Source: an uncultured Granulicella sp. (GTDB taxonomy: Bacteria; Acidobacteriota; Terriglobia; Terriglobales; Acidobacteriaceae). Taken from it: a DNA stretch of 64,000 nt. The notes under the pieces were generated by a model, which searched no databases, was not told the DNA's origin, and saw only the letters and a list, made by a program, of their open reading frames with translations. The DNA lies in NCBI GenBank assembly GCA_965213835.1, contig OZ243923.1, forward strand, positions 1,845,518 through 1,909,517, read 5' to 3'. Numbering within the stretch: the first letter of the stretch is position 1; each line of letters starts with the position of its first letter. Both the position numbers and the translations under genes were made by a program. Of the stretch, positions 1-64,000 are shown piece by piece.

Positions 1-525
1 GAGCCTGGAGAAGCTCACCTCGAGGGTGGAGGCAGGAGAGCCGTCGTCGAATTTGAGAGTTCCGCTCACGCTGGCCGCGCGGTGAAGCGGCAGGTTGAGA
101 CTGGTCGTCTGGCCGGCCGCGACCAGGATCACGGGAATATTGGCTGCAATCTCCTTCGCCTGCTCAGGGGTAGCCGGATGGTCAAGCTGCGATTTCGTGT
201 ACATGGATGCGGCGGAAAGGTAGCCGGCCTTTTGGGCGACCACGTAATAGCGGCCCGGAGGAACGCGCGGAATCAGAAAGGTCCCGTCCAACCGCGTCTG
301 GTAAAGCGTGATCATGGGTGAACGAACGGGTTTCCCGGTTTTCGCATCGAGCGGCGAGGCGGACTCGGAGACAGGCGTGAGCGAGACTTCGGTGAGACGC
401 CCGGGAAGGTTTATATCTGTGCAGGTAACCGTGCCCGCAACGGTTCCGTAAACTTCGCGGACGTCCGCACTTTGGCCAACGGCAGAGGCGATGGCAACGA
501 AAAAGAACGACGGCAACCATTTCAT
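1..525 (-). CDS. Secreted protein with carboxypeptidase-regulatory-like (beta-sandwich) domain, truncated by window edge
   Basis: Not in the ORF track because it runs off position 1. My translation from ATG at 525: MKWLPSFFFVAIASAVG|QSADVREVYGTVAGTVTC...DGTFLIPRVPPGRYYVVAQKAGY...AASVSGTLKFDDGSP; signal peptide plus G.F....V.PG.Y.V.A...GY pattern. Confidence 0.65.
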   Translation of the reverse strand, partial: MKWLPSFFFVAIASAVGQSADVREVYGTVAGTVTCTDINLPGRLTEVSLTPVSESASPLDAKTGKPVRSPMITLYQTRLDGTFLIPRVPPGRYYVVAQKAGYLSAASMYTKSQLDHPATPEQAKEIAANIPVILVAAGQTTSLNLPLHRAASVSGTLKFDDGSPASTLEVSFSRL

Positions 526-578
526 GAACGCCAGACTATCGCATTTTGCTTCTCGGATGAGATTGCAGTTCAAAAACC

Positions 579-2495
579 TCAAGGTTGCTGGACGACCCCA
601 GAAAGCGGCGTCTTGACCGGTGCGGCCAGGCCGATGAACCGGGTGACCGTGTTGCTTCCAAAGTTCGTGACCCAGATGCCTCCGCTGGAGTCGATGGCGA
701 GTGCATAGGCCTCCAGCAGCCCGGCATCTCCACCATACCCCGTCGCCGGCGAGATTGCCGTTCCTGGCGTTGAGCTTGTGGTGCCGGTAAGCTCGGTCAG
801 GTAGGGTGCGCGATAGTTGGCAACCCAGACGTTGCCGGCCCCATCGACCGCAATTCCCTGCGGATGGTTAATTCCGCCCAGGCCGGTGTATCCCGATGAT
901 GCAATGGTGCACGCATTGGTGATCAGTGAAATGGAGTTGCCGTAAAAGTTTGCAACCCAGATGTTGTTTGTCTGATCGACTGCAAGACCGGAGGCTCCGT
1001 TGCAGCAATTGAAGTTGGTGAACGAGGTGCCGTCGGCAGAAGCCCGGGTGACATTGGTGCTGGACTGGTTGGCGACCCAGCCGTAATGGTTTCCGTCTAC
1101 GACGACCGCGACCGGAAAGGCGAAGAGGTCTGTCGTATAGCCGCTGGTGCCCGAAAGCGGAGTGCCGTTGGCACTGAGCAGTGTCAGGTAAGAGTTGCCA
1201 TAATCGACCACCCAGGCCGTGGTACTGGGGTCGATGGCAACCGAAATCGGATAGTTCAGGCCGCCAGACATAAAGCCGTTCGAGCCCGCAAGAGACGCGC
1301 CGGCGGGGCTAAGCTTGGTCACGCTTCCAGTGGAAATGCCGTAATAGGGTTGCTCATTCGGGATCCAGGCATTGTCGCTCTGGTCCAAGGCGAGCCCGTA
1401 GGAGTTGTTGAGGCCGTTGGCCGTGACGCCCAGGACGGAGCCGCCGAGCGGGTTGAACTTGGCTGCCTCATAGAAGTAGCTCGCGGCCCACACCGATCCG
1501 GTGGAGTCGACACCGATCCCGGATGGGCCGTTGAGCGCACCGGAAAGCGTAAGGAAAAGCGTCCAGTCCGTCGGCTGCGAGGCGAGGGCGAAGGGATAAA
1601 CGGAGCTGGCCAGGGTGCTGTGGTACAGGCTTGCAACATTGCTGGCCGGCGTGTGGACGACGTTGTACAGCGCGTCGAAGGTATCCGTGGGAGCCTTCGC
1701 GCCGGAAGGGGTAGCAGCTGCAAAAAAGGAAGAGCAGTTGGCCGTAGAGGTGGCGCATGCATTGACGGCGTTGGCGAGCGAATTGACACGGGCTGCGGGA
1801 GAACTGCTGTTCGCCGGAAGCGTTGCTCCGGGAGAGCCTCCGGTCAGCGGGTTCGCCAGTTCGGCAGCCGTGTTGAAGGCATTGCTCATTCCGACGGAGT
1901 TGGTGGCGGTCGAACCGATGCTGCTGGCCGAACTTGCGTAGGAATAAAACGGCGCCAGCGCATAGGCTGCCGCGACCGTGGTCGGTTCGTTGACGGCGAA
2001 CGTTGTACCGGTCGCAAGGGAGTTGCAGGAACCCAGCGCGGACACGAGCACCAGTCCGTTGTTGGAGGCGGTGCTTGCGCCAACCTTGCCGCCGGTGCTG
2101 ACCAGGTAGAGATTGGATCCGGCTCCAGGACAGGTGTACTGCGCGGCAACCTGTACAGTCCCCGTAGCACTGGTCGTCAGAGGAGCCGACAGGAGCGCTG
2201 TCGCCGATGACCCGTTGCCGGTGATGCCGGCTGCGTAGAGCTGAACGGAGGCTCCAGCGATCGGGGTCGAACCGGCGGTGACCAGGGCGGAAAAGGCGCT
2301 GCCCGCGGCGGGCGTAGGCGCGGCCGGGGTAGGCAGAACGGGGATCGTGGGGGGAGCCGGGCAGGTCACCGTCGGGCCGGGCGTGGGGGCCGGGGTAGGC
2401 TCAACCGGCGTGTTGCCAAAGTTTCCCGCGCCGCAGCCGGTCAACAGGGCAGAAGCAAACAGAGCGGCTATGAGCGAAGGAACAAAGGACTTCAT
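579..2495 (-). CDS. Lipoprotein with Pro/Thr linker and C-terminal NHL/Vgb-like beta-propeller repeats
   Basis: Lipobox LTG|C at residue 21; PTPAPTP linker; repeated P.GIAVD..G.VWV.N units (PSGIGVDSTGSVW, SYGLALDQSDNAW, PQGIAVDGAGNVW). Confidence 0.8.
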   Translation of the reverse strand: MKSFVPSLIAALFASALLTGCGAGNFGNTPVEPTPAPTPGPTVTCPAPPTIPVLPTPAAPTPAAGSAFSALVTAGSTPIAGASVQLYAAGITGNGSSATALLSAPLTTSATGTVQVAAQYTCPGAGSNLYLVSTGGKVGASTASNNGLVLVSALGSCNSLATGTTFAVNEPTTVAAAYALAPFYSYASSASSIGSTATNSVGMSNAFNTAAELANPLTGGSPGATLPANSSSPAARVNSLANAVNACATSTANCSSFFAAATPSGAKAPTDTFDALYNVVHTPASNVASLYHSTLASSVYPFALASQPTDWTLFLTLSGALNGPSGIGVDSTGSVWAASYFYEAAKFNPLGGSVLGVTANGLNNSYGLALDQSDNAWIPNEQPYYGISTGSVTKLSPAGASLAGSNGFMSGGLNYPISVAIDPSTTAWVVDYGNSYLTLLSANGTPLSGTSGYTTDLFAFPVAVVVDGNHYGWVANQSSTNVTRASADGTSFTNFNCCNGASGLAVDQTNNIWVANFYGNSISLITNACTIASSGYTGLGGINHPQGIAVDGAGNVWVANYRAPYLTELTGTTSSTPGTAISPATGYGGDAGLLEAYALAIDSSGGIWVTNFGSNTVTRFIGLAAPVKTPLSGVVQQP

Positions 2496-2519
2496 GCGGA
2501 CTCCGCGGCACCTGCGCCG

Positions 2520-4184
2520 CTAATGGCTTTGGCGATAAGGCTGGGTAAGCGCATCCAACTTGACGGTAGAAAGGAATGACGCTACATCGGCCGAGAGCTG
2601 CTGCCGCGCGGTCGCGATTGGAAGCGTGGTATCGATCGTCTCGGCCTTTAGCAATATCGGGATAGGCCGCTCGGGATTCTGGTCCAGCAGCGCCCGCGGG
2701 TTGGGCCGGCTGTAGTTGAAGCCGAAATGCGTGCGCGGCGAGGTGTACTCTCCGCAGGACGAGCCGTTACACAGGGTAGAAGCTTCCAGGTACTGGGTGG
2801 CACCGTCATTGTAGAACGAGGTGGCGAATGCGATCGAAGTGGACCCGGTGGAATAAGTGGTCTCGTCATGCCAGAGCGGGTCCTCTCCACGGGCGGAGTG
2901 GCAGACCATGGTGTCATGCGAGCCCATCAGAGGTGAAATGCCAAGCTGGATATGGGTACCCCCGTTGGCAGGGGCGTAGTCCGCCCAGTGAAACAGCAGG
3001 GCACCAGAGAGGAGCGATTCATTCCAGGATCGTGTAAGCGTGTAGGAGCCCAGAGTCTGGGGAAAATGGCCCAGCGCGTGCTCATCCTCACGCAGTGCAG
3101 ACGCCGTGGCGGATTGGTGAAAGAAAAGGACGGCACTGAACAAACCGACGACCCCAAGCACGGTCAGCGCGAGAGCGCGAAAGTAAAATGTCCAGGCAGG
3201 CATCGAAGGCGGAGCCTCTCCGGATCGAACGAGGGGCAGCGCGAGGACGGAACCCGGACCGCCGTCACGCGAGCCAAGCCGCTGGATCAGGTTACACAGT
3301 AAATAGACGGCGACGAAAAACAGCGCCGCGCCGATCACATAGTCGGCGTTTTCCGCATGGTCCTGCAAGGACGGGACGTGAATGGCCAGCACGTAAAACA
3401 ACACCAGCGTGCAGAGCCTCACGAAATTGAACAAGTAGCCGAGCAAAATGGCGGCCAGCACCACCAGCGTCAGCGCGCGCCAGCGGAAGCGAAACAGGTA
3501 GCCGGCCACCAGCGCGATCAGCCCCATCGTCACCGCGCCACGAATGCCATTGCATCCGGGTGCGATGAACATGCCGAACTCCGGCGTGAACATGAGCCGA
3601 AGCTTGTCCGGGCTGAGCGGTTGGCCGAGCGCCATGGCAAACGCACGCGCAATGTGAGCGGACGCGCGCTGCAACGGAAGGTCCACATACACGTTGAAGA
3701 TGTGCGGGACGGGGTTGACCAGGAGCAAAAGCAGCAGGGGAAACAGAGCTCGCCGCACCAGCCTGCGGCCGCCAAACAGAAGTGCGGCACCGAGGCCATA
3801 AGCAAGCATGACTACCGAAGAGGGAGGAAATCGGAGCGACCACTGGGGAAACAGCACCAGCGTCATCACCGTCTGCTCGCGCATGCGAACCAGAGCAGCG
3901 GTGATGACCAGAATCACGAGCCCCCACCAACTGCCGCTGATCTCCCAGCCAAGGCTGCGCCATACCCGAAGCACAAGCAGAAAGCTGACGACAGGTATAA
4001 CCATTCCGATCGATTTCAGCGGATCGGTCGTCCAGAGAGCCCATAAGCTAAGCAGGGCAGACCAGATGGAAAATAAGCCAAGAACAGTGACTGCGGCGGC
4101 AAGCGCCGCACGGAAGCCACGTGCTTCAACGATCTTCCACGAAAGGACGGAAGGCATGGCCTGAGCTGGAGGAAGAGTCTGCAT
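2520..4184 (-). CDS. xrtJ: Exosortase J with C-terminal EpsI-like extracytoplasmic domain
   Basis: Multi-TM N-half with exosortase motifs IAPGCNGIRG (Cys) and NFVRL (Arg); directly downstream of a PExPT-type target gene. Confidence 0.85.
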   Translation of the reverse strand: MQTLPPAQAMPSVLSWKIVEARGFRAALAAAVTVLGLFSIWSALLSLWALWTTDPLKSIGMVIPVVSFLLVLRVWRSLGWEISGSWWGLVILVITAALVRMREQTVMTLVLFPQWSLRFPPSSVVMLAYGLGAALLFGGRRLVRRALFPLLLLLLVNPVPHIFNVYVDLPLQRASAHIARAFAMALGQPLSPDKLRLMFTPEFGMFIAPGCNGIRGAVTMGLIALVAGYLFRFRWRALTLVVLAAILLGYLFNFVRLCTLVLFYVLAIHVPSLQDHAENADYVIGAALFFVAVYLLCNLIQRLGSRDGGPGSVLALPLVRSGEAPPSMPAWTFYFRALALTVLGVVGLFSAVLFFHQSATASALREDEHALGHFPQTLGSYTLTRSWNESLLSGALLFHWADYAPANGGTHIQLGISPLMGSHDTMVCHSARGEDPLWHDETTYSTGSTSIAFATSFYNDGATQYLEASTLCNGSSCGEYTSPRTHFGFNYSRPNPRALLDQNPERPIPILLKAETIDTTLPIATARQQLSADVASFLSTVKLDALTQPYRQSH

Positions 4185-4241
4185 ACGGCGGTCCCGGCAG
4201 GGTTGGCCGGCTCATTGTTCCGGCAGCCCCCGGGAATATAG

Positions 4242-4430
4242 CTATTTCGAATTGCGGCGAGCCCGGAAGCGAGCGCGCGCGGAAGCAAACAAGGCACCGG
4301 CGGTCCCGACCAGGCCCAAGACGACTGTAGGATTCTCGGGTGAGTTCACACATCCACCCTGAGCATGCAAGGGCAGGGCAACAGCGAAGAGGGCAGCAGC
4401 AGCGAAAAGCAGGACGGAAGACTTCTTCAT
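4242..4430 (-). CDS. PExPT-CTERM / XrtJ-associated TM-motif-TM small protein (62 aa)
   Basis: MKKSSVLLFAAAALFAVALPLHA|QGGCVNSPENPT-VVLGLVGTAGALFASA-RARFRARRNSK: signal peptide, GCxxSPENPT motif, TM helix, Arg-rich tail; start taken at MKK (4430). Confidence 0.85.
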   Translation of the reverse strand: MKKSSVLLFAAAALFAVALPLHAQGGCVNSPENPTVVLGLVGTAGALFASARARFRARRNSK

Positions 4431-4554
4431 GGGAAACCTCAAGGGCAAAGTATGGTGCAGACAAAGCCTTGTTGAACCAGGTGAAAGAGGCAGAAGGGCA
4501 GCATTTGATCGGCACTCAATTCCGAAGGAAGGATTGGCTTGCCTGAATCATATC

Positions 4555-7197
4555 CTACTCCGGTCCCCGCGCGGAGGTTAATCCTGCGCTCGCCAAAGCT
4601 TGCGCTCCGGCGGCATCCGCGTGGGTCAGCAGCCAGGCGCGCAGGTTCGGCTCCTGCGTTTTGCGCAGGCGAATGCAGTCGTCGATGCTGTCAAGCGCCT
4701 TGGTCAGGGCACGGTCCGCGGCTTCGACCGGATGCACCTTGAAGAAGCTCTGCACCTGGTCGCGGCCTTCCACCGTGCAAAAGGACCCGAGCGACGAGAC
4801 AAACTGCGAACCGGAGCCGGTAGTCAGTTGTGCCTTTACCGCACCCCAGTGCGCCTGCACCCAGGGCCAGGCTACGTCGCGGGTCTGCGTCTGCGAGAGC
4901 TCGATGGCGATCAGTACCCAGGAGTCCTGGTTACGCACCTGGCCGGAGGTCGCGTACTCGAGTGTGCTCGTTACAAGCTCCGGCCGGCGAAACTCGGCGA
5001 GTGTTTCCAGCGATTCGGTCTGCAGCCCGGGATCAGTCGCCTTCTGGCTGACCAGCTTAAGTCGGTCGTAAAACTCCTGGTCTCCGTTGGCCGCGGCCAG
5101 CACCACGGACGCATCGACCAACCCGTCGTCATCCAGCTTCTTGCCGCTCAACAGCTCATTGACGATGGTTTTCGATTCAGCGATCGCGGCCGGGTCGTCC
5201 GCCGCCCCGAGCGCCTGGAACAACTGCGCGCGGATCTGCTGGTGCTCGTACGGCTCATCGGGACCAGCCGGTTTCGCGTAATTGGCCCAGACCTGGTTGA
5301 GTTGCCGGCGCAGGATCGCGTTCAGCTGAGTCTTCTCCTCCGCAGTCGCGATGCGCGTGCGAACTGTCGAGATATCGTCCAGCGCCGTGCCCAGGATGAA
5401 TGGATTCGGATCGGATTTGACCGCAAAGGCGAGATCAAGAAAGGTGCCGACCTTTTCCATGCCGGCCCGGGTCAGCGCCCAGCGATCTCCCAAAAAACCG
5501 ACCCGCTCGGGCACCGTCAGGCCGGTTTCCACCTGGGCCGTAATGCTCCGGAGCTGTTCCGGCGTGTACGCGACGCGGAAATAGCCCTTGTCACCCGCGT
5601 CGGGAAAAAAGAAGGGTGCGCCGGCAACAGGATTGACGGCAACAACATCACGCGGAAGCAGCGTGCAAACGGGCCCGGAGGAGCTTTTCTGGCAGACCGG
5701 CAGCGTCCAGCCGACCGAGACATCGTTCGCCATCAGCTGGTCGTTGGTGTGACCGCCCAGAAAGAAGCGCGTCTGGTGAACTGGATAGCCGGCACCCTCC
5801 TTATCACCGAAGGTCAGGAGCGGAACCCCGGGCTTATCGACAAAGGAAGACATCACCTTATCCACCGGCTGATGACTGGTCGAGGTCTGCGCGTTCCAAA
5901 AGTCTTCCGCGGTCGCATTGGCGTACAGATGGGCTGCCAGGTAATTATGAACACCCTGGCGGAAAACCTCCGGGCTCACGTACTGCTCCACCATGCCGAT
6001 GACCGCACCGGCCTTGCCGTAGGAGATACCGTCGAACATCTCCTGGATCTGCGCGGGCGTGTCGGCCGTGGCGCGGATGGTGCGCGTGGTGCGGGCCGCA
6101 TCCAGGTTCAGCGTGCCGTCGAGTTCGTCGGCCACGTCCTGCGGGAAATGCCACTCCGGGTGCCACTCACCGGCGGCCTTGTCCTGCATCCAGGTAGCGA
6201 ACCCCTCGTTCAGCCACAGATTGTCCCACCACTGCATGGTTACCATATCGCCAAACCACTGGTGCGCCATCTCATGGGCGACCACCGAGGCTACGCGCTT
6301 CTTCGCCCCGACGCCGCCATCCTTGTCATCGACCAGAAGCTCGGTTTCGCGGTAGGTAATCGCGCCGAAGTTCTCCATGGCGCCGGCCTCGAAGTCAGGG
6401 ATCGCAATCAGGTCCAGCTTCGGCATGGGGTACTTGATGCCGAAGTAGGTGTCGTAATAAGAGAGGAAATGCTCGGCCGCGGAGAGAGCGAACGGCGTGA
6501 GTTTGATCTTGTCCGGCGTGGAGCATACGCGAATCGGCACGGAATCCGCAGAGCCGGAGGTACATTGGAAGTCTCCGACCAGGAAGGCCACCAGGTAGGT
6601 GGACATGCGTGGCGTGGTCGCGAAGGTAAAGGTGTGCTTCGGCCCGGCCGGGCTGTCGGAGATTACGTTGGTGTTCGAGATAGCCGTGTCGCCGGCGTCC
6701 ACGGTAAGCGAGATGTCGAAGGTAGCCTTGAGAGCCGGCTCGTCGAAGGACGGAAAAGCGCGGCGAGCATCGGTGGCTTCAAACTGGGTCACGGCGTAGT
6801 TGCGGGCCTTGGTCTTGGACAGGTAGAAGCCGCGCAGCTTGTCGTTCAGAACACCGGTATATTCCACCAAAAGCGTGCTGTGGCCGGCCGGCAGCGGCTT
6901 CGGGAAGGTGAAGGTCGCCTGCTCTTTCGCCGGATCGTAGCTGACGGTGGCGGTCTGACCGCCAGTGGTGACACGATTGATCCTCAACTCCGCGGCATTG
7001 AGCACGATCGAGGCGGAAGGCGCAACAAGCGTAACATCCAGCGTTTCCGAGCCGGTAAAGCTGGCAGCCGCAATGTCCGGCGTCAGATGCAGGGCGTAGT
7101 GGTCCGGCTTGACGTTGGCGGGAAGGCGCTGGGCCGAGGCAACGGCAATGACGGCAAGAGCGGAGGCGGCAAACAGGCGGGCGAAACGGAAAGTCAT
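4555..7197 (-). CDS. pepN: Secreted M1 family aminopeptidase (ERAP1-like C-terminal domain)
   Basis: GAMEN exopeptidase motif; HEMAH-x18-E zinc motif (HEMAHQWFG...NEGFA); signal peptide ASA|Q. Confidence 0.9.
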   Translation of the reverse strand: MTFRFARLFAASALAVIAVASAQRLPANVKPDHYALHLTPDIAAASFTGSETLDVTLVAPSASIVLNAAELRINRVTTGGQTATVSYDPAKEQATFTFPKPLPAGHSTLLVEYTGVLNDKLRGFYLSKTKARNYAVTQFEATDARRAFPSFDEPALKATFDISLTVDAGDTAISNTNVISDSPAGPKHTFTFATTPRMSTYLVAFLVGDFQCTSGSADSVPIRVCSTPDKIKLTPFALSAAEHFLSYYDTYFGIKYPMPKLDLIAIPDFEAGAMENFGAITYRETELLVDDKDGGVGAKKRVASVVAHEMAHQWFGDMVTMQWWDNLWLNEGFATWMQDKAAGEWHPEWHFPQDVADELDGTLNLDAARTTRTIRATADTPAQIQEMFDGISYGKAGAVIGMVEQYVSPEVFRQGVHNYLAAHLYANATAEDFWNAQTSTSHQPVDKVMSSFVDKPGVPLLTFGDKEGAGYPVHQTRFFLGGHTNDQLMANDVSVGWTLPVCQKSSSGPVCTLLPRDVVAVNPVAGAPFFFPDAGDKGYFRVAYTPEQLRSITAQVETGLTVPERVGFLGDRWALTRAGMEKVGTFLDLAFAVKSDPNPFILGTALDDISTVRTRIATAEEKTQLNAILRRQLNQVWANYAKPAGPDEPYEHQQIRAQLFQALGAADDPAAIAESKTIVNELLSGKKLDDDGLVDASVVLAAANGDQEFYDRLKLVSQKATDPGLQTESLETLAEFRRPELVTSTLEYATSGQVRNQDSWVLIAIELSQTQTRDVAWPWVQAHWGAVKAQLTTGSGSQFVSSLGSFCTVEGRDQVQSFFKVHPVEAADRALTKALDSIDDCIRLRKTQEPNLRAWLLTHADAAGAQALASAGLTSARGPE

Positions 7198-7309
7198 GGA
7201 GTTCCTTGCGCGTGAAGATGCGGCAACACTGCTTTTGAAAGACTACCTGTTGACGCCCGGCACGCACGAAGGATTGCTGTGGGGGCGTGAAAAAATCCGG
7301 AGCGGGCCA

Positions 7310-8089
7310 CTACCGCAGGCGTGCGACGCACAATCGAGCCGGCCGGTAGTCAACCAGGGTGAACTGGTTTGGCGGAATGTGCGCAGCCTTGCAAAGAGAA
7401 AGCCAGTCGGCACGGCGAAAGCTGCGCAGGATCGACACCGGGCCGTCGTGCTTTACGAACGGATGCCACGTGGTAAAGCGGCAGAGCAGCTTGAACAGGC
7501 GGTACGGCATCCGCTCACGATGCAGATCGTTGATAAACCAGCCCAGGCGTGCCTTGGATTCCATCCAGTCCAGAAAATCCACAATCTCGCCATTGGTGAG
7601 GTGGTGGGTCATCAGCGAGCTGACGATGATGTCGATGCCCTCCGGCGGATGGAACGCAAAGGCATCGCCCTCCAGATACGTGATCGTGCCGGGCAGAGTG
7701 ACCTCGCGGGCGGCGCGCACCGCGTACGGGTTGTGGTCGATGCCAGTAAGCCGGACGGGCAGATTGCGGTCCTCCGCCCAGCGATGGATGCGGCGCAGCA
7801 TATCGCCGTAGCCGCAACCTACATCGACGATGTGCAGAGGACCGGACTGCAGCGGCATACGGCGGTAGACATAGTCGAGCCAAGCAAGTGTTGGCCGGTA
7901 GGCGAAGGTGAGCCGGTTGACCTGCGCGATGTCTCGCACACAGGCCCGAAACTCCTCATAGCTGCACGGTCCGTCCATGAGCTCGGGAGAGCCGGAGAGG
8001 CTGGCGCGTTGGGAAAGGTCAAGGGCGATGGTACGGTCCTGCCGAGCACGGTCACGAGCAAGCTTACCCCATGAGAAAGCGCCAGGCAA
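7310..8089 (-). CDS. Class I SAM-dependent methyltransferase
   Basis: Motif I IVDVGCGYGD; LTGID; D-A-F and SSLMTHH segments. Confidence 0.8.
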   Translation of the reverse strand: MPGAFSWGKLARDRARQDRTIALDLSQRASLSGSPELMDGPCSYEEFRACVRDIAQVNRLTFAYRPTLAWLDYVYRRMPLQSGPLHIVDVGCGYGDMLRRIHRWAEDRNLPVRLTGIDHNPYAVRAAREVTLPGTITYLEGDAFAFHPPEGIDIIVSSLMTHHLTNGEIVDFLDWMESKARLGWFINDLHRERMPYRLFKLLCRFTTWHPFVKHDGPVSILRSFRRADWLSLCKAAHIPPNQFTLVDYRPARLCVARLR

Positions 8090-8103
8090 GACGCGAGGCG
8101 ACT

Positions 8104-9168
8104 CTAACGGCTGCCGTGCACACTGGCCGCGCGTTCCGAGTGCCCCGTCAGTTCGGCTGCGCGCGCCTCCGCATAACCAGCCGCGCCGAGCAGAGCGCAG
8201 GTGTCGTCCAGGATAACGCGGACCGGCATGGACTGCAGCAGCGGAGCCATGCGACCCTTGTCCAGAAAACCCTGGCGAAATACACCGCTCGACAGCGTCT
8301 TGAGGACCTTGGGCGCGATGCCGCCGCCGATGTACAGGCCGCCCACGGCAAGTACCTTCAACGCGAGATTTCCAGCCTCCGCGCCCAGCGCAGAGGCGAA
8401 CATCTGCATCGTTTCGTAGCAGATTTCGCTCGATCCATCCTCCGCGCAGTGCCCGATTACCGCGTTCGCATCTTCGCTCTGCATCCGTTCCCGCAGCCAG
8501 GCAGGCTCGTCCATCTTCTGGTCGTCGCGAAGAAACGCATAGATATTCTTGATGCCGATGCCCGAAACGACCCGCTCAAAGGAGACGCGCCCCTTCAGGG
8601 TGGTCAGCAGATAGCGCAGCAGAGAGACCTCGCGCTCGTTGCGTGCGGCGAAGTCGCAATGTCCGCCTTCGGATGGGAGCGGCGTGTGCCGGCGACGAGC
8701 CGCATCCCAGACCAGCAGCGCTTCCCCCAGACCAGTGCCCGCGGAGACCAGGCCACGGTGGCCGACCGAGGCGGGATCGCCCTCGAGCAGAGTATAAATC
8801 GCGTCCTGCTTGAGCTCCGGGATGCCATAACCGTTCGCTTCCAGGTCGTTGATGAGGAAGATGTGCTCCAACCCCAGGGAGGCGCGGAGGTCGCGAGTAT
8901 CCAGCGTCCACGGCAGGTTGGTCAGCTTCAGACGTCCGTCGCGCACCGGGCCGGGACAGCCGAAACAGGCCGCTTCCACCTGGTGGGTGTCGACCCCCTC
9001 ATGGCCGTCACACTCCGCCAGAAAGCGCTTGACCACGTCTTCCAGCGAATGGAACTCCGCGGCCGGAAACTTCTGATCCCGCTTGGACAGCAGTGTTCCG
9101 GCATCGAAAGAGTAAAGCGCGAGGTGGACCTTGGTGCCCCCAACGTCGCCTGCTAGGATCATGCGCAT
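8104..9168 (-). CDS. glk: Glucokinase
   Basis: ILAGDVGGTK phosphate-1 motif, LTNLPW, INDLEA, AGTGLG, SEGGH, GGGIAPK. Confidence 0.93.
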   Translation of the reverse strand: MRMILAGDVGGTKVHLALYSFDAGTLLSKRDQKFPAAEFHSLEDVVKRFLAECDGHEGVDTHQVEAACFGCPGPVRDGRLKLTNLPWTLDTRDLRASLGLEHIFLINDLEANGYGIPELKQDAIYTLLEGDPASVGHRGLVSAGTGLGEALLVWDAARRRHTPLPSEGGHCDFAARNEREVSLLRYLLTTLKGRVSFERVVSGIGIKNIYAFLRDDQKMDEPAWLRERMQSEDANAVIGHCAEDGSSEICYETMQMFASALGAEAGNLALKVLAVGGLYIGGGIAPKVLKTLSSGVFRQGFLDKGRMAPLLQSMPVRVILDDTCALLGAAGYAEARAAELTGHSERAASVHGSR

Positions 9169-9174
9169 TCCTCT

Positions 9175-9984
9175 CTAGGTGAGGTGCATCGTCGCTGCTT
9201 GAAGTCCGCCCTGAGCATGCTCAGGCGTAAATCCCAGCCCGGAGGCCGCAGCCTCATCCAGCAGCAGCGTCAGGCGTCCGCTCGACGGCCGAATGAGTTG
9301 CGAGGGATGCTCCTCCGGCTGATACGGCCCGGTAAATACCGTCTTCACCATCGCCGCCTTTGCGCCACCTTCGATTAGAAAGGCAACCTCCCGGCCCTGC
9401 GTAATAACCGGCCAGGTCAGCGTAAGGCGCCAGGTATCTTTCTGCGGAACATGGTTGGCGACCACCAGGCGCGACATCTCATTCAGCGCGTCCGTGTGCG
9501 GGAACAGCGACGCTGTGTGTCCATCATCGCCCAGGCCGAGCAGGATCAGGTCGAAAGTAGGGGTTTCCGCACCTTCAAGTTTGAAGGCATTGCGCAGCAT
9601 CGCCTCGTAGCGGGACGCACCCTCCTCAGGGTCGAGTTCCCCTTCCATTCGGTGAACATTCTCCGGCGGCAAAGGTACTTCGTCCAGCATCGCCTTGCGG
9701 GTCATTCCATAGTTGGAGTCGGGGTCATCCGGCCCGACGCAGCGCTCGTCCACCCAGAAAAGCTGCAGCCGAGTCCACGGAATCGTTGTCAGGAAGGGTT
9801 CAGTCGGGTCTGCGAGCAGGGCAAAAACGGCCTTGGGCGTGCTTCCACCTGAAATCGCCAGTCGCGCCACGCCGCGGCTTTCAACTGCCTGCACCACGAC
9901 CTGCTGGAAGAAGGCGGCCGTGGCGCGCGCGCAACTCTCTTCCGTGGGGGCGATCTTCACTGTGACTTCCACCGGGCGGGGCAT
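9175..9984 (-). CDS. pgl: 6-phosphogluconolactonase
   Basis: SGGSTP, DERCV, DSNY, LGLGDDGHTASLFP, RLTLT motifs; follows zwf. Confidence 0.93.
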   Translation of the reverse strand: MPRPVEVTVKIAPTEESCARATAAFFQQVVVQAVESRGVARLAISGGSTPKAVFALLADPTEPFLTTIPWTRLQLFWVDERCVGPDDPDSNYGMTRKAMLDEVPLPPENVHRMEGELDPEEGASRYEAMLRNAFKLEGAETPTFDLILLGLGDDGHTASLFPHTDALNEMSRLVVANHVPQKDTWRLTLTWPVITQGREVAFLIEGGAKAAMVKTVFTGPYQPEEHPSQLIRPSSGRLTLLLDEAAASGLGFTPEHAQGGLQAATMHLT

Positions 9985-10065
9985 GCTCGACTCCTCTCCA
10001 TAACTATACGATCATCGACGAAGGGCGTTTATCGACGTAGAGCGCCCACGTCGTCTTCAGGGCTG

Positions 10066-11613
10066 CTACAGCTTACGCCATTTCCGCCCATCCGATTTGA
10101 GCATCGCGTCCGAGGCGGACGGTCCCCAGGTGCCGGCTGGGTAGTTGGGGAAGTCGTCGACCGGCTTGCTCGCCCAATTCTCAAGGATCGGCGTCATCAG
10201 CGCCCAGGTCGCCTCTACCCCGTCGCGATGCGCGAACAACGTTCCGTCACCCAGCATTGCGTCCAACAGCAGCCGCTCATATCCATTGGCGGACGATGCT
10301 CCAAAGGCTTCGGCATAGCTGAAGTTCATGTTCACCTGGCCGATGCTCATGCTCGGCCCAGGAATCTTGGCACCAAAACGCAGAGTGATACCTTCATCCG
10401 GCTGAATCCGCATCGAGATGACGTTGGAGCGCACCCCTTCCCCGCCCTTGCCTGCCTCATCCTTGAAGATGTGCAGCGGCGGCTGTTTGAACTGAATCGT
10501 AATCTCGGTCAGGCGCTTCGTCATACGCTTGCCGGCGCGGATGTAAAATGGCACCCCGGCCCAGCGCCAGTTCTCGATCTCCAGTCGGAGCGCCGCATAG
10601 GTTTCTGTCTGCGACTGCGGATTGACCCGGTCTTCCTGCCGGTAGCCCGGGATCTGCTTGCCGTTGACGGTGCCCGGACCGTATTGGCCGCGTACGGTGT
10701 CATCCGGGCGAATCGGTGTAATCGACTTCCACACCTTGATCTTCTCCGCGCGGACCGCGTCGGCTTCAAAGCTGACCGGAGGCTCCATGGCAACGAAGGA
10801 AAGCAGCTCCATGACATGGTTTTGCACCACGTCCCGCAGCGCCCCGGCAGTCTCGTAGAACGGTCCCCGTCCTTCGATACCGATCGCCTCGGCCGCCGTG
10901 ATCTCCACGTGATCGATGTAGTTGCGGTTCCAGACATTTTCAAAGATGCCGTTGGCGAACCGGAACACCAAGATGTTCTGCACGGTCTCTTTACCCAAAT
11001 AATGGTCGATGCGAAAGATCTGGTCTTCATGGAAGACCTCGTTCACATCGTCGTTCAGCGCGCGCGCACTCTCGAGGTCGTGCCCGAACGGCTTCTCGAT
11101 GATGGTCCTGACCCAGGAGCCAGGTTTATCTGCTGCGGGCTTGTTCATCTCATGCCGACCCAGCGCGTTGATGATGTCGGCGAAATACTCCGGTGCGGTA
11201 GCCAGGTAAAACAGCCGGTTGCCCTTCGTGCCGGACTTCTGGTCAAGAGACGCGAGCAGATCCTTCAAACCCGCATATGCCGCGTCGTCATCGAAATTCA
11301 TAGCGAAATACTGGATCTTGCCGACAAACGGAGCTAGCGCCTCCTCGTCTTCCTTCACGCCGCCCCCGGCGATGATGCCTTCCCGCATGTCCGGAGCAAA
11401 TGAACTTTCGAGCGGCCGGCGGGCTACGCCGACCACCGAGATCTCCTTTGGCAACAGTCCCGCCTGCTCCAGGTGATACAAGGCTGGAAGCAGCTTGCGC
11501 TTGGTCAGGTCGCCAGAGGCTCCAAAGATTACGACGACACATGGGTCTGGCTTGCGCTCCTTCTGCTGCGAAACAGGAGCGGCGGGCGAGGCTTTCACTT
11601 CGGGCGTTGGCAT
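10066..11613 (-). CDS. zwf: Glucose-6-phosphate 1-dehydrogenase
   Basis: GASGDLTKRKL, EKPFG, RIDHYLGKETVQN, RWAGVPFY. Confidence 0.97.
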   Translation of the reverse strand: MPTPEVKASPAAPVSQQKERKPDPCVVVIFGASGDLTKRKLLPALYHLEQAGLLPKEISVVGVARRPLESSFAPDMREGIIAGGGVKEDEEALAPFVGKIQYFAMNFDDDAAYAGLKDLLASLDQKSGTKGNRLFYLATAPEYFADIINALGRHEMNKPAADKPGSWVRTIIEKPFGHDLESARALNDDVNEVFHEDQIFRIDHYLGKETVQNILVFRFANGIFENVWNRNYIDHVEITAAEAIGIEGRGPFYETAGALRDVVQNHVMELLSFVAMEPPVSFEADAVRAEKIKVWKSITPIRPDDTVRGQYGPGTVNGKQIPGYRQEDRVNPQSQTETYAALRLEIENWRWAGVPFYIRAGKRMTKRLTEITIQFKQPPLHIFKDEAGKGGEGVRSNVISMRIQPDEGITLRFGAKIPGPSMSIGQVNMNFSYAEAFGASSANGYERLLLDAMLGDGTLFAHRDGVEATWALMTPILENWASKPVDDFPNYPAGTWGPSASDAMLKSDGRKWRKL

Positions 11614-11667
11614 AGGTGTCCTCGTGCAAAATATTAAGGGACGATGTGACAGCGTTGTAGGACCAGA

Positions 11668-12579
11668 CTAGCTGGTCTTGATCGCATGGCCACCGAACTC
11701 GTTGCGCATGATCGAAATCATGCGGTCTGTGAAGTTGTTCTGTTCGCGCGAACGCAGACGGCGAATCAGGCTTTCCGTAATCACCGGAGCGGAGACGTTC
11801 AGGTCGATTGCCTCAAACACTGTCCAGCGCCCTTCGCCGGAGTCGGCCACGTACGCTTCCATGCCGTCCAGTGTCGGGTTCTTCTTGAGAGCATCCGCAG
11901 TGAGGTCGAGCAGCCAGGAACGCACCACCGAGCCCTTCTGCCAGATCGTCGCAACCTGCTCAAGATCGAGATTCATGTCCGTCTTGGCGCGCAAAATGGA
12001 AAAGCCTTCAGCGTAGGCCTGCATCAATCCATACTCGATGCCGTTATGCACCATCTTGACAAAGTGTCCCGCGCCGGACGGCCCCACATGCCCCCAGCCT
12101 GTCGTCGGGCTCGGCGCAAGTGCCTCAAAGATCGGGTTCAGTCGATCGACGGCTTCCGTATCGCCGCCGATCATCAGCGAGTAGCCCTCCTTCAGGCCCC
12201 ACACGCCTCCGCTGGTACCTGCGTCGATATAGTTGAAGCCCTTGTCAATTGCCGCCGCGTGACGGCGTTGGGTGTCTTTATAGTTCGAATTACCGCCATC
12301 GATGAAAGTATCGCCTTTGCTCATCAACGGTTCGAGCTTGGCGATCGTTTCGTCGACCGGCGCGCCGGCCGGCACCATGAGCCAGATCGCCCGGGGTGCC
12401 TGCAGGTTTTTGACCAGATCCTCGAGCGAGGTCACGCCCACATTGCCCGCGTCAGAGACCTTCTTCACGGCGTCGGCGCTGAAATCGAAGCCTACGACCT
12501 TGTGCCCCGCAAGGCGCAGGCGCTCCGACATGAAGAAACCCATCTTGCCCAGACCGATGATTCCAAGTTCCATTGTCAT
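11668..12579 (-). CDS. gnd: 6-phosphogluconate dehydrogenase, decarboxylating (short form)
   Basis: GLGKMG, MVPAG, DGGNS, GTSGG, KMVHNGIEYG, DSGEGRW. Confidence 0.95.
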   Translation of the reverse strand: MTMELGIIGLGKMGFFMSERLRLAGHKVVGFDFSADAVKKVSDAGNVGVTSLEDLVKNLQAPRAIWLMVPAGAPVDETIAKLEPLMSKGDTFIDGGNSNYKDTQRRHAAAIDKGFNYIDAGTSGGVWGLKEGYSLMIGGDTEAVDRLNPIFEALAPSPTTGWGHVGPSGAGHFVKMVHNGIEYGLMQAYAEGFSILRAKTDMNLDLEQVATIWQKGSVVRSWLLDLTADALKKNPTLDGMEAYVADSGEGRWTVFEAIDLNVSAPVITESLIRRLRSREQNNFTDRMISIMRNEFGGHAIKTS

Positions 12580-12588
12580 TCTCCCTTG

Positions 12589-13209
12589 CTAACTTACGTA
12601 AATGTCATAGCCGGCAAGCGCTTCACACAGCTGGCCGGGACTTTGAAACTGAATCGCCTGCATCCCGAGTTCGCGGGCCGCAGCGCAGTTCTCCAACTTA
12701 TCGTCGATGAATAGTGCCGTCCGGGCCTCAAAGCCTGAGATGTCAATGGCCGACCGGTAGATGCCGGGCATGGGCTTCATCTCATGGAGATACCCGGAGC
12801 AGATAAAGTAGTCGAACAGGGAGCGCAGCTTGAAGGCGTCCAGGCGATGCTCGTTCAACTCTCGACTTTCATTGTTCAGCGTAGCCAGCCGCAGACGTCC
12901 TTGGCGCTTCAACTCGGCCAGTATGTCCAGGCACTCGGGGTGCAGTACCTTGGACTGCGCACAAACCTGCTTCCAGAGCAAGTCGAAGGTAAGATCCAGC
13001 TGCGGATTCGGCATCAGCACCGTTTGATTGAAGAAATCGCGAGCGGTGATCAGGCCCCGTTCCCAGTAGTAGTTGGCGCGCTCATGCACCTCTTCATAGC
13101 GGGCCAGGTCGATGCCAAGGCGACCCAGGACAGAACCGCGCTGGACTGTGTCCCAGCCATTGGTCAGGACGACGCCGCCAAGATCCCAGAAGAGGGTACG
13201 GATGTTCAT
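12589..13209 (-). CDS. HAD-family phosphatase
   Basis: FWDLGGV motif I, NNE, MKP, FIDD motif IV; start overlaps the SDR stop. Confidence 0.8.
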   Translation of the reverse strand: MNIRTLFWDLGGVVLTNGWDTVQRGSVLGRLGIDLARYEEVHERANYYWERGLITARDFFNQTVLMPNPQLDLTFDLLWKQVCAQSKVLHPECLDILAELKRQGRLRLATLNNESRELNEHRLDAFKLRSLFDYFICSGYLHEMKPMPGIYRSAIDISGFEARTALFIDDKLENCAAARELGMQAIQFQSPGQLCEALAGYDIYVS

Positions 13210-14078
13210 CGGGCGGCAACCCCCGCTTCGTCGGGCGGGTAGTCGGTGCCGAGCGCGATCTCACGGGTAGATTCTAGATCGCGGTGCCACAGATCAAGCC
13301 GGGCCTGCATGCGATCAAAGGCCTGCTTGCCCAGTACCAGGTGACGTGGCGGCTCGGGTGACGCCACAGCGTTGATGATCGCCTTGGCTGCCCGGACTGG
13401 ATCGCCGGCCTGTTTGCCCGCCTGCGTCTCAAAATAGGTGCGGCTTTTCCCGGCGGACTGCTTGTACTCGTGGATCTGGTGCGCGGCCACCGTGGCGGAG
13501 CGTCCAAGGAAATCCGTGCGAAACGGGCCCGGCTCCACGATCGTGACATGCACGCCAAGCGGCTCCATCTCGCCCGCAAGCGCTTCGCTCAGTCCATTCA
13601 CCGCAAACTTGCTCGCGTTGTAATACCCGACGCCGGGCGTGCCGATCAGTCCACCGATCGACGACAGGTTGACAATATTGCCGGAACGCCGTTCGCGAAA
13701 CTGCGGAAGCAGCGCACGCGTCACACGCAGCAGACCGAAGACGTTGGTATCGAACATAAGAAGGAACTCTTCTTCCGACACCTCCTCAATGGCTCCGGAG
13801 ACGCCATAGCCGGCGTTATTGACCAGCACATCCACATGCCCGAACTGCCCCATCGCCGCAGCCACGGCCTGCTCGATCGAATCCTGATCGGTAACATCCA
13901 GCGCAACCGCGAGGCAGTGATCCGGGTACTCTCCTGCCAGTTCTTCCAGCTGCTCGGGCTGACGCGCAGTGGCAACAACCCTGGCACCACTGGCCAGAAG
14001 TTGCACGGCCAGTTCGCGGCCAAAGCCCGTGGAACACCCTGTAATGAACCAGACCTTCTCTACCTGCTCGTCGCTCAT
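13206..14078 (-). CDS. Short-chain dehydrogenase/reductase
   Basis: TGCSTGFG, NNAG, YNASK. Confidence 0.9.
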   Translation of the reverse strand: MSDEQVEKVWFITGCSTGFGRELAVQLLASGARVVATARQPEQLEELAGEYPDHCLAVALDVTDQDSIEQAVAAAMGQFGHVDVLVNNAGYGVSGAIEEVSEEEFLLMFDTNVFGLLRVTRALLPQFRERRSGNIVNLSSIGGLIGTPGVGYYNASKFAVNGLSEALAGEMEPLGVHVTIVEPGPFRTDFLGRSATVAAHQIHEYKQSAGKSRTYFETQAGKQAGDPVRAAKAIINAVASPEPPRHLVLGKQAFDRMQARLDLWHRDLESTREIALGTDYPPDEAGVAAR

Positions 14079-14084
14079 GCGTAC

Positions 14085-14792
14085 TCAGATGCTTTCTTTG
14101 ACAGGGAGATGCGTGGATTCCGGAGTGAGTTCGGTGACGCCGCCTTCGCCGCCCACCAGGGCCAGGGTACTCATGCCAAGAAAAAGGCCGTGCTCGACCA
14201 CCCCCACGATCCGGCGAATCTCGGCCGCGGTCTCGACCGGGTCCGGAATCGTTCCGCAGACGCAGTCGAGGATATAGTTGCCCTCGTCGGTCAGGTACAG
14301 AGCATCCCCGCGACGGCGCAGAATCGGGTTGAGCCCAAGTGCAGCCAACCGGGGTTCCACCAGGGGAAGCGCCATCTTGACAACCTCAACCGGAAGCGGA
14401 AAGCGGCCCAGCCGGGGAACGACCTTGGTGGAGTCCACCACGACCACAAACAGGTCGGCCGCGCTAGCAACAATCTTTTCTCGCAGCAATGCTCCCCCGC
14501 CACCCTTGATGAGCGCAAGCCCCGGGCCCACTTCATCCGCGCCATCGATATACAGGTCCAGATGTGGAAGCTCGGCAAGCGTGGCGACCCGCATGCCGAG
14601 CGAACGGCCCAGCGACTCGCTAGCGTCAGACGAGGCGACGCAGCGAATCTGCAAACCTTCGCTGACACGTGCTGCGAGTGCACGGATGAACAGGGTCGAG
14701 GTCGTACCCGTGCCGAGTCCGACGGCCATGCCGTCCTCGACCAGGCCAACCGCCCGTTCTGCTACCAGCGCCTTGGCTTCGTCCTGCGTCAT
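14085..14792 (-). CDS. rpiA: Ribose-5-phosphate isomerase A
   Basis: GLGTGTT, DGADEV, KGGGGALLREK, PLPVEV, GVVEHGLF. Confidence 0.95.
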   Translation of the reverse strand: MTQDEAKALVAERAVGLVEDGMAVGLGTGTTSTLFIRALAARVSEGLQIRCVASSDASESLGRSLGMRVATLAELPHLDLYIDGADEVGPGLALIKGGGGALLREKIVASAADLFVVVVDSTKVVPRLGRFPLPVEVVKMALPLVEPRLAALGLNPILRRRGDALYLTDEGNYILDCVCGTIPDPVETAAEIRRIVGVVEHGLFLGMSTLALVGGEGGVTELTPESTHLPVKESI

Positions 14793-14927
14793 CTAGTCTT
14801 CATTCCATTCGTCCGGGTCCGGCGGTACGGAATCTTCGTAGGTGGGCTGCAGCGAGGTAAACCGCTCCTCAGGGCTGACTGGCTCAGGTTCCGGCTTACG
14901 GACCATCGCGCGTTCGCTTTCGACCAT
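14793..14927 (-). CDS. Small acidic hypothetical protein (44 aa)
   Basis: MVESERAMVRKPEPEPVSPEERFTSLQPTYEDSVPPDPDEWNED; GGAG just upstream of ATG 14927; stop abuts the rpiA start. Confidence 0.45.
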   Translation of the reverse strand: MVESERAMVRKPEPEPVSPEERFTSLQPTYEDSVPPDPDEWNED

Positions 14928-14974
14928 GCGTCTCTCCGGGCAAGAGCGGAGCTCGCTTGAGCTCCGCCGAATCG

Positions 14975-16969
14975 TTATTTCTTCACCAGCGACTTTGCGG
15001 CATCCACTACGTGCTGCACCGAAATGCCGAGCTTTTCCAGCGCGATCGGACCCGGAGCCGAAGCGCCGAAGCGGTCGATGCCAATCGTGATGCCATCGCG
15101 TCCCACGTACTTCCACCAGCCCATGGTCGCGCCGGCTTCACACGAAATCTTGGGCACGCCGTGCGGGAAGATGCTCATTTTGTAAGCCTCCTCCTGCTCC
15201 TCGAAGATGGCGAACGATGGCATGGACACCACTGTTGCGCCGATTCCCTCTTCCTTGAGCTTCGCCGCGGCTTCCAGAATAGTCGACACCTCCGAGCCGG
15301 TGGCGACCAGAATGACATCCTTCCCGGAGTCGTCGAGGACATAAGCTCCTTTGCGCGTCCCCTCGGCGACGTTATATTTCTTGGCGTCCAGCACGGGCAG
15401 GTCCTGCCGGCTGAGTGCCATGAAGCAGGCCGAGTGGCGCTCAAGCGCGAGACGCCAGCAGGCGGCAGTCTCGTTGGCATCGGCCGGGCGGAAATCGGTG
15501 AGCTGCGGGATGGCGCGGAGAGCCATCAGGTGCTCGATGGGCTGATGGGTCGGGCCGTCCTCGCCGAGGCCCACCGAGTCATGGGTGAAGATGTAAAGCG
15601 AATGCGAGCTTTGCAGTGCGCCCATGCGCAGGGCGGAGCGGCAATAGTCGGAGAAGGTGAAGAAGGTGCTGCCGAACGGGATGATGCCGCCATGCGCGCT
15701 CATGCCGTTGACCGCGGCCATCATACCGAACTCGCGCACCCCGAAGTACACGTTGCGTCCCTTGGGGTCGAGATGAAAGTTGCCGGAATCCTTGAAGATG
15801 GTCTTGGTGGAGCTGGTCAGGTCGGCCGCGCCGCCAAACAACTCGGGCACCTCCTTCATGATCGCGTTCATCACGACCTGGCCGGCGTTCCGCGTCGCCA
15901 CCGGCTTGTCGGTCGGGAAGACCGGAAGCGATTTCTCCCATCCTTCCTTGAGCTTCATCGACGTGCGGCGGTCGTACTCTTCGCCCAGCTCGGGATAAGC
16001 CTTCTTGTATTCGGCGTAGGTCTTTTCCCACTTCTCCTGCTCGGTCTTGCCCTTTTCCTTGCACTTGTCCCAGTTCGCCTTTGCGGCCTCGGGAATAAAG
16101 AAGGTCGGCTCCTGCGGCCAGTTCAGGTTCTCCTTGGTCTCCTTCAATGCGGTCCCGCCCAGCGCTTCCCCGTGAACTGCCTTGGTCCCGGCCTTGGGGC
16201 TTCCGTATCCGATCACGGTGCGCAAACGGATCAGTGACGGCCTGGTCGTCTCCGCCTTGGCATTCTCGATGGCTTTCTCAATCGCCCCGAGGTCGTTGCC
16301 GTCATCAACCATCTGCACGTGCCAGTGATAGGCCTCAAAGCGCTTCGTCACATCTTCGGTAAACGATAGATCGGTGGGTCCGTCCAGTGAGATCAGGTTG
16401 TCGTCGTACAGCACAACCAGCTTGCCCAGCTTGAGCGTGCCGGCCAGCGAGCAGCTCTCGTGCGAGATGCCTTCCATCAGGTCGCCGTCGCCGCACAAGA
16501 CGTAGGTATGGTGGTCGACCGGCGTGTGGTTGTCGTGGTTGAACTCGGCCGCGAGATGCTTCTCTGCAATCGCAAGACCTACAGCCTCCGCCAGACCCTG
16601 CCCGAGCGGGCCCGTGGTGACCTCGACTCCCGGGGTCTCACCGTACTCCGGGTGACCCGGAGTATGCGATCCCCACTGCCGGAACTGCTTGAGCTGGTCC
16701 AGCGGCAGGTCAAAACCGGCCAGATGCAGGGCACCATACAACATCGCAGAGGCATGGCCGTTCGACAGCACAAATCGGTCTCGATCGCTCCACTTCGGGT
16801 CCAGCGGGTTGTACTTCATGATCTTCGTGTACAGAAGATAGACGGCGGGCGAACAGCCGAGTGGAGCGCCGGGATGGCCGGATTTGGCCTTCTCCACCGC
16901 GTCCACGGCAAGGAAGCGAAGAGTATTGATCGAAAGCTGGTCGAGGTCCTGCTGCGTCTGGTCGCTCAT
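14975..16969 (-). CDS. tkt: Transketolase
   Basis: SGHPG, RDRFVLSNGH, TPGHPE, TTGPLGQG, GDGDLMEG, GEDGPTHQP; start set at MSDQT. Confidence 0.97.
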   Translation of the reverse strand: MSDQTQQDLDQLSINTLRFLAVDAVEKAKSGHPGAPLGCSPAVYLLYTKIMKYNPLDPKWSDRDRFVLSNGHASAMLYGALHLAGFDLPLDQLKQFRQWGSHTPGHPEYGETPGVEVTTGPLGQGLAEAVGLAIAEKHLAAEFNHDNHTPVDHHTYVLCGDGDLMEGISHESCSLAGTLKLGKLVVLYDDNLISLDGPTDLSFTEDVTKRFEAYHWHVQMVDDGNDLGAIEKAIENAKAETTRPSLIRLRTVIGYGSPKAGTKAVHGEALGGTALKETKENLNWPQEPTFFIPEAAKANWDKCKEKGKTEQEKWEKTYAEYKKAYPELGEEYDRRTSMKLKEGWEKSLPVFPTDKPVATRNAGQVVMNAIMKEVPELFGGAADLTSSTKTIFKDSGNFHLDPKGRNVYFGVREFGMMAAVNGMSAHGGIIPFGSTFFTFSDYCRSALRMGALQSSHSLYIFTHDSVGLGEDGPTHQPIEHLMALRAIPQLTDFRPADANETAACWRLALERHSACFMALSRQDLPVLDAKKYNVAEGTRKGAYVLDDSGKDVILVATGSEVSTILEAAAKLKEEGIGATVVSMPSFAIFEEQEEAYKMSIFPHGVPKISCEAGATMGWWKYVGRDGITIGIDRFGASAPGPIALEKLGISVQHVVDAAKSLVKK

Positions 16970-17137
16970 GCGGGTGTGTTCTTCCTTATCCTTCACTCAG
17001 TGTTGGTGCGCGTGGGCACCGTTCAAGCCAGGGCGCCATCGAATCTGTTCCCCTAGTGTACAAGCCGCGCAGGCCGGAGCAAACCGCATCCGGCCGAAGC
17101 GCGATTGAAATGTTCCCGGCGGCTTCGATTCGCCGAT

Positions 17138-19633
17138 TCAGGACTGCGGCCTGGAGCCCGCCGGCATCGTCTCAGGCGCACTTGGTCTCACCTCCACGCG
17201 ATAGTTGTGGCCCAGCCAGCGATCCGGCGACTCCGCGGTCGCTGTCCAGTGCAGTGTGAACTCCAGCCAGGCATGTACCTCCGGCATGGCAAGATCGGCG
17301 TAAAAGCCGGAGTAACCCACGGGCTTGCTGACTGCGGTGGCCTGTGTCTTCCAGCCGTCCAGCGTGTACTCCAGTTCAAAGCTGTGCTCATCGCCAACCC
17401 GCAGCGTGAAGCCGGACGGGACCGTCAGCAAAGGCCGGTTGACCCGGAAGATCTCCACCATATTGCGAAAGGTGCGCGTTCCGGGCGCGGCGGCGTAGCG
17501 CTCCTCAACCACCGAAATCGTGTCGAAAATCTTCCCGTCCGAAACGGAACGGAGCAGCTTCAGGTACTCCGCGTGCGCCCACACCAAGGGCTGCGCGGAC
17601 CCTGCGGAACGTCCGCAGTACAGGCCGGCGGCGGGCATATCCTCGTGGTCCCACACCTGCTCGGGAAGCATGCCGCCGACCGAGGAGAACTTTTCATAGG
17701 TGCTGATCAGCGGCTTGACATCGATCCCCGCGGCTAGCTCGAAGTGCGCCCGTTCGCCGCCCAGCAGCGGCCAGCACCGTCCTTGACCCCAGCCTTCGTA
17801 GGGGCCTCCATCTTTCTTCTGTCCATAGCCGTCATGGTTGTAGCGTCGCCAGGCGGGCCCGTACGGAGTGCTGTACTTCAGGCAGTGATCCACCACCTTG
17901 AGCGATTCCAGGATTAATGGATCGTCCGCCCGGCGCACACCGTAGCGCACCAGTTCCAGGAATCCCTGGTCGATGATCTCCCGCGCGTCGAAGTCGGCCT
18001 GCTCATCCGGTCCGCGGTTGGCAAGGTGAATAAACCCGGGAGCAAGCGCCGGGTTGTGGAACGGCTCGCCCTCCGCGGGCGGACGAATCCGCATGTAGTG
18101 ACGCTTTACCCCATCCAGCAGCACGCCGTCCTCGGTCGTGGTCCACTCATCCAGGTGGCTTTCAATCCAGTCCGCATAGGTTTCGAGAAAACCCGCCAGT
18201 TCCGTCGCTCCGGAAGATTTGACCAGGTCCGCCGCGCACAGCAGCCCGGAAATCACAGCCGCCAGCGTGGACGGTGAGTATCCCGCGTTCTCCTCCCACC
18301 GCTCCTGCTGCGTGATCGGCGCGTATTTGATCAGGAACGACGCGGCCCGAGTCACAAACGGAATAACATCGAAGCCGTCCAGCCCGTTCAGCTTCCAAAG
18401 TCTCCAGGCAAGCATGATCGGAAACGCAACTTCATCGAGCTGGATCCCCGACCAGTAGCTTGCGCCATCGACCCAGAAGTTTTGCGCGAATCCCCCGTCC
18501 GGATGCTGCGTGCACGCCAGGTAGATCAGCGCACGCAGAGCATTCTCGGTGCGTCCGCAGGCCAGCAGCGCCGTGGCCGACTGCACCATATCCCGTGTCC
18601 AGACCAGGTGGTAGCCGCCCAGGTCGTCATCACCCTTGGACGCTCCCCACGGAATCGAAGCCGAAGCAATAAACGCCCCCGCGAATCGCTTATCTTCATG
18701 CGCATAAATCACCGAGTGACTGGTGCGCGAAAGCTTGCCTCCGTCCATCGACGACGAGTCGAACTGCAGCGGCGCGACGGCGCGGTGCCACTGCTCGATG
18801 TACCGCGAACGATGCGAGGTATAGGGAGAGGAAACAGACTGGATCATCGTCGAAATGGCCGCATGATGTCCTTCCCCGAGCCCGATCGCCACGGTGAACT
18901 CCCGGTTCGAGCCGACGGGAATCTCTCCCATGCAGGCAAGATTTCCCTCCGTTGCCTCGCCGAACTGCCAGGTCATCCTGCGATGCTGCATCAGGTCCTG
19001 ATATCCATCGCTCGAACCCACATACCCGCAGGAACTCCGTGTGAATCCGCAGGAAACCCCGAGCGCAAGCGAAATGCCGTTCTTCCACGCCAGCAGGATG
19101 CGCGATCCGGCAATATCGACTGACCGCGCATTATTCCCCGCGCCGCCGCCATCGAGGTGCGGTGCCATCAAAACGTAGCACTTTAGCTTGTTCAGCAACG
19201 CCTCCTCGCCGGAGATCTTCACATTCATCAGCACCACAGGATGGTGCGGGTCGGAGATAAACTCCTTGGTGACCGTGTAGCGGCCGTCCAGGTCGGAAGC
19301 CGTGACCCGGCAGGCGAGCGTATCCGGATCGATGTAGTCGAAGCTGTACTCGAAATCGCGCTTTTCCTCGTGGAAAAAGGTCTCCTCGTCGGTGAACAGC
19401 AGTTCCATGTCGCGCATCTGCGGTCGGTCGATGGTGGGAAAATAGACCTCGTTCATGGTTCCGTGCGAGACCGTGAACCAGATGCGGCTGGAGGCCGAGT
19501 AGGCGGTCGAAACCGCATCTTTCTGACTGGAGGTCCAGCGCGGAGGTAGCCCGGGAGCTCCAAAAGCAGGACCATCGTCTATCAGCCAGCGATAGTCGTT
19601 GAGCGCGGCGGGAGGTGCCACATTAGCGTTCAT
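17138..19633 (-). CDS. Glycoside hydrolase family 15 (glucoamylase/glucodextranase-like)
   Basis: AFGAPG..PRWTSSQK N-terminal domain, ASIPWG, YHLVWTRD, QLDE, QERWEE, LPEQVW, PLVWAHAEY; start set at MNANV. Confidence 0.88.
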   Translation of the reverse strand: MNANVAPPAALNDYRWLIDDGPAFGAPGLPPRWTSSQKDAVSTAYSASSRIWFTVSHGTMNEVYFPTIDRPQMRDMELLFTDEETFFHEEKRDFEYSFDYIDPDTLACRVTASDLDGRYTVTKEFISDPHHPVVLMNVKISGEEALLNKLKCYVLMAPHLDGGGAGNNARSVDIAGSRILLAWKNGISLALGVSCGFTRSSCGYVGSSDGYQDLMQHRRMTWQFGEATEGNLACMGEIPVGSNREFTVAIGLGEGHHAAISTMIQSVSSPYTSHRSRYIEQWHRAVAPLQFDSSSMDGGKLSRTSHSVIYAHEDKRFAGAFIASASIPWGASKGDDDLGGYHLVWTRDMVQSATALLACGRTENALRALIYLACTQHPDGGFAQNFWVDGASYWSGIQLDEVAFPIMLAWRLWKLNGLDGFDVIPFVTRAASFLIKYAPITQQERWEENAGYSPSTLAAVISGLLCAADLVKSSGATELAGFLETYADWIESHLDEWTTTEDGVLLDGVKRHYMRIRPPAEGEPFHNPALAPGFIHLANRGPDEQADFDAREIIDQGFLELVRYGVRRADDPLILESLKVVDHCLKYSTPYGPAWRRYNHDGYGQKKDGGPYEGWGQGRCWPLLGGERAHFELAAGIDVKPLISTYEKFSSVGGMLPEQVWDHEDMPAAGLYCGRSAGSAQPLVWAHAEYLKLLRSVSDGKIFDTISVVEERYAAAPGTRTFRNMVEIFRVNRPLLTVPSGFTLRVGDEHSFELEYTLDGWKTQATAVSKPVGYSGFYADLAMPEVHAWLEFTLHWTATAESPDRWLGHNYRVEVRPSAPETMPAGSRPQS

Positions 19634-19797
19634 GTTTCTACTCTGATTCAAAAATCGGGTGCGGAGCCGTCCGGCATCGGCAGGGCAACAACTTTGACAT
19701 CGGAACGGCGGGTCGGCGCATCTGAACCTTCGTACCGCGCGGACCTCGCGCCCGAATCGCGGAATTCCCAAACCGCTGAAATCCAAGGAGACTCACC

Positions 19798-20409
19798 GTG
19801 GCCTTTGAAGTTCCCCCCCTGCCCTACGCCTACGACGCGCTCGAGCCCTACATCGATGAAGCGACCATGAAGCTGCACCACGACAAGCACCACCAGGCTT
19901 ATGTCACCAACCTGAACGGCGCGGTGGAAAAGTACCCGGACCTGGGGAAGAAAACTCCGGAAGAGCTCCTGAAAGACCTGTCTTCCGTTCCCGAGGAGGT
20001 CCGCACCGTAGTCAAAAACAACGGCGGCGGCCACGTAAACCACACCATGTTTTGGGAGATCATGAAACCCGGCGGAGGCGGCGAGCCGTCCGGCATGCTC
20101 CAGGAACAGATCAAGCAGGACTTCGGCTCCTTTGAAGAGTTCAAGAAAAAGTTCAACGAAACCGCCGCCAAGCAGTTCGGCTCCGGCTGGGGATGGCTGG
20201 TGTGGAAGGGCGGCAAGCTGGAAATCATTTCGCTTCCCAACCAGGATTCGCCCCTCTCGCAGGGCCTGTATCCCATCCTGGGCAATGACGTCTGGGAGCA
20301 CGCCTACTACCTGAAATATCAGAACAAGCGGCCCGACTACCTCTCAGCCTGGTGGAATACCGTAAACTGGCAAGAGATCAACAAGCGCTTCGACGCGGCC
20401 AAGAAGTAA
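19798..20409 (+). CDS. sodA: Superoxide dismutase, Fe/Mn family (Mn-type signature)
   Basis: [34 protein letters not shown]. Confidence 0.95.
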
Positions 20410-20414
20410 GCACC

Positions 20415-20434
20415 GGGCGACCTTCGGGTCGCCC
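20415..20434 (+). terminator. GC-rich hairpin after sodA (possible terminator)
   Basis: gggcgacc-ttcg-ggtcgccc perfect 8-bp stem with UUCG loop; weak U-tract. Confidence 0.55.
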
Positions 20435-20589
20435 TCCGCTGTTTCTCCAGGTTCGCACTTCATCTGCTGAAAACCGGCGATCTTCACGATAGCGTCCTCC
20501 AGGTCGGTCGGCACGTCTCAAGACTGATCCAGACAATCCCCGTATCTTGCAGGGGAATACAGCCCCGATCCAGAGGACGTTGACACCGC

Positions 20590-23500
20590 ATGTGGATTGT
20601 CAAACTAGCGCTTCGGCGCCCCTATACGTTTGTTGTTCTTTCCATGCTGCTGCTTCTGCTTGGCCTGGGGTCGGCGATCGAAGCGCCGAAAGACATCTTC
20701 CCGTATATCAATATCCCTGTCGTCACCATCGTCTGGACCTACGCCGGGTTGACCCCGACCGAGATGGAAGGGCGCATCGTCACGGTGTGCGAGCGCGCGC
20801 TGACCACCACGGTCAATGACATCGAGCACTCCGAAAGCGAATCCTACCAGGGCGTTTCGGTCATTCGCGTCTACTTCCAGCCCACCGTCAAGGTTGACCT
20901 GGCGCTCTCGCAGGTAACCGCCGTCGTCCAGACCATCCTGCGCGTGCTTCCCCCGGGTACTTTTCCACCCAATATCCTCAAGTTCGACGCCTCCTCCGTA
21001 CCGGTGGTGCAACTGTCGCTCTCCGGCCAGGGCCTCTCCGAATCCGATCTGTACGATCTGGGAATCAGTTTCATCCGTCCACGTCTGTCCAGCGTCAAGG
21101 GTGCCTCCATCCCGCTGCCTTACGGCGGCAAAGTACGGCAGATTATGGTCGATACCGACCCCAACCTGCTCTATGCAAAGCACCTGTCCGCTACCGACGT
21201 ATCCACTGCCATCACCCAGCAGAACCTGATCCTGCCCGCGGGTACGGCGCGCATCGGCAACCGCGAATACGTGATGAAGCTCAACTCATCGCCCGGCGAG
21301 GTCTCCGCGCTCAACGATCTTCCCGTCCGCGCGGCCAACGGCTCGGTCGTCTTCATCAAGGACGTGGCGCAGGTTCGCGAAGGCTACGCCGAACAGACCA
21401 ACGTGGTACGCGAGAACGGTAAGCGCGGTGCCTTGCTGACCGTGCTCAAGAACGGTGAAACCAGCACGCTCGACATTGTGGACGGCGTCAAGAAAGCGAT
21501 TCCGCGCGTCAAAGCCGGGCTCCCGCCGAACCTCAAGATCACTCCACTCTTTGACCAGTCGATCTTTGTCCGCGAGTCCATCAATGAGGTCGCGCGCGAA
21601 GCCTCGATTGCCGCCGCCCTCACCGGGCTCATGATTCTTCTGTTCCTCGGCTCGTGGCGCTCGACGCTTATCGTCTGCACCTCCATTCCGCTTTCCATCG
21701 CCACCTCGCTCGCCATCCTCACCGCGCTCGGCGAAACCATCAATGTAATGACTCTCGGCGGCCTTGCGCTCGCGGTCGGTATCCTGGTGGACGACGCCAC
21801 CGTCGAGATCGAAAATACGCACCGCAACATGCAGGAAAAGAAGCCTCTGGTGCGAGCCATCCTGGACTCCGCCCAACAGGTCGCCTCGCCCGCGCTGGTC
21901 TCCACGCTTTCCATCTGCATCGTGTTCCTGCCCGTCGTGCTGCTTACCGGCGCGGCAAAGTACCTGTTTACGCCGCTTGCCATGGCCGTCGTCTTCGCCA
22001 TGCTGGCAAGCTACTTTCTTTCGCGCACCCTCGTTCCCACCATGATGCACTTCCTGCTCGAAGCCGAGGTGGACCTTTACCAGGACGAATCCGCCAGTGA
22101 GAAAAAGGAGAAGGACAACTGGGTCTGGCGCTGGCACATGCGCTTCGACCGCGCCTTTGAACGCTTTCGCCATGGCTACAAGGACTCGCTCGAGTGGTGC
22201 CTGGGTAACCCTGCGCTTACCCTGATCCTGTTCGGCTGTTTCGTCGCGCTCTCGCTTCCGCTGCTGTTCACCATCGGCGAGGACTTTTTTCCCTACGTCG
22301 ATTCCGGGCAGATGCGCCTGCACGTCAATCCTCCGACGGGCATGCGGATCGAGGACTCGGAGCTTTATTTCGCAGCGGTGGAAAAGGAGATTCGCCGCAT
22401 CATCCCACCAGAGGAAACCGAGCTCATTCTGGACAACATCGGTCTGCCCAACGGAGGCATCAATCTCGGCTTTGCCAGCTCCGCCGTCATCTCCAACTCG
22501 GACGGAGACATCCTCATTTCACTCAAGCCCGGCAAGCGCGACACCACCAAGTACACGCGTCTGCTGCGTGATGACTTGCCGCAGAAGTTTCCGGACGGTA
22601 CCTTCTTTTTCACCCCGGCGAACATCACGAACCAGATCCTCGATTTCGGCCTGCCCGCGCCCATCGACCTCCAGGTGACCGGCCGCGGCAAGAACAACTT
22701 CCTGCTGACCCAGAAGCTCATGAAGCGGGTACAGGCGATCCCCGGCGCGGTGGATGTGCATATCCACCAGGAGGTCGACTACCCCACCATGCAGATTAAT
22801 GTCGACCGTACGCGTGCGCGGCAGATCGGCCTGACCCAGCAGGACGTGGCGCAATCGACCCTTATCTCGCTGACCGGCACGGGCCAGACCGCGCCGAACG
22901 AATGGCTGAACCCCCTCAACGGAGTCAACTACCAGGTAGTGACGCAAACCCCCATTTACCGCATCGACTCGCTGCAGGCGCTGGCCCGCACCCCGATCAG
23001 CTCGCCCAACGGCAACGTCAGCCAGCTGCTTGGCAATCTCGCCTTGTTCCGGCGCGACGAGAGCCCGATTATCGTCAATCACTACAGCATTCAGCCCGTC
23101 TTCGACATCTATGCGGACGTAGACAGGCGCGACCTCGGCGGCGTCGCCTCCGACATCCGCAAGATCATCGCCGATGAACAGAAGAACCTGCCCGTAGGCA
23201 CCACGCTCGAGCTGCGCGGGGAAGTGGATACGATGAGCAAATCGTTCCTCAGGCTCGGCATCGGCATCGTCTTCGCGCTTGGCCTGGTTTATCTGCTCAT
23301 GGCGGTTAACTTCCAGTCTTGGCTGGATCCGCTGATCATTCTGATGGCGATCCCCGGCGCGTTCTGCGGCATCCTTTGGATGCTCTACATTACCCAGACC
23401 ACCTTCAACGTACCCAGCCTCATGGGTACCATCATGACCATCGGCGTCGCCACCGCCAACTCCATCCTCATGGTCGTCTTCGCCAACGATGAGCGCGTGG

Positions 23501-23793
23501 CTGGCAAGACGCAGATGGAAGCCGCGCTCAACGCGGGCTTCACCCGTTTGCGACCGGTGCTGATGACCGCGCTGGCCATGATCATTGGCATGCTGCCCAT
23601 GGCGCTTGCTCTGGGCGAAGGCGGTGAGCAGAATGCGCCGCTCGGCCGTGCCGTCATCGGCGGCCTGCTCGTTGCGACCATCGGCACGCTGTTTATCGTG
23701 CCAGTCATCTACTCCCTTCTGAAGAACACGGTACCGGTCGACTTCGACAAGGAAATCGACGAAGAATACGGACCCGGCGGAGCGCCGGCCTAG
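20590..23793 (+). CDS. RND efflux transporter permease subunit
   Basis: 1067 aa; MWIVKLALRRP start, GILVDDATVEIEN, ANSIL, RLRPVLMT. Confidence 0.93.
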   Translation: MWIVKLALRRPYTFVVLSMLLLLLGLGSAIEAPKDIFPYINIPVVTIVWTYAGLTPTEMEGRIVTVCERALTTTVNDIEHSESESYQGVSVIRVYFQPTVKVDLALSQVTAVVQTILRVLPPGTFPPNILKFDASSVPVVQLSLSGQGLSESDLYDLGISFIRPRLSSVKGASIPLPYGGKVRQIMVDTDPNLLYAKHLSATDVSTAITQQNLILPAGTARIGNREYVMKLNSSPGEVSALNDLPVRAANGSVVFIKDVAQVREGYAEQTNVVRENGKRGALLTVLKNGETSTLDIVDGVKKAIPRVKAGLPPNLKITPLFDQSIFVRESINEVAREASIAAALTGLMILLFLGSWRSTLIVCTSIPLSIATSLAILTALGETINVMTLGGLALAVGILVDDATVEIENTHRNMQEKKPLVRAILDSAQQVASPALVSTLSICIVFLPVVLLTGAAKYLFTPLAMAVVFAMLASYFLSRTLVPTMMHFLLEAEVDLYQDESASEKKEKDNWVWRWHMRFDRAFERFRHGYKDSLEWCLGNPALTLILFGCFVALSLPLLFTIGEDFFPYVDSGQMRLHVNPPTGMRIEDSELYFAAVEKEIRRIIPPEETELILDNIGLPNGGINLGFASSAVISNSDGDILISLKPGKRDTTKYTRLLRDDLPQKFPDGTFFFTPANITNQILDFGLPAPIDLQVTGRGKNNFLLTQKLMKRVQAIPGAVDVHIHQEVDYPTMQINVDRTRARQIGLTQQDVAQSTLISLTGTGQTAPNEWLNPLNGVNYQVVTQTPIYRIDSLQALARTPISSPNGNVSQLLGNLALFRRDESPIIVNHYSIQPVFDIYADVDRRDLGGVASDIRKIIADEQKNLPVGTTLELRGEVDTMSKSFLRLGIGIVFALGLVYLLMAVNFQSWLDPLIILMAIPGAFCGILWMLYITQTTFNVPSLMGTIMTIGVATANSILMVVFANDERVAGKTQMEAALNAGFTRLRPVLMTALAMIIGMLPMALALGEGGEQNAPLGRAVIGGLLVATIGTLFIVPVIYSLLKNTVPVDFDKEIDEEYGPGGAPA

Positions 23794-23841
23794 TGTTCTT
23801 TCTGCAGCTTCGTCCTAAACGTTTCGGAGATCCCATCCCGC

Positions 23842-25689
23842 ATGGCAAATGAATCCATTCCCGACGACCACCACCGCCTGTCCGACGGACGCAACGAACT
23901 CGGCGAAGGTTTTGAACGGCCGGTTCCCCGGGAAGATCGCGATCTGGGCGCGAACTTCGCCCGGCGCAACGCATCCGACGGCCCGTCGCTCGGCGAAGAG
24001 TTCGCAGACTCATCCGTTACCGATGAACGGTCGCTCGGCAGCGCCTTCGCCGATCCCAACTCGCTCGACGACACCAGGCTCGGCAGGAGCTTTGAGGAGA
24101 CCAACTCGAGCGCGAAGAAGCGTCACCGTCCCGTGCTGCAAACGGTGGAAGCTCCGTTCAAAAAACCCGGTTCCAGGAAAGTAATTTTCATCGTCGCTGC
24201 CTGCGTGCTCTGCGCCATGCTGCTGGCACTGATCGTCGGCTTCCTTCCTCGGCATAAGAACCGCAAGGAGACGGAGGACCGGGCGAAGCAGGAGAACGAT
24301 GCCAAGCCGGTCGTGGAAGCTGTGCGCGTCCAGCCAGCGACCAAAGGTGCCGGACTCACGGTTCCCGGAACCACCATTCCGCTGGTCGAAGCACTGGTCT
24401 ACGCACGTGCGACCGGCTACCTCAGCAAGCGATACGCCGATATTGGCGACCACGTCCACAAGGGCCAGCTCCTGGCCCTCATTGACGCGCCCGATCTCGA
24501 TCAGCAGGTCGACCAGGCACGCGAGCAGCTACGCCAGGCAGAGGCGCAGGAAGCGCAGCAGGAGACGCAGCTTGCCCTGACCAAGGTCACCGTCGACCGC
24601 TACCGCGTCCTGGTCGCCAAGGGTGTTTTCTCCCGCCAGGATGGCGACCAGCAGGAGACCAACTACCAGGCCCAGCGCGCCAACGTCGCCTCCGCCGTGC
24701 GCAACGTTGAAGCCTTCCGCGCCAACCTGCGCCGGGCCATTGCATTGCAAAGCTTTGAACGCGTAACCGCACCCTTTGACGGCGTAGTGACGCAACGAAA
24801 CGTCGACGTGGGGGCGTACATCTCCACCGCGGGCTCCGGAGGCTCCTCCACGCCGACCCCCATGCAGACCTCCGGCACCACCAACGGAAGCTCCCAGACC
24901 GCGGGCCAGACCAATACCTCCGGCTCCTCCGGCAGCGCGAACACGCTGGCGACGCCAACCACCGGAGGCTCCTCCGGCGGTCCGTTGTTCTCGGTTTCGC
25001 AGGTGGATCGGCTGCGCATCCTGATCAGCGTTCCGGAAGGCTATGCCTCCATGGTCGCTCCCCGGCAGCATGCCAGCCTGCACTTCCAGGAGTTTCCCAA
25101 CCAGGACTTTTTCGGCAATGTCACCCGTACCTCGGCCTCCATCGACCAGAACAGCCGTACGTTGTTGACAGAGGTGCAGGTGGACAATCACGCGGGCCAT
25201 CTGCTCTCCGGCATGTATGCGGTCGTCACCTTTGCTCCCCAGCCGCAATCCTCTCCCGGCAACACGGGCAACGCCTCCACCCAGACCGGGCCGGTCGTCA
25301 TCTCGGGCGATGCGATCGCCGTGCGCAATGACATGCCTACCGTCGCGCTCATCAGTCCCAGCGGCGTCGTGCATCTGCAGCCCGTAGTGCTTGGCCGCGA
25401 TTTCGGCTCCGAGGTCGAGATCATGTCCGGCGTCAAACCTGGTGACCTGATCGCCGCTACCTTTACCGATGACGTGCAGAACGACACAACGGTGACGCCG
25501 CAGGAAAACAAGAAAGATGGGCAGAACAGCAGCCCGAAGCAGCCTCCGCCGCAGAACACGCCTCCTGGCGGATCCACGCAATACGGCAACCCGGGCATGG
25601 AGGACCAGAACATGCAGGGCCAGATGGGCAAGCCGGGGCAGAAAACCGGCGGCAAAAAAGCCGCGCCCAGCAAGGCAGGCAAGCAGTGA
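23842..25689 (+). CDS. RND periplasmic adaptor (MFP) with repeat-containing N-terminal extension
   Basis: TM anchor, ARATGYL...DIGDHVHKGQLLA lipoyl half, coiled hairpin, APFDGVVT, RTLLTEV, GMYAVV. Confidence 0.88.
   Translation: MANESIPDDHHRLSDGRNELGEGFERPVPREDRDLGANFARRNASDGPSLGEEFADSSVTDERSLGSAFADPNSLDDTRLGRSFEETNSSAKKRHRPVLQTVEAPFKKPGSRKVIFIVAACVLCAMLLALIVGFLPRHKNRKETEDRAKQENDAKPVVEAVRVQPATKGAGLTVPGTTIPLVEALVYARATGYLSKRYADIGDHVHKGQLLALIDAPDLDQQVDQAREQLRQAEAQEAQQETQLALTKVTVDRYRVLVAKGVFSRQDGDQQETNYQAQRANVASAVRNVEAFRANLRRAIALQSFERVTAPFDGVVTQRNVDVGAYISTAGSGGSSTPTPMQTSGTTNGSSQTAGQTNTSGSSGSANTLATPTTGGSSGGPLFSVSQVDRLRILISVPEGYASMVAPRQHASLHFQEFPNQDFFGNVTRTSASIDQNSRTLLTEVQVDNHAGHLLSGMYAVVTFAPQPQSSPGNTGNASTQTGPVVISGDAIAVRNDMPTVALISPSGVVHLQPVVLGRDFGSEVEIMSGVKPGDLIAATFTDDVQNDTTVTPQENKKDGQNSSPKQPPPQNTPPGGSTQYGNPGMEDQNMQGQMGKPGQKTGGKKAAPSKAGKQ
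23896..24120 (+). repeat. Five 15-aa (45-bp) degenerate tandem repeats xLGxxF in the MFP N-terminus
   Basis: ELGEGFERPVPREDR / DLGANFARRNASDGP / SLGEEFADSSVTDER / SLGSAFADPNSLDDT / RLGRSFEETNSSAKK. Confidence 0.75.
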
Positions 25690-27719
25690 AGCCGTGGTTC
25701 GCATTCGCCTTCGTCACGGCGGCGGCGGCCGCAGCCGGTGCGCAGACCGCACCGGTTCAGCAGTCCACTCCGCCCGCGGCCACGCCGACAGCTCCCGACA
25801 TTCCGGACGTCCCACCCATCACTCCCCTTACTCCGGACGTACCTACCGCCCTGACCGGATCCCCAACGACCGTGCCTGCGCGTTCCGCTCCGGAAGGTCT
25901 GGTCCCCCGGCACTTCTTCGGACCGTATCGCCGTCCGGTAGTGCCTCCGCTGTTTGCCGGCAACGGCACGCGGCTACGCAGCCTGGTGCGAGACGGAAAG
26001 CTGTACCTCAGCGCACGCGAGGCCATCGCGCTGGCGATTGAAAACAATCTCGACGTCGAAATCGAACGCTACAACCTGTTGCTGGCCGACACCGACCGCC
26101 TCCGCGCTGCTGGCGGAGGATCCCTGCGCGGCATCGACTTCAACGTGGAAGAGCCGCCCAACGGCGTCGGAGGTCCAGGTTCTCCGCTGCTCAACACCAC
26201 TGTTACCAATCCGAATCCAACCACGCCAGCCGTTACCGACCTGACCAGCCTCAACAGCACCACGCAGCTCCAGACCAATCTTTCCGGCACTTCGACAGCC
26301 ACCGCGCAGTACGCCAACGGACCGCAGATCCCGCTGTTCGATCCCAACCTGTTCCTGCAGGCAGGCTATCTGCGGCGCTCCAACACCGTATCGCTGGTGC
26401 CCGAGGGAACCGCGACAGGCGACAGCCAGCCGCAGCCGCTGGATTTTGTCGCCTTCAATTTCTCCTACGTCGAAGGTTTCCATCCCGGCACGCAACTGGT
26501 CGCCACCGTCAACAACGATTCGTCCGTGATCTACGGCATGAGCTCTTCGGCCGACCCGTTTTCGCGGCCCAGCACCTCCGTCACCTTGTCTCAGCCCTTG
26601 CTGCGCGGACGCGGGTCGGACGTGAACACGCGTTTTATCCGCATCGCGAACGAGAACCGCAAAATCGGTCACCTCCTGTTCGAGCAGCAGGTGCTCGAAA
26701 CCGTCTATGGCGTTTCCCGTATCTACTTCGACCTGGTCAGTCTGGGGGAAAACGTCCGCGTCAAGCAGGAAGCGCTGAACGCGGCCAAGAAGCTGCGCGA
26801 CGACGACTCCCAGCAGGTCATCGAAGGCACGCTCGCCCCCATCGAGCTCACGCGCGTCTCTGCCCTGGTCAGCTCGTCGGAGTTCGACCTCATTCAGGCG
26901 CAGGGCCTGTACCAGACCCAGGAGGTCATCCTGCGCAACCAGCTTCTGCGCGCGGATTCGCCCATCTTTGCTGCCGCATTCACGGAGATTGTGCCCACCG
27001 ATACGATCGTTGTGCCGGAGCTTCTGCCCGGCACGCCCGTTCCCGATCTCATCCAGCAGGCGCTCGCCCGCCGGCCCGACCTCGCGCAGTCCCAGCTGCA
27101 GATAGAGACCGGCGAAATCCAGGTCCAGGGCAGCCGCAACCAGGCGTTGCCGCAGCTCAACGCCTACGTCAACGTCGAAACGCGCGGCTCGTCCGAGCAA
27201 TCGTATGACCAGCTCGGCACCGCCGGCACCGGCATCCCAACCCTCCCACTCAACTTCGGGCTGGGCGGCCTGCGCGTCTCCACCATCGTCCAGGGAGGCG
27301 TCCAGCTCAATCTCCCGTTGCGCAACCGCGTCGCCGAGTCCGACGCCGCGCGCGACACCATCCAACTGCGCGAAGTGCAGGCCCGCACCGAGAAGCTGTC
27401 CAACCAGATCCGCCAGAATATCGAGGCCGCCTCCGTCGCGCTCGACACCTCCTTTGCCGCCTACAAGGCCGCGCGTTCCAGCCGTGGGTACCAGGAGCAA
27501 CTGCTCGCCGCCGAGCGCGACAAGCTGGAGTTCGGCCAGTCCACCCCGCTGCAGGTCGTGCAGGATCAGGCTTACCTGAGTCAGGCAAAGTCCACTGAGA
27601 TCGCCGCCCGCTCCAACTATCAGAAGGCGCAGATCGAGCTCGACCGCACCCTCGGCGACCTGCTCGAAAAAAACGGCATCACCCTCGAAGACGCGGTACA
27701 AGGCCAGCTGAATCCGTAG
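25686..27719 (+). CDS. TolC-family outer membrane efflux protein
   Basis: Signal peptide, LSAREAIALAIENNLD, RRPDLAQ, FGQST.LQVV; GTGA overlap with the MFP stop. Confidence 0.85.
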   Translation: MKPWFAFAFVTAAAAAAGAQTAPVQQSTPPAATPTAPDIPDVPPITPLTPDVPTALTGSPTTVPARSAPEGLVPRHFFGPYRRPVVPPLFAGNGTRLRSLVRDGKLYLSAREAIALAIENNLDVEIERYNLLLADTDRLRAAGGGSLRGIDFNVEEPPNGVGGPGSPLLNTTVTNPNPTTPAVTDLTSLNSTTQLQTNLSGTSTATAQYANGPQIPLFDPNLFLQAGYLRRSNTVSLVPEGTATGDSQPQPLDFVAFNFSYVEGFHPGTQLVATVNNDSSVIYGMSSSADPFSRPSTSVTLSQPLLRGRGSDVNTRFIRIANENRKIGHLLFEQQVLETVYGVSRIYFDLVSLGENVRVKQEALNAAKKLRDDDSQQVIEGTLAPIELTRVSALVSSSEFDLIQAQGLYQTQEVILRNQLLRADSPIFAAAFTEIVPTDTIVVPELLPGTPVPDLIQQALARRPDLAQSQLQIETGEIQVQGSRNQALPQLNAYVNVETRGSSEQSYDQLGTAGTGIPTLPLNFGLGGLRVSTIVQGGVQLNLPLRNRVAESDAARDTIQLREVQARTEKLSNQIRQNIEAASVALDTSFAAYKAARSSRGYQEQLLAAERDKLEFGQSTPLQVVQDQAYLSQAKSTEIAARSNYQKAQIELDRTLGDLLEKNGITLEDAVQGQLNP

Positions 27720-27738
27720 GCGAGGCGTATAAGGGTTC

Positions 27739-28815
27739 ATGGCTTTCCTTCCGATCGAGCCTCCCGTGCTGCCGATGCTTGCCAAACGCGTGGACGCTGT
27801 TCCCGACACGGGCGACTGGCTGTTCGAGCCCAAGTGGGACGGCTTCCGCGTGCTCGTTTTTCGAGACGGCGACCAAATCCTGCTGCAGAGCCGTGACACC
27901 AAAAGCCTGAACCGCTACTTTCCCGAGCTTGTCTCCGGATTGCTGGCCTCGCTGCCCAGGCAATGCGTGCTCGACGGCGAGATCGTGATCGAGCAGGCCG
28001 GTCGACTTGAGTTTGAAACCCTGCAGATGCGCATCCATCCCGCGGCCTCGCGGGTCAGGCTGCTGGCCGCGCAGACGCCAGCCTCCGTCGTGTTCTTCGA
28101 CCTGCTCGCCCTCGGCGAAAACGACCTTCGCGCAAGCCCTTTTCGTGAGCGCCGCGCCCGGCTCGAGCATCTGCTCGCAGAGGCCGCACCACCGATTCAT
28201 CTGACCCCCGCCACCGCGAACCCGGCGCTGGCCAACGAATGGTTTACCCGCTTTGAAGGTGCCGGGCTGGACGGCGTCATCGCCAAGCCGGCGGACGGCC
28301 CGTATCAGCCGGACAAGCGAGTCATGCTCAAGATCAAGCATGAGCGCGACTGCGACTGCGTTGTAGGCGGATTCCGCTGGCACAAGGACGGGGAAGGCTC
28401 GGTCGGCTCCCTTCTGCTCGGCCTGTATGACGTCTCCGGGGCCCTGCAGCACGTCGGCGTCTGCGCCAGCTTCACCGCGGCGAAGCGCCGTGAGTTGACG
28501 GAGCTTCTCGCACCGTATCGTGAGGATGCGCTCAACAACCATCCCTGGGCGCACGAGGCCGGCGAGGATCAGGCCGAGCCCCAACGCATACCCGGCGCCC
28601 CCAGCCGATGGAATACCGGCAAGGACCTGTCCTGGATCCCGCTGCGTCCTGAACTGGTGGTGGAAGTTGCCTACGAGCACATGCAGGGCACACGCTTCCG
28701 GCACCTGGCCCACTTTCGCCGGTGGCGCACAGACAAACCCCCGCGCGCCTGCACCTACGAGCAGCTGGAAATCGTTCCTCCGCATGAACTGGTAGATATC
28801 TTTCAGCCAGCCTGA
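27739..28815 (+). CDS. ligC: ATP-dependent DNA ligase (LigC-type)
   Basis: EPKWDGFR adenylation motif, LDGEIV, FDLL, EGAGLDGVIAK, MLKIK, RFRHLAHFRRWRTDK. Confidence 0.85.
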   Translation: MAFLPIEPPVLPMLAKRVDAVPDTGDWLFEPKWDGFRVLVFRDGDQILLQSRDTKSLNRYFPELVSGLLASLPRQCVLDGEIVIEQAGRLEFETLQMRIHPAASRVRLLAAQTPASVVFFDLLALGENDLRASPFRERRARLEHLLAEAAPPIHLTPATANPALANEWFTRFEGAGLDGVIAKPADGPYQPDKRVMLKIKHERDCDCVVGGFRWHKDGEGSVGSLLLGLYDVSGALQHVGVCASFTAAKRRELTELLAPYREDALNNHPWAHEAGEDQAEPQRIPGAPSRWNTGKDLSWIPLRPELVVEVAYEHMQGTRFRHLAHFRRWRTDKPPRACTYEQLEIVPPHELVDIFQPA

Positions 28816-28819
28816 TCCT

Positions 28820-28857
28820 GTGCCCCATTCATCACGGCTTCATCGTGATGAGTAGGG
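28820..28857 (+). repeat. REP-like palindrome
   Basis: gtgccccattcatcacggcttcatcgtgatgagtaggg between convergent ligC and Prim-Pol. Confidence 0.75.
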
Positions 28858-28858
28858 G

Positions 28859-30238
28859 TCACCCAACCATCCGAGTCGGATCGTCATCCGGGTCCGGCAC
28901 CCCTTGCGCGGGACGCTCCGTCTCCGGCACATGCCGAAGGTTCACCCGGATCCTGTACCAGACATACGCGCTCCCCCGCTGCCGATCCACCAGCACATCA
29001 TCTTCGGCCAGCAGAGCCGCAGCCACGGGATGCGCCGCCTTCCAGCGCTCCAGCCCGGCCATCGCCGCAGCCTTGTCCGGCGAGTTGGCAACCGTAATCA
29101 GCGGATGCACCGTCTTCCGCGCGGCCCGCTTCACCTTCGGTTCCCCAGCCCACGCAGACCCCTCCGCAAGCACCGCCGAACGCTTTCGAAACCGCTGCGC
29201 CCCAAAGCCTTCCTGCATCTGCCCGCTGAACGACTTCGAGCGCGAAGGCTGCACCCGCGGTGGCTCGCCGGCACCTTTGGCGAAATGCGGAGGCCAAGGC
29301 GCATCTCCCAGCCCATCGCGTTCATCGCGTTCGGCCAACTCCAGCAGGCTGTCCAGCGAGCCAGCCGCGGCATCCATGCCCGCGTGCAGATCGCCCATCG
29401 CGGCGAAGCGTCCGGGCATCGTGAACACGGTGAAGTCGGCCGGATCGCACGCTGGCACCTCCTCCCACGCCAGCGGCGCGGACACCCGCGCATCCGGCAG
29501 TGGACGCACCGAATACGCCGAGCAGGTCGTGCGATCCTTCGCGTTCTGGTTGTAGTCCAGAAAGACCCCGTGCCGCTCTTCCTTCCACCACTTCGAGCTC
29601 GCCAGTGAGGGCGCGCGACGCTCCACCGAACGACTCAACGCCAGCGCCGCCCGGCGCACCTCCGTAAAGGTCCACCGCGGCTCAATCCTGATATTGATAT
29701 GCATGCCACGCGAGCCGCTGGTCTTCACCCATCCGATCAGGCCGGACTCAGCCAGCAGCGCCTGCACCTCCAGCGCCACCAGCCTTACATGCTCCCAGCC
29801 CACTCCCGGCCCGGGGTCCAGATCCACCCGAAGCTCATCCGGATGGTCGAGGTCCGACGTCCGCACCGGGTGCGGATGCAGCTCGATGCACCCCAGGTTG
29901 TTCACCCACGCCAGCGCCGCCGTCGAGTTCACGACCACCTCCTCCGCCGTCCGTCCCGAGGGAAACGTCAGCGTCGCGGTCGCCATCCACTCCGGCAGGT
30001 TGTCCGGCGCGCGCTTCTGATAAAACGGCTCCGCATGCGCTCCGCCCACAAAACGCTTCAGCACAAACGGACGGTCGCGCACACCGTTAAGCGCTCCCGC
30101 GGCCACCGCCTGGTAGTACTCCACCAGCCCAAGCTTGGCAAGCTGAGCGGCTTCGGAAAAGTACATCTTGCCCGGATGCGACACCCGCACCGAATGCCCG
30201 TCCAGCTCCAAAATCGCTACATCTTCCGGCTTCTTCAC
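28859..30238 (-). CDS. LigD-type primase-polymerase domain protein (Prim-PolC-like) with extra C-terminal domain
   Basis: FYQKRAP, ELRVDLDP, KTSGSRGMHI, FLDYNQN, YSVRP, VSAPLAWEE; C-terminal GLERWK...WYRIRVNL segment. Confidence 0.85.
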   Translation of the reverse strand: MKKPEDVAILELDGHSVRVSHPGKMYFSEAAQLAKLGLVEYYQAVAAGALNGVRDRPFVLKRFVGGAHAEPFYQKRAPDNLPEWMATATLTFPSGRTAEEVVVNSTAALAWVNNLGCIELHPHPVRTSDLDHPDELRVDLDPGPGVGWEHVRLVALEVQALLAESGLIGWVKTSGSRGMHINIRIEPRWTFTEVRRAALALSRSVERRAPSLASSKWWKEERHGVFLDYNQNAKDRTTCSAYSVRPLPDARVSAPLAWEEVPACDPADFTVFTMPGRFAAMGDLHAGMDAAAGSLDSLLELAERDERDGLGDAPWPPHFAKGAGEPPRVQPSRSKSFSGQMQEGFGAQRFRKRSAVLAEGSAWAGEPKVKRAARKTVHPLITVANSPDKAAAMAGLERWKAAHPVAAALLAEDDVLVDRQRGSAYVWYRIRVNLRHVPETERPAQGVPDPDDDPTRMVG

Positions 30239-30263
30239 CCTGCCAGACTACACCGCTCAAACG

Positions 30264-30297
30264 AAAAGCCCCGCATCTCCCATGGGAAGTACGGGGC
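30264..30297 (-). terminator. Probable intrinsic terminator of typA
   Basis: gccccg...cggggc stem preceded on + by aaaa (U-tract on the minus strand). Confidence 0.5.
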
Positions 30298-30316
30298 CTG
30301 ACTGAACACACGCAAC

Positions 30317-32152
<1,836 letters not shown>

Positions 32153-32417
32153 GGCTGGGATACGTCCTGTCTGTAAGGAAGAAGTGTGCGCAGGTTGCGG
32201 ATGGCTCCGCAGGGGAAAATGTGCGCCGCCTTCTAGTTTAGCAGGAGGGCTAAGTGCTAGCAGACGCCTTGATTGCCAAAGATGGGTATATTCACGCTAT
32301 GGTCAAGGACTTCTTCGCTCCGGAGGAGCGTCGAAAGGAGACCAACGGCTCGCCGCGTGACCACGGCGTCGTCCTTTATAAACCACGCGCTCTGCGGCTG
32401 AGCGGTCCTGGCAAGCT

Positions 32418-32732
32418 CTACCGTTTCCTCCAGCGAATCCATCCGGGCGTCCAACTTGCCGGTCATGTAGTAGAACTCGTTCATCGCCCGGTCCAAGGCG
32501 TTGAAACGCCCCAGCACCTCGGCGGGCCGGCTGATTGACTTCCGCCCGCAAATCAGCTCCCTGCTTCGCGATTTCGCGATTTCCACCCGCAGATCAGTCC
32601 CCTGCTTGTCGATTTTCCGATCCAGCGCAGCAACTTCCGTACGCAATTCTTGGCATCTGCGCGGTTGAACAGAATCCCGGTAAACACGGCAAGCAGCGGA
32701 ATCCCGACAATCACGACGTCATGCATGTCCAT
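32418..32732 (-). pseudogene. Small TM + coiled-coil protein gene disrupted by about four indels
   Basis: RBS aaggagg; reconstructed MDMHDVVIVGIPLLAVFTGILFNRADAK/LRTEVAALDRKIDKQGTDLRVEIA/KQGADLRAEVNQ/AEVLGRFNALDRAMNEFYYMTGKLDARMDSLE/KR*; 8-nt duplication at 32568-32583. Confidence 0.6.
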
Positions 32733-32773
32733 TCCCTCCTTTGAGAATACGCCCATCTCCCCACAGCCGTGGC

Positions 32774-34335
32774 TCACTTTCGGCCTGTCCACTTCACCCC
32801 CGGCCGAGCGACCGCATACATCTCGCTGCCGATCTGGTCGAACAAGCCGCGCTCATCGTTGCCCACCCGATACAGGTCGAAGTGACTCCGTCCCGGCAGA
32901 TAGCTGAAGTGCGGCTCCGCGCCCAGCTTCGCCAGACGAGCCTCAAACAGGTGCGCCGACCCATCCAGGTAGAACGTGTCCGCCGTCCCGACAAACAGGT
33001 GAATCCGCCCGCGCAGCATCGCTCCACGCTGTGCCCAGGTGCGGTCGACGATGTTTGCCAGGTCATAATGCGCGCCCCAGTACGCGACCACCTGCGGGTC
33101 GACCGCGCCAGTCGCACGATCGAACATCGGCATGGGTGCCCCATTCTCTCCGCGCGGAGAAAACACCCAGTCGAACGACGCAAACTGCCCGCCGTACGGA
33201 CCGATCACCTCTTCCAGCTGCGCAAACGGCTTGATATAGGAAACCACTTTTCCATTCATACGCATGATTGGGTAGAGCTGCCCATCCGGCCTGGTGTACA
33301 CGTTTGCGCTCGACGCATACAGGTCCGGACCGGTGAAGTTGTGGAAGTCCGAAGGATCGGGCGAGGTCGACCACGTCCCCCCAAAAACTGCGGATAGTTC
33401 ACTTCCAGCTGCAGCGTCGCCCATCCGCCGGAGCTGTGGCCGTTCAGAAATCTTCCCGACGGACGCGCGTCCATGTGGTAGCGCGCTTCCAGCATCGGAA
33501 TGTACTCCGCCGTCAGCGCCGTGCCCCACGGCCCATTGTTCACCGAATCCGCAAACTCATGCGTGCCGTGCGCACACGATTCGTCCAGCATGACCCAGAT
33601 CATCGGAGGCATACGTCCGTCCAGCATGCGCCTGCGAATCTCGATCCCCTGCGACAGACCGCTGGTCAATCCGCCGCCAAAGCCCGCCGTGTAGTATGCC
33701 GTCGGATAACGTTGCTGCGGGTGTTCGGCATATCCCGGCGGAAGCACCACGTCCGCCTGCACAAAGGTCGGCGTCCCCCAGAACCGCGTCAGCGCCGGGC
33801 TCTCGAACCGTTGCAGCTCGATCTCCCCAGGCTTCACCGCATCCTGCAGCTTCGCTCGCAGGGCCGTCAGCCGTGGGTCGGGCGTCGGATGCTCATTGAG
33901 TGTCAGCGTCGTCTCAGCCGGAGCCACGGCCGCTACCGCGCTCACCCAGTCCTGCGGCCCCCGCCCCGAGTAGTTGTAAGAGTGATTTGTATCCAGCACC
34001 GCCTGCGCCTCATACGTCCCGGCGGGCATGGCGCTCAACGATCCCGGATACATCGCCGTGCCGCCGCCCGCCTCGCTCTCTACCCGCACCGACTCGCCCG
34101 GCCGAAGATCGTGCACCTCCAACGCCCCGACCCACACATCTTCCGGAGTAAACTCCGCTGCGCTCACCTCCTTGTCGCCCGCGCCCTTCTTCGCAAACAC
34201 CAGCAGCCGCCCGCTCACCGGCCCCGCAGCCGCCGCACCCAGCTGAACCGTAAACCCCGGCCGCGACGACGGCGAACCCTGCCCCAGCGCCACGGCACTC
34301 ATCACTCCCAAAGCCACAATCGCAATCGTCTTCAC
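32774..34335 (-). pseudogene. Secreted putative esterase (alpha/beta hydrolase) split by a single frameshift
   Basis: 5' ORF 33256-34335 has signal peptide and GHSSGG nucleophile elbow; continues as FGGTWSTSPDP in ORF 32774-33529; shift at the T5G6 run (+ strand 33377-33387). Confidence 0.75.
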
Positions 34336-34438
34336 TCAGAACGCCTCTCAACTCGAAACTCTAAACGGAACCGCCGGTCTTTGCTTTGTGCTTTTACGCG
34401 CAGCCCTCCAGCCAGGTTCCCTTATACTCAAATCTCCG

Positions 34439-35905
34439 ATGATCACTCCGCAGGCAAAGCAGTTCGAAGAGACCGCGCTGAAGAACTATCTGCTCGATCA
34501 CGCCTATGACGAAATGTTCACCGGCCCCGACGAGCTGCACGACCACTACACTCCCCTGCTCGATCACTTCAGCAACCTGCCTCCCGGCGAGCTGCAGCGC
34601 CGCAAACAGGCCGCCGACCTTTCCTTCCTCAACCAGGGCATCACCTTCACCGTCTACGGCCGCGAGCAGGGCGTCGAGCAGATCTTCCCCTATGACCTCC
34701 TCCCCCGCATCATCACCGCCGCCGAATGGGCCACGGTCGAGCGCGGCCTGACCCAGCGCATCCTGGCCCTCAATCTCTTCCTCCGCGACATCTACAACGA
34801 AGGCCGCATCCTCGCCGACGGCGTCGTCCCCCGCGAGGTCGTCTACTCCTGCAAGCACTTCCGCCGCCAGATGGTCGGTCTCCAGGTGCCCCGCAACGTC
34901 TACGTCGCCGTCTGCGGAACCGACCTCATCCGCATGGAAAACGGCGAGTTCGTCGTGCTCGAAGACAATCTCCGCGTCCCCTCCGGCGTCTCCTACATGC
35001 TCACCAACCGGCGCGTCATGAAGCGGATCTTCCCGCAGATGTTCCGTTCCTACAACGTCCGGCCCATCGAAGGCTATACCCAGGCCCTGCTCGGCACGCT
35101 GCGTTCGCTCGCGCCGGAAGGCCGCCCCGAGCCCAACATCGTCCTGCTCTCGCCCGGCGTCTTCAACTCCGCCTACTTCGAGCACGCCTACCTCGCCCGC
35201 CAGATGGGCATCGAGCTCGTCGAAGGACGCGACCTGGTCACGCACGACAACGTCGTTTACATGCGCACCACCTCCGGGCTCCGCCGTGTGGACGTCATCT
35301 ACCGCCGCGTCGACGACGACTTCATCGACCCGCTCGCCTTCCGCGGAGACTCCATCCTCGGCGTCTCCGGCCTGTTCAATGCCTACCGTGCCGGCAACGT
35401 CACGCTCGCCAACGCCTTCGGCACCGGCGTCGCCGACGACAAGGCCCTTTACGCCTACGTCCCCGACATCATCAAGTACTACCTGACCGAAGAGCCCATC
35501 CTCCAGAACGTAAAAACCTATTTGCTGACTGAAAAGAAGTCCCGCGACCACGTCCTCCAGAACCTCGACAAGCTCGTCGTCAAGGCCGTCGGCGAATCCG
35601 GAGGCTACGGCATGCTCATCGGCCCGCAGTCCACCAAAGCCGAGCAGGAGCAGTTCGCCGAAAAGATCAAGGCCGACCCCCGCAACTACATCGCCCAGCC
35701 CACCATCAGCTTCTCCCGCGCCCCTTGCCTTATCGGCGACACCCTCCAGCCCCGCCACGTCGACCTTCGTCCCTACGTCCTCTACGGCGACAAGGTCACC
35801 ATCGTCCCCGGCGGCCTCACCCGCGTCGCCCTCAAGGATGGCTCGCTCGTCGTCAACTCAAGCCAGGGCGGCGGCTCCAAAGACACCTGGGTTCTCAGCC
35901 AGTGA
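34439..35905 (+). CDS. Circularly permuted type 2 ATP-grasp protein
   Basis: [58 protein letters not shown]; start set at MITPQ. Confidence 0.9.
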
Positions 35906-35989
35906 CCCCGGCGAAAACGAGCATACTCTCGCCTGACGCTCTTGCTTCGGTGTAGCCTTGCATCCTGCAGGATAGGAGGCAGAAGCGAT

Positions 35990-37540
35990 ATGTCCGTAAA
36001 ATTGCAAGCCTGCTCCGCGTTGGTAGCGCTGCTTGGAGCCCTCGCGACCGGCTTCGCCCAGCAGCCCATTCTCATCGATGCCCACGCCCCCGCCACCCCG
36101 TTCCCCCACTTCTGGGAGCAGATGTTCGGCTCCGGCCGCGCCAACCTTGTGCTGCGCCAGGCATACCAGGACGATCTTCACGCCGTTCACGGCATCACCG
36201 GCGTCCAGTACGTCCGGGGTCATGGCATTCTGGACGACGAAAACGGCGTCTACACCGAAGACGAACACGGCAACGCGGTCTATAACTTCGCCTATGTCGA
36301 CCAGATTTACGACGCCATGCTGAAGCAGCATGTCCGTCCCGTCGTTGAGCTCTCCTTTATGCCAAAGCGCCTCGCCTTCAACCCCGACGCGCTGCATCCG
36401 TTCTGGTACAAGCCCAATGTCAGCCCGCCCAAATCCTGGCAGCGCTGGGACGCCCTGATCACTGCGTTGGCACAGAACCTGATCGCTCACTTCGGGGCAG
36501 ACGAGGTCGCGCAGTGGTACTTCGAGGTCTGGAACGAGCCCAATATCGACTTCTGGGGAGGCATCCCGCGCGACCAGTCCTACTTCGAGCTGTACGACCA
36601 CACCGCCCGAGCCCTCAAGGCCGTAAGCCCACGGCTCCAGGTAGGCGGCCCGGCCACCGCCGCCGCGGACTGGGTGGAAGCATTTCTCGCCTATACCAGC
36701 CAGCACAAGTCCCCGGTCGACTTCGTCAGCACGCACGGATACGCGAACGACTCCATCGACAACCTCTTCCCCGCAAATCAGCAGCTTCACATGCCGCGCC
36801 CCGCTCCCGATACCCCCTCCGATGAGCGCGTCTGCCTCGCCGTGCACAAAGTGCGCGCCCAGATCGATGCGGCGGGCCGGCGCGACCTGCCGCTCTTCTG
36901 GACCGAGTGGAACGTCGAAGGCGAATCGGAGGCCTTTGATACCACCTTTGTCGGACCGGGGCTGGCCAACACGATCCGCCAATGCGACGGAGCCGTAACC
37001 ATGATGAGCTACTGGACACTTTCCGACGTGTTTGAGGAAGGCGGTCCCATCCCTCGTCCATTTCTTGGCGCCTTCGGCCTGCGTGCTTCCTTCGGCATCA
37101 ACAAACCCTCGTTCTACGACTTCGCCCTGCTCCACAAGCTTGGCTCCCAGCGTCTGGCAAACGCCTCGCCGGATATCCTGGTTACCCGCGAGTCGGACGG
37201 CGGCCTCGTCGTCGCGGTCTGGAACATCGTCGATCCTGCGCCGGACGGGCAGCCCTCCTCGTTGCTCCACGCCGCCTCGCGCACGTTGACTCTGGACCTC
37301 CGGAACGTCGCAGCAAACGCCTCCGTCACCATCGAGCGCGTCGACAATGAACATGGCAACGTTCTTCCCATTTACAAGCAGATGGGCAGCCCGCAATACC
37401 CCACCCCCGCGCAGGTTGAACAGCTCAACCGCGCCACCGCCCTGCCGCCGCCTGAGCAGACTCGGCTGAACCATGGCAAACTGGAGCTGACCCTCGAACC
37501 CAATGCACTTGCTCTGATTCACATCCCGTCCTCGCGTTAA
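35990..37540 (+). CDS. Secreted glycoside hydrolase family 39 (beta-xylosidase-like)
   Basis: Signal peptide GFA|Q; YVRGHG, PVVELSFMP, EVWNEP (acid/base), GGPA, WTEWN (nucleophile), MSYWTLSDVFEE. Confidence 0.85.
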   Translation: MSVKLQACSALVALLGALATGFAQQPILIDAHAPATPFPHFWEQMFGSGRANLVLRQAYQDDLHAVHGITGVQYVRGHGILDDENGVYTEDEHGNAVYNFAYVDQIYDAMLKQHVRPVVELSFMPKRLAFNPDALHPFWYKPNVSPPKSWQRWDALITALAQNLIAHFGADEVAQWYFEVWNEPNIDFWGGIPRDQSYFELYDHTARALKAVSPRLQVGGPATAAADWVEAFLAYTSQHKSPVDFVSTHGYANDSIDNLFPANQQLHMPRPAPDTPSDERVCLAVHKVRAQIDAAGRRDLPLFWTEWNVEGESEAFDTTFVGPGLANTIRQCDGAVTMMSYWTLSDVFEEGGPIPRPFLGAFGLRASFGINKPSFYDFALLHKLGSQRLANASPDILVTRESDGGLVVAVWNIVDPAPDGQPSSLLHAASRTLTLDLRNVAANASVTIERVDNEHGNVLPIYKQMGSPQYPTPAQVEQLNRATALPPPEQTRLNHGKLELTLEPNALALIHIPSSR

Positions 37541-37552
37541 GGAGTCTTTCAT

Positions 37553-38545
37553 TTGCTTTCCCGCGTAGCCGATTCCCTCTACTGGATGTCCCGCCAGCTC
37601 GAACGCGCCGAGCACACCACCCGCCTGCTCGACGTCAACCTGAACCTCATGCTCGACGAAAGCTCCTCCTCGGCCGACCGCCGATGGCAGCGTCTTCTCC
37701 TCTCGCTCGGCAACCCAAAGGACGTCACCTGGTCCGGCGACCCCTTCGCCCTCACCCGCTGCCTCACCTTCGACGCCAACAACCGCGCCTCTATCCTGTC
37801 GCTCCTCATCGCCGCGCGCGAAAACTCCCGCCACGTCCGCGAGCAGATCTCCACCGAGCAGTGGGCCCGGCTCAACTCGCTCTACCTCCAGGTCACCCGG
37901 CCCGAAATCCAGCGCGCGCTCGACGACGCCGAAGCCCCCACCGAGTTCCTCGGGCAGGTCATGGAAGCCGTGCACCAGTTCCAGGGCGTCACCGACTCCA
38001 CCATGAGCCACGGCGAAGGCTGGCAGTTCATCCAGGTCGGACGCTATATCGAACGCGCCAGCGCCACCGCCGCCCTTCTGCTCGCCTACCATGAAGACCT
38101 CTGGGGCGACCCCAACCAACACCCCACCCAGTCCTCCGACGTCCTCGCCGAAGGCAACGAGTATCTCGAATGGATGGGCCTGCTCCGCTCCGCCACCGCC
38201 TTTGAGGCCTACTGCAAGGTCTATACCGCCGACCTCACGCCCGAGCGCATCCTCGAATTCCTCCTGCTCGACGAAGAGTTCCCCCACTCGCTCCGCTTCT
38301 CCATCGACTCGCTCCAGAACGCGCTGGAATCCATCCAGCTCGAAGGCGGCAAGACCCGCGCCGACCAGCTTCGCCGCCTAGCCGGCCGCCTTCAGGCCCA
38401 GCTCTCCTACGCCGGCGTCGGCGAAGTCCTCTCGCAGGACATCGTCGCCTATCTCAAATCCGTCCAGGCCCAGTGCGGAGCCATCCACGCCACCATCTAC
38501 CAGCTCTACATCGACTACTCCATCCAGGCCGCGCTCGCCGGGTAA
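37553..38545 (+). CDS. Alpha-E domain protein
   Basis: LSRVADSLYWMSRQLERAEHTTR, ARENSR, GRYIERA, FPHSLRF; RBS aaggag before TTG. Confidence 0.9.
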   Translation: MLSRVADSLYWMSRQLERAEHTTRLLDVNLNLMLDESSSSADRRWQRLLLSLGNPKDVTWSGDPFALTRCLTFDANNRASILSLLIAARENSRHVREQISTEQWARLNSLYLQVTRPEIQRALDDAEAPTEFLGQVMEAVHQFQGVTDSTMSHGEGWQFIQVGRYIERASATAALLLAYHEDLWGDPNQHPTQSSDVLAEGNEYLEWMGLLRSATAFEAYCKVYTADLTPERILEFLLLDEEFPHSLRFSIDSLQNALESIQLEGGKTRADQLRRLAGRLQAQLSYAGVGEVLSQDIVAYLKSVQAQCGAIHATIYQLYIDYSIQAALAG

Positions 38546-38566
38546 CCCGATCACCCAGGAGGCACC

Positions 38567-39577
38567 ATGTATTACTCCATCCGCCACCTCACCAAATTCC
38601 TCTACGACAACCCCGTCTCCGAGTCCATGATGGAGGTCCGCATGCATCCGCGTTCGGACCAGAACCAGCGCTGCCTCACCTTCCATCTCTCCGTCAGCCC
38701 GCGCTGCCGCGTCTTCTCCTACCGCGACCACCTCGCCAACCACGTCCACCACTTCGACATCCCCGGCCAGCATGGCCAGCTTGTCATCGTCGCCGAAGCT
38801 CTGGTCGAAGTTTCCCCGTCGCTCGAAATCCCCTCCTTCCTCGCCCCGGGAGCCTGGGACGACCTCGACCAGATCGTCCGCGAAGGCGACTTCTACGAGT
38901 TTCTCCATGACAGCGAGTTCTGCATCTCCACCCCGCTCCTCGACGAACTGGCTGCGAAATTCGACGTCCGCCGCCGCGACGATCCGCTCATGCTTCTGCA
39001 CGAGCTCAACAAGAATCTCTACCAGTACTTCGGCTACAAACCCCGCTCCACCAAGGTCGACTCCCCGATCGACGTCGCGCTCACCAGTCGCCAGGGCGTC
39101 TGCCAGGACTTCGCCCACATCATGATCACGCTTGTCCGGACCAAGCTCCGCATGCCCTGCCGCTACGTCTCCGGCTACCTCGCCCACCGCGGAACCCCCA
39201 CCGCGGATCCCCGCCGCGACGAGATCGACCGCTCCGCCGCCTCGGCCACCCACGCCTGGGTCGAAGTCCTGATGCCTCACTTCGGCTGGGTCGGCTTCGA
39301 TCCCACCAACTGGCTCGTCGCCGGTGATCGCCACATCCGCACCGCTATCGGGCGTGACTACGCCGACGTCCCACCCACCCACGGCATGTTCCGCGGACGC
39401 GCCAAGTCAGAACTCACCGTAGCCGTCCGCGTCACCCCCACCGACGGCGCACCGAACCTCGAACAGGAGATGCCCGTCCCCGAAGATTGGTCGATTCTCG
39501 TCGAAAAGGCTCAGGCCCTGCCCGACCAGCCCCCACCGCTCACCCTCATGCAGCAGATGGCCCAGCAGCAGCAATAA
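38567..39577 (+). CDS. Transglutaminase-like protein
   Basis: GVCQDFAH (Cys), HAWVEV (His), FDPTN (Asp), GRDYADVPP; ends MQQMAQQQQ. Confidence 0.92.
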   Translation: MYYSIRHLTKFLYDNPVSESMMEVRMHPRSDQNQRCLTFHLSVSPRCRVFSYRDHLANHVHHFDIPGQHGQLVIVAEALVEVSPSLEIPSFLAPGAWDDLDQIVREGDFYEFLHDSEFCISTPLLDELAAKFDVRRRDDPLMLLHELNKNLYQYFGYKPRSTKVDSPIDVALTSRQGVCQDFAHIMITLVRTKLRMPCRYVSGYLAHRGTPTADPRRDEIDRSAASATHAWVEVLMPHFGWVGFDPTNWLVAGDRHIRTAIGRDYADVPPTHGMFRGRAKSELTVAVRVTPTDGAPNLEQEMPVPEDWSILVEKAQALPDQPPPLTLMQQMAQQQQ

Positions 39578-39586
39578 AAGTATGCC

Positions 39587-39620
39587 GTGCCCCATTCATC
39601 GCGCCTTTGCGATGGGTGGG
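39587..39620 (+). repeat. REP-like palindrome
   Basis: gtgccccattcatcgcgcctttgcgatgggtggg between convergent genes. Confidence 0.75.
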
Positions 39621-39660
39621 TCCTCCACGAACCCGATCAATCTCTCAGACCCAGGCAGCT

Positions 39661-40518
39661 CTATAGGTTCAGCTTCTTGAACACCCGCTCCGGGATATTG
39701 CGGATCACAAACATGATCGGCTGCCACTGAAACGGCACATACAGCGTGTCCCTGCCAGCATCGATCGCCTTCACAATCGTCTGCGCCACCTTGTCCACGT
39801 CGGCAAACTTCTCCGAACCCTTCATCGAAGCCGTCATCCCTGTGCGCACGGGACCGGGCTTGATCGTCAGCACCGTCACACCTTCGCGGTCCACACGGTT
39901 CCGCAGCCCGGCCAGAAACGCGCTCAACCCCGCTTTCGAAGCGCCATACAGGTAGTTCGACTTACGCCCACGATCTCCTGCCACGCTCGAAAGCACGGCC
40001 AGCGTGCCGGCGTGGCGCTGCACGCAGAAGTTCGCCAGCCACGTCAGCAGGCTCACCGCGCTGACAAAGTTCGTGTGAATGATGTGCGCCGCCACCTCGA
40101 AGTTCTTTTCCGCTTCGGGCTGGTCGCCCAAAATCCCATGCGCCAGGTACGCAACATCCATCCCCGTCAGCGAGTTCACCGCATGCGCCAGCAGCGCCGG
40201 ATGCGTATCCGTATCGTCCAGGTCCGCGATTGCCGTATCCACGTACCCCGCGCCGCGCGTCTTCAGGTCCGCTGCCACGGCGGCCACCTTCTCCGCGTTT
40301 CGTCCGACCAGAAACAGGTGCGCTCCCTGCTGTGCCCATATCCGGCACGTCGCCTCGGCGATGCCCGACGTAGCACCCAGCACCAGGATCTTTTTCGGCG
40401 CGCCGCTCGCCGCTCCGCCTGCCACGGCTACCGGCTCCGGCTCGAACCGCCGTGTCTGAATCGCATCCACTCCCAGATTGCCGGCCTCATCGCCGGCCTT
40501 GTTTTCGTAAGCACTCAT
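39661..40518 (-). CDS. SDR, DprE2-like (decaprenylphospho-ketopentose reductase family)
   Basis: GATSGIA, SSVAGDRGRKSNYLYGASKAG, IKPGPVRT; ATGA overlap with the upstream oxidase; true start MSAYENK. Confidence 0.75.
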   Translation of the reverse strand: MSAYENKAGDEAGNLGVDAIQTRRFEPEPVAVAGGAASGAPKKILVLGATSGIAEATCRIWAQQGAHLFLVGRNAEKVAAVAADLKTRGAGYVDTAIADLDDTDTHPALLAHAVNSLTGMDVAYLAHGILGDQPEAEKNFEVAAHIIHTNFVSAVSLLTWLANFCVQRHAGTLAVLSSVAGDRGRKSNYLYGASKAGLSAFLAGLRNRVDREGVTVLTIKPGPVRTGMTASMKGSEKFADVDKVAQTIVKAIDAGRDTLYVPFQWQPIMFVIRNIPERVFKKLNL

Positions 40519-41903
40519 AATCCTGGTCGGTCTCCGGTCACACGCTCCCAGAAGCTGCTGGTCAGCGTCGGGTCTTTGAAGCGCAGCAGCTGCTTCCACT
40601 GCGGGTAAAAGGTCTGAAACTGCCCGGCCGTCATGGCCGCATCCTTGGCCGGATATAGCCGGCCCCCGTAGTCGCGCGTCATATCTGCCAGCCGCTCGAA
40701 CAGAGGAAACGTCAGCCCTTCCTTGATCGGAAAGTCCAGCGCAAACGTGATCCCCGGCTGCGGAAAACTCATCAGCCCTGGGCTCGGACGATCGCCGAAC
40801 GCCTTCAGAACGGCCAGAAAGCTCGCCAGCCCGGACTCCGTAATCGCCTTCAGCATCGCCACCGTGGCTTCCTGCGCGGACTCCCAGGGCATCGCATACT
40901 GGAACTGTAGCAGCCCGGACTTCCCGTACAGCCGGTTCCAGTGCAGCACCTTGTCCAGCGGATAAAAGAACGGCTCGTAGTCCTGCAGGGTCTTGACCCG
41001 AGGCTTCATCTGCTTGTGAAAGAACGCCGTGTTGAAGAGCGAAACCGTCGTATGGTTCAGCGCAAAGCCAGGCGCGTCGAACGGAAACACCAGCTTCGGC
41101 TCCGGGCTTGGCTTCAGCTCGCTCGGCATGCGGCTGTGATCGCCCATCATGAACACGCCGCGCATAAAGTTCTTTCCGGTCGAAGCGCAATCCAGCCAGC
41201 TCACCGTGTATTCCACGTGCTCGGCCTGCCGGGTCAGCTCCAGGAACTCGTCCATTCCATGAAACTGAATCCCCTCGTAGTCGATCAGACGCGACACGAT
41301 CGGCTTCATCCGCACCTGCGCCCATGGAATCAGCCCCGTGATCCCAAGCCCACCGATCGTCGCCGCAAACCAGTCCGGGTTCTCCGTCGGCGAGCATAGC
41401 CTCCGCGTCCCATCGCTCCGCACCAGCTCGAATTGCGTCACGTGGCAGCCGAACGTCCCGGCCGAGTGGTGATTCTTGCCATGAATATCGTTCGCGATCG
41501 CCCCACCCAGCGTCACGTACTTGGTCCCCGGCGTCACCGGCAGAAACCACCCGCGCGGCACCGCGAAATCCAGGATCTGCTTCAGCGAAATCCCCGCCTC
41601 CGCCGTAAGCAGGCCCGTCGTCTCGTCGAACGCGAGCAAACGATCCATCCCGGTCGTCACCAGCAGGTTGCCTTCATTCAGCAGGCAGCTATCCCCATAG
41701 CTTCGCCCCAGCCCCACCGGCAACGCCCCGTTATGGACGCCTGTCAGCTTCGCCGGAAAATCACTCTGCCAATGCAACGGAACCAGGTTCGCCTGGTACT
41801 CGGGGTATCGTCCCCACGACTCAAACGGAGCCGACCCCGGCTCAAGCGTCGCGGCATGCGCGCGAACGTCAGATGCATCGGAAACGCTGTGTGCAGACGA
41901 CAT
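40515..41903 (-). CDS. FAD-binding oxidoreductase, DprE1-like
   Basis: GRSYGD, PVTPGTKYVTLGGAIANDIHGKNHH, GRLYPAKD; start set at MSSAH. Confidence 0.8.
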   Translation of the reverse strand: MSSAHSVSDASDVRAHAATLEPGSAPFESWGRYPEYQANLVPLHWQSDFPAKLTGVHNGALPVGLGRSYGDSCLLNEGNLLVTTGMDRLLAFDETTGLLTAEAGISLKQILDFAVPRGWFLPVTPGTKYVTLGGAIANDIHGKNHHSAGTFGCHVTQFELVRSDGTRRLCSPTENPDWFAATIGGLGITGLIPWAQVRMKPIVSRLIDYEGIQFHGMDEFLELTRQAEHVEYTVSWLDCASTGKNFMRGVFMMGDHSRMPSELKPSPEPKLVFPFDAPGFALNHTTVSLFNTAFFHKQMKPRVKTLQDYEPFFYPLDKVLHWNRLYGKSGLLQFQYAMPWESAQEATVAMLKAITESGLASFLAVLKAFGDRPSPGLMSFPQPGITFALDFPIKEGLTFPLFERLADMTRDYGGRLYPAKDAAMTAGQFQTFYPQWKQLLRFKDPTLTSSFWERVTGDRPGL

Positions 41904-41990
41904 ACTTCTAGAATAACCTGTCTCGCCAACCATCACAGCAGGACGGCATCTTCACTTGTTGGCCTCCCGAAGCGATCTGCGCCCGTCGCC

Positions 41991-42755
41991 CTAACGCCCC
42001 GGCTTCACCAGCCTGATCTCAAACACAGTCGGCCACTGCTTCCCCGTCACAAACAGCCGGTCGCCTTTTTCGTCATAAGCGATCCCGTTCAACACACTTT
42101 CCGCGTTGATCTTCTGCGAATCAGGCAGGATCCCCTTCAGGTCGATCCACCCCACCACCTTGCCGTCTTTGGGCGAAATCCTCGCAATCCGATCCGTATG
42201 CCATACATTCGCATACACCTCGCCCTTCACCCACTCCAGCTCGTTCAGGTCCTTGATCGCGTGCTCGCCGTCGTGCACCACCACATACCGCTTCTCCGCA
42301 AAGGTCTCCGGATCGCGAAATCGCAGCGTCGCAGATCCATCGCTGGTAATCAGTTCCTTCGCATTCCGCGTCATCCCCCATCCTTCACCCGAGTAGGAAA
42401 ACTGCCGAACCAGCCGAAACGAAAACCGGTCATACACAAAGCCCTGGTGCGTCTGCCACGTCCACTGGTACATATTCGGCCCAACGTTCACGATCCCCTC
42501 GCCGAACAGCGAAGCAGGCAGATCCGCTTCCTGCACGGTTTTGCCTGTAGCCACCTCGGTCGCCAGCAGCCCGGAGTGCCCGGTCAGCCCCGTCCCCTCA
42601 TAAAACATCCCGTTCAGGTATAGGAATCCTTCGGTATAGCTCTGCGTCGAATGAGGATACGTCTTCACGACCTGATACCCATACACCGGCACCTGCGAGC
42701 ATCCCGCCAGCACCCCCATCACCCAAACGCAAACCAACCCCGCCATCAATCGCAT
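41991..42755 (-). CDS. Glutaminyl-peptide cyclotransferase (plant/bacterial beta-propeller type), lipoprotein
   Basis: Lipobox LAG|C; YTEG, FGEG, EGWG, NELE, NGIA motifs. Confidence 0.88.
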   Translation of the reverse strand: MRLMAGLVCVWVMGVLAGCSQVPVYGYQVVKTYPHSTQSYTEGFLYLNGMFYEGTGLTGHSGLLATEVATGKTVQEADLPASLFGEGIVNVGPNMYQWTWQTHQGFVYDRFSFRLVRQFSYSGEGWGMTRNAKELITSDGSATLRFRDPETFAEKRYVVVHDGEHAIKDLNELEWVKGEVYANVWHTDRIARISPKDGKVVGWIDLKGILPDSQKINAESVLNGIAYDEKGDRLFVTGKQWPTVFEIRLVKPGR

Positions 42756-42777
42756 ACAAAACACTGTACACATCTCC

Positions 42778-42866
42778 GTGCCCCATTCATCGCAGCCTCA
42801 CCGCGATGAGTGGGTCGATCACCACCTCCGTGCCCCATTCACCGCAGCCTCACCGCGATGAGTGGG
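42778..42866 (+). repeat. Tandem pair of REP-like palindromes (52-bp period)
   Basis: gtgccccattca(t/c)cgcagcctcaccgcgatgagtggg at 42778-42814 and 42830-42866. Confidence 0.85.
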
Positions 42867-42916
42867 TCCACTCCATCCTTCCCCCTATCACACCCCACTC
42901 GCAATAAAATAGACCC

Positions 42917-45838
42917 ATGCCGTCCCGTCTCCTCCAGAATATGAACGACCAGCAGCAGCTGGGCATCCAGGCCGTCGACGGCCCCGTGCTCCTGCTCGCC
43001 GGCGCCGGCTCCGGCAAGACCCGCGTCGTCACCCACCGCATCGCCTACCTCATTGAAGAGCGCGGAGCCTCGCCCGACTCCATCCTCGCCGTCACCTTTA
43101 CCAACAAGGCCGCCAAGGAAATGGCCGAGCGCGTGGATAAAATTCTCGGCCACTCCTCGCTCGCGAAGCCGACGCTGTCCACCTTCCACTCCTTCTGCGT
43201 CCGCGTCCTTCGCCGCGATATCGAAGCGCTCCAGGTCGGCGGCAAAGGCCTCACCCGCACCTTCGCCATCTATGACGAAACCGACCAGCAGGCCGTCGTC
43301 AAATCCGCCCTCAAGCGCCTCAACCTCGACGACAAGTCCCTCAAGCCACGCGTCGCCCTCGGCCGTATCTCCTGGGCCAAGAACCACATGATCGACCCCC
43401 AGGAGTACTTCCTCGCCAGCACCAACCCGCAGGAAGAAAAGATCGCCCACATCTTCGAGATCTACAAAAAGGAGCTCGCAAAGGCCAACGCCCTCGACTT
43501 CGACGACCTCCTGCTCGAAACCGTGCGCCTGCTCAAATCCTCCGCCGAGGTGCGCGAACGCTACAACCGCCGCTTCCAGCACGTCATGATCGACGAGTAC
43601 CAGGACACCAACAAGCCCCAGTACGAGCTCATGAAGCTGCTCGCCGGCACCCGCAAAAACATCTGCGTCGTCGGCGATGAAGATCAGTCCATCTACTCCT
43701 GGCGCGGCGCCGACATCAAAAACATCCTCGACTTCGAAAAGGACTTCCCCAACGTCCAGACCATTCGCCTGGAGCAGAACTACCGCTCCACCCAGATGAT
43801 CCTCGAAGGCGCCTCCGCCGTCGTCGCGCAGAACACCCAGCGCAAGGGCAAAAACCTGTGGACCGCGCGCGAAGGCGGCTCGCTCATCGGCCTCTACGAA
43901 GGCCCCGACGGCGAAAACGAAGCCCTCTTCATCGCCGACCGCATCCGCAAATACCTCCGCGACGCCCAGCAGGTCGAAACCGACGAGCCCGCCCGCTGCG
44001 CCGTCCTCTACCGCACCAACTCGCAGTCTCGCCTGGTCGAAGAGGCCCTCCGCCGCTACGGCATCGCCTACCACATGGTCGGCGGCTTCTCCTTTTACGA
44101 CCGCGCCGAGGTCAAGGACATCCTCTCCTACCTCAAGCTCGTCCAGAATCCGCACGACTCCGTCGCCCTCGGCCGCGTCGTCAACTCCCCTCCCCGCGGC
44201 ATCGGCAAAACCACCATGGACACCCTCGAGCGCATGGCCCTTTCCACCGGCATGAGCACGTGGGACGCCATCGCCCACGCCATCCAGGAGAAGCTCCTGC
44301 CCGCCCGCGCCCTTGACGCCCTCGGCAAGTTTCGCCGCCTCATCGAAGACGCCCGCGCCATGCTGGGCCCCGACTTCGCCGCCGCCCTGATCGCCGACAC
44401 GGGTTCCCCATCGCTCGAATCCACCACCAATCCGGGTGCCCCACGTCTCGACTCTGAGACGTGGGAAGCTGCGCCGCAGAACGCCAACGAAGACGAAGAC
44501 AGCAGCTTCGACTTCGCCGCTTCCTCCATGAGCGACGATGCAGATGAAAATTCCCTTCCCGACGAAGCTCCCGACCACAGCTCCACCACCGCCTTCGACA
44601 CCACCTTCAACTTCGGCTTCGACTTCGGCCCATCCGAAGAGATCTCCACCATCGCTCCCGAAAACCACACCGACTCCGACTCCGCCCACCAGATCGACTC
44701 CGCCACCTTCAACCCCTTCGCCCCGGTAGTCCCCAAAGAATCCGCCAGCGAAGCTTCCGCCGCCGCACGCCGAGCCGTAGCCGCCGAAGACCGCGCCGCT
44801 GCGTCTCAAGATCAGGCCGAGCCCGCCCCCTTCCGCAAACCCGGCGACCCCGCCACCCTTCCCGAACTCATCAAGTTCCTCAACGACCGCTCCGGATACA
44901 TCCGCGCCCTTGAAGACGAAGCCACGCCCGAATCCTTCTCCCGCATTGAAAACCTGAAGGAACTCGCCAACGCCGCCCAGGACGCCACCAGCCGCGGCGA
45001 AACCCTGCATGAGTTCCTCGACCACGCCGCCCTGGTCTCGGACGCGGACTCCTACTCCGCCGAAGCCCGCGTCACCCTCATGACCCTACACGCCGCCAAG
45101 GGCCTCGAGTTTCCCCTCGTCTTCCTCGCCGGCATGGAAGAAGGCCTCTTTCCCCACTCCCGCACCTTCACCGACCCCACCGGATTGGAAGAAGAACGCC
45201 GCCTTTGCTACGTCGGCATGACCCGCGCCATGGACACCCTCGTCATGACCCGCGCACGCTACCGCCGCCGCTACGGCTCGGACATGCCGGAAGCCTCGGT
45301 CCCCAGCCGCTTCCTCGAAGAAGTCCCCGGCCGTCTGGTCGAAGACCTGGGCAGCCCACCCGCGCAGCCCCAGTTCGGCTACGGCAGCGCCGCGGGCCTG
45401 GGCGGAACCAACTTTTCCACCCCCTACCCCCAGCGCGGACGCTACGGCTCCGCCCCCCAGACCGTCGATCAATATAATCAGGGAGACCAGCACCACGACT
45501 ACGAAAACGATTCCCAGGCGCCCCATGCGCCCGCGTCCTATAAAAAACCAGCAGCCCAGCAATCCCCGTCCAAATCGCTCGACAACGTGGCCAGCTTCTT
45601 CGCCCAGCGAGGCGTAGCTCCCGGCGGCCAGAAATTCTCCCGCCCCAAGCTCGACATCCCCACCCCCACCGGCAAAACCGGCCTTTCCAAGGGCTCCCGC
45701 GTCCGCCACCCCAAGTACGGCGAAGGTGTCATCTTCGAGCGCCTCGGCGAAGGTGAAGACGCCAAGCTCACCGTAAACTTCGCGAAACACGGAGTCAAAA
45801 AACTTGTAGAGAAATTCGCCCAGCTTGAACGGATCTAG
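42917..45838 (+). CDS. uvrD: UvrD/PcrA-family SF1 helicase with large acidic insertion
   Basis: AGAGSGKT, TFTNKAA, DEYQD, VGDEDQSIY, QNYRS, HAAKGLEF, EERRLCYVGMTRA; C-terminal RVRHPKYGEG domain. Confidence 0.92.
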   Translation: MPSRLLQNMNDQQQLGIQAVDGPVLLLAGAGSGKTRVVTHRIAYLIEERGASPDSILAVTFTNKAAKEMAERVDKILGHSSLAKPTLSTFHSFCVRVLRRDIEALQVGGKGLTRTFAIYDETDQQAVVKSALKRLNLDDKSLKPRVALGRISWAKNHMIDPQEYFLASTNPQEEKIAHIFEIYKKELAKANALDFDDLLLETVRLLKSSAEVRERYNRRFQHVMIDEYQDTNKPQYELMKLLAGTRKNICVVGDEDQSIYSWRGADIKNILDFEKDFPNVQTIRLEQNYRSTQMILEGASAVVAQNTQRKGKNLWTAREGGSLIGLYEGPDGENEALFIADRIRKYLRDAQQVETDEPARCAVLYRTNSQSRLVEEALRRYGIAYHMVGGFSFYDRAEVKDILSYLKLVQNPHDSVALGRVVNSPPRGIGKTTMDTLERMALSTGMSTWDAIAHAIQEKLLPARALDALGKFRRLIEDARAMLGPDFAAALIADTGSPSLESTTNPGAPRLDSETWEAAPQNANEDEDSSFDFAASSMSDDADENSLPDEAPDHSSTTAFDTTFNFGFDFGPSEEISTIAPENHTDSDSAHQIDSATFNPFAPVVPKESASEASAAARRAVAAEDRAAASQDQAEPAPFRKPGDPATLPELIKFLNDRSGYIRALEDEATPESFSRIENLKELANAAQDATSRGETLHEFLDHAALVSDADSYSAEARVTLMTLHAAKGLEFPLVFLAGMEEGLFPHSRTFTDPTGLEEERRLCYVGMTRAMDTLVMTRARYRRRYGSDMPEASVPSRFLEEVPGRLVEDLGSPPAQPQFGYGSAAGLGGTNFSTPYPQRGRYGSAPQTVDQYNQGDQHHDYENDSQAPHAPASYKKPAAQQSPSKSLDNVASFFAQRGVAPGGQKFSRPKLDIPTPTGKTGLSKGSRVRHPKYGEGVIFERLGEGEDAKLTVNFAKHGVKKLVEKFAQLERI
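44434..44465 (+). repeat. REP-like palindrome inside the uvrD coding sequence
   Basis: gggtgcccc-acgtctc-gactct-gagacgt-ggg, read in frame within PGAPRLDSETW. Confidence 0.7.
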
Positions 45839-46206
45839 TCGCTGCTGTTCTTCTCCTTGAAGTAATAGCCCAAAACAAAGGCCAGCAAAGAGCCGAAGGT
45901 GCTTGTCAGAAAGGTGCCCACCTGAGTAAGGGCCGGCAAGAATGCCTTATCAATCAATTGTTCCGCTTGACCGGGGCGAATCAGCGCAATCAGCAGCACG
46001 CTGACAAGAAGCAGCCCCGTACACAGTGCGAAGGTACACGCAATGATCAATGCAATCCAGCTCGCATAGCGTTCCTTCGCTACGCTCACCTCGCCGAGAT
46101 CAGCCGAAGCTCGTACGACCGACGAGGCCGCGAAGGTTCCACCCTGCTTCCCATGCACAGGATCGGGTGCAACCAACATCGGGTCGATCAGTTCGGCTTC
46201 GGCCAT
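45835..46206 (-). CDS. Hypothetical two-TM membrane protein
   Basis: Hydrophobic WIALIIACTFALCTGLLLVSVLLIAL and FLTSTFGSLLAFVLGYYF; TAATG coupling to the upstream RHH gene. Confidence 0.65.
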   Translation of the reverse strand: MAEAELIDPMLVAPDPVHGKQGGTFAASSVVRASADLGEVSVAKERYASWIALIIACTFALCTGLLLVSVLLIALIRPGQAEQLIDKAFLPALTQVGTFLTSTFGSLLAFVLGYYFKEKNSSD

Positions 46207-46418
46207 TAGGGAATCAGAAGATGCTTGGTAGCACCGTTCTGGTCAACGATCTCGATCTGCTGAATGCCATTATTCTGCGGCAGCGCACCTTTCAGGTACC
46301 GATAGACCGCAATCGCATTCCGGATAACTTCTGCCTTTGAGCTGGCAGAGGTCGTCTCCACAAGACGTTCCAGATTGCTGTTGAACGTCTTATCCGCTTC
46401 CAACGTGATTCGTGGCAT
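46206..46418 (-). CDS. Putative ribbon-helix-helix (CopG-like) DNA-binding protein
   Basis: MPRITLEA beta-strand, helix, SKAEVIRNAIAVY second helix; GGAG RBS. Confidence 0.6.
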   Translation of the reverse strand: MPRITLEADKTFNSNLERLVETTSASSKAEVIRNAIAVYRYLKGALPQNNGIQQIEIVDQNGATKHLLIP

Positions 46419-46537
46419 ATCCCACTCCATTGGTGAACTCTCTAAGTCTACCGCAACTTGCAGTAGAATAAAGATTCGATGCGCGCCGGCTCATAGTCCA
46501 TGCCGGCCATCAAAAGTTCAAGACGAGGAAAACCACC

Positions 46538-46693
46538 ATGGCCAACACCACGATGATCACCGACAAGATCGAGCGCAAGAAGATCAAGCGCGCCGCCCGC
46601 AAGAAGGCCGCTCCCAAAAAGCCCCGCACCGGAGCCCGCGGCGAAAACAAGCAAAAGCTCAAGAAGGCCACCCGCGGCCAGTCCAAGCGATAG
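46538..46693 (+). CDS. Small Lys/Arg-rich protein (51 aa)
   Basis: Below ORF-track cutoff. MANTTMITDKIERKKIKRAARKKAAPKKPRTGARGENKQKLKKATRGQSKR*; RBS gagga, host-like codons, own terminator. Confidence 0.75.
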   Translation: MANTTMITDKIERKKIKRAARKKAAPKKPRTGARGENKQKLKKATRGQSKR

Positions 46694-46710
46694 AAATTCA
46701 GCAGAGAGGA

Positions 46711-46749
46711 CCCGCCAGCATCCCTTGCGATCCTGGCGGGCCTTCTTTT
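46711..46749 (+). terminator. Intrinsic terminator
   Basis: cccgccag...ctggcggg stem followed by ccttctttt. Confidence 0.6.
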
Positions 46750-46819
46750 GCGCTGATCGCGTTCCCTTTCCCATTGGCGAGCACGTTACTCAAGGTAAAC
46801 TCCGTTTCAGGAGCGTGCA

Positions 46820-48388
46820 TTGCCCCTCACCCGACAACTCTTTCGCACCAAGTCCATCGACAAGCTCATCGCCGAGTCTGAAGAGCCGCGGCACCAGCTC
46901 AAAAAGACCCTCGGCCCCGTCTCCCTTACCGCTCTCGGCATCGGCGCGGTCATCGGCTCGGGCATCTTCACCGTTATCGGCACCGCCATCGGCGGCAATC
47001 CGTCCGCCACCAGAACCTGGGCTGAATCCCCCATCATCGACCTCGCCTGGGGCGCGTTCCACCACACCACCGGAGCCGTCGCCGGACGCCCCGGAGCCGG
47101 CCCCGCCCTTGTCCTTTCGCTCGTCCTCGTCGCCATCGTCTGCGGCCTCACGGGCCTCTGCTACGCCGAGCTCGCCAGCATGATTCCCATCGCCGGCTCC
47201 GCCTACACCTACACCTACGCCACCCTCGGCGAGCTCGTCGCCTGGATCATCGGCTGGGACCTCATCCTCGAATACGCCTTCTCCAACATGAGCGTCTCCG
47301 TCGGTTTCGCCGCGCACGTCGTCGATCTCCTCGACTGGCTGCACATCCATCTCGACCCCAAATGGCTTTCCCCCGCCTACCTTCCGCTCGGCCTTCAGGA
47401 CCTCGCCGGCAAAGACATCTTCGCCCCCGGCTGGCACTTCGGCTTCGATTTCCCCGCCTTCATCATCGTCCTTCTGCTCACCGTCGTCCTCGTCCGCGGC
47501 ATCCAGGAGTCCGCCCGCACCAACAACATCATGGTGCTCATCAAGATCGCCGCCATCCTGCTCTTCGTCGGCTTCGGCGTCTCCTTCATCCACACCTCCA
47601 ATTACCATCCCTTCAGCCCCAACGGCTTTACCGGCATCCTTGCCGGCGGCTCCATCATCTTCTTTACCTATATCGGCTTCGATTCTGTCTCCACCGTCTC
47701 GGAAGAATGCAAGAACCCCGCCCGCGACGTCCCCATCGGCATCATCGCGACCCTCATTATCTGCACCATCCTCTACATCGGCGTTGCCGCCACGCTCACC
47801 GGCCTGGTCAACTGGCAGTCGGTCGCCGGCGACGGAGCCCCCGTCGTCAACGCGCTCAAACGAGTCTCGCTCGAACCCGGCGCGCACCGCCTGCACATCG
47901 TCCGGCTCTTCGTCCTCATCGGCGCCCTCGTCGGCATGGTCTCGTCCATCCTGGTCTTCCAGCTCGGCCAGGCACGCGTCTGGTTCGCCATGAGCCGGGA
48001 CCGCCTGCTCCCCGATATCTTCTCCTCGCTCAACCCCCGCTTCCGCACCCCGGCCTTCGCCACCTGGGTCGCCGGCATCCTGGTCGCCGTCCCCTCCGGC
48101 CTGCTCGACGTAGGAACCTTCGCCGAAATGTCCAACATCGGCACCCTCTTCGCCTTCGTGCTCGTCTCGGTCGGCGTCATCATCCTCCGCTACAAAGACC
48201 CCTCCCGCCGCCGAGGCTTCCGCGTCCCCTTCGGCATCGTCATTCCCGTCCTCAGCACGCTCTTCTGCATCCTGCTCATGGCCGGTCTGCCCGCCGTCAC
48301 CTGGATCCGCTTCTTCGGCTGGCTCGTCATCGGCCTCTTCGTCTATTTCCTCTACAGCCGCAAACGCAGCGAGTTCTACAAAGCCTAG
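46820..48388 (+). CDS. APC-superfamily amino acid permease (cationic amino acid transporter-like)
   Basis: GIGAVIGSGIF, CYAELAS.IP.AGSAYTY, FTYIGFDSVST, RDRLLP, RGFRVP. Confidence 0.9.
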   Translation: MPLTRQLFRTKSIDKLIAESEEPRHQLKKTLGPVSLTALGIGAVIGSGIFTVIGTAIGGNPSATRTWAESPIIDLAWGAFHHTTGAVAGRPGAGPALVLSLVLVAIVCGLTGLCYAELASMIPIAGSAYTYTYATLGELVAWIIGWDLILEYAFSNMSVSVGFAAHVVDLLDWLHIHLDPKWLSPAYLPLGLQDLAGKDIFAPGWHFGFDFPAFIIVLLLTVVLVRGIQESARTNNIMVLIKIAAILLFVGFGVSFIHTSNYHPFSPNGFTGILAGGSIIFFTYIGFDSVSTVSEECKNPARDVPIGIIATLIICTILYIGVAATLTGLVNWQSVAGDGAPVVNALKRVSLEPGAHRLHIVRLFVLIGALVGMVSSILVFQLGQARVWFAMSRDRLLPDIFSSLNPRFRTPAFATWVAGILVAVPSGLLDVGTFAEMSNIGTLFAFVLVSVGVIILRYKDPSRRRGFRVPFGIVIPVLSTLFCILLMAGLPAVTWIRFFGWLVIGLFVYFLYSRKRSEFYKA

Positions 48389-48497
48389 AAAGCGCCGGGC
48401 GCTGGCATGGGCAATCACGCGCCCCGTCCCGCCCAGCCCAACAGACCGCACGCTCAACTGGCAGCAACACTGACTCAGTCAGACGCATCTGAAACCT

Positions 48498-48707
48498 ATG
48501 CAAAACAGCAAATCCGTAGTCCTGAGCCTGGTCCTGACCTTCTTCCTCGGCCCTTTCGGCATGCTCTACAGCACGGTCCCCGGAGCCCTGATCATGCTGG
48601 TCCTCTACGTCGTCCTCGGCATCCTCACCGGAGGCATCGCCATCGCCGTACTCCACCCGATCGCCATGATCTGGGCAGCCGTAGCCGCCGACCGCAGCAA
48701 CCGCTAG
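48498..48707 (+). CDS. Small membrane protein
   Basis: LSLVLTFFLGPFGMLY plus further hydrophobic helices; host-like codons. Confidence 0.7.
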   Translation: MQNSKSVVLSLVLTFFLGPFGMLYSTVPGALIMLVLYVVLGILTGGIAIAVLHPIAMIWAAVAADRSNR

Positions 48708-49166
48708 AAGTTCTCAGGCTGCCATAAGCGCTTTTGCCGAAAACCCCGACTTTGCAGAAGCTTCGTTATTGTCGATTAACTCAGCGTATGAAACGATGTC
48801 TTCGTGAAGGCATTGGCGATAGGTTGGCCCGGCGTTGTTCTCGGAATCTTGACTGCTGCTGGGATGTGGGTATTTCGAGACACGTCGCGCATGTTCGCGG
48901 TCTACTGTGCTGCTCTTTCTTGAGAGCTCGTTTTCCTTGTGGTTTGTGCTCACGCGTAAGCGTCCTGACGGCCTGCGCTAGATTGAAGCGGCGGTTCGTT
49001 AGCTTCTCGGCGCTGCATGTTCCAGAAGCGAGCTTCTGGCAATGGGATTCTTCACATCGCGAAGAACTCTGCACCCGGCCCGGTTTGGAACGTCGTGATT
49101 GCCGATAACCCGACTTCGCGGGAGCTAAAATAACTCCAAGCGGCAGGTACCTTTGAGGACTGAAGG

Positions 49167-49382
49167 ATGCAGTGGTGGCGACGAGCAGTAGGAGTGCTGC
49201 TAATCTCAACGCCCTTACTGGCCCTCGGCTTCTACGCCTTGGGTGGAATAATCCTGGGTTCCATGGGGATGGACATCCACTGGACTTCGAGGATCGTCGC
49301 TTACGTCGCAGAGGCTGCCCTCACTGCAACCCTCGTAGGATGTGTAGCGGTCGGCATCTCGCTCCTGAGACGAAACCCTTGA
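49167..49382 (+). CDS. Small two-TM hypothetical protein
   Basis: Two hydrophobic segments flanked by WRR and RRNP; gaagg RBS. Confidence 0.55.
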   Translation: MQWWRRAVGVLLISTPLLALGFYALGGIILGSMGMDIHWTSRIVAYVAEAALTATLVGCVAVGISLLRRNP

Positions 49383-49442
49383 TGCACCGTTACCGAAAAC
49401 GTGACTTTGCTAGAAGAACAGCCGCCCCGTTAAGCTGAAGCC

Positions 49443-49931
49443 ATGCCTCATCCCTACGGGAAGCTTGAAGGAACGCCACCATGGAACGTGCTTGAACGGG
49501 CGATTCAGGAGTTGGTGGTGAACAAGGACATGGTCGAGACCACCGCACGTCCGTACATCGTTGGCTATATCTGCCAAAGGGTCCAAAAAGTCGAAGAGTG
49601 CCTGCGGCTGCGCTCTATGTACGATCTGAAGTTGGGCCGCGGTCCGTATCCCACGTCCGAAGTCTCGCCCCAACTGTTTCCAGAACCGGAGCCAGGCACG
49701 ATCTCGATGTATTTGGCCGATATCGCAGGGATCGCCAGTCACGGTGAGAGGCTGTTGGCGCTCGAAGTCAGTCGGCGCAATCAGTTTCGGGCACTCACAG
49801 CCCAAAGCTTTGCAGAGCGGTTTCCAGATGTATCGCAGAAAATCACCATGGACCGCACGCCTATTCTGCGTCAGCTGATGAACGACACGGAAGAGGCCCG
49901 GACACTCATAGTAGGAGTTCTCACAGATTGA
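49443..49931 (+). CDS. Hypothetical protein: small N-terminal module fused to a YxiJ-like domain
   Basis: HPY...GTP.W..LE.AI.EL..N.D...TT...YIVGYIC then PYP...YLADIAGIAS...SFAERFPD...EEAR; resemblance recalled, not searched. Confidence 0.5.
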   Translation: MPHPYGKLEGTPPWNVLERAIQELVVNKDMVETTARPYIVGYICQRVQKVEECLRLRSMYDLKLGRGPYPTSEVSPQLFPEPEPGTISMYLADIAGIASHGERLLALEVSRRNQFRALTAQSFAERFPDVSQKITMDRTPILRQLMNDTEEARTLIVGVLTD

Positions 49932-50054
49932 GCCGTACGGTCACTAAAACGGCGACCTTGGCGACGCTAGCCCGACCGGTCGTCCCATGGCTAAAGAACG
50001 GGCTCTTGCCGCAAATCTGGGGTCCTTTGCGGGAGTCAGCCATCGTCGAGTCTC

Positions 50055-50390
50055 TCAGCCAAAGTCTAACAAACCGCTGGTCACAATTCTGTACACAAAG
50101 CTGCAGAAGGCCAGCACTTCGACTGCGCACAATAGGGCGTTGATACGGGCTGTCCGACTACCTCTCGCCTGAAGGAGAGACAGGAAACCCGCTAGAGCGA
50201 TCACTCCGGTTGAGAGTACGAGCCACACCACATCGGCTCTGAAGCCGCCGAGCCGAAAAGCACCAAGCAGATGATCGACAGCGCCCACTCTCGTCTCAGT
50301 TCCCTCGAACCAGGGAAACCAAGACAGTGCGATTAGAACAAGATTGAAGCCGATCACGGCTCTGCAAACGATCAGTCTAGGTGGTGTCAT
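50055..50390 (-). CDS. Hypothetical three-TM membrane protein
   Basis: Three hydrophobic segments from MTPPRLIV. Confidence 0.55.
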   Translation of the reverse strand: MTPPRLIVCRAVIGFNLVLIALSWFPWFEGTETRVGAVDHLLGAFRLGGFRADVVWLVLSTGVIALAGFLSLLQARGSRTARINALLCAVEVLAFCSFVYRIVTSGLLDFG

Positions 50391-50480
50391 GTCCGCCGAT
50401 GTTGCTGAGCAATGATAGACGACTAGCGGAAAACGGCGTTTTCGGAAACTAAGCACCCAGCATTCGGGCAGGACAAGCGC

Positions 50481-51176
50481 CTAACCCACCAGCATCCCCG
50501 CGCTCCCCCTGACAAACTCCGCCACCGCCTCCGGCTGCGACAACACCACAAGATGGCTGGCCGCCACCTCCGTCACCTTCGCCCCGATCCTCGCCGCCAG
50601 CGCACGCTGTGTCTCCGGTGCAAGAATCTTGTCCTCAGTCGTCAGCAGGTACGTACTCGGCTTCGTCTTCCACGCTGGCGTGTCCAACGTTCCGCCAAAG
50701 ATGGCCACGTTCACCGGCCTCTGCGTCACGGTCAGCAGGTTCAGGTAGCCACGGTGAAGGTCATGCCCCAGCGCCTTCTGCGCAAAGTCCGCATTCAGCC
50801 ACAGCAACCCACGTGCATCCGGCGTGATGGTCATCTTCTCCTCAGCCGGAAACATCGCCGAGATGCCTCCGATCACCTCTCCGGCTTCGGGCGTCAACGC
50901 CGTAACATACGCCAGTGCCTTCACCTTCTCATGCACGCCCGCGGCCGTCGCCACCGCACCGCCATACGAGTGTGCCACCAGCAGCACAGGCCCTTCCGCA
51001 TGGTCGAGCAGTGCGTTTAATGCGGCGACATCGCCCGCAAACGTCTGCAGTGGAAGCTGCGCCGTGTGGATCTTATAGCCCTCATGCGCGATCGGCATCA
51101 GCGCCTTGGTCCACACGCTTCCGTCGCACCACGCGCCATGCACAAACACAATCGTTCCCTTGCCCGCTTCCGCCAT
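50481..51176 (-). CDS. Alpha/beta hydrolase
   Basis: VHGAW, AHSYGG nucleophile elbow, D (TEDKIL), H (ASHLVV). Confidence 0.88.
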   Translation of the reverse strand: MAEAGKGTIVFVHGAWCDGSVWTKALMPIAHEGYKIHTAQLPLQTFAGDVAALNALLDHAEGPVLLVAHSYGGAVATAAGVHEKVKALAYVTALTPEAGEVIGGISAMFPAEEKMTITPDARGLLWLNADFAQKALGHDLHRGYLNLLTVTQRPVNVAIFGGTLDTPAWKTKPSTYLLTTEDKILAPETQRALAARIGAKVTEVAASHLVVLSQPEAVAEFVRGSAGMLVG

Positions 51177-51190
51177 CCTGGCCTCTCAAT

Positions 51191-51221
51191 AAAACGGCGC
51201 GGGCACCAATTCACCCGCGCC
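51191..51221 (-). terminator. Probable terminator downstream of ohr
   Basis: ggcgcggg...cccgcgcc stem with aaaa on the + side. Confidence 0.5.
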
Positions 51222-51223
51222 CC

Positions 51224-51257
51224 TTGCCCCATTCATCGCGCCTTTGCGATGAGTGGG
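51224..51257 (+). repeat. REP-like palindrome
   Basis: ttgccccattcatcgcgcctttgcgatgagtggg, near-identical to the 39587 copy. Confidence 0.75.
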
Positions 51258-51266
51258 TGCAGCCAA

Positions 51267-51698
51267 CTAAGCCACCGAAAGATTCACGTCGATATTGCCC
51301 CGAGTCGCATTCGAATACGGGCAAACCTCATGAGCCTCATGCACCAGCTTTTCCGCCGCGGCCTTCTCCATCCCCGGCACATGCACCTTCATCTCCACGC
51401 CAATCCCGAATCCCTTCGCCCCACTTGCCAGCGGCCCGAACGAAACCTTGGAATCAATCGACACATCCTCCGGCAACGTAATCTTCTGCGTGCCCGCCAC
51501 AAACTTCATCGCACCGATGAAGCAAGCCGCATACCCCGCCGCAAACAACTGTTCCGGATTGGTTCCATCGTCCTTGCCGCCCATCTGCTTCGGCAGCCCG
51601 AGCCGCACATCCAGCTTGCCGTCATCGGACTTCGCCGTTCCCTCACGCCCGCCAGTCGCCACCGCGTGCGCCGTATAAACCACCTTGTCCAAAGCCAT
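51267..51698 (-). CDS. ohr: Organic hydroperoxide resistance protein
   Basis: TGGREG, NPEQLFAAGYAACF, VCPYSNATRGN. Confidence 0.95.
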   Translation of the reverse strand: MALDKVVYTAHAVATGGREGTAKSDDGKLDVRLGLPKQMGGKDDGTNPEQLFAAGYAACFIGAMKFVAGTQKITLPEDVSIDSKVSFGPLASGAKGFGIGVEMKVHVPGMEKAAAEKLVHEAHEVCPYSNATRGNIDVNLSVA

Positions 51699-51819
51699 CG
51701 TTCATCTCCCTAGAAACATCTTCCCTCACCTAGGATGATCGTGGCCCCCTTCGCGTAGCATGCACCTCGCGGATTTACCGCCAAGCAACGATTGGCCACT
51801 CCCCCGCTACACTGAAAGG

Positions 51820-52878
51820 ATGTCGCAGACTCCCAGACCCGAACTTCAGATCGACATCCCCGCATGGCTTCGCGGCCTGCCGAAGGCCGAGCTCCACCTG
51901 CACCTCGAAGGCACCGTTACGCCCGAAACCCTGGTCGAACTTTCCAACCGACATGACACCGCCCCGCTTAGGCTCGAACAGGCTCGCCAAGTCTATGTCT
52001 ATGCCGATTTCCAGGCTTTCCTCATGGCCTTCAAAGCCGTCTCCGAACGCCTGCGCACCCCCGAAGATTTCGCCCTGATCACCACGCGCATGATCCACGC
52101 GCTCGCCGCCCAGGGCATCGTGCATGCGGAGGTGTATATCTCCTGGGGCATCCTGCTTCGCTTCAAGCCGGAGCTCTCCATCCCCGCCGTCATGGACGCC
52201 GTCGAGCAAGCCCGCACCGAGGCCGAGCGCGCCACCGGAACCTCCGTCCTGTGGATTATCGATGCTGTCCGACACTTCGGTCTGGAAGAAGCCGCGCAGG
52301 TCTTCAGCCTGGCGGCCCAGCTCAAGGCGATCTACCCCAGCATCATCGGCATCGGCATTGGCGGCGATGAAGCGCGCGGTCCCGCCGAACCCTTTCGCGA
52401 GCTCTACGCCGAAGCCAAAGCCGCCGGGCTCCACCTCACCGTGCACGCCGGCGAATCCACCGGCCCGGTCCACGGCCCGGCGAGCATCTGGTCCGCGCTC
52501 AACATCGGCGCCGAACGCATCGGCCACGCACTCGCCGCACAGCACGACGCCGACCTGCTCCGCATTCTTGCCGAGCGGCAGATCCCCGTCGAGCTCAACG
52601 TCACCTCCAACATCCGCACCGGATGCTGCTCCGCGCTCGACCAGCATCCGGTCCGCGAATACTTCGAAGGCGGCCTGTTCCTGACGCTCAACTCCGACGA
52701 CCCACCCATGTTCGGCTCGGACCTGCTCAACGAGTACATCCTGGTCCAGCGAGAGTTCTCCTTCTCGCTCGAGGAGATGCGCGAGTTCGCCGCCAACTCC
52801 ATCGAGGCAAGTTTTCTGCCTCCCGAGCGCAAGCTGAAGCTCATCGCCGACGTGGAACAGTACGAAGGACCGGGTTAG
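51820..52878 (+). CDS. add: Adenosine/adenine deaminase
   Basis: ELHLHLEG, HAGE, RIGH, NSDDP; start MSQTP after gaaagg. Confidence 0.9.
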   Translation: MSQTPRPELQIDIPAWLRGLPKAELHLHLEGTVTPETLVELSNRHDTAPLRLEQARQVYVYADFQAFLMAFKAVSERLRTPEDFALITTRMIHALAAQGIVHAEVYISWGILLRFKPELSIPAVMDAVEQARTEAERATGTSVLWIIDAVRHFGLEEAAQVFSLAAQLKAIYPSIIGIGIGGDEARGPAEPFRELYAEAKAAGLHLTVHAGESTGPVHGPASIWSALNIGAERIGHALAAQHDADLLRILAERQIPVELNVTSNIRTGCCSALDQHPVREYFEGGLFLTLNSDDPPMFGSDLLNEYILVQREFSFSLEEMREFAANSIEASFLPPERKLKLIADVEQYEGPG

Positions 52879-52936
52879 AGCGGGTTGCACCATTTCCGGT
52901 GCCACGGTCACGGTTTCCTGCCCACGTTTGCGCAAC

Positions 52937-52984
52937 AAAAAACCGCGATCAAGTCCGTTCCTCACGGCCACGATCGCGGCTTTC
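52937..52984. terminator. Bidirectional terminator-like hairpin
   Basis: aaaaaa-ccgcgatc...gatcgcgg-ctttc between convergent add and M61 genes. Confidence 0.55.
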
Positions 52985-52998
52985 TCCTGCAGCCCGGG

Positions 52999-54927
52999 TT
53001 ACTGAGCCGCCGGCCTCGGCACCAGCGGTTTGGTGATCTCGTCCATCAAGTCCGGCGTGCCGTCCACCCGCTTCAGCATGGGGTAGCGCTGGCCTTCGTG
53101 CCAGTCCAGGATCACCTCCGCGACATCCGATTCCATCTGCACGATCAGCCGGATCGGCTTGTCGTTGCCTTTGGAATCGTCGATGGCCTGCCGCACGGCA
53201 TCGGCTGAAAACGAATTGCCATTGACTCCCAGAATCCTGTACCCCGGCCCGAGCTTTGCCTTGTCGGCCGGTCCATTCCACCGTACATCGGTCACGGTGC
53301 CATCGGCCGAAACCCGGAAACCCAGTGAATACCACACATTGAGCCCGCTCGACCGCCGCGAGCCCGCCGCGGCCAGCATGCGCTCACTCACATTCGGCGT
53401 CTCGGTGTAAACCAGCTCATAGCCGCCGCGCTTGATGCCATCCAGATCGGTATGCTGTGTCGGCACGTCGATGTGCTCATGCAGGAAGGTGGCCCAGTCG
53501 TATTTGACCACATCGTTCAAATCGCGGATCAGTTCCTTGCGGTCGTAGGTCACGATCAGCGGACCTGTATCGCCGCCTTTGCCGAGAAAGATGCGCTGGA
53601 AGTCCGTCAGCGATTTCTGCCCATTGGTCAGCGTGCGGATCAGCGTATCGGCATCCAGCCACAGCAACTCGCCTTCCTGGTAATACGCCTGCCCGCGCTC
53701 CCAGTTGCCCCAAAGCAGAGGGTGCCGGTCGATCGAGCTCGCGATCGCCGTGTCCTCGGTCGAACGCCAGTAGCGTCCCGGCTCGTTGTCCAGCGATGCC
53801 GCCGACAGCGCCAGCATGTCGCGGTACTGCGCCTGGTTCTTCAACCCGGAACGCGCCGCCAGCACATTGCCCATGTACTGCGTCATGCCTTCATACACCC
53901 AAAGCAACTGACCCTGCTGCGGCGTGGCGAAGTCCGGCTCGTACAGCTTGTCCGGCCGGCGATATTTGCCGTTCCAGCTATGGGTAAACTCATGCGCCAG
54001 CAGGTCGGAGTCGCCCAGCTGCCCGGCCTGGGAAACAAACGCCTTCTCGCCCACGCCGTTGTCGGACGACTGCCCATGCTCAAGGCCCTCGCCGCCCGCG
54101 ATGTCGGAAAGAGTCAGGAGAAAGTGGTAGCTGTTGTAGTGATGGCTTGCGTACGCCGTTCCCGCCTCCCGCACCAGGTTCGAAATCTCTTCCAGGAGCT
54201 GCGGACGCAGATCGCTGTCCCCGGGCAGGTCGCTTGCAACATCGATGTAGTGCTTCGGCGTCACCTCCGGCGCGAGCGGAAACTCCCGCAGATATTTGCC
54301 AGCCAGCACCGGGCTGTCTTCGAGTTGCTCCACATCGGTGACCGCGTAGTGTGTCGTCACAGCCCCGTCGGTGGGATGGTGATCGTCCTCGAGCACCCCC
54401 GTGACCGGAGGCGGCGCGCCTGTGCCAGTCGGCGTCAGCGCCGTGCCGATCGCCCATCCCGCAGGCACGGTCACGCTGGGCTGAATCGCAATCTGCTTCA
54501 CCGGGATGTGCGCCGGGTACAGCATCAGGCGCTCCCATTCCAGGCATGCCATCTCCCGGCTTACGCGCGAGTTGACCAGCGCGTCCACATGGGCGTGCAC
54601 GCTCAGCACCCCGGCCGGAACCTCCAGGTGAAACTCGTACAGGTTCACGTCGTCGCGACGCCACTGCAGCGTCTGGCCGTTCGCGGTAAAAACCACGCCG
54701 GTAATCGAAGCCGCCGGACCGTTCGGCGCATGGTCGCCCGGAATCCACTGCGGGCTGATAAACGTGACCGCCCCCGGTTTCACGGGCAGGTCGATCTCCG
54801 CATGGAACAGGTGCCGCGGCGCCTCGGAAAGATCCGCGGTAATCATGATCGGCGTCTTCTGTGCCGAAGCAAACGGAAGTACGGCAATGGCAAACAGGGC
54901 AGCGGGCAGCGTTCTCAGGATGGGCAA
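52999..54927 (-). CDS. Secreted M61 family metallopeptidase with C-terminal PDZ
   Basis: WIPG, GGEGLEH..S, HEFTHSWNGKYRRP, LWVYEG; PDZ-like GPADKAKLGPG. Confidence 0.88.
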   Translation of the reverse strand: MPILRTLPAALFAIAVLPFASAQKTPIMITADLSEAPRHLFHAEIDLPVKPGAVTFISPQWIPGDHAPNGPAASITGVVFTANGQTLQWRRDDVNLYEFHLEVPAGVLSVHAHVDALVNSRVSREMACLEWERLMLYPAHIPVKQIAIQPSVTVPAGWAIGTALTPTGTGAPPPVTGVLEDDHHPTDGAVTTHYAVTDVEQLEDSPVLAGKYLREFPLAPEVTPKHYIDVASDLPGDSDLRPQLLEEISNLVREAGTAYASHHYNSYHFLLTLSDIAGGEGLEHGQSSDNGVGEKAFVSQAGQLGDSDLLAHEFTHSWNGKYRRPDKLYEPDFATPQQGQLLWVYEGMTQYMGNVLAARSGLKNQAQYRDMLALSAASLDNEPGRYWRSTEDTAIASSIDRHPLLWGNWERGQAYYQEGELLWLDADTLIRTLTNGQKSLTDFQRIFLGKGGDTGPLIVTYDRKELIRDLNDVVKYDWATFLHEHIDVPTQHTDLDGIKRGGYELVYTETPNVSERMLAAAGSRRSSGLNVWYSLGFRVSADGTVTDVRWNGPADKAKLGPGYRILGVNGNSFSADAVRQAIDDSKGNDKPIRLIVQMESDVAEVILDWHEGQRYPMLKRVDGTPDLMDEITKPLVPRPAAQ

Positions 54928-54978
54928 GCAGTTCCTTTCATCGTTGGCGCGTGGGGAAAAACGACAGGGACGGACAAA

Positions 54979-55548
54979 TCAGGCGTGCGGATTTTCACCG
55001 GCAAGCGGAGGCAGTTCCCGCTCAATGGCGTCGACGATCACCCGGTCGGTCGGCAGTGTATCCGGCGAAAACCGCGCCACGACCTGCCCACGGCGGTTCA
55101 CCAGGAACTTCTCGAAGTTCCATGTAAGCTCCGGCACGTCGAGCACCGTAAGCCCGTAGCCGCGCAGCTTGTCCTTGAAGCCCGGGTCCGCGATGCACGC
55201 TACCGGCTGCGCCTCGGTCAGCGCGGCATAAAGCGGGTTCTTGCCTTCGCCTGTAACCACCACCTTCTCGAACATCGGAAAGTCCACGCTATAGGTCAGT
55301 GAGCAGAACTTGTGGATCTCCTGGCTGGTTCCCGGCTCCTGCCCGCCGAAGTCGTTGGCGGGAAAGCCTAGCACCTCGAACCCGCAGTGCTTGTACGTGG
55401 AGTACAGCTTTTCCAGCCCTTCATACTGCGGGGTCAGCCCGCACTGGCTTGCCACGTTCACGATCAGCAGGACGTGGCCCTGGTACGGTGCCAGCGTTGT
55501 CTCCTCGCCAGCGAGAGTTTTGAGCGGAACATCGAACAGGGTAGGCAT
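54979..55548 (-). CDS. Glutathione peroxidase family protein (Cys type)
   Basis: NVASQCGLTPQY, GFPANDFGGQEPG, WNFEKFLV. Confidence 0.92.
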   Translation of the reverse strand: MPTLFDVPLKTLAGEETTLAPYQGHVLLIVNVASQCGLTPQYEGLEKLYSTYKHCGFEVLGFPANDFGGQEPGTSQEIHKFCSLTYSVDFPMFEKVVVTGEGKNPLYAALTEAQPVACIADPGFKDKLRGYGLTVLDVPELTWNFEKFLVNRRGQVVARFSPDTLPTDRVIVDAIERELPPLAGENPHA

Positions 55549-55675
55549 GTTGAAAGCCTACAAGACTCTCGCGCCGAACTCCAGCATCCTTTGTGTCCGG
55601 CGCCAGCACCCCTGTTCCAGCCGCCAAGAATCCCGAGTGAGTTTGCATTTGACAGGCGTAGTATTAGTTCTTGCC

Positions 55676-57541
55676 ATGGCAATTCAGGACAGGATCTTTG
55701 GAAAGCCGCTCGCCACGAGCGACGAACGTGGGGAACGTGTCGGCATAGCCGCCGGCATCCCGATCTTTGGGCTCGATGCACTGACCAGCGCGGCATACGG
55801 ACCGGAACAGGCACTCTACGTCCTGATCCCGCTCGGCCTCTTCGGCATACGGTATCTGCTTCCCATCATCACCGCAATCCTGATCCTCCTGGTCATCGTC
55901 TTCTTCTCGTACCGGCAAACCATCGCGGCCTACCCGACCGGGGGAGGAAGCTACACGGTTGCCACCGAAAACCTGGGAAATCGCGCCGGCCTGCTCGCCG
56001 CCGCCGCGCTGATTATCGACTACATCCTGACCGCGGCCGTAGGGGTCTCGGGCGGAGTCACCGCGGTCACCAGCGCGATTCCCTCGCTGGCGCCGCACAC
56101 GCTCGGTCTCTGCCTGTTGATTCTGGCCATCATCGCCACGATCAACCTGCGCGGGGTCAAAGACACCGGTACCGCCTTCATCGTGCCGACGTTCCTCTTC
56201 ATCGGGACCCTGGTGGCGCTGGTGATCGTCGGCGTCTACAAAGTTCACGCCGCGGGAGGACATCCGCTGCCGGCGTCACCCTTGCCTCACGGCTACCCGC
56301 AGGTGGTCAGTTCGCTCGGCGTCATCATGCTGCTGAAAGCCTTCTCCTCCGGATGCGCCGCGATGACCGGGGTCGAAGCTGTTTCAAACGGCGTGATGGC
56401 CTTCAAAGAGCCGCGCGCGCGCAAAGCACAGATTACCTTGTCGGTCATCGTCGTCATCCTGATCACGCTGCTCTACGGCACCGCATGGCTCGCCACCCGG
56501 TACCAGATCATGGCCATGGAGCCGAACGAAACCGGCTACCAGAGCCTGCTCTCGCTCATCGTTGTCGCGGTCTTTGGCCGTGGATGGTTCTACTTCGTCA
56601 CCATGGGCAGCGTCTTCCTCGCGCTCGCACTTTCCGCCAACACGGCCTTCGCCGACTTCCCCCGTCTCACCCGCGCTATCGCCATGCAGGACTACCTTCC
56701 GCATGTCTTTATCCTGCGCGGCCGCCGGCTCCTGTTCTCGCACGGCATCTACGCGCTGACCGGCTTTACCGCGATCATTCTCATCATCTTCGGCGGCGTC
56801 ACCGACCGGCTGATCCCGCTTTATGCCATCGGTGCCTTCCTTGCCTTTACGCTTTCGCAGGCCGGCATGGTCGTACATTGGCGCAAGGAAGGCAGAGGGC
56901 ACGCCTTTCACATGTTCGTCAACGGCTTCGGCGCGCTGGCCACGGGACTCACCACGGTGGTCGTGCTGGTGTCGAAGTTCACCTCCGGTGCCTGGGTCAC
57001 GGCCATCCTGATTCCCTTGCTTATCCTCGTGATGTACCTGGTAAAGAAGCACTACACCCGGGTGCACAGCGAGATGAAAGACATGAAGCCGCTCAACCTG
57101 ATCAACCTTGAGCAGCCCATCGTCGTCATCCCCATGAACGGATGGAACCGCATCACGGAAAAGGCCATGCGCTTCGGCCTTCTGCTTTCGACCGACGTCA
57201 AGGTGGTCCACGTGCACTCGGAAGATGAAGGCGAACATGGGCTCGAAGAAGAATGGGAGACCAAGATCATGATTCCCATTCGGGCCAGCAACATGTCCGA
57301 GCCGGAGCTGGTCACGATAGCCTCCAGCTATCGTTTTATCATCGCGCCGCTGATGGACTACATCCTGCGGCTTGAAACTGAAAACCCCGGACGCAAGGTC
57401 GCCGTGCTGCTTCCGGAACTGGTTGTCCGGCACTGGTGGGAAAACCTGCTGCACAACCAGCGCGTGCAGCTGCTGAAACTTCTTCTGCTTGTCCGCGGCA
57501 ATCAGCGCATCGTCGTCGTCAATATTCCCTGGTACCTGTAA
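55676..57541 (+). CDS. APC-family transporter, KimA/YdaO-like
   Basis: DALTSAAYGPEQ, AYPTGGGSY, AMTGVEAVSNG, LIPLYAIG, WWENLLHNQ cytoplasmic domain; start MAIQD. Confidence 0.82.
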   Translation: MAIQDRIFGKPLATSDERGERVGIAAGIPIFGLDALTSAAYGPEQALYVLIPLGLFGIRYLLPIITAILILLVIVFFSYRQTIAAYPTGGGSYTVATENLGNRAGLLAAAALIIDYILTAAVGVSGGVTAVTSAIPSLAPHTLGLCLLILAIIATINLRGVKDTGTAFIVPTFLFIGTLVALVIVGVYKVHAAGGHPLPASPLPHGYPQVVSSLGVIMLLKAFSSGCAAMTGVEAVSNGVMAFKEPRARKAQITLSVIVVILITLLYGTAWLATRYQIMAMEPNETGYQSLLSLIVVAVFGRGWFYFVTMGSVFLALALSANTAFADFPRLTRAIAMQDYLPHVFILRGRRLLFSHGIYALTGFTAIILIIFGGVTDRLIPLYAIGAFLAFTLSQAGMVVHWRKEGRGHAFHMFVNGFGALATGLTTVVVLVSKFTSGAWVTAILIPLLILVMYLVKKHYTRVHSEMKDMKPLNLINLEQPIVVIPMNGWNRITEKAMRFGLLLSTDVKVVHVHSEDEGEHGLEEEWETKIMIPIRASNMSEPELVTIASSYRFIIAPLMDYILRLETENPGRKVAVLLPELVVRHWWENLLHNQRVQLLKLLLLVRGNQRIVVVNIPWYL

Positions 57542-57550
57542 GGATCGCGC

Positions 57551-58153
57551 ATGCCGTTCGCGAGGCCGAAAAAGCGCGATCCCGCCGGTGAAGCGGAGCT
57601 GTTCGAATACGCCGTCGGCGCGCTCAGCCGGCGCATGCGGACCGTGCGCGATCTGCGCCGGCTCATGAAACCGCGTGCCTTTGATGGAGAAGCCGGCGAG
57701 CGCGACATGGACCGCGTTGTCGAGCGGCTGATCGAGCTGAAATACCTGTCCGACCAGCGATTCGCCCAGGACTACACCCGTCTACGGAAAGAAAATCAAG
57801 GATTTGGCCAGCGTCGCGTCGCGCAGGATCTCGCCGTCAAGGGCGTGGGCAAAGAGCTCGCCGCAGCCACGCTCGCTGCCGCCTACGAGGACACCGACGA
57901 GGTCGCCATGGCACGAGCGTACTGCGAACGAAAGCGGATACAGCCGCCCGCCGGGGCAGATGCACAGAAACAAAGCACCCGCATCCTGAATCGCCTCATG
58001 CGCGCCGGCTACTCCTCGTCCGCCATCTTCAAGTTGCTGCGCGGATGGAAGGTCGAGCTGACTGAAGGCCAGGACTCCGACAGCTATGCCGAACCCGCTG
58101 TACCAGCCGCGGAGCCCGAACCCGGCGATCCATACGACCTTCCGGAGTTCTGA
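57551..58153 (+). CDS. recX: RecX family regulatory protein
   Basis: A..LS.R.RT..DL, L.ELKYLSD.RFA, G..R..QDL..KG, L.RAGYS. Confidence 0.8.
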   Translation: MPFARPKKRDPAGEAELFEYAVGALSRRMRTVRDLRRLMKPRAFDGEAGERDMDRVVERLIELKYLSDQRFAQDYTRLRKENQGFGQRRVAQDLAVKGVGKELAAATLAAAYEDTDEVAMARAYCERKRIQPPAGADAQKQSTRILNRLMRAGYSSSAIFKLLRGWKVELTEGQDSDSYAEPAVPAAEPEPGDPYDLPEF

Positions 58154-58213
58154 AGAGCAAACAAACGGCCCACCCCCTCGCAGGAATGGACCGTTTCCTC
58201 GCTGCGATCGGCT

Positions 58214-60073
58214 CTATTGTTCGAACGGAACGCTGGCTCCCCACAGGATCGTCGAGCTGGTGGGACCGTTTGCCCCCCACAGGATCGTCGAACTGCTGGT
58301 CCCGGACGCACCCCAAAGGATTGTTGCCGCGGCTGGCGTCCCCGCGCCCCACAGGATGGTGGAACTGTTCAGTGCGGAAAATCCGGAAGGATCGCTTGCG
58401 CCCCAAAGGATGGTCGCACCCCACAGGATCGTCTGCCCGTTGACCGAGCCGACCACCGCGTTCTGCCCATAGACTGCGCCGGCACCCCAGAGAATTGTCG
58501 CCCCCCACAGAATGGTCGAGTCGCCCACCAGCGTCGTCTGCCCGGTCTGCGCGTTGTAGACCGCCACCGGACTCATCGCCGTACCTACCGGGTAACTCTT
58601 GAGAGCGGTCTTGGAAACGTCGGAAATGGTGTTGCCGATGTCCAGGTAGCCCGCGCCGATGGTGAACACGTCATAGTTCGCCTTGTACACGTTGCCGCTC
58701 GCGGGATCGGTCACGCTGGAGGTCAGCGGGAACGTCGTCTTGTTCGCATCCCGCATCAGAAACGCCTTGGTCTGGTCCGGCGTCAGCGCCGGAAAGGCCT
58801 GTAGCATCAGCGCCACTGCCCCGCTGGTCACGCCCGCGGCCATGCTGGTGCCGCTCAGTGGAAAGTAGTTCGGGCTCGCCTGGGAGTTGCCGTTGACCAC
58901 GTAAAACGCATTCTGCGTGATGAAGCTGGGATTGTTGACCGCGAGCGGATCGTTGGCAAACTTGAGGCTCGTGACCAGGTTGCCCGGCGCGACGATATCC
59001 GGCTTGCTGATATTGTCGATAAAGCTCGGCCCCTTGGAGCTGTAGGAGGCGATCTGATCGTCGTTGATCGCAGCCGTACCCATGGTCTTCATCGCGCCCA
59101 CGGTCAGCACGTACGGATCGTTGCCCGGAGCCTCGATCGTGCCGTAGCCTTCGGCGTTCATGTTCAGGTCGCGCCCGGCGTTGCCCGCCGCCGCCACCAC
59201 CACGATGCCCGCCTTCCATGCCTGCTCCGCCGCCTGGCACAGCGGGTCCTGCTGATACGACTCCCAGATCGGACGGCCAAGCGACAGGTTAATCACGCGG
59301 ATGTTGTACTGCTTCTTCAGCGCAATCGCCTGCTCGATGGCCGCGATTACCGCCGAATCCGTGCCGTTGCCGTTCCCATCCAGCACCCGCAGGTTCAGCA
59401 GGTTTGCGTTTGGAGCGACTCCGGAGAAGGTCCGGCTGTACCCATATCCGGACGAATCCGCGCCATTGCCCGCGATCAGCCCCGCCACATGTGTTCCGTG
59501 GCCGAACGCGTCGGCCGTCGTCGTGTCGCCCGGCACAAAGCTCTGGTTGTAGACCACGCGGCTCAATCCGTACGGGCGCCTCAGGTATCGGCCGTACGGC
59601 GGGCCAAGGTCGTCGACCGTGTTGATGCCGCTGTCGATTACGGCCACGCCTACGCCCGTGCCATCGATCCCGGCGTTCCAAACGGGCGCGGCGTTGATCG
59701 GCTCGGTCGTATACTCCGCCGCCGTGACAGTGACCTGCTGGCGCGCCGCCAGCGAGTGGTCGAGCGACACATGCGCAATGTTTGCGTCCGCGGCAAGCGC
59801 CAGCAGCGCGCCGGCCGGCACATGCGCAACGCTGGATCGGATGGAGTGCAGGTGCCTGTGCAGCACGCCGCCCAGGCTGCTCAACCGTTGGTCCTGCACG
59901 CCGCCAGGATCCTGGACATACTGGATAATCACGGGCACGGGCCTGGACGGATCGGCCGCGGCGAGATCGGCGGAAAGCTTGCTCTTCGGCCCGCCGGGGA
60001 ACTGCGCAAGCGCAGCGGCGGGCAGCAGGGAACACATCAGGACGGCAGCAATACGGAACGGGGGAGCATTCAT
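58214..60073 (-). CDS. Secreted S8 (subtilisin) serine protease with C-terminal TILWGA repeats
   Basis: Signal ALA|Q, prodomain, VAVIDSG (D), GHGTHVAG (H), AAGN (oxyanion), GTSMAAG (S). Confidence 0.92.
   Translation of the reverse strand: MNAPPFRIAAVLMCSLLPAAALAQFPGGPKSKLSADLAAADPSRPVPVIIQYVQDPGGVQDQRLSSLGGVLHRHLHSIRSSVAHVPAGALLALAADANIAHVSLDHSLAARQQVTVTAAEYTTEPINAAPVWNAGIDGTGVGVAVIDSGINTVDDLGPPYGRYLRRPYGLSRVVYNQSFVPGDTTTADAFGHGTHVAGLIAGNGADSSGYGYSRTFSGVAPNANLLNLRVLDGNGNGTDSAVIAAIEQAIALKKQYNIRVINLSLGRPIWESYQQDPLCQAAEQAWKAGIVVVAAAGNAGRDLNMNAEGYGTIEAPGNDPYVLTVGAMKTMGTAAINDDQIASYSSKGPSFIDNISKPDIVAPGNLVTSLKFANDPLAVNNPSFITQNAFYVVNGNSQASPNYFPLSGTSMAAGVTSGAVALMLQAFPALTPDQTKAFLMRDANKTTFPLTSSVTDPASGNVYKANYDVFTIGAGYLDIGNTISDVSKTALKSYPVGTAMSPVAVYNAQTGQTTLVGDSTILWGATILWGAGAVYGQNAVVGSVNGQTILWGATILWGASDPSGFSALNSSTILWGAGTPAAATILWGASGTSSSTILWGANGPTSSTILWGASVPFEQ
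58235..58516 (-). repeat. Eight TILWGA hexapeptide repeats
   Basis: Identical at protein level with synonymous codon variation; spacers of 0 to about 17 aa. Confidence 0.95.
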
Positions 60074-60242
60074 GATTAACCTCTGGAGATGAACTGCCTA
60101 CCTCATCGGTGCGGGCCCGGGGTCGTTCGCCGTCTTCTGCTTCCCTGTTGCAAAGCCGCCTGCCCGGACGTGGCAGGAGCGGCAGCTCTGAACTCGGGTC
60201 TGGAGACGGATCGTTCTTCAGTCCGGGTCTGAGACTATCGGG

Positions 60243-60255
60243 AAGTGCCGCACTT
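60243..60255. promoter_or_regulatory. Perfect 6-1-6 palindrome, candidate operator upstream of the S8 gene
   Basis: aagtgc-c-gcactt in the 231-bp intergenic region. Confidence 0.35.
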
Positions 60256-60304
60256 TGTCCTTCCCTAAAAGTTGTAATCGGGGTAACCACCGTGGGACAC
60301 CCGT

Positions 60305-61120
60305 CTACTCGAAAGCGGCATCGTGAAGACGCCTCACCTGACCCGGCTTAACCGGCAGCGCACGCAGCAGCGCGTCGAGCGCCGGCGTGTGCCCCCGGGC
60401 ATCGCTCAGCGAGCCCACGGCCACCTGTTCCACCAGCCGGCCACTGTCCAGCACCGCAAGCTCATCACACAGCTGCAGCACGGAAAGCAGGTCGTGCGAG
60501 ATATACAGGAGCGCGGCCCCGGTAGAGCCGCACATCCGGCTCAGCAAGAGAAGCAGCTCCGCCTGCGTCACCGGGTCGAGCGCGCTGGTGGGCTCATCGG
60601 CGATCAACACCGCCGGCCGGTGCAGAAGCGCCAGCGCGACCAGCACACGCTGCGCCTGCCCCACGCTGATCGCCCCGGGACGCCGCGCCAGGAACTCGGG
60701 ATCCTCCGGCAGCCGAAGCTCCGGCAAAAGCTCTCGCAGCCGTGCCTCCAACGCCGCCGAACCTCCCGCGTCGTGCGCCTTCCAGCTTTCGAGAAAATGC
60801 GCTCGCAGCGAAACCGCCCCGTTCAACGCCGACATCGGGCTTTGCGGCACCAGTGCGATCCTGCGTCCGCGCACGGTGCGTGCCTCCCGCTCCGGCATCC
60901 GCAGCAGGTCCGTGCCTTCCAGCAGCACCTGTCCCCTCGCCCACCCGCCCCGCCAGCCCAGCAGCCCCAGCAGCGCCAGCGCCAGCGTACTCTTGCCGGC
61001 ACCGCTGGACCCCACAAAGCCGAGCGCCTGCCCGGCCCGGAGCTCGAATCGGACCTCATCGAGCACGGTGCGCACGCCATACCCGGCGGAAAGCGCAACC
61101 TGCAGCGGAGCCACGCTCAC
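60305..61120 (-). CDS. Peptide/nickel-family ABC transporter ATP-binding protein
   Basis: GSSGAGKS, ISVGQAQRV, LIADEPTSALD, ISHD; GTG start overlaps the SBP stop (GTGA). Confidence 0.9.
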   Translation of the reverse strand: MSVAPLQVALSAGYGVRTVLDEVRFELRAGQALGFVGSSGAGKSTLALALLGLLGWRGGWARGQVLLEGTDLLRMPEREARTVRGRRIALVPQSPMSALNGAVSLRAHFLESWKAHDAGGSAALEARLRELLPELRLPEDPEFLARRPGAISVGQAQRVLVALALLHRPAVLIADEPTSALDPVTQAELLLLLSRMCGSTGAALLYISHDLLSVLQLCDELAVLDSGRLVEQVAVGSLSDARGHTPALDALLRALPVKPGQVRRLHDAAFE

Positions 61121-62772
61121 CGGCCCGCGTCCACGCGGCGCAGGAACTCGACGTTCCACACCAGGTTCGGCTGCAGAAGCGCTGGCTGCACTCCAAGCAG
61201 CGCCGGAGAAACCGCAACCAGCGGGTCGGGATACACCAGGTAGATATACGGCTGCTGATCGGCCACGATCTGCTGCACCCGGTCCACGGCCTGATGGCGC
61301 ACGCGCGGGTCCAGGCTGGTCGCCTGCAGCTGCATCGCGCGGTCGATCTCCTCCTCCCATGCGGTCTCGGGGCTCTTCTGCGCAGGATCCCACTGGTGAT
61401 CGGGTGACGAACTGAGCCACTCATTCATCATCGAGTTCGGATCGGGATCCGCGTCCGGATGCCCAAGCAGGCACGCCTCGTAGTTGTGCGTATGGCTCAG
61501 GCGCTCAATCAACGCCGGAAAATCCAACGTCACGACCGTGACCTCAATTCCCACCGCGAGGAGGTCCTGCTGGATCAGCACGGCCATCTTCGCCCGGGAG
61601 GCGTTGCCGGCGTTGGTCAGGATGGAAAAGCGCACCGGGTGCCCGCCGCCATCCACCAGGGTTTTGCCTCGCATCTGAAAGCCGGCCTCCCGCAGCAGAC
61701 GAAGCGAGTTCGCCGTGCCTTCAGGCGGCGTGCGCAGCCCCGCGTTATACCAGGCCCGGTTCGCCGGCGAGATAAACCCCGCCGCCACCGTCGCATGCCC
61801 GTCATAGGCGATCCTCGCCAGGTCCGCGCGATCGATCGCCGAGGAGACGGCCACGCGAAATGCCTGCGCCCGAAACCAGGCGCGCTCCCACTCCGGCAGC
61901 GGCGCGTCCGGAGCCTGGTTGAACCACATCTGCTCGGTGTTGAGCGAAGCGCCGAGATCGCGTGCCGTACCGGGTCGTCGCTCGTTCAATACCGCGAACG
62001 AGCCCGGCGACAGATTGTCGATCAGGTCGTACTCCCCCCGCAGAAACCGCAGCAGCTCGGTCTCGCGGTTGCCCAGCACGTCCAGCCGGATCGAAGGGGC
62101 ATACGGAAGCTGCGCGCCGGCGTTGTCGTGCCCCCAGAAATATGGGTTGCGCACAAGCCGCACGAACTGTCCGGGCTGCGCCTCCGCCAGGGTGAACGGG
62201 CCGGAGGTGACGCGCGAAAGCCTCGCTTGCCCGGCCGGCTCGATCGCGATCTCATCGAAGACGTTGGCGATGCCGATTACCCGTCGTGGAAGCAGCACGC
62301 GCAGCGTCCGGGTATCGGGAGTTTCGACCCGCACCTCCGCCGGCGCGAGAAACTCCTCCGCCACCGGAGCCGCCGTCGCAGGCAGCAACACGCGCCGCAG
62401 GGACGCCGCCGCGTCGGCCGAGGATAACGCCGTGCCATCGGAAAACCGAAGACCCGGGCGCAGATTCAGCGTAATCGCTCGCCCATCCGGTGCGATCGTC
62501 CAGCTCTCCGCAAGCGCCGGCTCCGGCTGCATCGTCCTCCGGTTGTACCGGATCAACACCCCTGCCGTGAGCGTTCGCAGCAGCTCGGAGGTTGCGTCCT
62601 CCACCCTGGCGGGGTCCAGCGTGCGCGGGTCGGTGCGGATCGCCCACGCCAGCTCTCCCGGCGGACGCGGCGCGGCCGCCTGCGCACCCGCCACCACCGC
62701 GCCGCGAAGCGCGACAAGCAGAAGAACGAGCTTGAAAACCTTCTTCACTGCAGACGATTTTCGCATGGCCAC
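61117..62772 (-). CDS. ABC transporter substrate-binding protein, family 5 (peptide/nickel)
   Basis: Signal AGA|Q; DPRTLDP, ALAESW, LRPGLRFSDG, SGPF, FRVAVSSAIDR. Confidence 0.9.
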   Translation of the reverse strand: MAMRKSSAVKKVFKLVLLLVALRGAVVAGAQAAAPRPPGELAWAIRTDPRTLDPARVEDATSELLRTLTAGVLIRYNRRTMQPEPALAESWTIAPDGRAITLNLRPGLRFSDGTALSSADAAASLRRVLLPATAAPVAEEFLAPAEVRVETPDTRTLRVLLPRRVIGIANVFDEIAIEPAGQARLSRVTSGPFTLAEAQPGQFVRLVRNPYFWGHDNAGAQLPYAPSIRLDVLGNRETELLRFLRGEYDLIDNLSPGSFAVLNERRPGTARDLGASLNTEQMWFNQAPDAPLPEWERAWFRAQAFRVAVSSAIDRADLARIAYDGHATVAAGFISPANRAWYNAGLRTPPEGTANSLRLLREAGFQMRGKTLVDGGGHPVRFSILTNAGNASRAKMAVLIQQDLLAVGIEVTVVTLDFPALIERLSHTHNYEACLLGHPDADPDPNSMMNEWLSSSPDHQWDPAQKSPETAWEEEIDRAMQLQATSLDPRVRHQAVDRVQQIVADQQPYIYLVYPDPLVAVSPALLGVQPALLQPNLVWNVEFLRRVDAGR

Positions 62773-62811
62773 CCCCTCGCGAATGGTTATCGACCGGGTA
62801 CAGCCTGGGCA

Positions 62812-63621
62812 TCACCCTGCATGCTGCGAGCGGCCGGCCGTCATCGATTCCAGCAGAAACAGCACAGCGACCAGAAGCACGATCGGCAGGTACACCCAGT
62901 GCGTCTGTGCCATCAGCGCGGAGCTGTTGAGCTCGGCCAGCATGCCGCCCCACGAAGGAAGAGGCTCCGGAATCCCCAGGCCCAGGCTCCCGAGATTGCT
63001 TTCCGCCACAACAAACGCCGGCACCGAAACCAGGAATTGCGGCAGCAGCAGCGCACCGAGCCGAGGAAGCACATGAAGACGGACAAGCTGCCCGCGTCGG
63101 AGCCCGGCCGCGCGTCCCTGCAACATCGCGTCCGACCGATCCAGCCTGCGGCTCCCGGCATAGACCGCCCGCGCGCATGCCGGCCAGCCGAGCAGCGCCA
63201 GCAGCGTAAACGCCACGGCAGCCGTGTGCGCCGGCGACGACGTCAACGAAAAGCCGGAGCGCACGATCATCAGCAGAAACAGCCAGGGCAGCGTCAGAAA
63301 CGCATCTGAAAGCAGAAGCAGAGTATCGCGAATCGGACGCGGGCTCGACGCCGCCAACATCCCGATCGCCGCCGCGATCGCCGTCGTCAGCGCCGCGGCC
63401 AGCGTCGCGCCACCGAGCCCAAGCAGCATTGCCGCCGCCGAACGCAGGAGCCGGTCCCGGCCCAGCGCGTCCGTGCCCGCCACGTGCTCCGCAGACGTCC
63501 CCTGCAGGACGGCACCGCGATCCTGCAGCGCCGGATGGCTGCCCGGAAGCAGCACCAGCACGCCGGCTGCGAGCACCAGAAGCAGCAGCAGCACGCCCGC
63601 AGCTTTCTGTCGAAGCCGCAT
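62812..63621 (-). CDS. ABC transporter permease (DppC-like)
   Basis: GTDALGRD, HVLP, ESNLGSLGLG...PSWG; start MRLRQ overlaps the upstream stop. Confidence 0.88.
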   Translation of the reverse strand: MRLRQKAAGVLLLLLVLAAGVLVLLPGSHPALQDRGAVLQGTSAEHVAGTDALGRDRLLRSAAAMLLGLGGATLAAALTTAIAAAIGMLAASSPRPIRDTLLLLSDAFLTLPWLFLLMIVRSGFSLTSSPAHTAAVAFTLLALLGWPACARAVYAGSRRLDRSDAMLQGRAAGLRRGQLVRLHVLPRLGALLLPQFLVSVPAFVVAESNLGSLGLGIPEPLPSWGGMLAELNSSALMAQTHWVYLPIVLLVAVLFLLESMTAGRSQHAG

Positions 63622-64000
63622 CACGCAAGCTCCGGAACTCGAGGCGGTTCGGACAACAACCCCGCCGCGGCCACAAAGGTCGCCAGCAACAACGTCACGG
63701 CGAGCAGCACAGGCAGATCGCGGTTTCCCGCCGCGCTCCACGCCAGCTGTGCTACGCCCGGCAGGTCGAATAACACCTCCACCGGCACCAGCGCACTCAG
63801 CGCGGTCACCACTGAAAGCGTCACCAGCGCACGCATCTGCGGAGCGGCCGCGGGAAAAACGTGGGCCCGCAGCATCCGCCACCAGCCAAGCCCGCCCGCC
63901 CGAGCCTGCAGCAGCGCGGACGACGCCCAAACCTCACGCAGCAGGCGGTCCAGAAACGGAAAGTCCCGAGCCGCCAACACCAGCCCGAGCACCAGAACGG
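63621..64000 (-). CDS. ABC transporter permease (DppB-like), 5' end beyond window
   Basis: ARAGGL.......HV, VEVLFDLPG.AQL, RDLPVL. Confidence 0.85.
   Translation of the reverse strand, partial: VLVLGLVLAARDFPFLDRLLREVWASSALLQARAGGLGWWRMLRAHVFPAAAPQMRALVTLSVVTALSALVPVEVLFDLPGVAQLAWSAAGNRDLPVLLAVTLLLATFVAAAGLLSEPPRVPELA

Follow-up and report, generated by a model that had tools for sequence, protein, structure and literature searches.

A Bacteroidetes-type N-terminal glutamine rule predicted for an Acidobacteriaceae bacterium that encodes two classes of glutaminyl cyclase

The window (the whole stretch of DNA analysed here, 64,000 nucleotides long) comes from an Acidobacteriaceae genome of 3.73 Mb that is Granulicella-like. 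It carries nine genes whose products have a predicted signal peptide followed directly by glutamine, as well as a gene coding for a glutaminyl cyclase (QC). These features are given below with a lipoprotein as contrast case; family names are Pfam matches, and a slash marks the predicted cleavage site of signal peptidase (SPase) I or II.

1-525, minus strand: 5' portion of a gene for 397 aa that continues beyond the left edge of the window; the product, with Gln at +1, is a predicted SPase I substrate, MKWLPSFFFVAIASAVG/QSADV
579-2495, minus strand: NHL-repeat lipoprotein, the contrast case; SPase II substrate outside the rule, LLTGC/G
4242-4448, minus strand: exosortase-J-target-like protein of 68 aa, MPLRFPMKKSSVLLFAAAALFAVALPLHA/QGGCVNSPENP (ending ALPLHA/QGGC); its neighbour at 2520-4184 is an exosortase (PF09721)
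4555-7197, minus strand: exported M1 aminopeptidase (PF01433, PF17900, PF11838), AVIAVASA/QRLPANV
25686-27719, plus strand: TolC-like outer membrane efflux protein (OEP, PF02321), TAAAAAAGA/QTAPV (ending AAAAGA/QTAP)
33256-34335, minus strand: putative esterase (PF00756), VMSAVALG/QGSPSS
35990-37540, plus strand: GH39 glycoside hydrolase (PF01229), LGALATGFA/QQPILI
41991-42773, minus strand: type I (plant-type) beta-propeller QC (PF05096, Glu_cyclase_2, E 8.5e-96) with the lipoprotein signal MCTVFCMRLMAGLVCVWVMGVLAG/CSQVPVYGYQ
52999-54927, minus strand: exported M61 glycyl aminopeptidase with a PDZ domain (PF05299, PF17899), AIAVLPFASA/QKTPIM
58214-60073, minus strand: secreted S8 subtilase (PF00082), SLLPAAALA/QFPGGP
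61117-62766, minus strand: family-5 solute-binding protein (SBP_bac_5, PF00496), RGAVVAGA/QAAAPRP

All nine Gln-first N-termini claimed in the earlier note could be read back, and in each a site that obeys the (-3,-1) rule stands immediately before the first Gln past the hydrophobic core. The claim that these nine are the full set also stood, as the window holds no further SPase I type signals; the other hydrophobic N-termini in it are those of membrane proteins, of a lipoprotein (579-2495) or of cytoplasmic false positives. Since about 20% of signal-like N-termini in negative-control genomes hold the motif, nine out of nine would arise by chance with a probability of about 5e-7. Other cuts can be drawn in some of these proteins, such as ASA/VGQ in the gene starting at 525 and AQA/A in the solute-binding protein (61117-62766). 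A site chooser blind to the +1 residue picks the identical site in the M1 aminopeptidase (4555-7197) and cuts 2-5 residues upstream of Gln in seven of the nine proteins, at another AxA in an Ala-rich h-region. Those upstream alternatives, along with the chance occurrence of the motif in about 10% of internal 28-residue stretches, would fit an artefact in which the Ala-rich signals of a high-GC genome, with sites assigned by eye, mimic an A/Q pattern. We reject this explanation as highly improbable, on the genome-wide counts and control genomes that follow.

Genes were called across the genome with a custom codon-bias gene caller, and signal peptides and cleavage sites, taken from custom heuristics, are predictions. 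The earlier note had extended the pattern to the whole secretome, and genome-wide motif counts, a ranking of signal peptides blind to Gln and the +1-blind chooser all show the excess of Gln that this implies. When Gln at +1 is set against background, as that note had proposed, it is the top +1 residue with the blind heuristic chooser, at 23-33% versus 3.7% in the proteome, values that serve solely as a lower bound because the chooser cuts too early in Ala-rich signals. The corresponding count is 88 of 341 (p 1.5e-47), and the 7-9-fold enrichment, persisting as it does with a chooser blind to +1, argues against the artefact. The motif small-x-[AGS]/Q is found in 343 of 656 signal-like N-termini versus 185 of 1745 internal control stretches (10.6%; OR 9.2, p 7e-98). 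A majority of SPase I substrates carries Gln at +1 by these heuristics: among the signal peptides ranked best without regard to Gln, the motif is present in 153 of the first 200 (77%; median signal length 23, Ala at position -1 in 80%) and in 218 of the first 300. In 274 of 780 N-termini (35% versus 12.8% expected), Gln is the first strongly polar residue past the h-core, and the (-3,-1) rule is kept by 78% of Gln-first N-termini versus 19-52% for other residues.

A gold set defined by homology, the CarboxypepD_reg-type outer-membrane paralogues, has [AGS]/Q 4-14 residues ahead of the domain in 40 of 47 members, and in 42 of about 43 if genes that are truncated or have a wrong start are left out, which also speaks against an artefact of Ala-rich signals. 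An EM matrix that includes +1 returned 231 A/Q proteins; as such a matrix is possibly self-fulfilling, we rely on the site-agnostic motif counts, the Q-blind ranking and the gold set. A first, cruder predictor also picked up numerous membrane anchors, in which Leu or Val stood at +1. Altogether, some 65-75% of the Sec (and some Tat) substrates cut by SPase I are predicted to expose Gln at +1.

Control genomes were run through the same pipeline. In S. meliloti pSymB, a negative control of equal GC content (63.5%), only 8 of 45 hold the motif, the top residue being Glu instead of Gln, and in E. coli 11 of 49 do (0.18-0.22 for these two negative controls). The Bacteroidota control, Persicobacter, reaches 22 of 40 (0.55), a strength that our genome equals under the identical pipeline. 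The low count in S. meliloti, like the missing pattern in an acidobacterium of 67% GC (G109), stands against high GC as the source of the A/Q pattern.

The lipid-anchored glutaminyl cyclase that the earlier note had placed at 41991-42755 is borne out by its PF05096 match and a predicted lipobox (LAGC), the ATG at 42755 leading to the identical lipobox. The match covers profile positions 20-249 of 249 at 320.6 bits (cut-off 22.3). Full-length likeness extends to the crystallised type I enzymes of Zymomonas mobilis (3NOL/3NOM; 1.8e-72 for 3NOL), Xanthomonas campestris (3MBR, 3.2e-71), papaya (2FAW/2IWA, 2.7e-50) and Myxococcus xanthus (3NOK, 3.3e-42). The catalytic Glu of FTEG (E45 in the Xanthomonas enzyme) is kept as SYTEGF in alignments to 3MBR and 3NOL. 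Unlike these enzymes, the window copy has a predicted lipobox. The lipid anchor is particular to this copy, most Acidobacteriaceae orthologues having an SPase I type signal that ends in A/A; the nearest named relatives of the locus are found in Granulicella, Tunturiibacter, Terriglobus and Acidobacteriaceae MAGs. The crystallised bacterial type I QCs come from organisms without a reported Q-rule. Plant-type QCs are also found in Caulobacter, Deinococcus and Corynebacterium, bacteria without any Q-rule, and a QC gene by itself therefore proves little.

As the cause of the rule within the genus, the plant-type QC was rejected: two complete same-genus genomes that have a type II but no type I enzyme are rule-positive (21/40 in G002 and 15/39 in G004). 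It was this occurrence of the rule without a plant-type QC that led the search to a type II (animal-type, M28) QC, the second in the genome beyond that of the window:

G000:C1:2335908-2336840, minus strand: type II M28 glutaminyl cyclase of 311 aa, matching 7D18, with an SPase I type signal MKGRLLCLLGLSVLPAMA/LP

Its match to PDB entry 7D18 ('Peptidase M28'), which we take to derive from an Acidobacteriales bacterium, spans 289 residues at about 70% identity (E 1e-132). That entry is reportedly part of a study on QC activity in M28 enzymes. The next-best PDB matches are human isoQC (3PB4) and QC (2AFM), at 1e-26 to 1e-23, and the PgQC of P. gingivalis (6QQL) is distant (E 1e-8). The motifs GANDG, FDDGEEA, SLYGTRHLAAKW, ADMIGD, DDHIPF and WHHTAQD are kept, so that the Asp/Glu/His zinc ligands, the catalytic Glu-Glu pair and the Asp of DDH are all present (residue roles for type II QCs and the M28 fold are from PMC11312887). 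The di-zinc aminopeptidase signature is missing, with GANDG in this protein versus GADDD or GANDD in the genome's other M28 proteins. By these class features G000:C1:2335908-2336840 would be a mono-zinc type II glutaminyl cyclase. A type II QC was found in all 17 of the 17 Acidobacteriaceae genomes sampled; the QC conserved across the family is thus type II, not the plant type.

These observations make it probable that this Acidobacteriaceae bacterium follows a Q-rule of the Bacteroidetes type, in which its two exported QCs would be expected to cyclise Gln at +1. Cleavage by SPase I would expose Gln at the new N-terminus, and in the periplasm the lipid-anchored type I QC and the soluble type II QC would turn it into pyroglutamate. 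With its N-terminus blocked, a protein of the periplasm, the outer membrane or the secreted fraction should then be spared attack by the many aminopeptidases that the same cell exports, a set that comprises the M1 and M61 enzymes of the window and nine M28-family matches across the genome. Both QCs are predicted to lie on the periplasmic side, the type I enzyme by its lipobox and the type II enzyme by its SPase I type signal. With about 70% Gln(+1) predicted and two exported QCs encoded, pyroglutamate capping very probably operates here too; by analogy with P. gingivalis (PMC10653852), it would protect from M1, M61 and M28 aminopeptidases. We infer the exact cleavage sites, and likewise which QC acts.

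In Bacteroidetes, about 71% of SPase I substrates on average have Gln at +1 by SignalP, the threshold for the rule being a species Q-value above approximately 48% (Bochtler et al. 2018, PMC5837995; Szczesniak et al. 2023, PMC10653852). The same papers attribute the rule to the proteolytic lifestyle of these bacteria and call it Bacteroidetes-specific ('exclusively', 'unique among procaryotes'), and Acidobacteria go unmentioned in either; the published restriction does not hold for this Acidobacteriaceae genome. The likeness to the PgQC (PG2157) system of P. gingivalis includes a majority of Gln at +1 (about 71% by SignalP there, about 65-75% by heuristics here), the A-x-A/Q site context and an encoded QC that is exported or membrane-anchored. 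It also includes a peptidase-rich secretome and the reach of the rule, which takes in proteins of the periplasm and the outer membrane as well as secreted ones. The differences are the phylum, Acidobacteriota, and the presence of both QC classes in one genome, and no type IX secretion context was noticed in the window; pyroglutamate, the essentiality of QC and stabilisation are established for the Bacteroidetes system. We infer the same system in another phylum, one in which Gln would likewise be cyclised. Given a rule of comparable strength in Acidobacteriaceae, the trait cannot serve to mark a single phylum.

Across Acidobacteriota the Q-rule is patchy. A strong rule is seen in G055, a genome of 67.6% GC from family f31 (19/39; first polar residue Gln in 54%), and neither type I nor type II QC was detected in the complete genomes of that family. 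In 200-kb samples, G058, which has both QCs, and G197, an Acidobacteriaceae genome with type II only, are indistinguishable from negative controls. A tight correlation of QC and Q-rule across the phylum is unsupported by this sampling, which took 200 kb per genome and left out G104, G150, G194 and G198 (QC-I-only or QC-II-only) and further f31 genomes. When 80 QC-centred loci were pooled by taxon, the candidates were dominated by the QC itself, with its A/A signal, and the filter failed on Bryobacterales copies.

The clear rule in G055 without detectable QC would suit the view that Gln at +1 is mainly a P1' preference of SPase I (recognition or efficiency) or an export determinant, cyclisation being incidental or absent. 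Listed in favour of that view as well is the A/A end of the type I QC signal in most relatives, from which it follows that SPase I is able to cut before residues other than Gln. We nevertheless find this explanation unlikely. Two distinct exported QCs are retained in the genome of the window, and type II throughout the family; the 25-35% or so of good signal peptides that lack Gln should still be processed; and in Bacteroidetes the pattern corresponds to pyroglutamate seen by mass spectrometry, with QC essential (PMC5837995, PMC10653852).

It is quite improbable, too, that the rule is real and Gln cyclises spontaneously or through another enzyme, the two annotated QCs serving other substrates. 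The rule without known QCs in f31 and the loose correlation between QC presence and rule in the phylum sample agree with such a reading. N-terminal Gln does cyclise non-enzymatically over days, but bacterial generation times are short by comparison, and both QCs have intact catalytic residues and export signals that place them where the substrates appear. Cyclisation by the two exported QCs is the reading we prefer for the genome of the window. If the f31 reading is true, its strong rule without either QC type would point to a third, unrecognised cyclase or to selection for Gln at +1 independent of enzymatic cyclisation. It is possible, if doubtful, that the Gln(+1) rule is widespread in diderms outside Bacteroidota, evolved or lost repeatedly and partly uncoupled from both QC families.

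Acidobacteriaceae are abundant soil bacteria with large sets of secreted hydrolases and peptidases, and provide an independent lineage for testing self-protection from a cell's own aminopeptidases. The rule has a practical bearing on signal-peptide predictors, on N-terminal proteomics (blocked N-termini) and on heterologous expression of acidobacterial enzymes, and it weakens the notion that oral Bacteroidetes are the sole targets of QC inhibitors. The co-evolution of rule and enzyme can be approached from a genome that has both QC classes and from a lineage that has the Q-rule but neither class.

The genes of the window (48 in all) were called with a home-made gene caller and their signal peptides recognised by heuristic rules. 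When the sequence was read back, all nine Gln-first N-termini reported in the earlier note were found as written, and the family names it had given (M1 aminopeptidase, OEP/TolC, esterase, GH39, M61, S8 and SBP_bac_5) were right according to Pfam. In 9/9 of these proteins a (-3,-1)-compatible pair precedes the first Gln past the hydrophobic core, including this one:

4242-4448, 68-aa exosortase-target-like protein, signal ending LHA|Q, adjoining an exosortase (PF09721)

By the same heuristic rules, no signal of the signal peptidase I (SPase I) type was found among the 48 genes beyond these nine, the other hydrophobic N-termini belonging to polytopic membrane proteins, to the lipoprotein at 579-2495 or to cytoplasmic false positives. 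The least certain of the nine is the solute-binding protein at 61117-62766 (minus strand), for which AGA|QAAAP and AQA|AAPRP are equally good sites.

Several tests designed without picking sites by eye were applied to the whole genome (a single 3.73-Mb contig, 62.7% GC, 3018 genes called). Of 780 N-termini selected on a positive n-region and a hydrophobic core, 274 (35%) have Gln as the first strongly polar residue past the core, where composition predicts 12.8%; the (-3,-1) rule holds for 78% of these Gln, with Ala at -1 in 174, compared with 19-52% for other polar residues. The earlier note had asked for the +1 residue to be tabulated against background, and with heuristic sites from this genome Gln is indeed enriched: a chooser blind to residue +1 still returns it as the top +1 residue, at 23-33% versus 3.7% in the proteome (88/341, binomial p 1.5e-47). 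This share is a lower bound, as in Ala-rich signals the chooser frequently settles on an AxA lying two residues too far upstream. Of 656 candidate signal regions, 343 contain the motif [AVSTILGC]-x-[AGS]-Q, versus 185/1745 internal control stretches (OR 9.2, p 7e-98), residues other than Gln being enriched about 2-fold at most in the same comparison. When N-termini are ranked by a Q-blind signal-peptide score, the motif is present in 153 of the 200 best and 218 of the 300 best N-termini, dropping to 14% in the lowest-scoring tail, which consists of membrane proteins; the median implied signal length is 23. Finally, in a gold set chosen by homology of the mature protein rather than by signal (TonB-dependent-receptor-like paralogues with a CarboxypepD_reg-type N-terminal domain, gathered by jackhmmer from the genome's own proteome), [AGS]|Q lies 4-14 residues ahead of the domain in 40/47 cases, or 42/~43 after removal of four genes that are truncated or mis-started and addition of two sites just beyond the search range. 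From these sequence data we put the share of SPase I substrates with Gln at +1 (the Q-value) at about 65-75% by heuristic sites, compared with a Bacteroidetes mean of 71% by SignalP (PMC5837995).

Genome-wide, position -2 of A|Q sites is strongly enriched in His (15%, second to Ser at 16%), so that xHA|Q recurs as an ending, as in the protein at 4242-4448; His also ranks third among first polar residues past the core (15.3% versus 7.8% of strongly polar residues proteome-wide). A twin-arginine type signal outside the window (called-gene index 1923), MDMGRREFLKQAVAAGVAGPAMA|QKAETN, also ends A|Q, and Tat substrates cut by SPase I seem to fall under the rule as well.

Control genomes were passed through the same pipeline, 200 kb of each, with Wilson intervals and Fisher tests.

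Motif frequency in 200-kb samples
Sinorhizobium meliloti pSymB (63.5% GC): 8/45 (0.18), Glu favoured, not Gln
E. coli K-12: 11/49 (0.22)
Persicobacter sp. JZB09 (Bacteroidota, with a type I QC): 22/40 (0.55)
Own genome, two samples: 19/29 and 23/37 (0.66 and 0.62)

The 67% GC acidobacterium G109 (family f39; G109:C1:1000001-1200000, L139-L148) is an in-phylum negative control, with the motif in 5/36, no glutaminyl cyclase (QC) and signal-peptide ends that are, by eye, plainly A|E, A|A and A|K.

The lipid-anchored cyclase noted earlier is borne out as a full-length plant-type (type I) QC with a predicted anchor:

41991-42773, minus strand, type I QC, full-length PF05096 match (E 8.5e-96, Pfam)
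39661-41903, two unannotated ORFs
42917-45838, probable DNA helicase, from a GxGKT motif judged by eye

The enzyme is ~50% identical to the crystallised Zymomonas (3NOL, 1.8e-72) and Xanthomonas (3MBR, 3.2e-71) cyclases, keeps the Glu of the FTEG motif and has a canonical LAGC lipobox within reach of either of two upstream ATGs. Its neighbours (39661-45838) look unrelated to protein export, and neither an operon context nor a sprA-type coupling was seen around it. Named relatives at the QC locus are Granulicella, Tunturiibacter and Terriglobus, together with many Acidobacteriaceae MAGs. Most Acidobacteriaceae type I QCs (L181-L260) have a signal of the SPase I type with A|A(P/T)PVYGY at its end, so that the enzyme is itself an exported protein that does not start with Gln; Bryobacterales type I QCs and the window copy have lipoboxes instead. 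The type I QC match of a same-family genome, G188 (G188:C1:243866-244567, minus strand), may be a pseudogene because of an in-frame TAG; the rule is strong there (19/30) and a type II QC is present.

The plant-type QC was rejected as the explanation of the rule in the genus, since two complete genomes of the same genus, G002 and G004, have the motif in 21/40 and 15/39 despite lacking PF05096. An alternative cyclase was therefore sought:

G000:C1:2335908-2336840 (own genome, outside the window), minus strand, 311-aa M28 protein, animal-type (type II) QC

Its best solved match is 7D18 ('Peptidase M28', E 1e-132, ~70% identity), followed by human isoQC and QC (1e-26 to 1e-23). Through the motifs GANDG, FDDGEEA, SLYGTRHLAAKW, ADMIGD, DDHIPF and WHHTAQD the protein shares its Zn ligands and catalytic residues with human QC (roles from PMC11312887), and the Asp-Asp signature kept in the genome's ordinary M28 aminopeptidases is absent. 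Export signals are of the SPase I type in the own genome, a lipobox in the same-family G008 and A|Q in G002 and G004. As type II QC was found in 17/17 sampled family genomes, as well as in G002 and G004, including genomes without the plant-type enzyme, and type I in 11 of the same 17, their distribution points to the animal-type enzyme as the family-wide cyclase and to the window enzyme as a probable accessory.

Of 199 Acidobacteriota species genomes, sampled evenly, 101 have no QC of either type; type I occurs alone in 30, type II alone in 39, and the two together in 29. In 200-kb samples, which are small (12-51 candidates each), the rule is clearly positive in G008, G002 and G188 (same family), G127 (f52) and G055 (f31), and weaker in G004 (p 0.026). 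Samples from G197 (same family, type II only), G058 (both QCs), G090 (n = 12), G024, G061, G176 and G109 were not separable from the negative controls. Within the phylum the rule is thus confined to certain lineages; no clean tracking with QC content was seen in these small samples.

G055 (G055:C1:1000001-1200000, L129-L138) has the motif in 19/39, Gln as first polar residue in 54% and textbook N-termini (ATA|QDAKP, LSA|QIPTK, LVA|QPKPG). No cyclase is recognisable there: a PF05096 search of eight f31 genomes gave nothing up to E <= 10, and the type II query had no match at 1e-5. The M28 proteins of G055 are all 455-604 aa, aminopeptidase-like and furnished with A|Q signals of their own. Behind the f31 pattern there could be a third cyclase, or some cause of the rule that does not depend on QCs.

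The acidobacterial pattern is probably the same system as the Bacteroidetes Q-rule, in another phylum. The Q-rule literature describes the rule as exclusive to Bacteroidetes, with only Chlorobi, Ignavibacterium and a few cyanobacteria as outliers, and leaves Acidobacteria unmentioned; in the literature searchable here, no paper ties Acidobacteria to the rule or to pyroglutamate on exported proteins. New relative to it are 1) the Q-rule in Acidobacteriota, and two further points: 2) both QC classes in one genome and 3) a QC-less Q-rule lineage.

The sequence pattern, its specificity and its conservation in relatives are established, and the own genome encodes two intact QC homologues with predicted export signals. 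Because Gln is fixed right after A-x-A, a few residues ahead of conserved mature domains, the most economical reading is that SPase I would cut exactly before it. The exported QCs would then cyclise the new N-terminal Gln to pyroglutamate, which may shield exported proteins from aminopeptidases, by analogy with experiments in P. gingivalis (PMC10653852). Many exported aminopeptidase-type enzymes are encoded (M1 and M61 in the window, nine M28-family matches genome-wide), and most of them carry A|Q signals themselves.

Follow-up and report, generated by a model that had tools for sequence, protein, structure and literature searches.

Why should a secreted protease end in eight copies of one hexapeptide, and what ties it to the importer genes that precede it? 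Both questions are raised by a stretch of 64,000 nucleotides (hereafter the window), which closes with a subtilase gene and an ABC importer operon on the same strand. An earlier, sequence-only reading had proposed that the protease excises the repeats from its own tail and that the importer takes them up as a signal. Acidobacteria rank among the most abundant bacteria of soils, yet to our knowledge almost nothing is known of how they perceive one another or their environment. The locus is a genetically tractable module of protease, importer and c-di-GMP enzyme with a synthesizable candidate ligand (TILWGA-type peptides), and the conservation of this block across many Acidobacteria points to an undescribed peptide-sensing circuit.

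The subtilase and its gene

The subtilase gene (58214..60073, minus strand) is present in a single copy in the genome and encodes an exported protein of 619 residues. Residues 138-446 (58736..59662, minus strand) form the catalytic domain and match the Pfam profile Peptidase_S8 (PF00082, E=2e-52; 178.6 bits against a cut-off of 21.8). The triad D147/H192/S410 and the oxyanion-hole residue N298 are invariant across 32 homologues, and with the triad in D-H-S order and the profile match the product is an intact member of the S8 family. By sequence, the nearest solved structure to this domain is that of Tk-SP (PDB code 3afg, E=1e-36).

A predicted Sec-type signal peptide, read from the sequence, occupies residues 1-23 (MNAPPFRIAAVLMCSLLPAAALA; 60005..60073, minus strand), has a pLDDT below 50 in the model and would be cleaved after ALA. 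It is followed by a putative N-terminal propeptide (residues ~24-118; 59720..60004, minus strand), assigned from its I9-like β-α-β fold pattern and its position; Pfam gives no match for this region. AlphaFold2 models the β-α-β propeptide confidently at residues 45-104, with pLDDT values of 83-95 and secondary structure elements E45-52, H58-66, E70-75, E80-86, H87-94 and E99-104. The ORF, the Pfam match, the homologue alignment and the modelled propeptide thus bear out the intact S8 enzyme with triad, signal peptide and prodomain described in the sequence-only reading. Between the catalytic domain and the repeats, a linker (residues 447-514; 58532..58735, minus strand) with a β-hairpin (..GAGYLD..TAMSPVAVYN..TG..TLV) is conserved in 81 tails and modelled with pLDDT values of 67-89. 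The C-terminal β-barrel of ~250-300 residues found in autotransporter subtilases of the SSP type is absent: the tail has 105 residues and no Pfam autotransporter match. The protein terminates in VPFEQ, not in an aromatic residue.

A terminator-like hairpin, detected by a consensus scan as a 15-pair stem followed by GTTTGCTCTT, lies just 3' of the stop codon (58163..58196, minus strand). On the other side, an intergenic spacer of 231 nt (60074..60304, minus strand) separates the S8 gene from the ATPase gene and probably contains the control elements of the S8 gene itself. This spacer has no Rfam match, folds no better than shuffled sequence (z=+0.98) and contains no WG micro-ORF. Its counterparts measure 128-326 nt in 24 of 25 colinear loci and 784 nt in locus L094, and GGTTAC and TTACAACTT-like words recur in the spacers of colinear loci.

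The importer and the c-di-GMP enzyme

The importer genes all lie on the minus strand, upstream of the S8 gene. Nearest to it is that for a single ABC ATPase of 271 residues (60305..61120; PF00005), whose GTG start at 61120 was picked from the lengths of its homologues (272-303 residues) and overlaps the stop codon of the gene for a substrate-binding protein (SBP). The latter (61117..62772) encodes a family-5 SBP with a predicted signal peptide (PF00496, E=3e-63). Permease C (269 residues; 62812..63621; PF00528) overlaps with its start the stop codon of permease B (285 residues; PF00528), which extends from 63621 through the window end at 64000 to the window-equivalent position 64478. By its matches to PF00496, PF00528 (twice) and PF00005, the operon qualifies as a family-5 SBP-dependent ABC importer of the Opp/Dpp/Nik type. 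Only one ATPase gene is present, and its product is NikD/OppD-like, below all curated NCBIfam cut-offs. The operon had been described as lying immediately upstream of the protease gene on the same strand; its gene set and strand hold, whereas the S8 gene stands 231 nt from the ATPase gene and the five genes upstream of it overlap each other.

Homology cannot assign the substrate class of the SBP. It reaches no curated NCBIfam equivalog cut-off, the best matches falling far short (NikA 100 bits vs 393, Opp4A 55 vs 650, DppA 44 vs 1005), and so cannot be placed by score among Opp/Dpp peptide importers in particular. The protein is also distant from all solved structures, the closest of which (E ~1e-19) include binders of nickel, opines and oligosaccharides.

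Past the window edge lies a further gene that overlaps the first permease gene at its start, as seen from the ORFs of locus L010 and Pfam. Pfam identifies HD_5 (E=1e-43), GAF_2 (E=1e-12) and GGDEF (E=1e-34) domains, and a MASE9 match of 20.9 bits that falls just below the cut-off of 24.3; in locus L006 the homologue is matched without a weak mark. The motifs HD347, GYP408 and GGDEF791 and the I-site RSFD782 are intact, and domain order and motifs together identify the predicted product as a MASE9-HD-GYP-GAF-GGDEF c-di-GMP enzyme. Sensors of the HD-GYP/GGDEF kind had been suspected beyond position 64000; this gene is one, and other genomes preserve its coupling to the locus. More than 20 genomes that lack a tailed S8 protein also have members of the GGDEF family.

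The repeat tail and its family

The tail (residues 515-619; 58217..58531, minus strand) carries eight exact TILWGA units together with degenerate ones such as AVYG and AVVG. On the minus strand, the exact units lie at residues 520-525 (ACCATTCTGTGGGGGGCG; 58499..58516), 526-531 (ACAATTCTCTGGGGTGCC; 58481..58498), 548-553 (ACGATCCTGTGGGGTGCG; 58415..58432), 554-559 (ACCATCCTTTGGGGCGCA; 58397..58414), 572-577 (ACCATCCTGTGGGGCGCG; 58343..58360), 584-589 (ACAATCCTTTGGGGTGCG; 58307..58324), 596-601 (ACGATCCTGTGGGGGGCA; 58271..58288) and 608-613 (ACGATCCTGTGGGGAGCC; 58235..58252). All eight 18-nt strings differ, and spacers of 0 to 16 residues separate the units. Eight identical hexapeptides with differing synonymous codons in the last ~100 residues, as first noted from the sequence alone, are therefore found in the last 105. 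The accompanying claim of free spacers holds within the 58214-60073 protein but fails between orthologues, in which NVYGxNAF, NDPxGF and GTPxAAT are position-specifically conserved.

AlphaFold2 predicts no fold for the tail in either of two models, and neither helix nor solenoid appears. Values of pLDDT are 23-34 in the full-length model (32-sequence alignment) and 34-55 in a tail-only model (81-sequence tail alignment). The tail matches no Pfam family and no PDB sequence, and Hexapep, the Pfam model of the left-handed β-helix with the profile [LIV]-[GAED]-x2-[STAV]-x, finds no match at E<=1 in eight tails, perfect arrays included.

WG-tailed relatives number at least 590 in Terriglobia, with more than 590 in each of two collections, and the family is represented in cultivation by at least one strain, Granulicella aggregans M8UP14. 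Judged by sequence, the WG tail is a large undescribed family, and its repeat module is new to Pfam. Its tails are arrays of xxxxWG hexapeptides, near-identical inside one protein and different between proteins (TILWGA, TALWGK, NAVWGT, QSVWGN, TTVWGE and others), with W-G invariant. Across 81 tails we recognize a conserved scaffold, in which some seven WG positions are ancestral and two breaks are shared, and most family members share a ...I.GE[NQK] C-terminal end. Array architecture is stable across species of one genus (L029/L033, L070/L072, L012/L013). In 42 arrays with at least four identical units each, the pairwise DNA difference between identical units averages 3.22 per 18 nt, compared with 3.74 for random codon choice (ratio 0.86). 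Because synonymous sites are near-random while the units are identical, selection, and not recent slippage, keeps the units alike; exceptions are L031 (DDIAWG, 0.0 differences) and L022 (1.4), whose units are alike at the DNA level.

Linkage of the six genes

[quoted passage not shown] Module genes lie within 10 kb of a WG-tailed S8 gene in 44/86 loci of a class sample, 49/80 of a GTDB species sample and 39/80 of a metagenome sample, in colinear, divergent and convergent orders, and the same block sits amid unrelated flanks in L001, L002 and L008. The ABC operon is thus recurrently linked to WG-tailed S8 genes in other genomes, the opposite of what the sequence-only reading had named as counting against it. 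Its expectation that the SBP clade and WG-tailed S8 proteins co-occur is likewise upheld: among 301 class genomes, 32 have the SBP orthologue, and 30 of these also have a tailed S8 (Fisher p=2.7e-28). Of the listed genomes in the genus to which the window belongs, G000 and G261 alone have either gene, and both carry both. Orphan family members with no module nearby account for 42/86, and in genomes with 7-9 paralogues (G050, G283) none of the paralogues is found beside a module.

Covariation of the repeat unit with SBP and MASE9 residues

The residue that follows W-G has turned into K/R in about three clades. Where the cassette end is neutral or acidic, position 46 of the SBP (R46 in the window, 62635-62637, minus strand) is R/K/H at 32/37 loci; where the end is K/R, it is G/N/S at 16/16. 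In the metagenome sample, a basic residue is present in 14/15 loci with a small neutral end. Similarly, the bracketed position (G115) of the MASE9 loop GMKVxxPx[G]DGT has G at neutral loci (12/12) and S/T at K/R loci (13/13). Two QTALWGQ loci are exceptions and retain the K/R-class SBP and MASE9 states. The two sites score 0.91 and 1.0, respectively, compared with 0.69-0.78 for the best among 1096 scored columns of the controls (the ATPase, both permeases and the S8 catalytic domain). The covariation was found post hoc and rests on about three transitions, of which strongly supported branches force only two. Of the anticipated covariation between repeat and SBP, the tracking of the cassette by R46 stands as suggestive, but the count of columns at the 0.8 threshold (3/1470 in SBP and GGDEF vs 0/1514 in controls) is statistically not decisive. 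We regard R46 of the SBP and G115 of MASE9 as candidate specificity residues.

A proposed signalling mechanism and its alternatives

In the mechanism that we propose, the signal peptide would direct export of the protease and the propeptide its maturation. The unstructured tail, made up of short identical cassettes with the sequence TILWGA in this protein, would be cut loose, most plausibly by the protease itself, because subtilisin generally prefers a large hydrophobic residue at P1 and a small one at P1', a pattern that cleavage between W and G in I-L-W-G-A suits. The SBP would bind the released Trp-containing peptides for import, the membrane domain MASE9 would sense them, or both, and as a result GGDEF-mediated c-di-GMP synthesis would shift relative to breakdown by HD-GYP; the GAF domain may serve as a sensor in the cytoplasm. 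That the tail is cleaved by its own protease into peptides that signal through the importer/c-di-GMP module is a serious possibility, which we advance tentatively. Anatomy, linkage, selection on the cassettes, lack of a predicted fold and the site covariation are observed; what we infer is that the tail is cleaved, what the ligand is and which way c-di-GMP would respond. The locus may even be a self-contained device, in which a protease with a multi-copy pheromone tail undergoes autoproteolysis, a matched SBP/importer and MASE9 read the lineage-specific hexapeptide, c-di-GMP is the output and the variety of cassettes among species and paralogues is pherotype-like, but this fuller version is possible rather than probable. 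If the tail is the source of a signal, it would represent a new peptide-signalling architecture, in which a precursor is joined to the enzyme that processes it, give MASE9 its first ligand and be the first peptide-based cell-cell signal in Acidobacteria. Observations that count against signalling include the tail scaffold, the orphans (42/86), the SBP scores below cut-offs and its mixed solved relatives, the post hoc covariation with its QTALWGQ exceptions, and the GGDEF family members without a tailed S8.

Somewhat unlikely, in our view, is a purely structural tail, in which the WG repeats would be repetitive β-structure, a self-assembling stalk or a surface- or polymer-binding Trp-ladder strip that anchors the protease on the envelope or a substrate, and no ligand. 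The conserved scaffold, fixed breaks and common C-terminal end of the 81 tails fit a folded or assembling domain, array architecture is constant between the congeneric species, and a large number of orphan paralogues are located well away from modules. Moreover, stacking in β-solenoids can favour identical residues at each ladder position, as it might in these repeats. However, AlphaFold2 gave no fold with either alignment, Hexapep and other Pfam repeat models miss even perfect arrays, and the PDB yields no sequence match. A structural tail would also leave unexplained that apparently surface positions are identical at saturated synonymous divergence, that SBP and MASE9 loop residues track the cassette, and that the SBP orthologue hardly occurs outside genomes with a tailed S8. 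The nutritional role that would accompany such a tail, likewise rather doubtful, has the protease digest environmental proteins, the ABC importer take up the food and the c-di-GMP enzyme tie feeding to lifestyle; a protease beside a peptide importer is a common nutritional pairing. Even a structural tail would constitute a new Trp-ladder repeat, with a strict within-protein identity that needs explaining.

It is improbable that the tail is a C-terminal pro-region that aids outer-membrane export or blocks the active site with substrate-like repeats, to be degraded on activation with no signalling. Subtilases such as aqualysin I do lose a C-terminal extension after secretion, the W-G bond of ILWGA appears to resemble a subtilisin cleavage site, and the tail has no predicted fold; but a pro-region gives no reason to expect an SBP importer and a c-di-GMP enzyme among the linked genes, or covariation with them, and does not explain why selection holds protein-specific cassettes identical. 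Chance adjacency combined with neutral slippage is hardly credible, since, common as low-complexity tails are and despite the few arrays with DNA-identical units, amino acids are identical at near-saturated synonymous divergence in most arrays and the linkage is replicated in three samples and several gene orders, with the co-occurrence given above.

Comparison with known systems

Under the signalling mechanism, a close parallel would be the RRNPP systems of Firmicutes (Phr/Rap, PapR/PlcR), in which subtilisin, Epr or Vpr matures exported pro-peptides that Opp then takes back up. As in these systems, an extracellular S8 protease, an importer with a family-5 SBP and an intracellular signalling protein are encoded together, and short hydrophobic peptides would be the signal. 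Here, however, the candidate cassettes are on the protease itself, in eight copies, and the locus has no separate pro-peptide gene; no motif-bearing micro-ORF is present at ~52000-70500 (window coordinates) or in the S8 gene flanks. Output would come from a membrane MASE9/HD-GYP/GAF/GGDEF enzyme in a diderm acidobacterial host, and both release and import of peptides are proposed steps. A Pfam scan of the six module genes found no TPR-type receptor.

Multi-copy precursors cut by S8 enzymes include the yeast alpha-factor (Kex2), repeat peptides of fungi that are processed by Kex2, the ustiloxin precursor among them, and the cyanobactin precursor PatE (PatA/PatG). They share with the tail tandem, (near-)identical short cores, spacers and, as proposed here, an S8-family processing enzyme, but precursor and protease are separate proteins and the cores have conserved flanks (KR, or GLEAS/AYDG), whereas W-G is the sole conserved flank seen here. 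The present cluster has no modification enzymes. Identity of the protease with PatA/PatG was rejected (TIGR03895, 32.2 bits vs a cut-off of 421; no precursor or heterocyclase gene in the locus).

Among subtilases, Tk-SP from Thermococcus kodakarensis and aqualysin I have the same succession of signal peptide, N-terminal propeptide, S8 core and C-terminal extension. Their extensions are folded β-jelly-roll or pro-domains, in contrast to the W-G hexapeptide array, for which no fold is predicted.

A periplasmic binding protein also signals to a membrane c-di-GMP enzyme in NspS-MbaA of Vibrio cholerae, where NspS is of the polyamine type and does not transport. Both systems couple an SBP genetically to a membrane enzyme of c-di-GMP metabolism, but the SBP of the present module is of family 5 and accompanied by a complete importer, the sensor domain is MASE9, and a protease belongs to the module as well.

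This architecture, MASE9-HD-GYP-GAF-GGDEF, has been named, and MASE9 proposed to bind a ligand within the membrane, by Galperin and Chou (bioRxiv 10.1101/2021.11.05.467447); the domain order is the same as in our gene. They describe no ligand or gene partner, whereas here an ABC importer and a WG-tailed protease accompany the enzyme, and a residue of the MASE9 loop tracks the cassette.

The tailed subtilase and its gene neighbourhood

The gene for the tailed subtilase (S8) lies at 58214–60073 of the window, on the minus strand, and encodes a protein of 619 amino acids with a Sec-type signal peptide at its N-terminus. AlphaFold2 models the propeptide as a confident β-α-β structure (residues 45–104, pLDDT 83–95), and the Peptidase_S8 domain covers residues 138–446 (Pfam, E = 2e-52), with a triad D147/H192/S410 and an N298 that are invariant across 32 homologues. 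Eight exact TILWGA units, referred to here as cassettes, are found within the final 105 residues, and the 18-nt strings that encode them are all different. With triad, signal peptide, propeptide and eight exact units in place, the protein described in the sequence-only reading is borne out. A terminator-like hairpin lies 3′ of the stop codon. When tested for membership of the autotransporter subtilases, the protein was found not to belong to them.

Genes for an ABC ATPase, a family-5 binding protein (SBP) and two permeases lie upstream on the same strand, as had been read, in a window that corresponds to C1:1845518–1909517 of the whole genome. An HD-GYP/GGDEF sensor, which had been suspected beyond position 64000, is indeed present there: an 885-residue ORF precedes the first permease gene, and its stop codon overlaps the permease start. 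This ORF carries MASE9 (weak), HD_5, GAF_2 and GGDEF domains and retains intact motifs for HD, GYP, GGDEF and the I-site. The same six-gene order is repeated, with different flanks, around two further S8 matches (P0004 and P0022). At a third match (P0033) the ABC genes accompany S8 and the contig ends upstream; at a fourth (P0031) S8 directly follows the c-di-GMP gene and ABC genes are absent; two others (P0017, P0015) have neither nearby.

To count this linkage, tblastn was run with the six window-locus proteins over 10 kb around tailed S8 loci in three locus samples. Module genes were found near 44 of 86 loci in the class sample (25 with both the c-di-GMP gene and ABC genes, 14 with the c-di-GMP gene only, 5 with ABC genes only), near 49 of 80 loci in GTDB species (24, 17 and 8, respectively) and near 39 of 80 loci on metagenome contigs, which are often short (11, 14 and 14). 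These counts are lower bounds, since the S8 of one genome (G010) escaped the tail search at E ≤ 1e-5. There, in a different and more distant family, an S8 whose WG tail is degenerate directly precedes the c-di-GMP enzyme gene, after which come permease B and permease C (L087:13538-19900), and the SBP is located 10 kb upstream.

The SBP and the tailed S8 also occur in the same genomes. A search of 301 genomes separated an SBP orthologue tier at or above 424 bits from all other matches, at or below 362 bits, and placed an orthologue in 32 genomes, three partial matches counted. Thirty of these carry a tailed S8, while 14 genomes have the tailed S8 without an SBP orthologue and 255 have neither; the proposed co-occurrence thus holds, with a Fisher p of 2.7e-28 that is inflated by relatedness. 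In the window's own genus, G000 and G261 are the only listed genomes with either gene, and each of them has the two together. The family of the c-di-GMP enzyme is more widely distributed, being present also in more than 20 genomes that lack a tailed S8. In one of the two SBP-only genomes, G074, the ABC genes stand alone. In the other, G152, whose contig is without a tailed S8, an EAL-type protein ending in ...EYGQGYLFSKAV (L089:4877-7078, plus strand) replaces the HD-GYP/GGDEF enzyme before the orthologous ABC operon, and is a different c-di-GMP partner of the same importer.

Several further features of these loci were observed. Among the nearest relatives, the c-di-GMP enzyme gene contains in-frame stop codons in G261 (C1:3363770-3366292). 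In G145 (C2:7168-9096) and G181 (C1:3009244-3011157), likewise among the nearest, the enzyme ends after ~660 residues, without a GGDEF domain, and the tails of these two genomes are also the shortest, with four WG units. Acetate kinase and phosphoketolase genes, unrelated to the module, lie upstream of the c-di-GMP ORF at the window locus. The phosphoketolase (XFP) gene (L010:6840-9265, minus strand; window-equivalent about 68322-70747, outside the window) appears as two overlapping ORFs, one with XFP_N and half of XFP and the other with the second half and XFP_C, which suggests a frameshift or sequencing error.

The tail family

A region-restricted search identified 36 S8 proteins sharing the same kind of tail. 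The core varies among orthologues (TILWGA, TVLWGA, TALWGA, TPLWGT, ALWGR), and some spacer elements hold their position. Within the class, tailed S8 proteins are present in 44 of 301 genomes (36 of 131 genera), with one to nine genes each, and confirmed relatives number at least 597 in GTDB species genomes and at least 592 in metagenomes. Named taxa among the listed relatives include Granulicella, Terriglobus, Edaphobacter, Terracidiphilus, Ca. Sulfotelmatobacter and Bryobacterales, and one carrier, Granulicella aggregans M8UP14 (L097), is in culture.

Tails were extracted from 76 loci of the 301-genome class sample. Throughout the family the tail is an array of xxxxWG hexapeptides, with a small or charged residue after the W-G. 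The units are nearly the same within a protein and particular to it, for example NAVWGT, QSVWGN, TTVWGE, EALWGS, QAVWGD or SLIWGR. An alignment of 81 tails reveals a shared scaffold that opens with a conserved hairpin in the linker and continues with some three WG units, an xNV[FY]..G break, two units, a ..GF. break and two further units, with an ...I.GE[NQK] end in most of them; lineage-specific expansions sit on top of this scaffold. In two S8 paralogues of G050 (L069:11597 onward and L075) the tryptophan has been lost from the tail, and ten or so or more SSSVLG hexapeptides replace the xxxxWG units, with a few normal WG units on either side.

A tail-only phmmer search against 1.84 billion representatives returned 65 matches, nearly all of them S8 fragments, and no other class of enzyme was seen to carry the repeat; three long non-S8 matches (P0058, P0066, P0084) are unrelated repeat proteins. 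Two matches, the S8 fragment P0073 and P0052, carry repeats of the type NIVWGT or DNIVWGS, separated by spacers that are acidic or contain cysteine; the WG tail type may reach beyond Terriglobia. Profile searches of the tail with Pfam and NCBIfam returned no family, only sub-cut-off chance matches (Pericardin and Collagen repeats), and a PDB search gave no sequence relative. The tail does not belong to the hexapeptide left-handed β-helix family, against which it was tested. Among the papers searched, none deals with a W-G repeat tail of subtilases or with the module, and the one relevant match was a description of the MASE9 domain.

Structure prediction of the tail, which the sequence-only reading had envisaged, yielded a model of the linker hairpin and none of the repeats. 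In the full-length AlphaFold2 run (32-sequence alignment) the catalytic core is confident and residues 517–619 have a pLDDT of 23–34; in the tail-only run (81 sequences) just the hairpin is modelled, with the repeats at 34–55. Neither run thus gave a confident fold for the repeats. Such low values are consistent with disorder, and would also be compatible with a fold that depends on assembly or that the method has not learned.

The differing synonymous codons of the TILWGA units had been remarked upon, and this observation extends to the family. For 42 arrays in which four or more units share the same amino-acid sequence, the DNA of the units was compared pairwise, with random codon draws from the catalytic-domain usage of the same gene as the expectation. 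The mean difference is 3.22 per 18 nt versus 3.74 expected, and this ratio of 0.86 indicates that purifying selection on each unit maintains the amino-acid identity. On these codon comparisons, recent duplication or gene conversion does not explain it; units identical at the DNA level are found in a few arrays only (L031 with DDIAWG, and L022).

Covariation with the cassette

Among 26 close colinear clusters, those with K or R after W-G fall into three distinct clades on the SBP tree, which requires three changes on that tree and four on the S8 tree, with strongly supported branches forcing at least two. All alignment columns of the six module proteins were scanned for association with the class of this cassette-end residue. 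The highest scores were obtained for column 125 of the GGDEF protein (1.0; G115 in the MASE9 loop GMKVxxPx[G]DGT) and column 47 of the SBP (0.91; R46 in the window's own SBP, within the motif ELAWxI[R]YDPKTLDP). For the ATPase, the two permeases and the catalytic domain of S8, the top columns reached 0.69–0.78 (1096 scored columns). Three of 1470 columns in the SBP and GGDEF protein passed the threshold of 0.8, versus 0 of 1514 in controls, a difference too small to be decisive.

Across all loci, SBP position 46 is R, K or H in 32 of 37 with a neutral or acidic cassette end, and G, N or S in all 16 loci with a K/R end. The MASE9 position in the close clade is G in 12/12 neutral-end and S or T in 13/13 K/R-end loci. 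An independent metagenome sample has a basic SBP residue in 14 of 15 loci with small neutral ends. For the covariation of repeat and SBP that was to be looked for, R46, which tracks the cassette end, is thus a suggestive candidate; two QTALWGQ loci of the metagenome sample depart from the pattern and keep the G/S states of the K/R class. These alignments suggest that the cassette may be complementary in charge or size to the SBP and the MASE9 enzyme, a post hoc reading of about three transitions. Solved structures are too distantly related to the SBP for residue 46 to be placed relative to the binding cleft. A signal between cassette positions 2–4 and the c-di-GMP enzyme in GGDEF-only loci was discarded, as it is confounded by two paralogous enzyme lineages.

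Possible functions of the module

Beyond anatomy, distribution and sequence statistics, the functional statements made here are what we infer. Very probably, the importer and the MASE9 c-di-GMP enzyme act together with the tailed protease. More tentatively, with chances somewhat short of even, the cassettes are a putative ligand of the module or the source of one. This reading is based on the selection for identical units, their protein-specific sequence, the lack of a predicted fold, the co-occurrence with the SBP and the two covarying sites; the conserved tail scaffold and the many orphan paralogues count against it. Subtilisins generally prefer a large hydrophobic P1 and a small P1′ residue, and the candidate cut site I-L-W|G-A fits this preference as well. 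The main rival, a structural or anchoring tail within a nutritional protease–importer module, appears somewhat less likely. That the tail is a C-terminal pro-region to be removed seems improbable, and a coincidental arrangement can practically be dismissed. Lineages differ in gene order, with colinear and convergent arrangements and others that diverge from the c-di-GMP gene, which argues that the adjacency is functional and not merely inherited.

In its logic the module comes closest to RRNPP-type signalling, with peptides that are matured by subtilisin and re-imported by Opp. The module is not a member, having no TPR receptor and, at the window locus, no separate pro-peptide gene. It resembles, without belonging to them, the multi-copy precursors cut by S8 enzymes (α-factor with Kex2; PatE with PatA/PatG), and the window S8 scores below the PatA/PatG cut-off.

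Spacers, leaders and micro-ORFs

An Rfam search upstream of the window S8 gene gave no match at E ≤ 1, and the leader folds no better than shuffled sequence, so that a riboswitch or structured leader is not supported. A candidate sigma-54 site that had been picked out by eye is incorrectly spaced. The ATPase–S8 spacer (60074-60304 in the window) is 128–326 nt long in 24 of 25 colinear loci and poorly conserved overall. Words such as GGTTAC and TTACAACTT, then G..CAT.G, recur in many orthologous loci (equivalents compared: L001, L011, L013, L096, L101, L103, L113, L116, L117), and may represent a promoter or operator through which the protease gene is controlled separately.

The window locus has no micro-ORF with a single motif copy, and WG mini-ORFs within 300 nt downstream of S8 are found in only 3 of 85 loci. 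The only convincing case among the 85 is an 11-codon ORF, MRSASALVWGS (L064:7925-7958, minus strand), which begins at the S8 stop codon and carries one W-G unit similar to the tail unit QAVWGD. Two paralogous S8 loci of G288 (L019 and L053) share a 29-codon mini-ORF 115–120 nt past the S8 stop codons. It contains (P/L)VLWAGDGGL...EDSPAGL and may be either a genuine small gene or a repeat element of the intergenic DNA.
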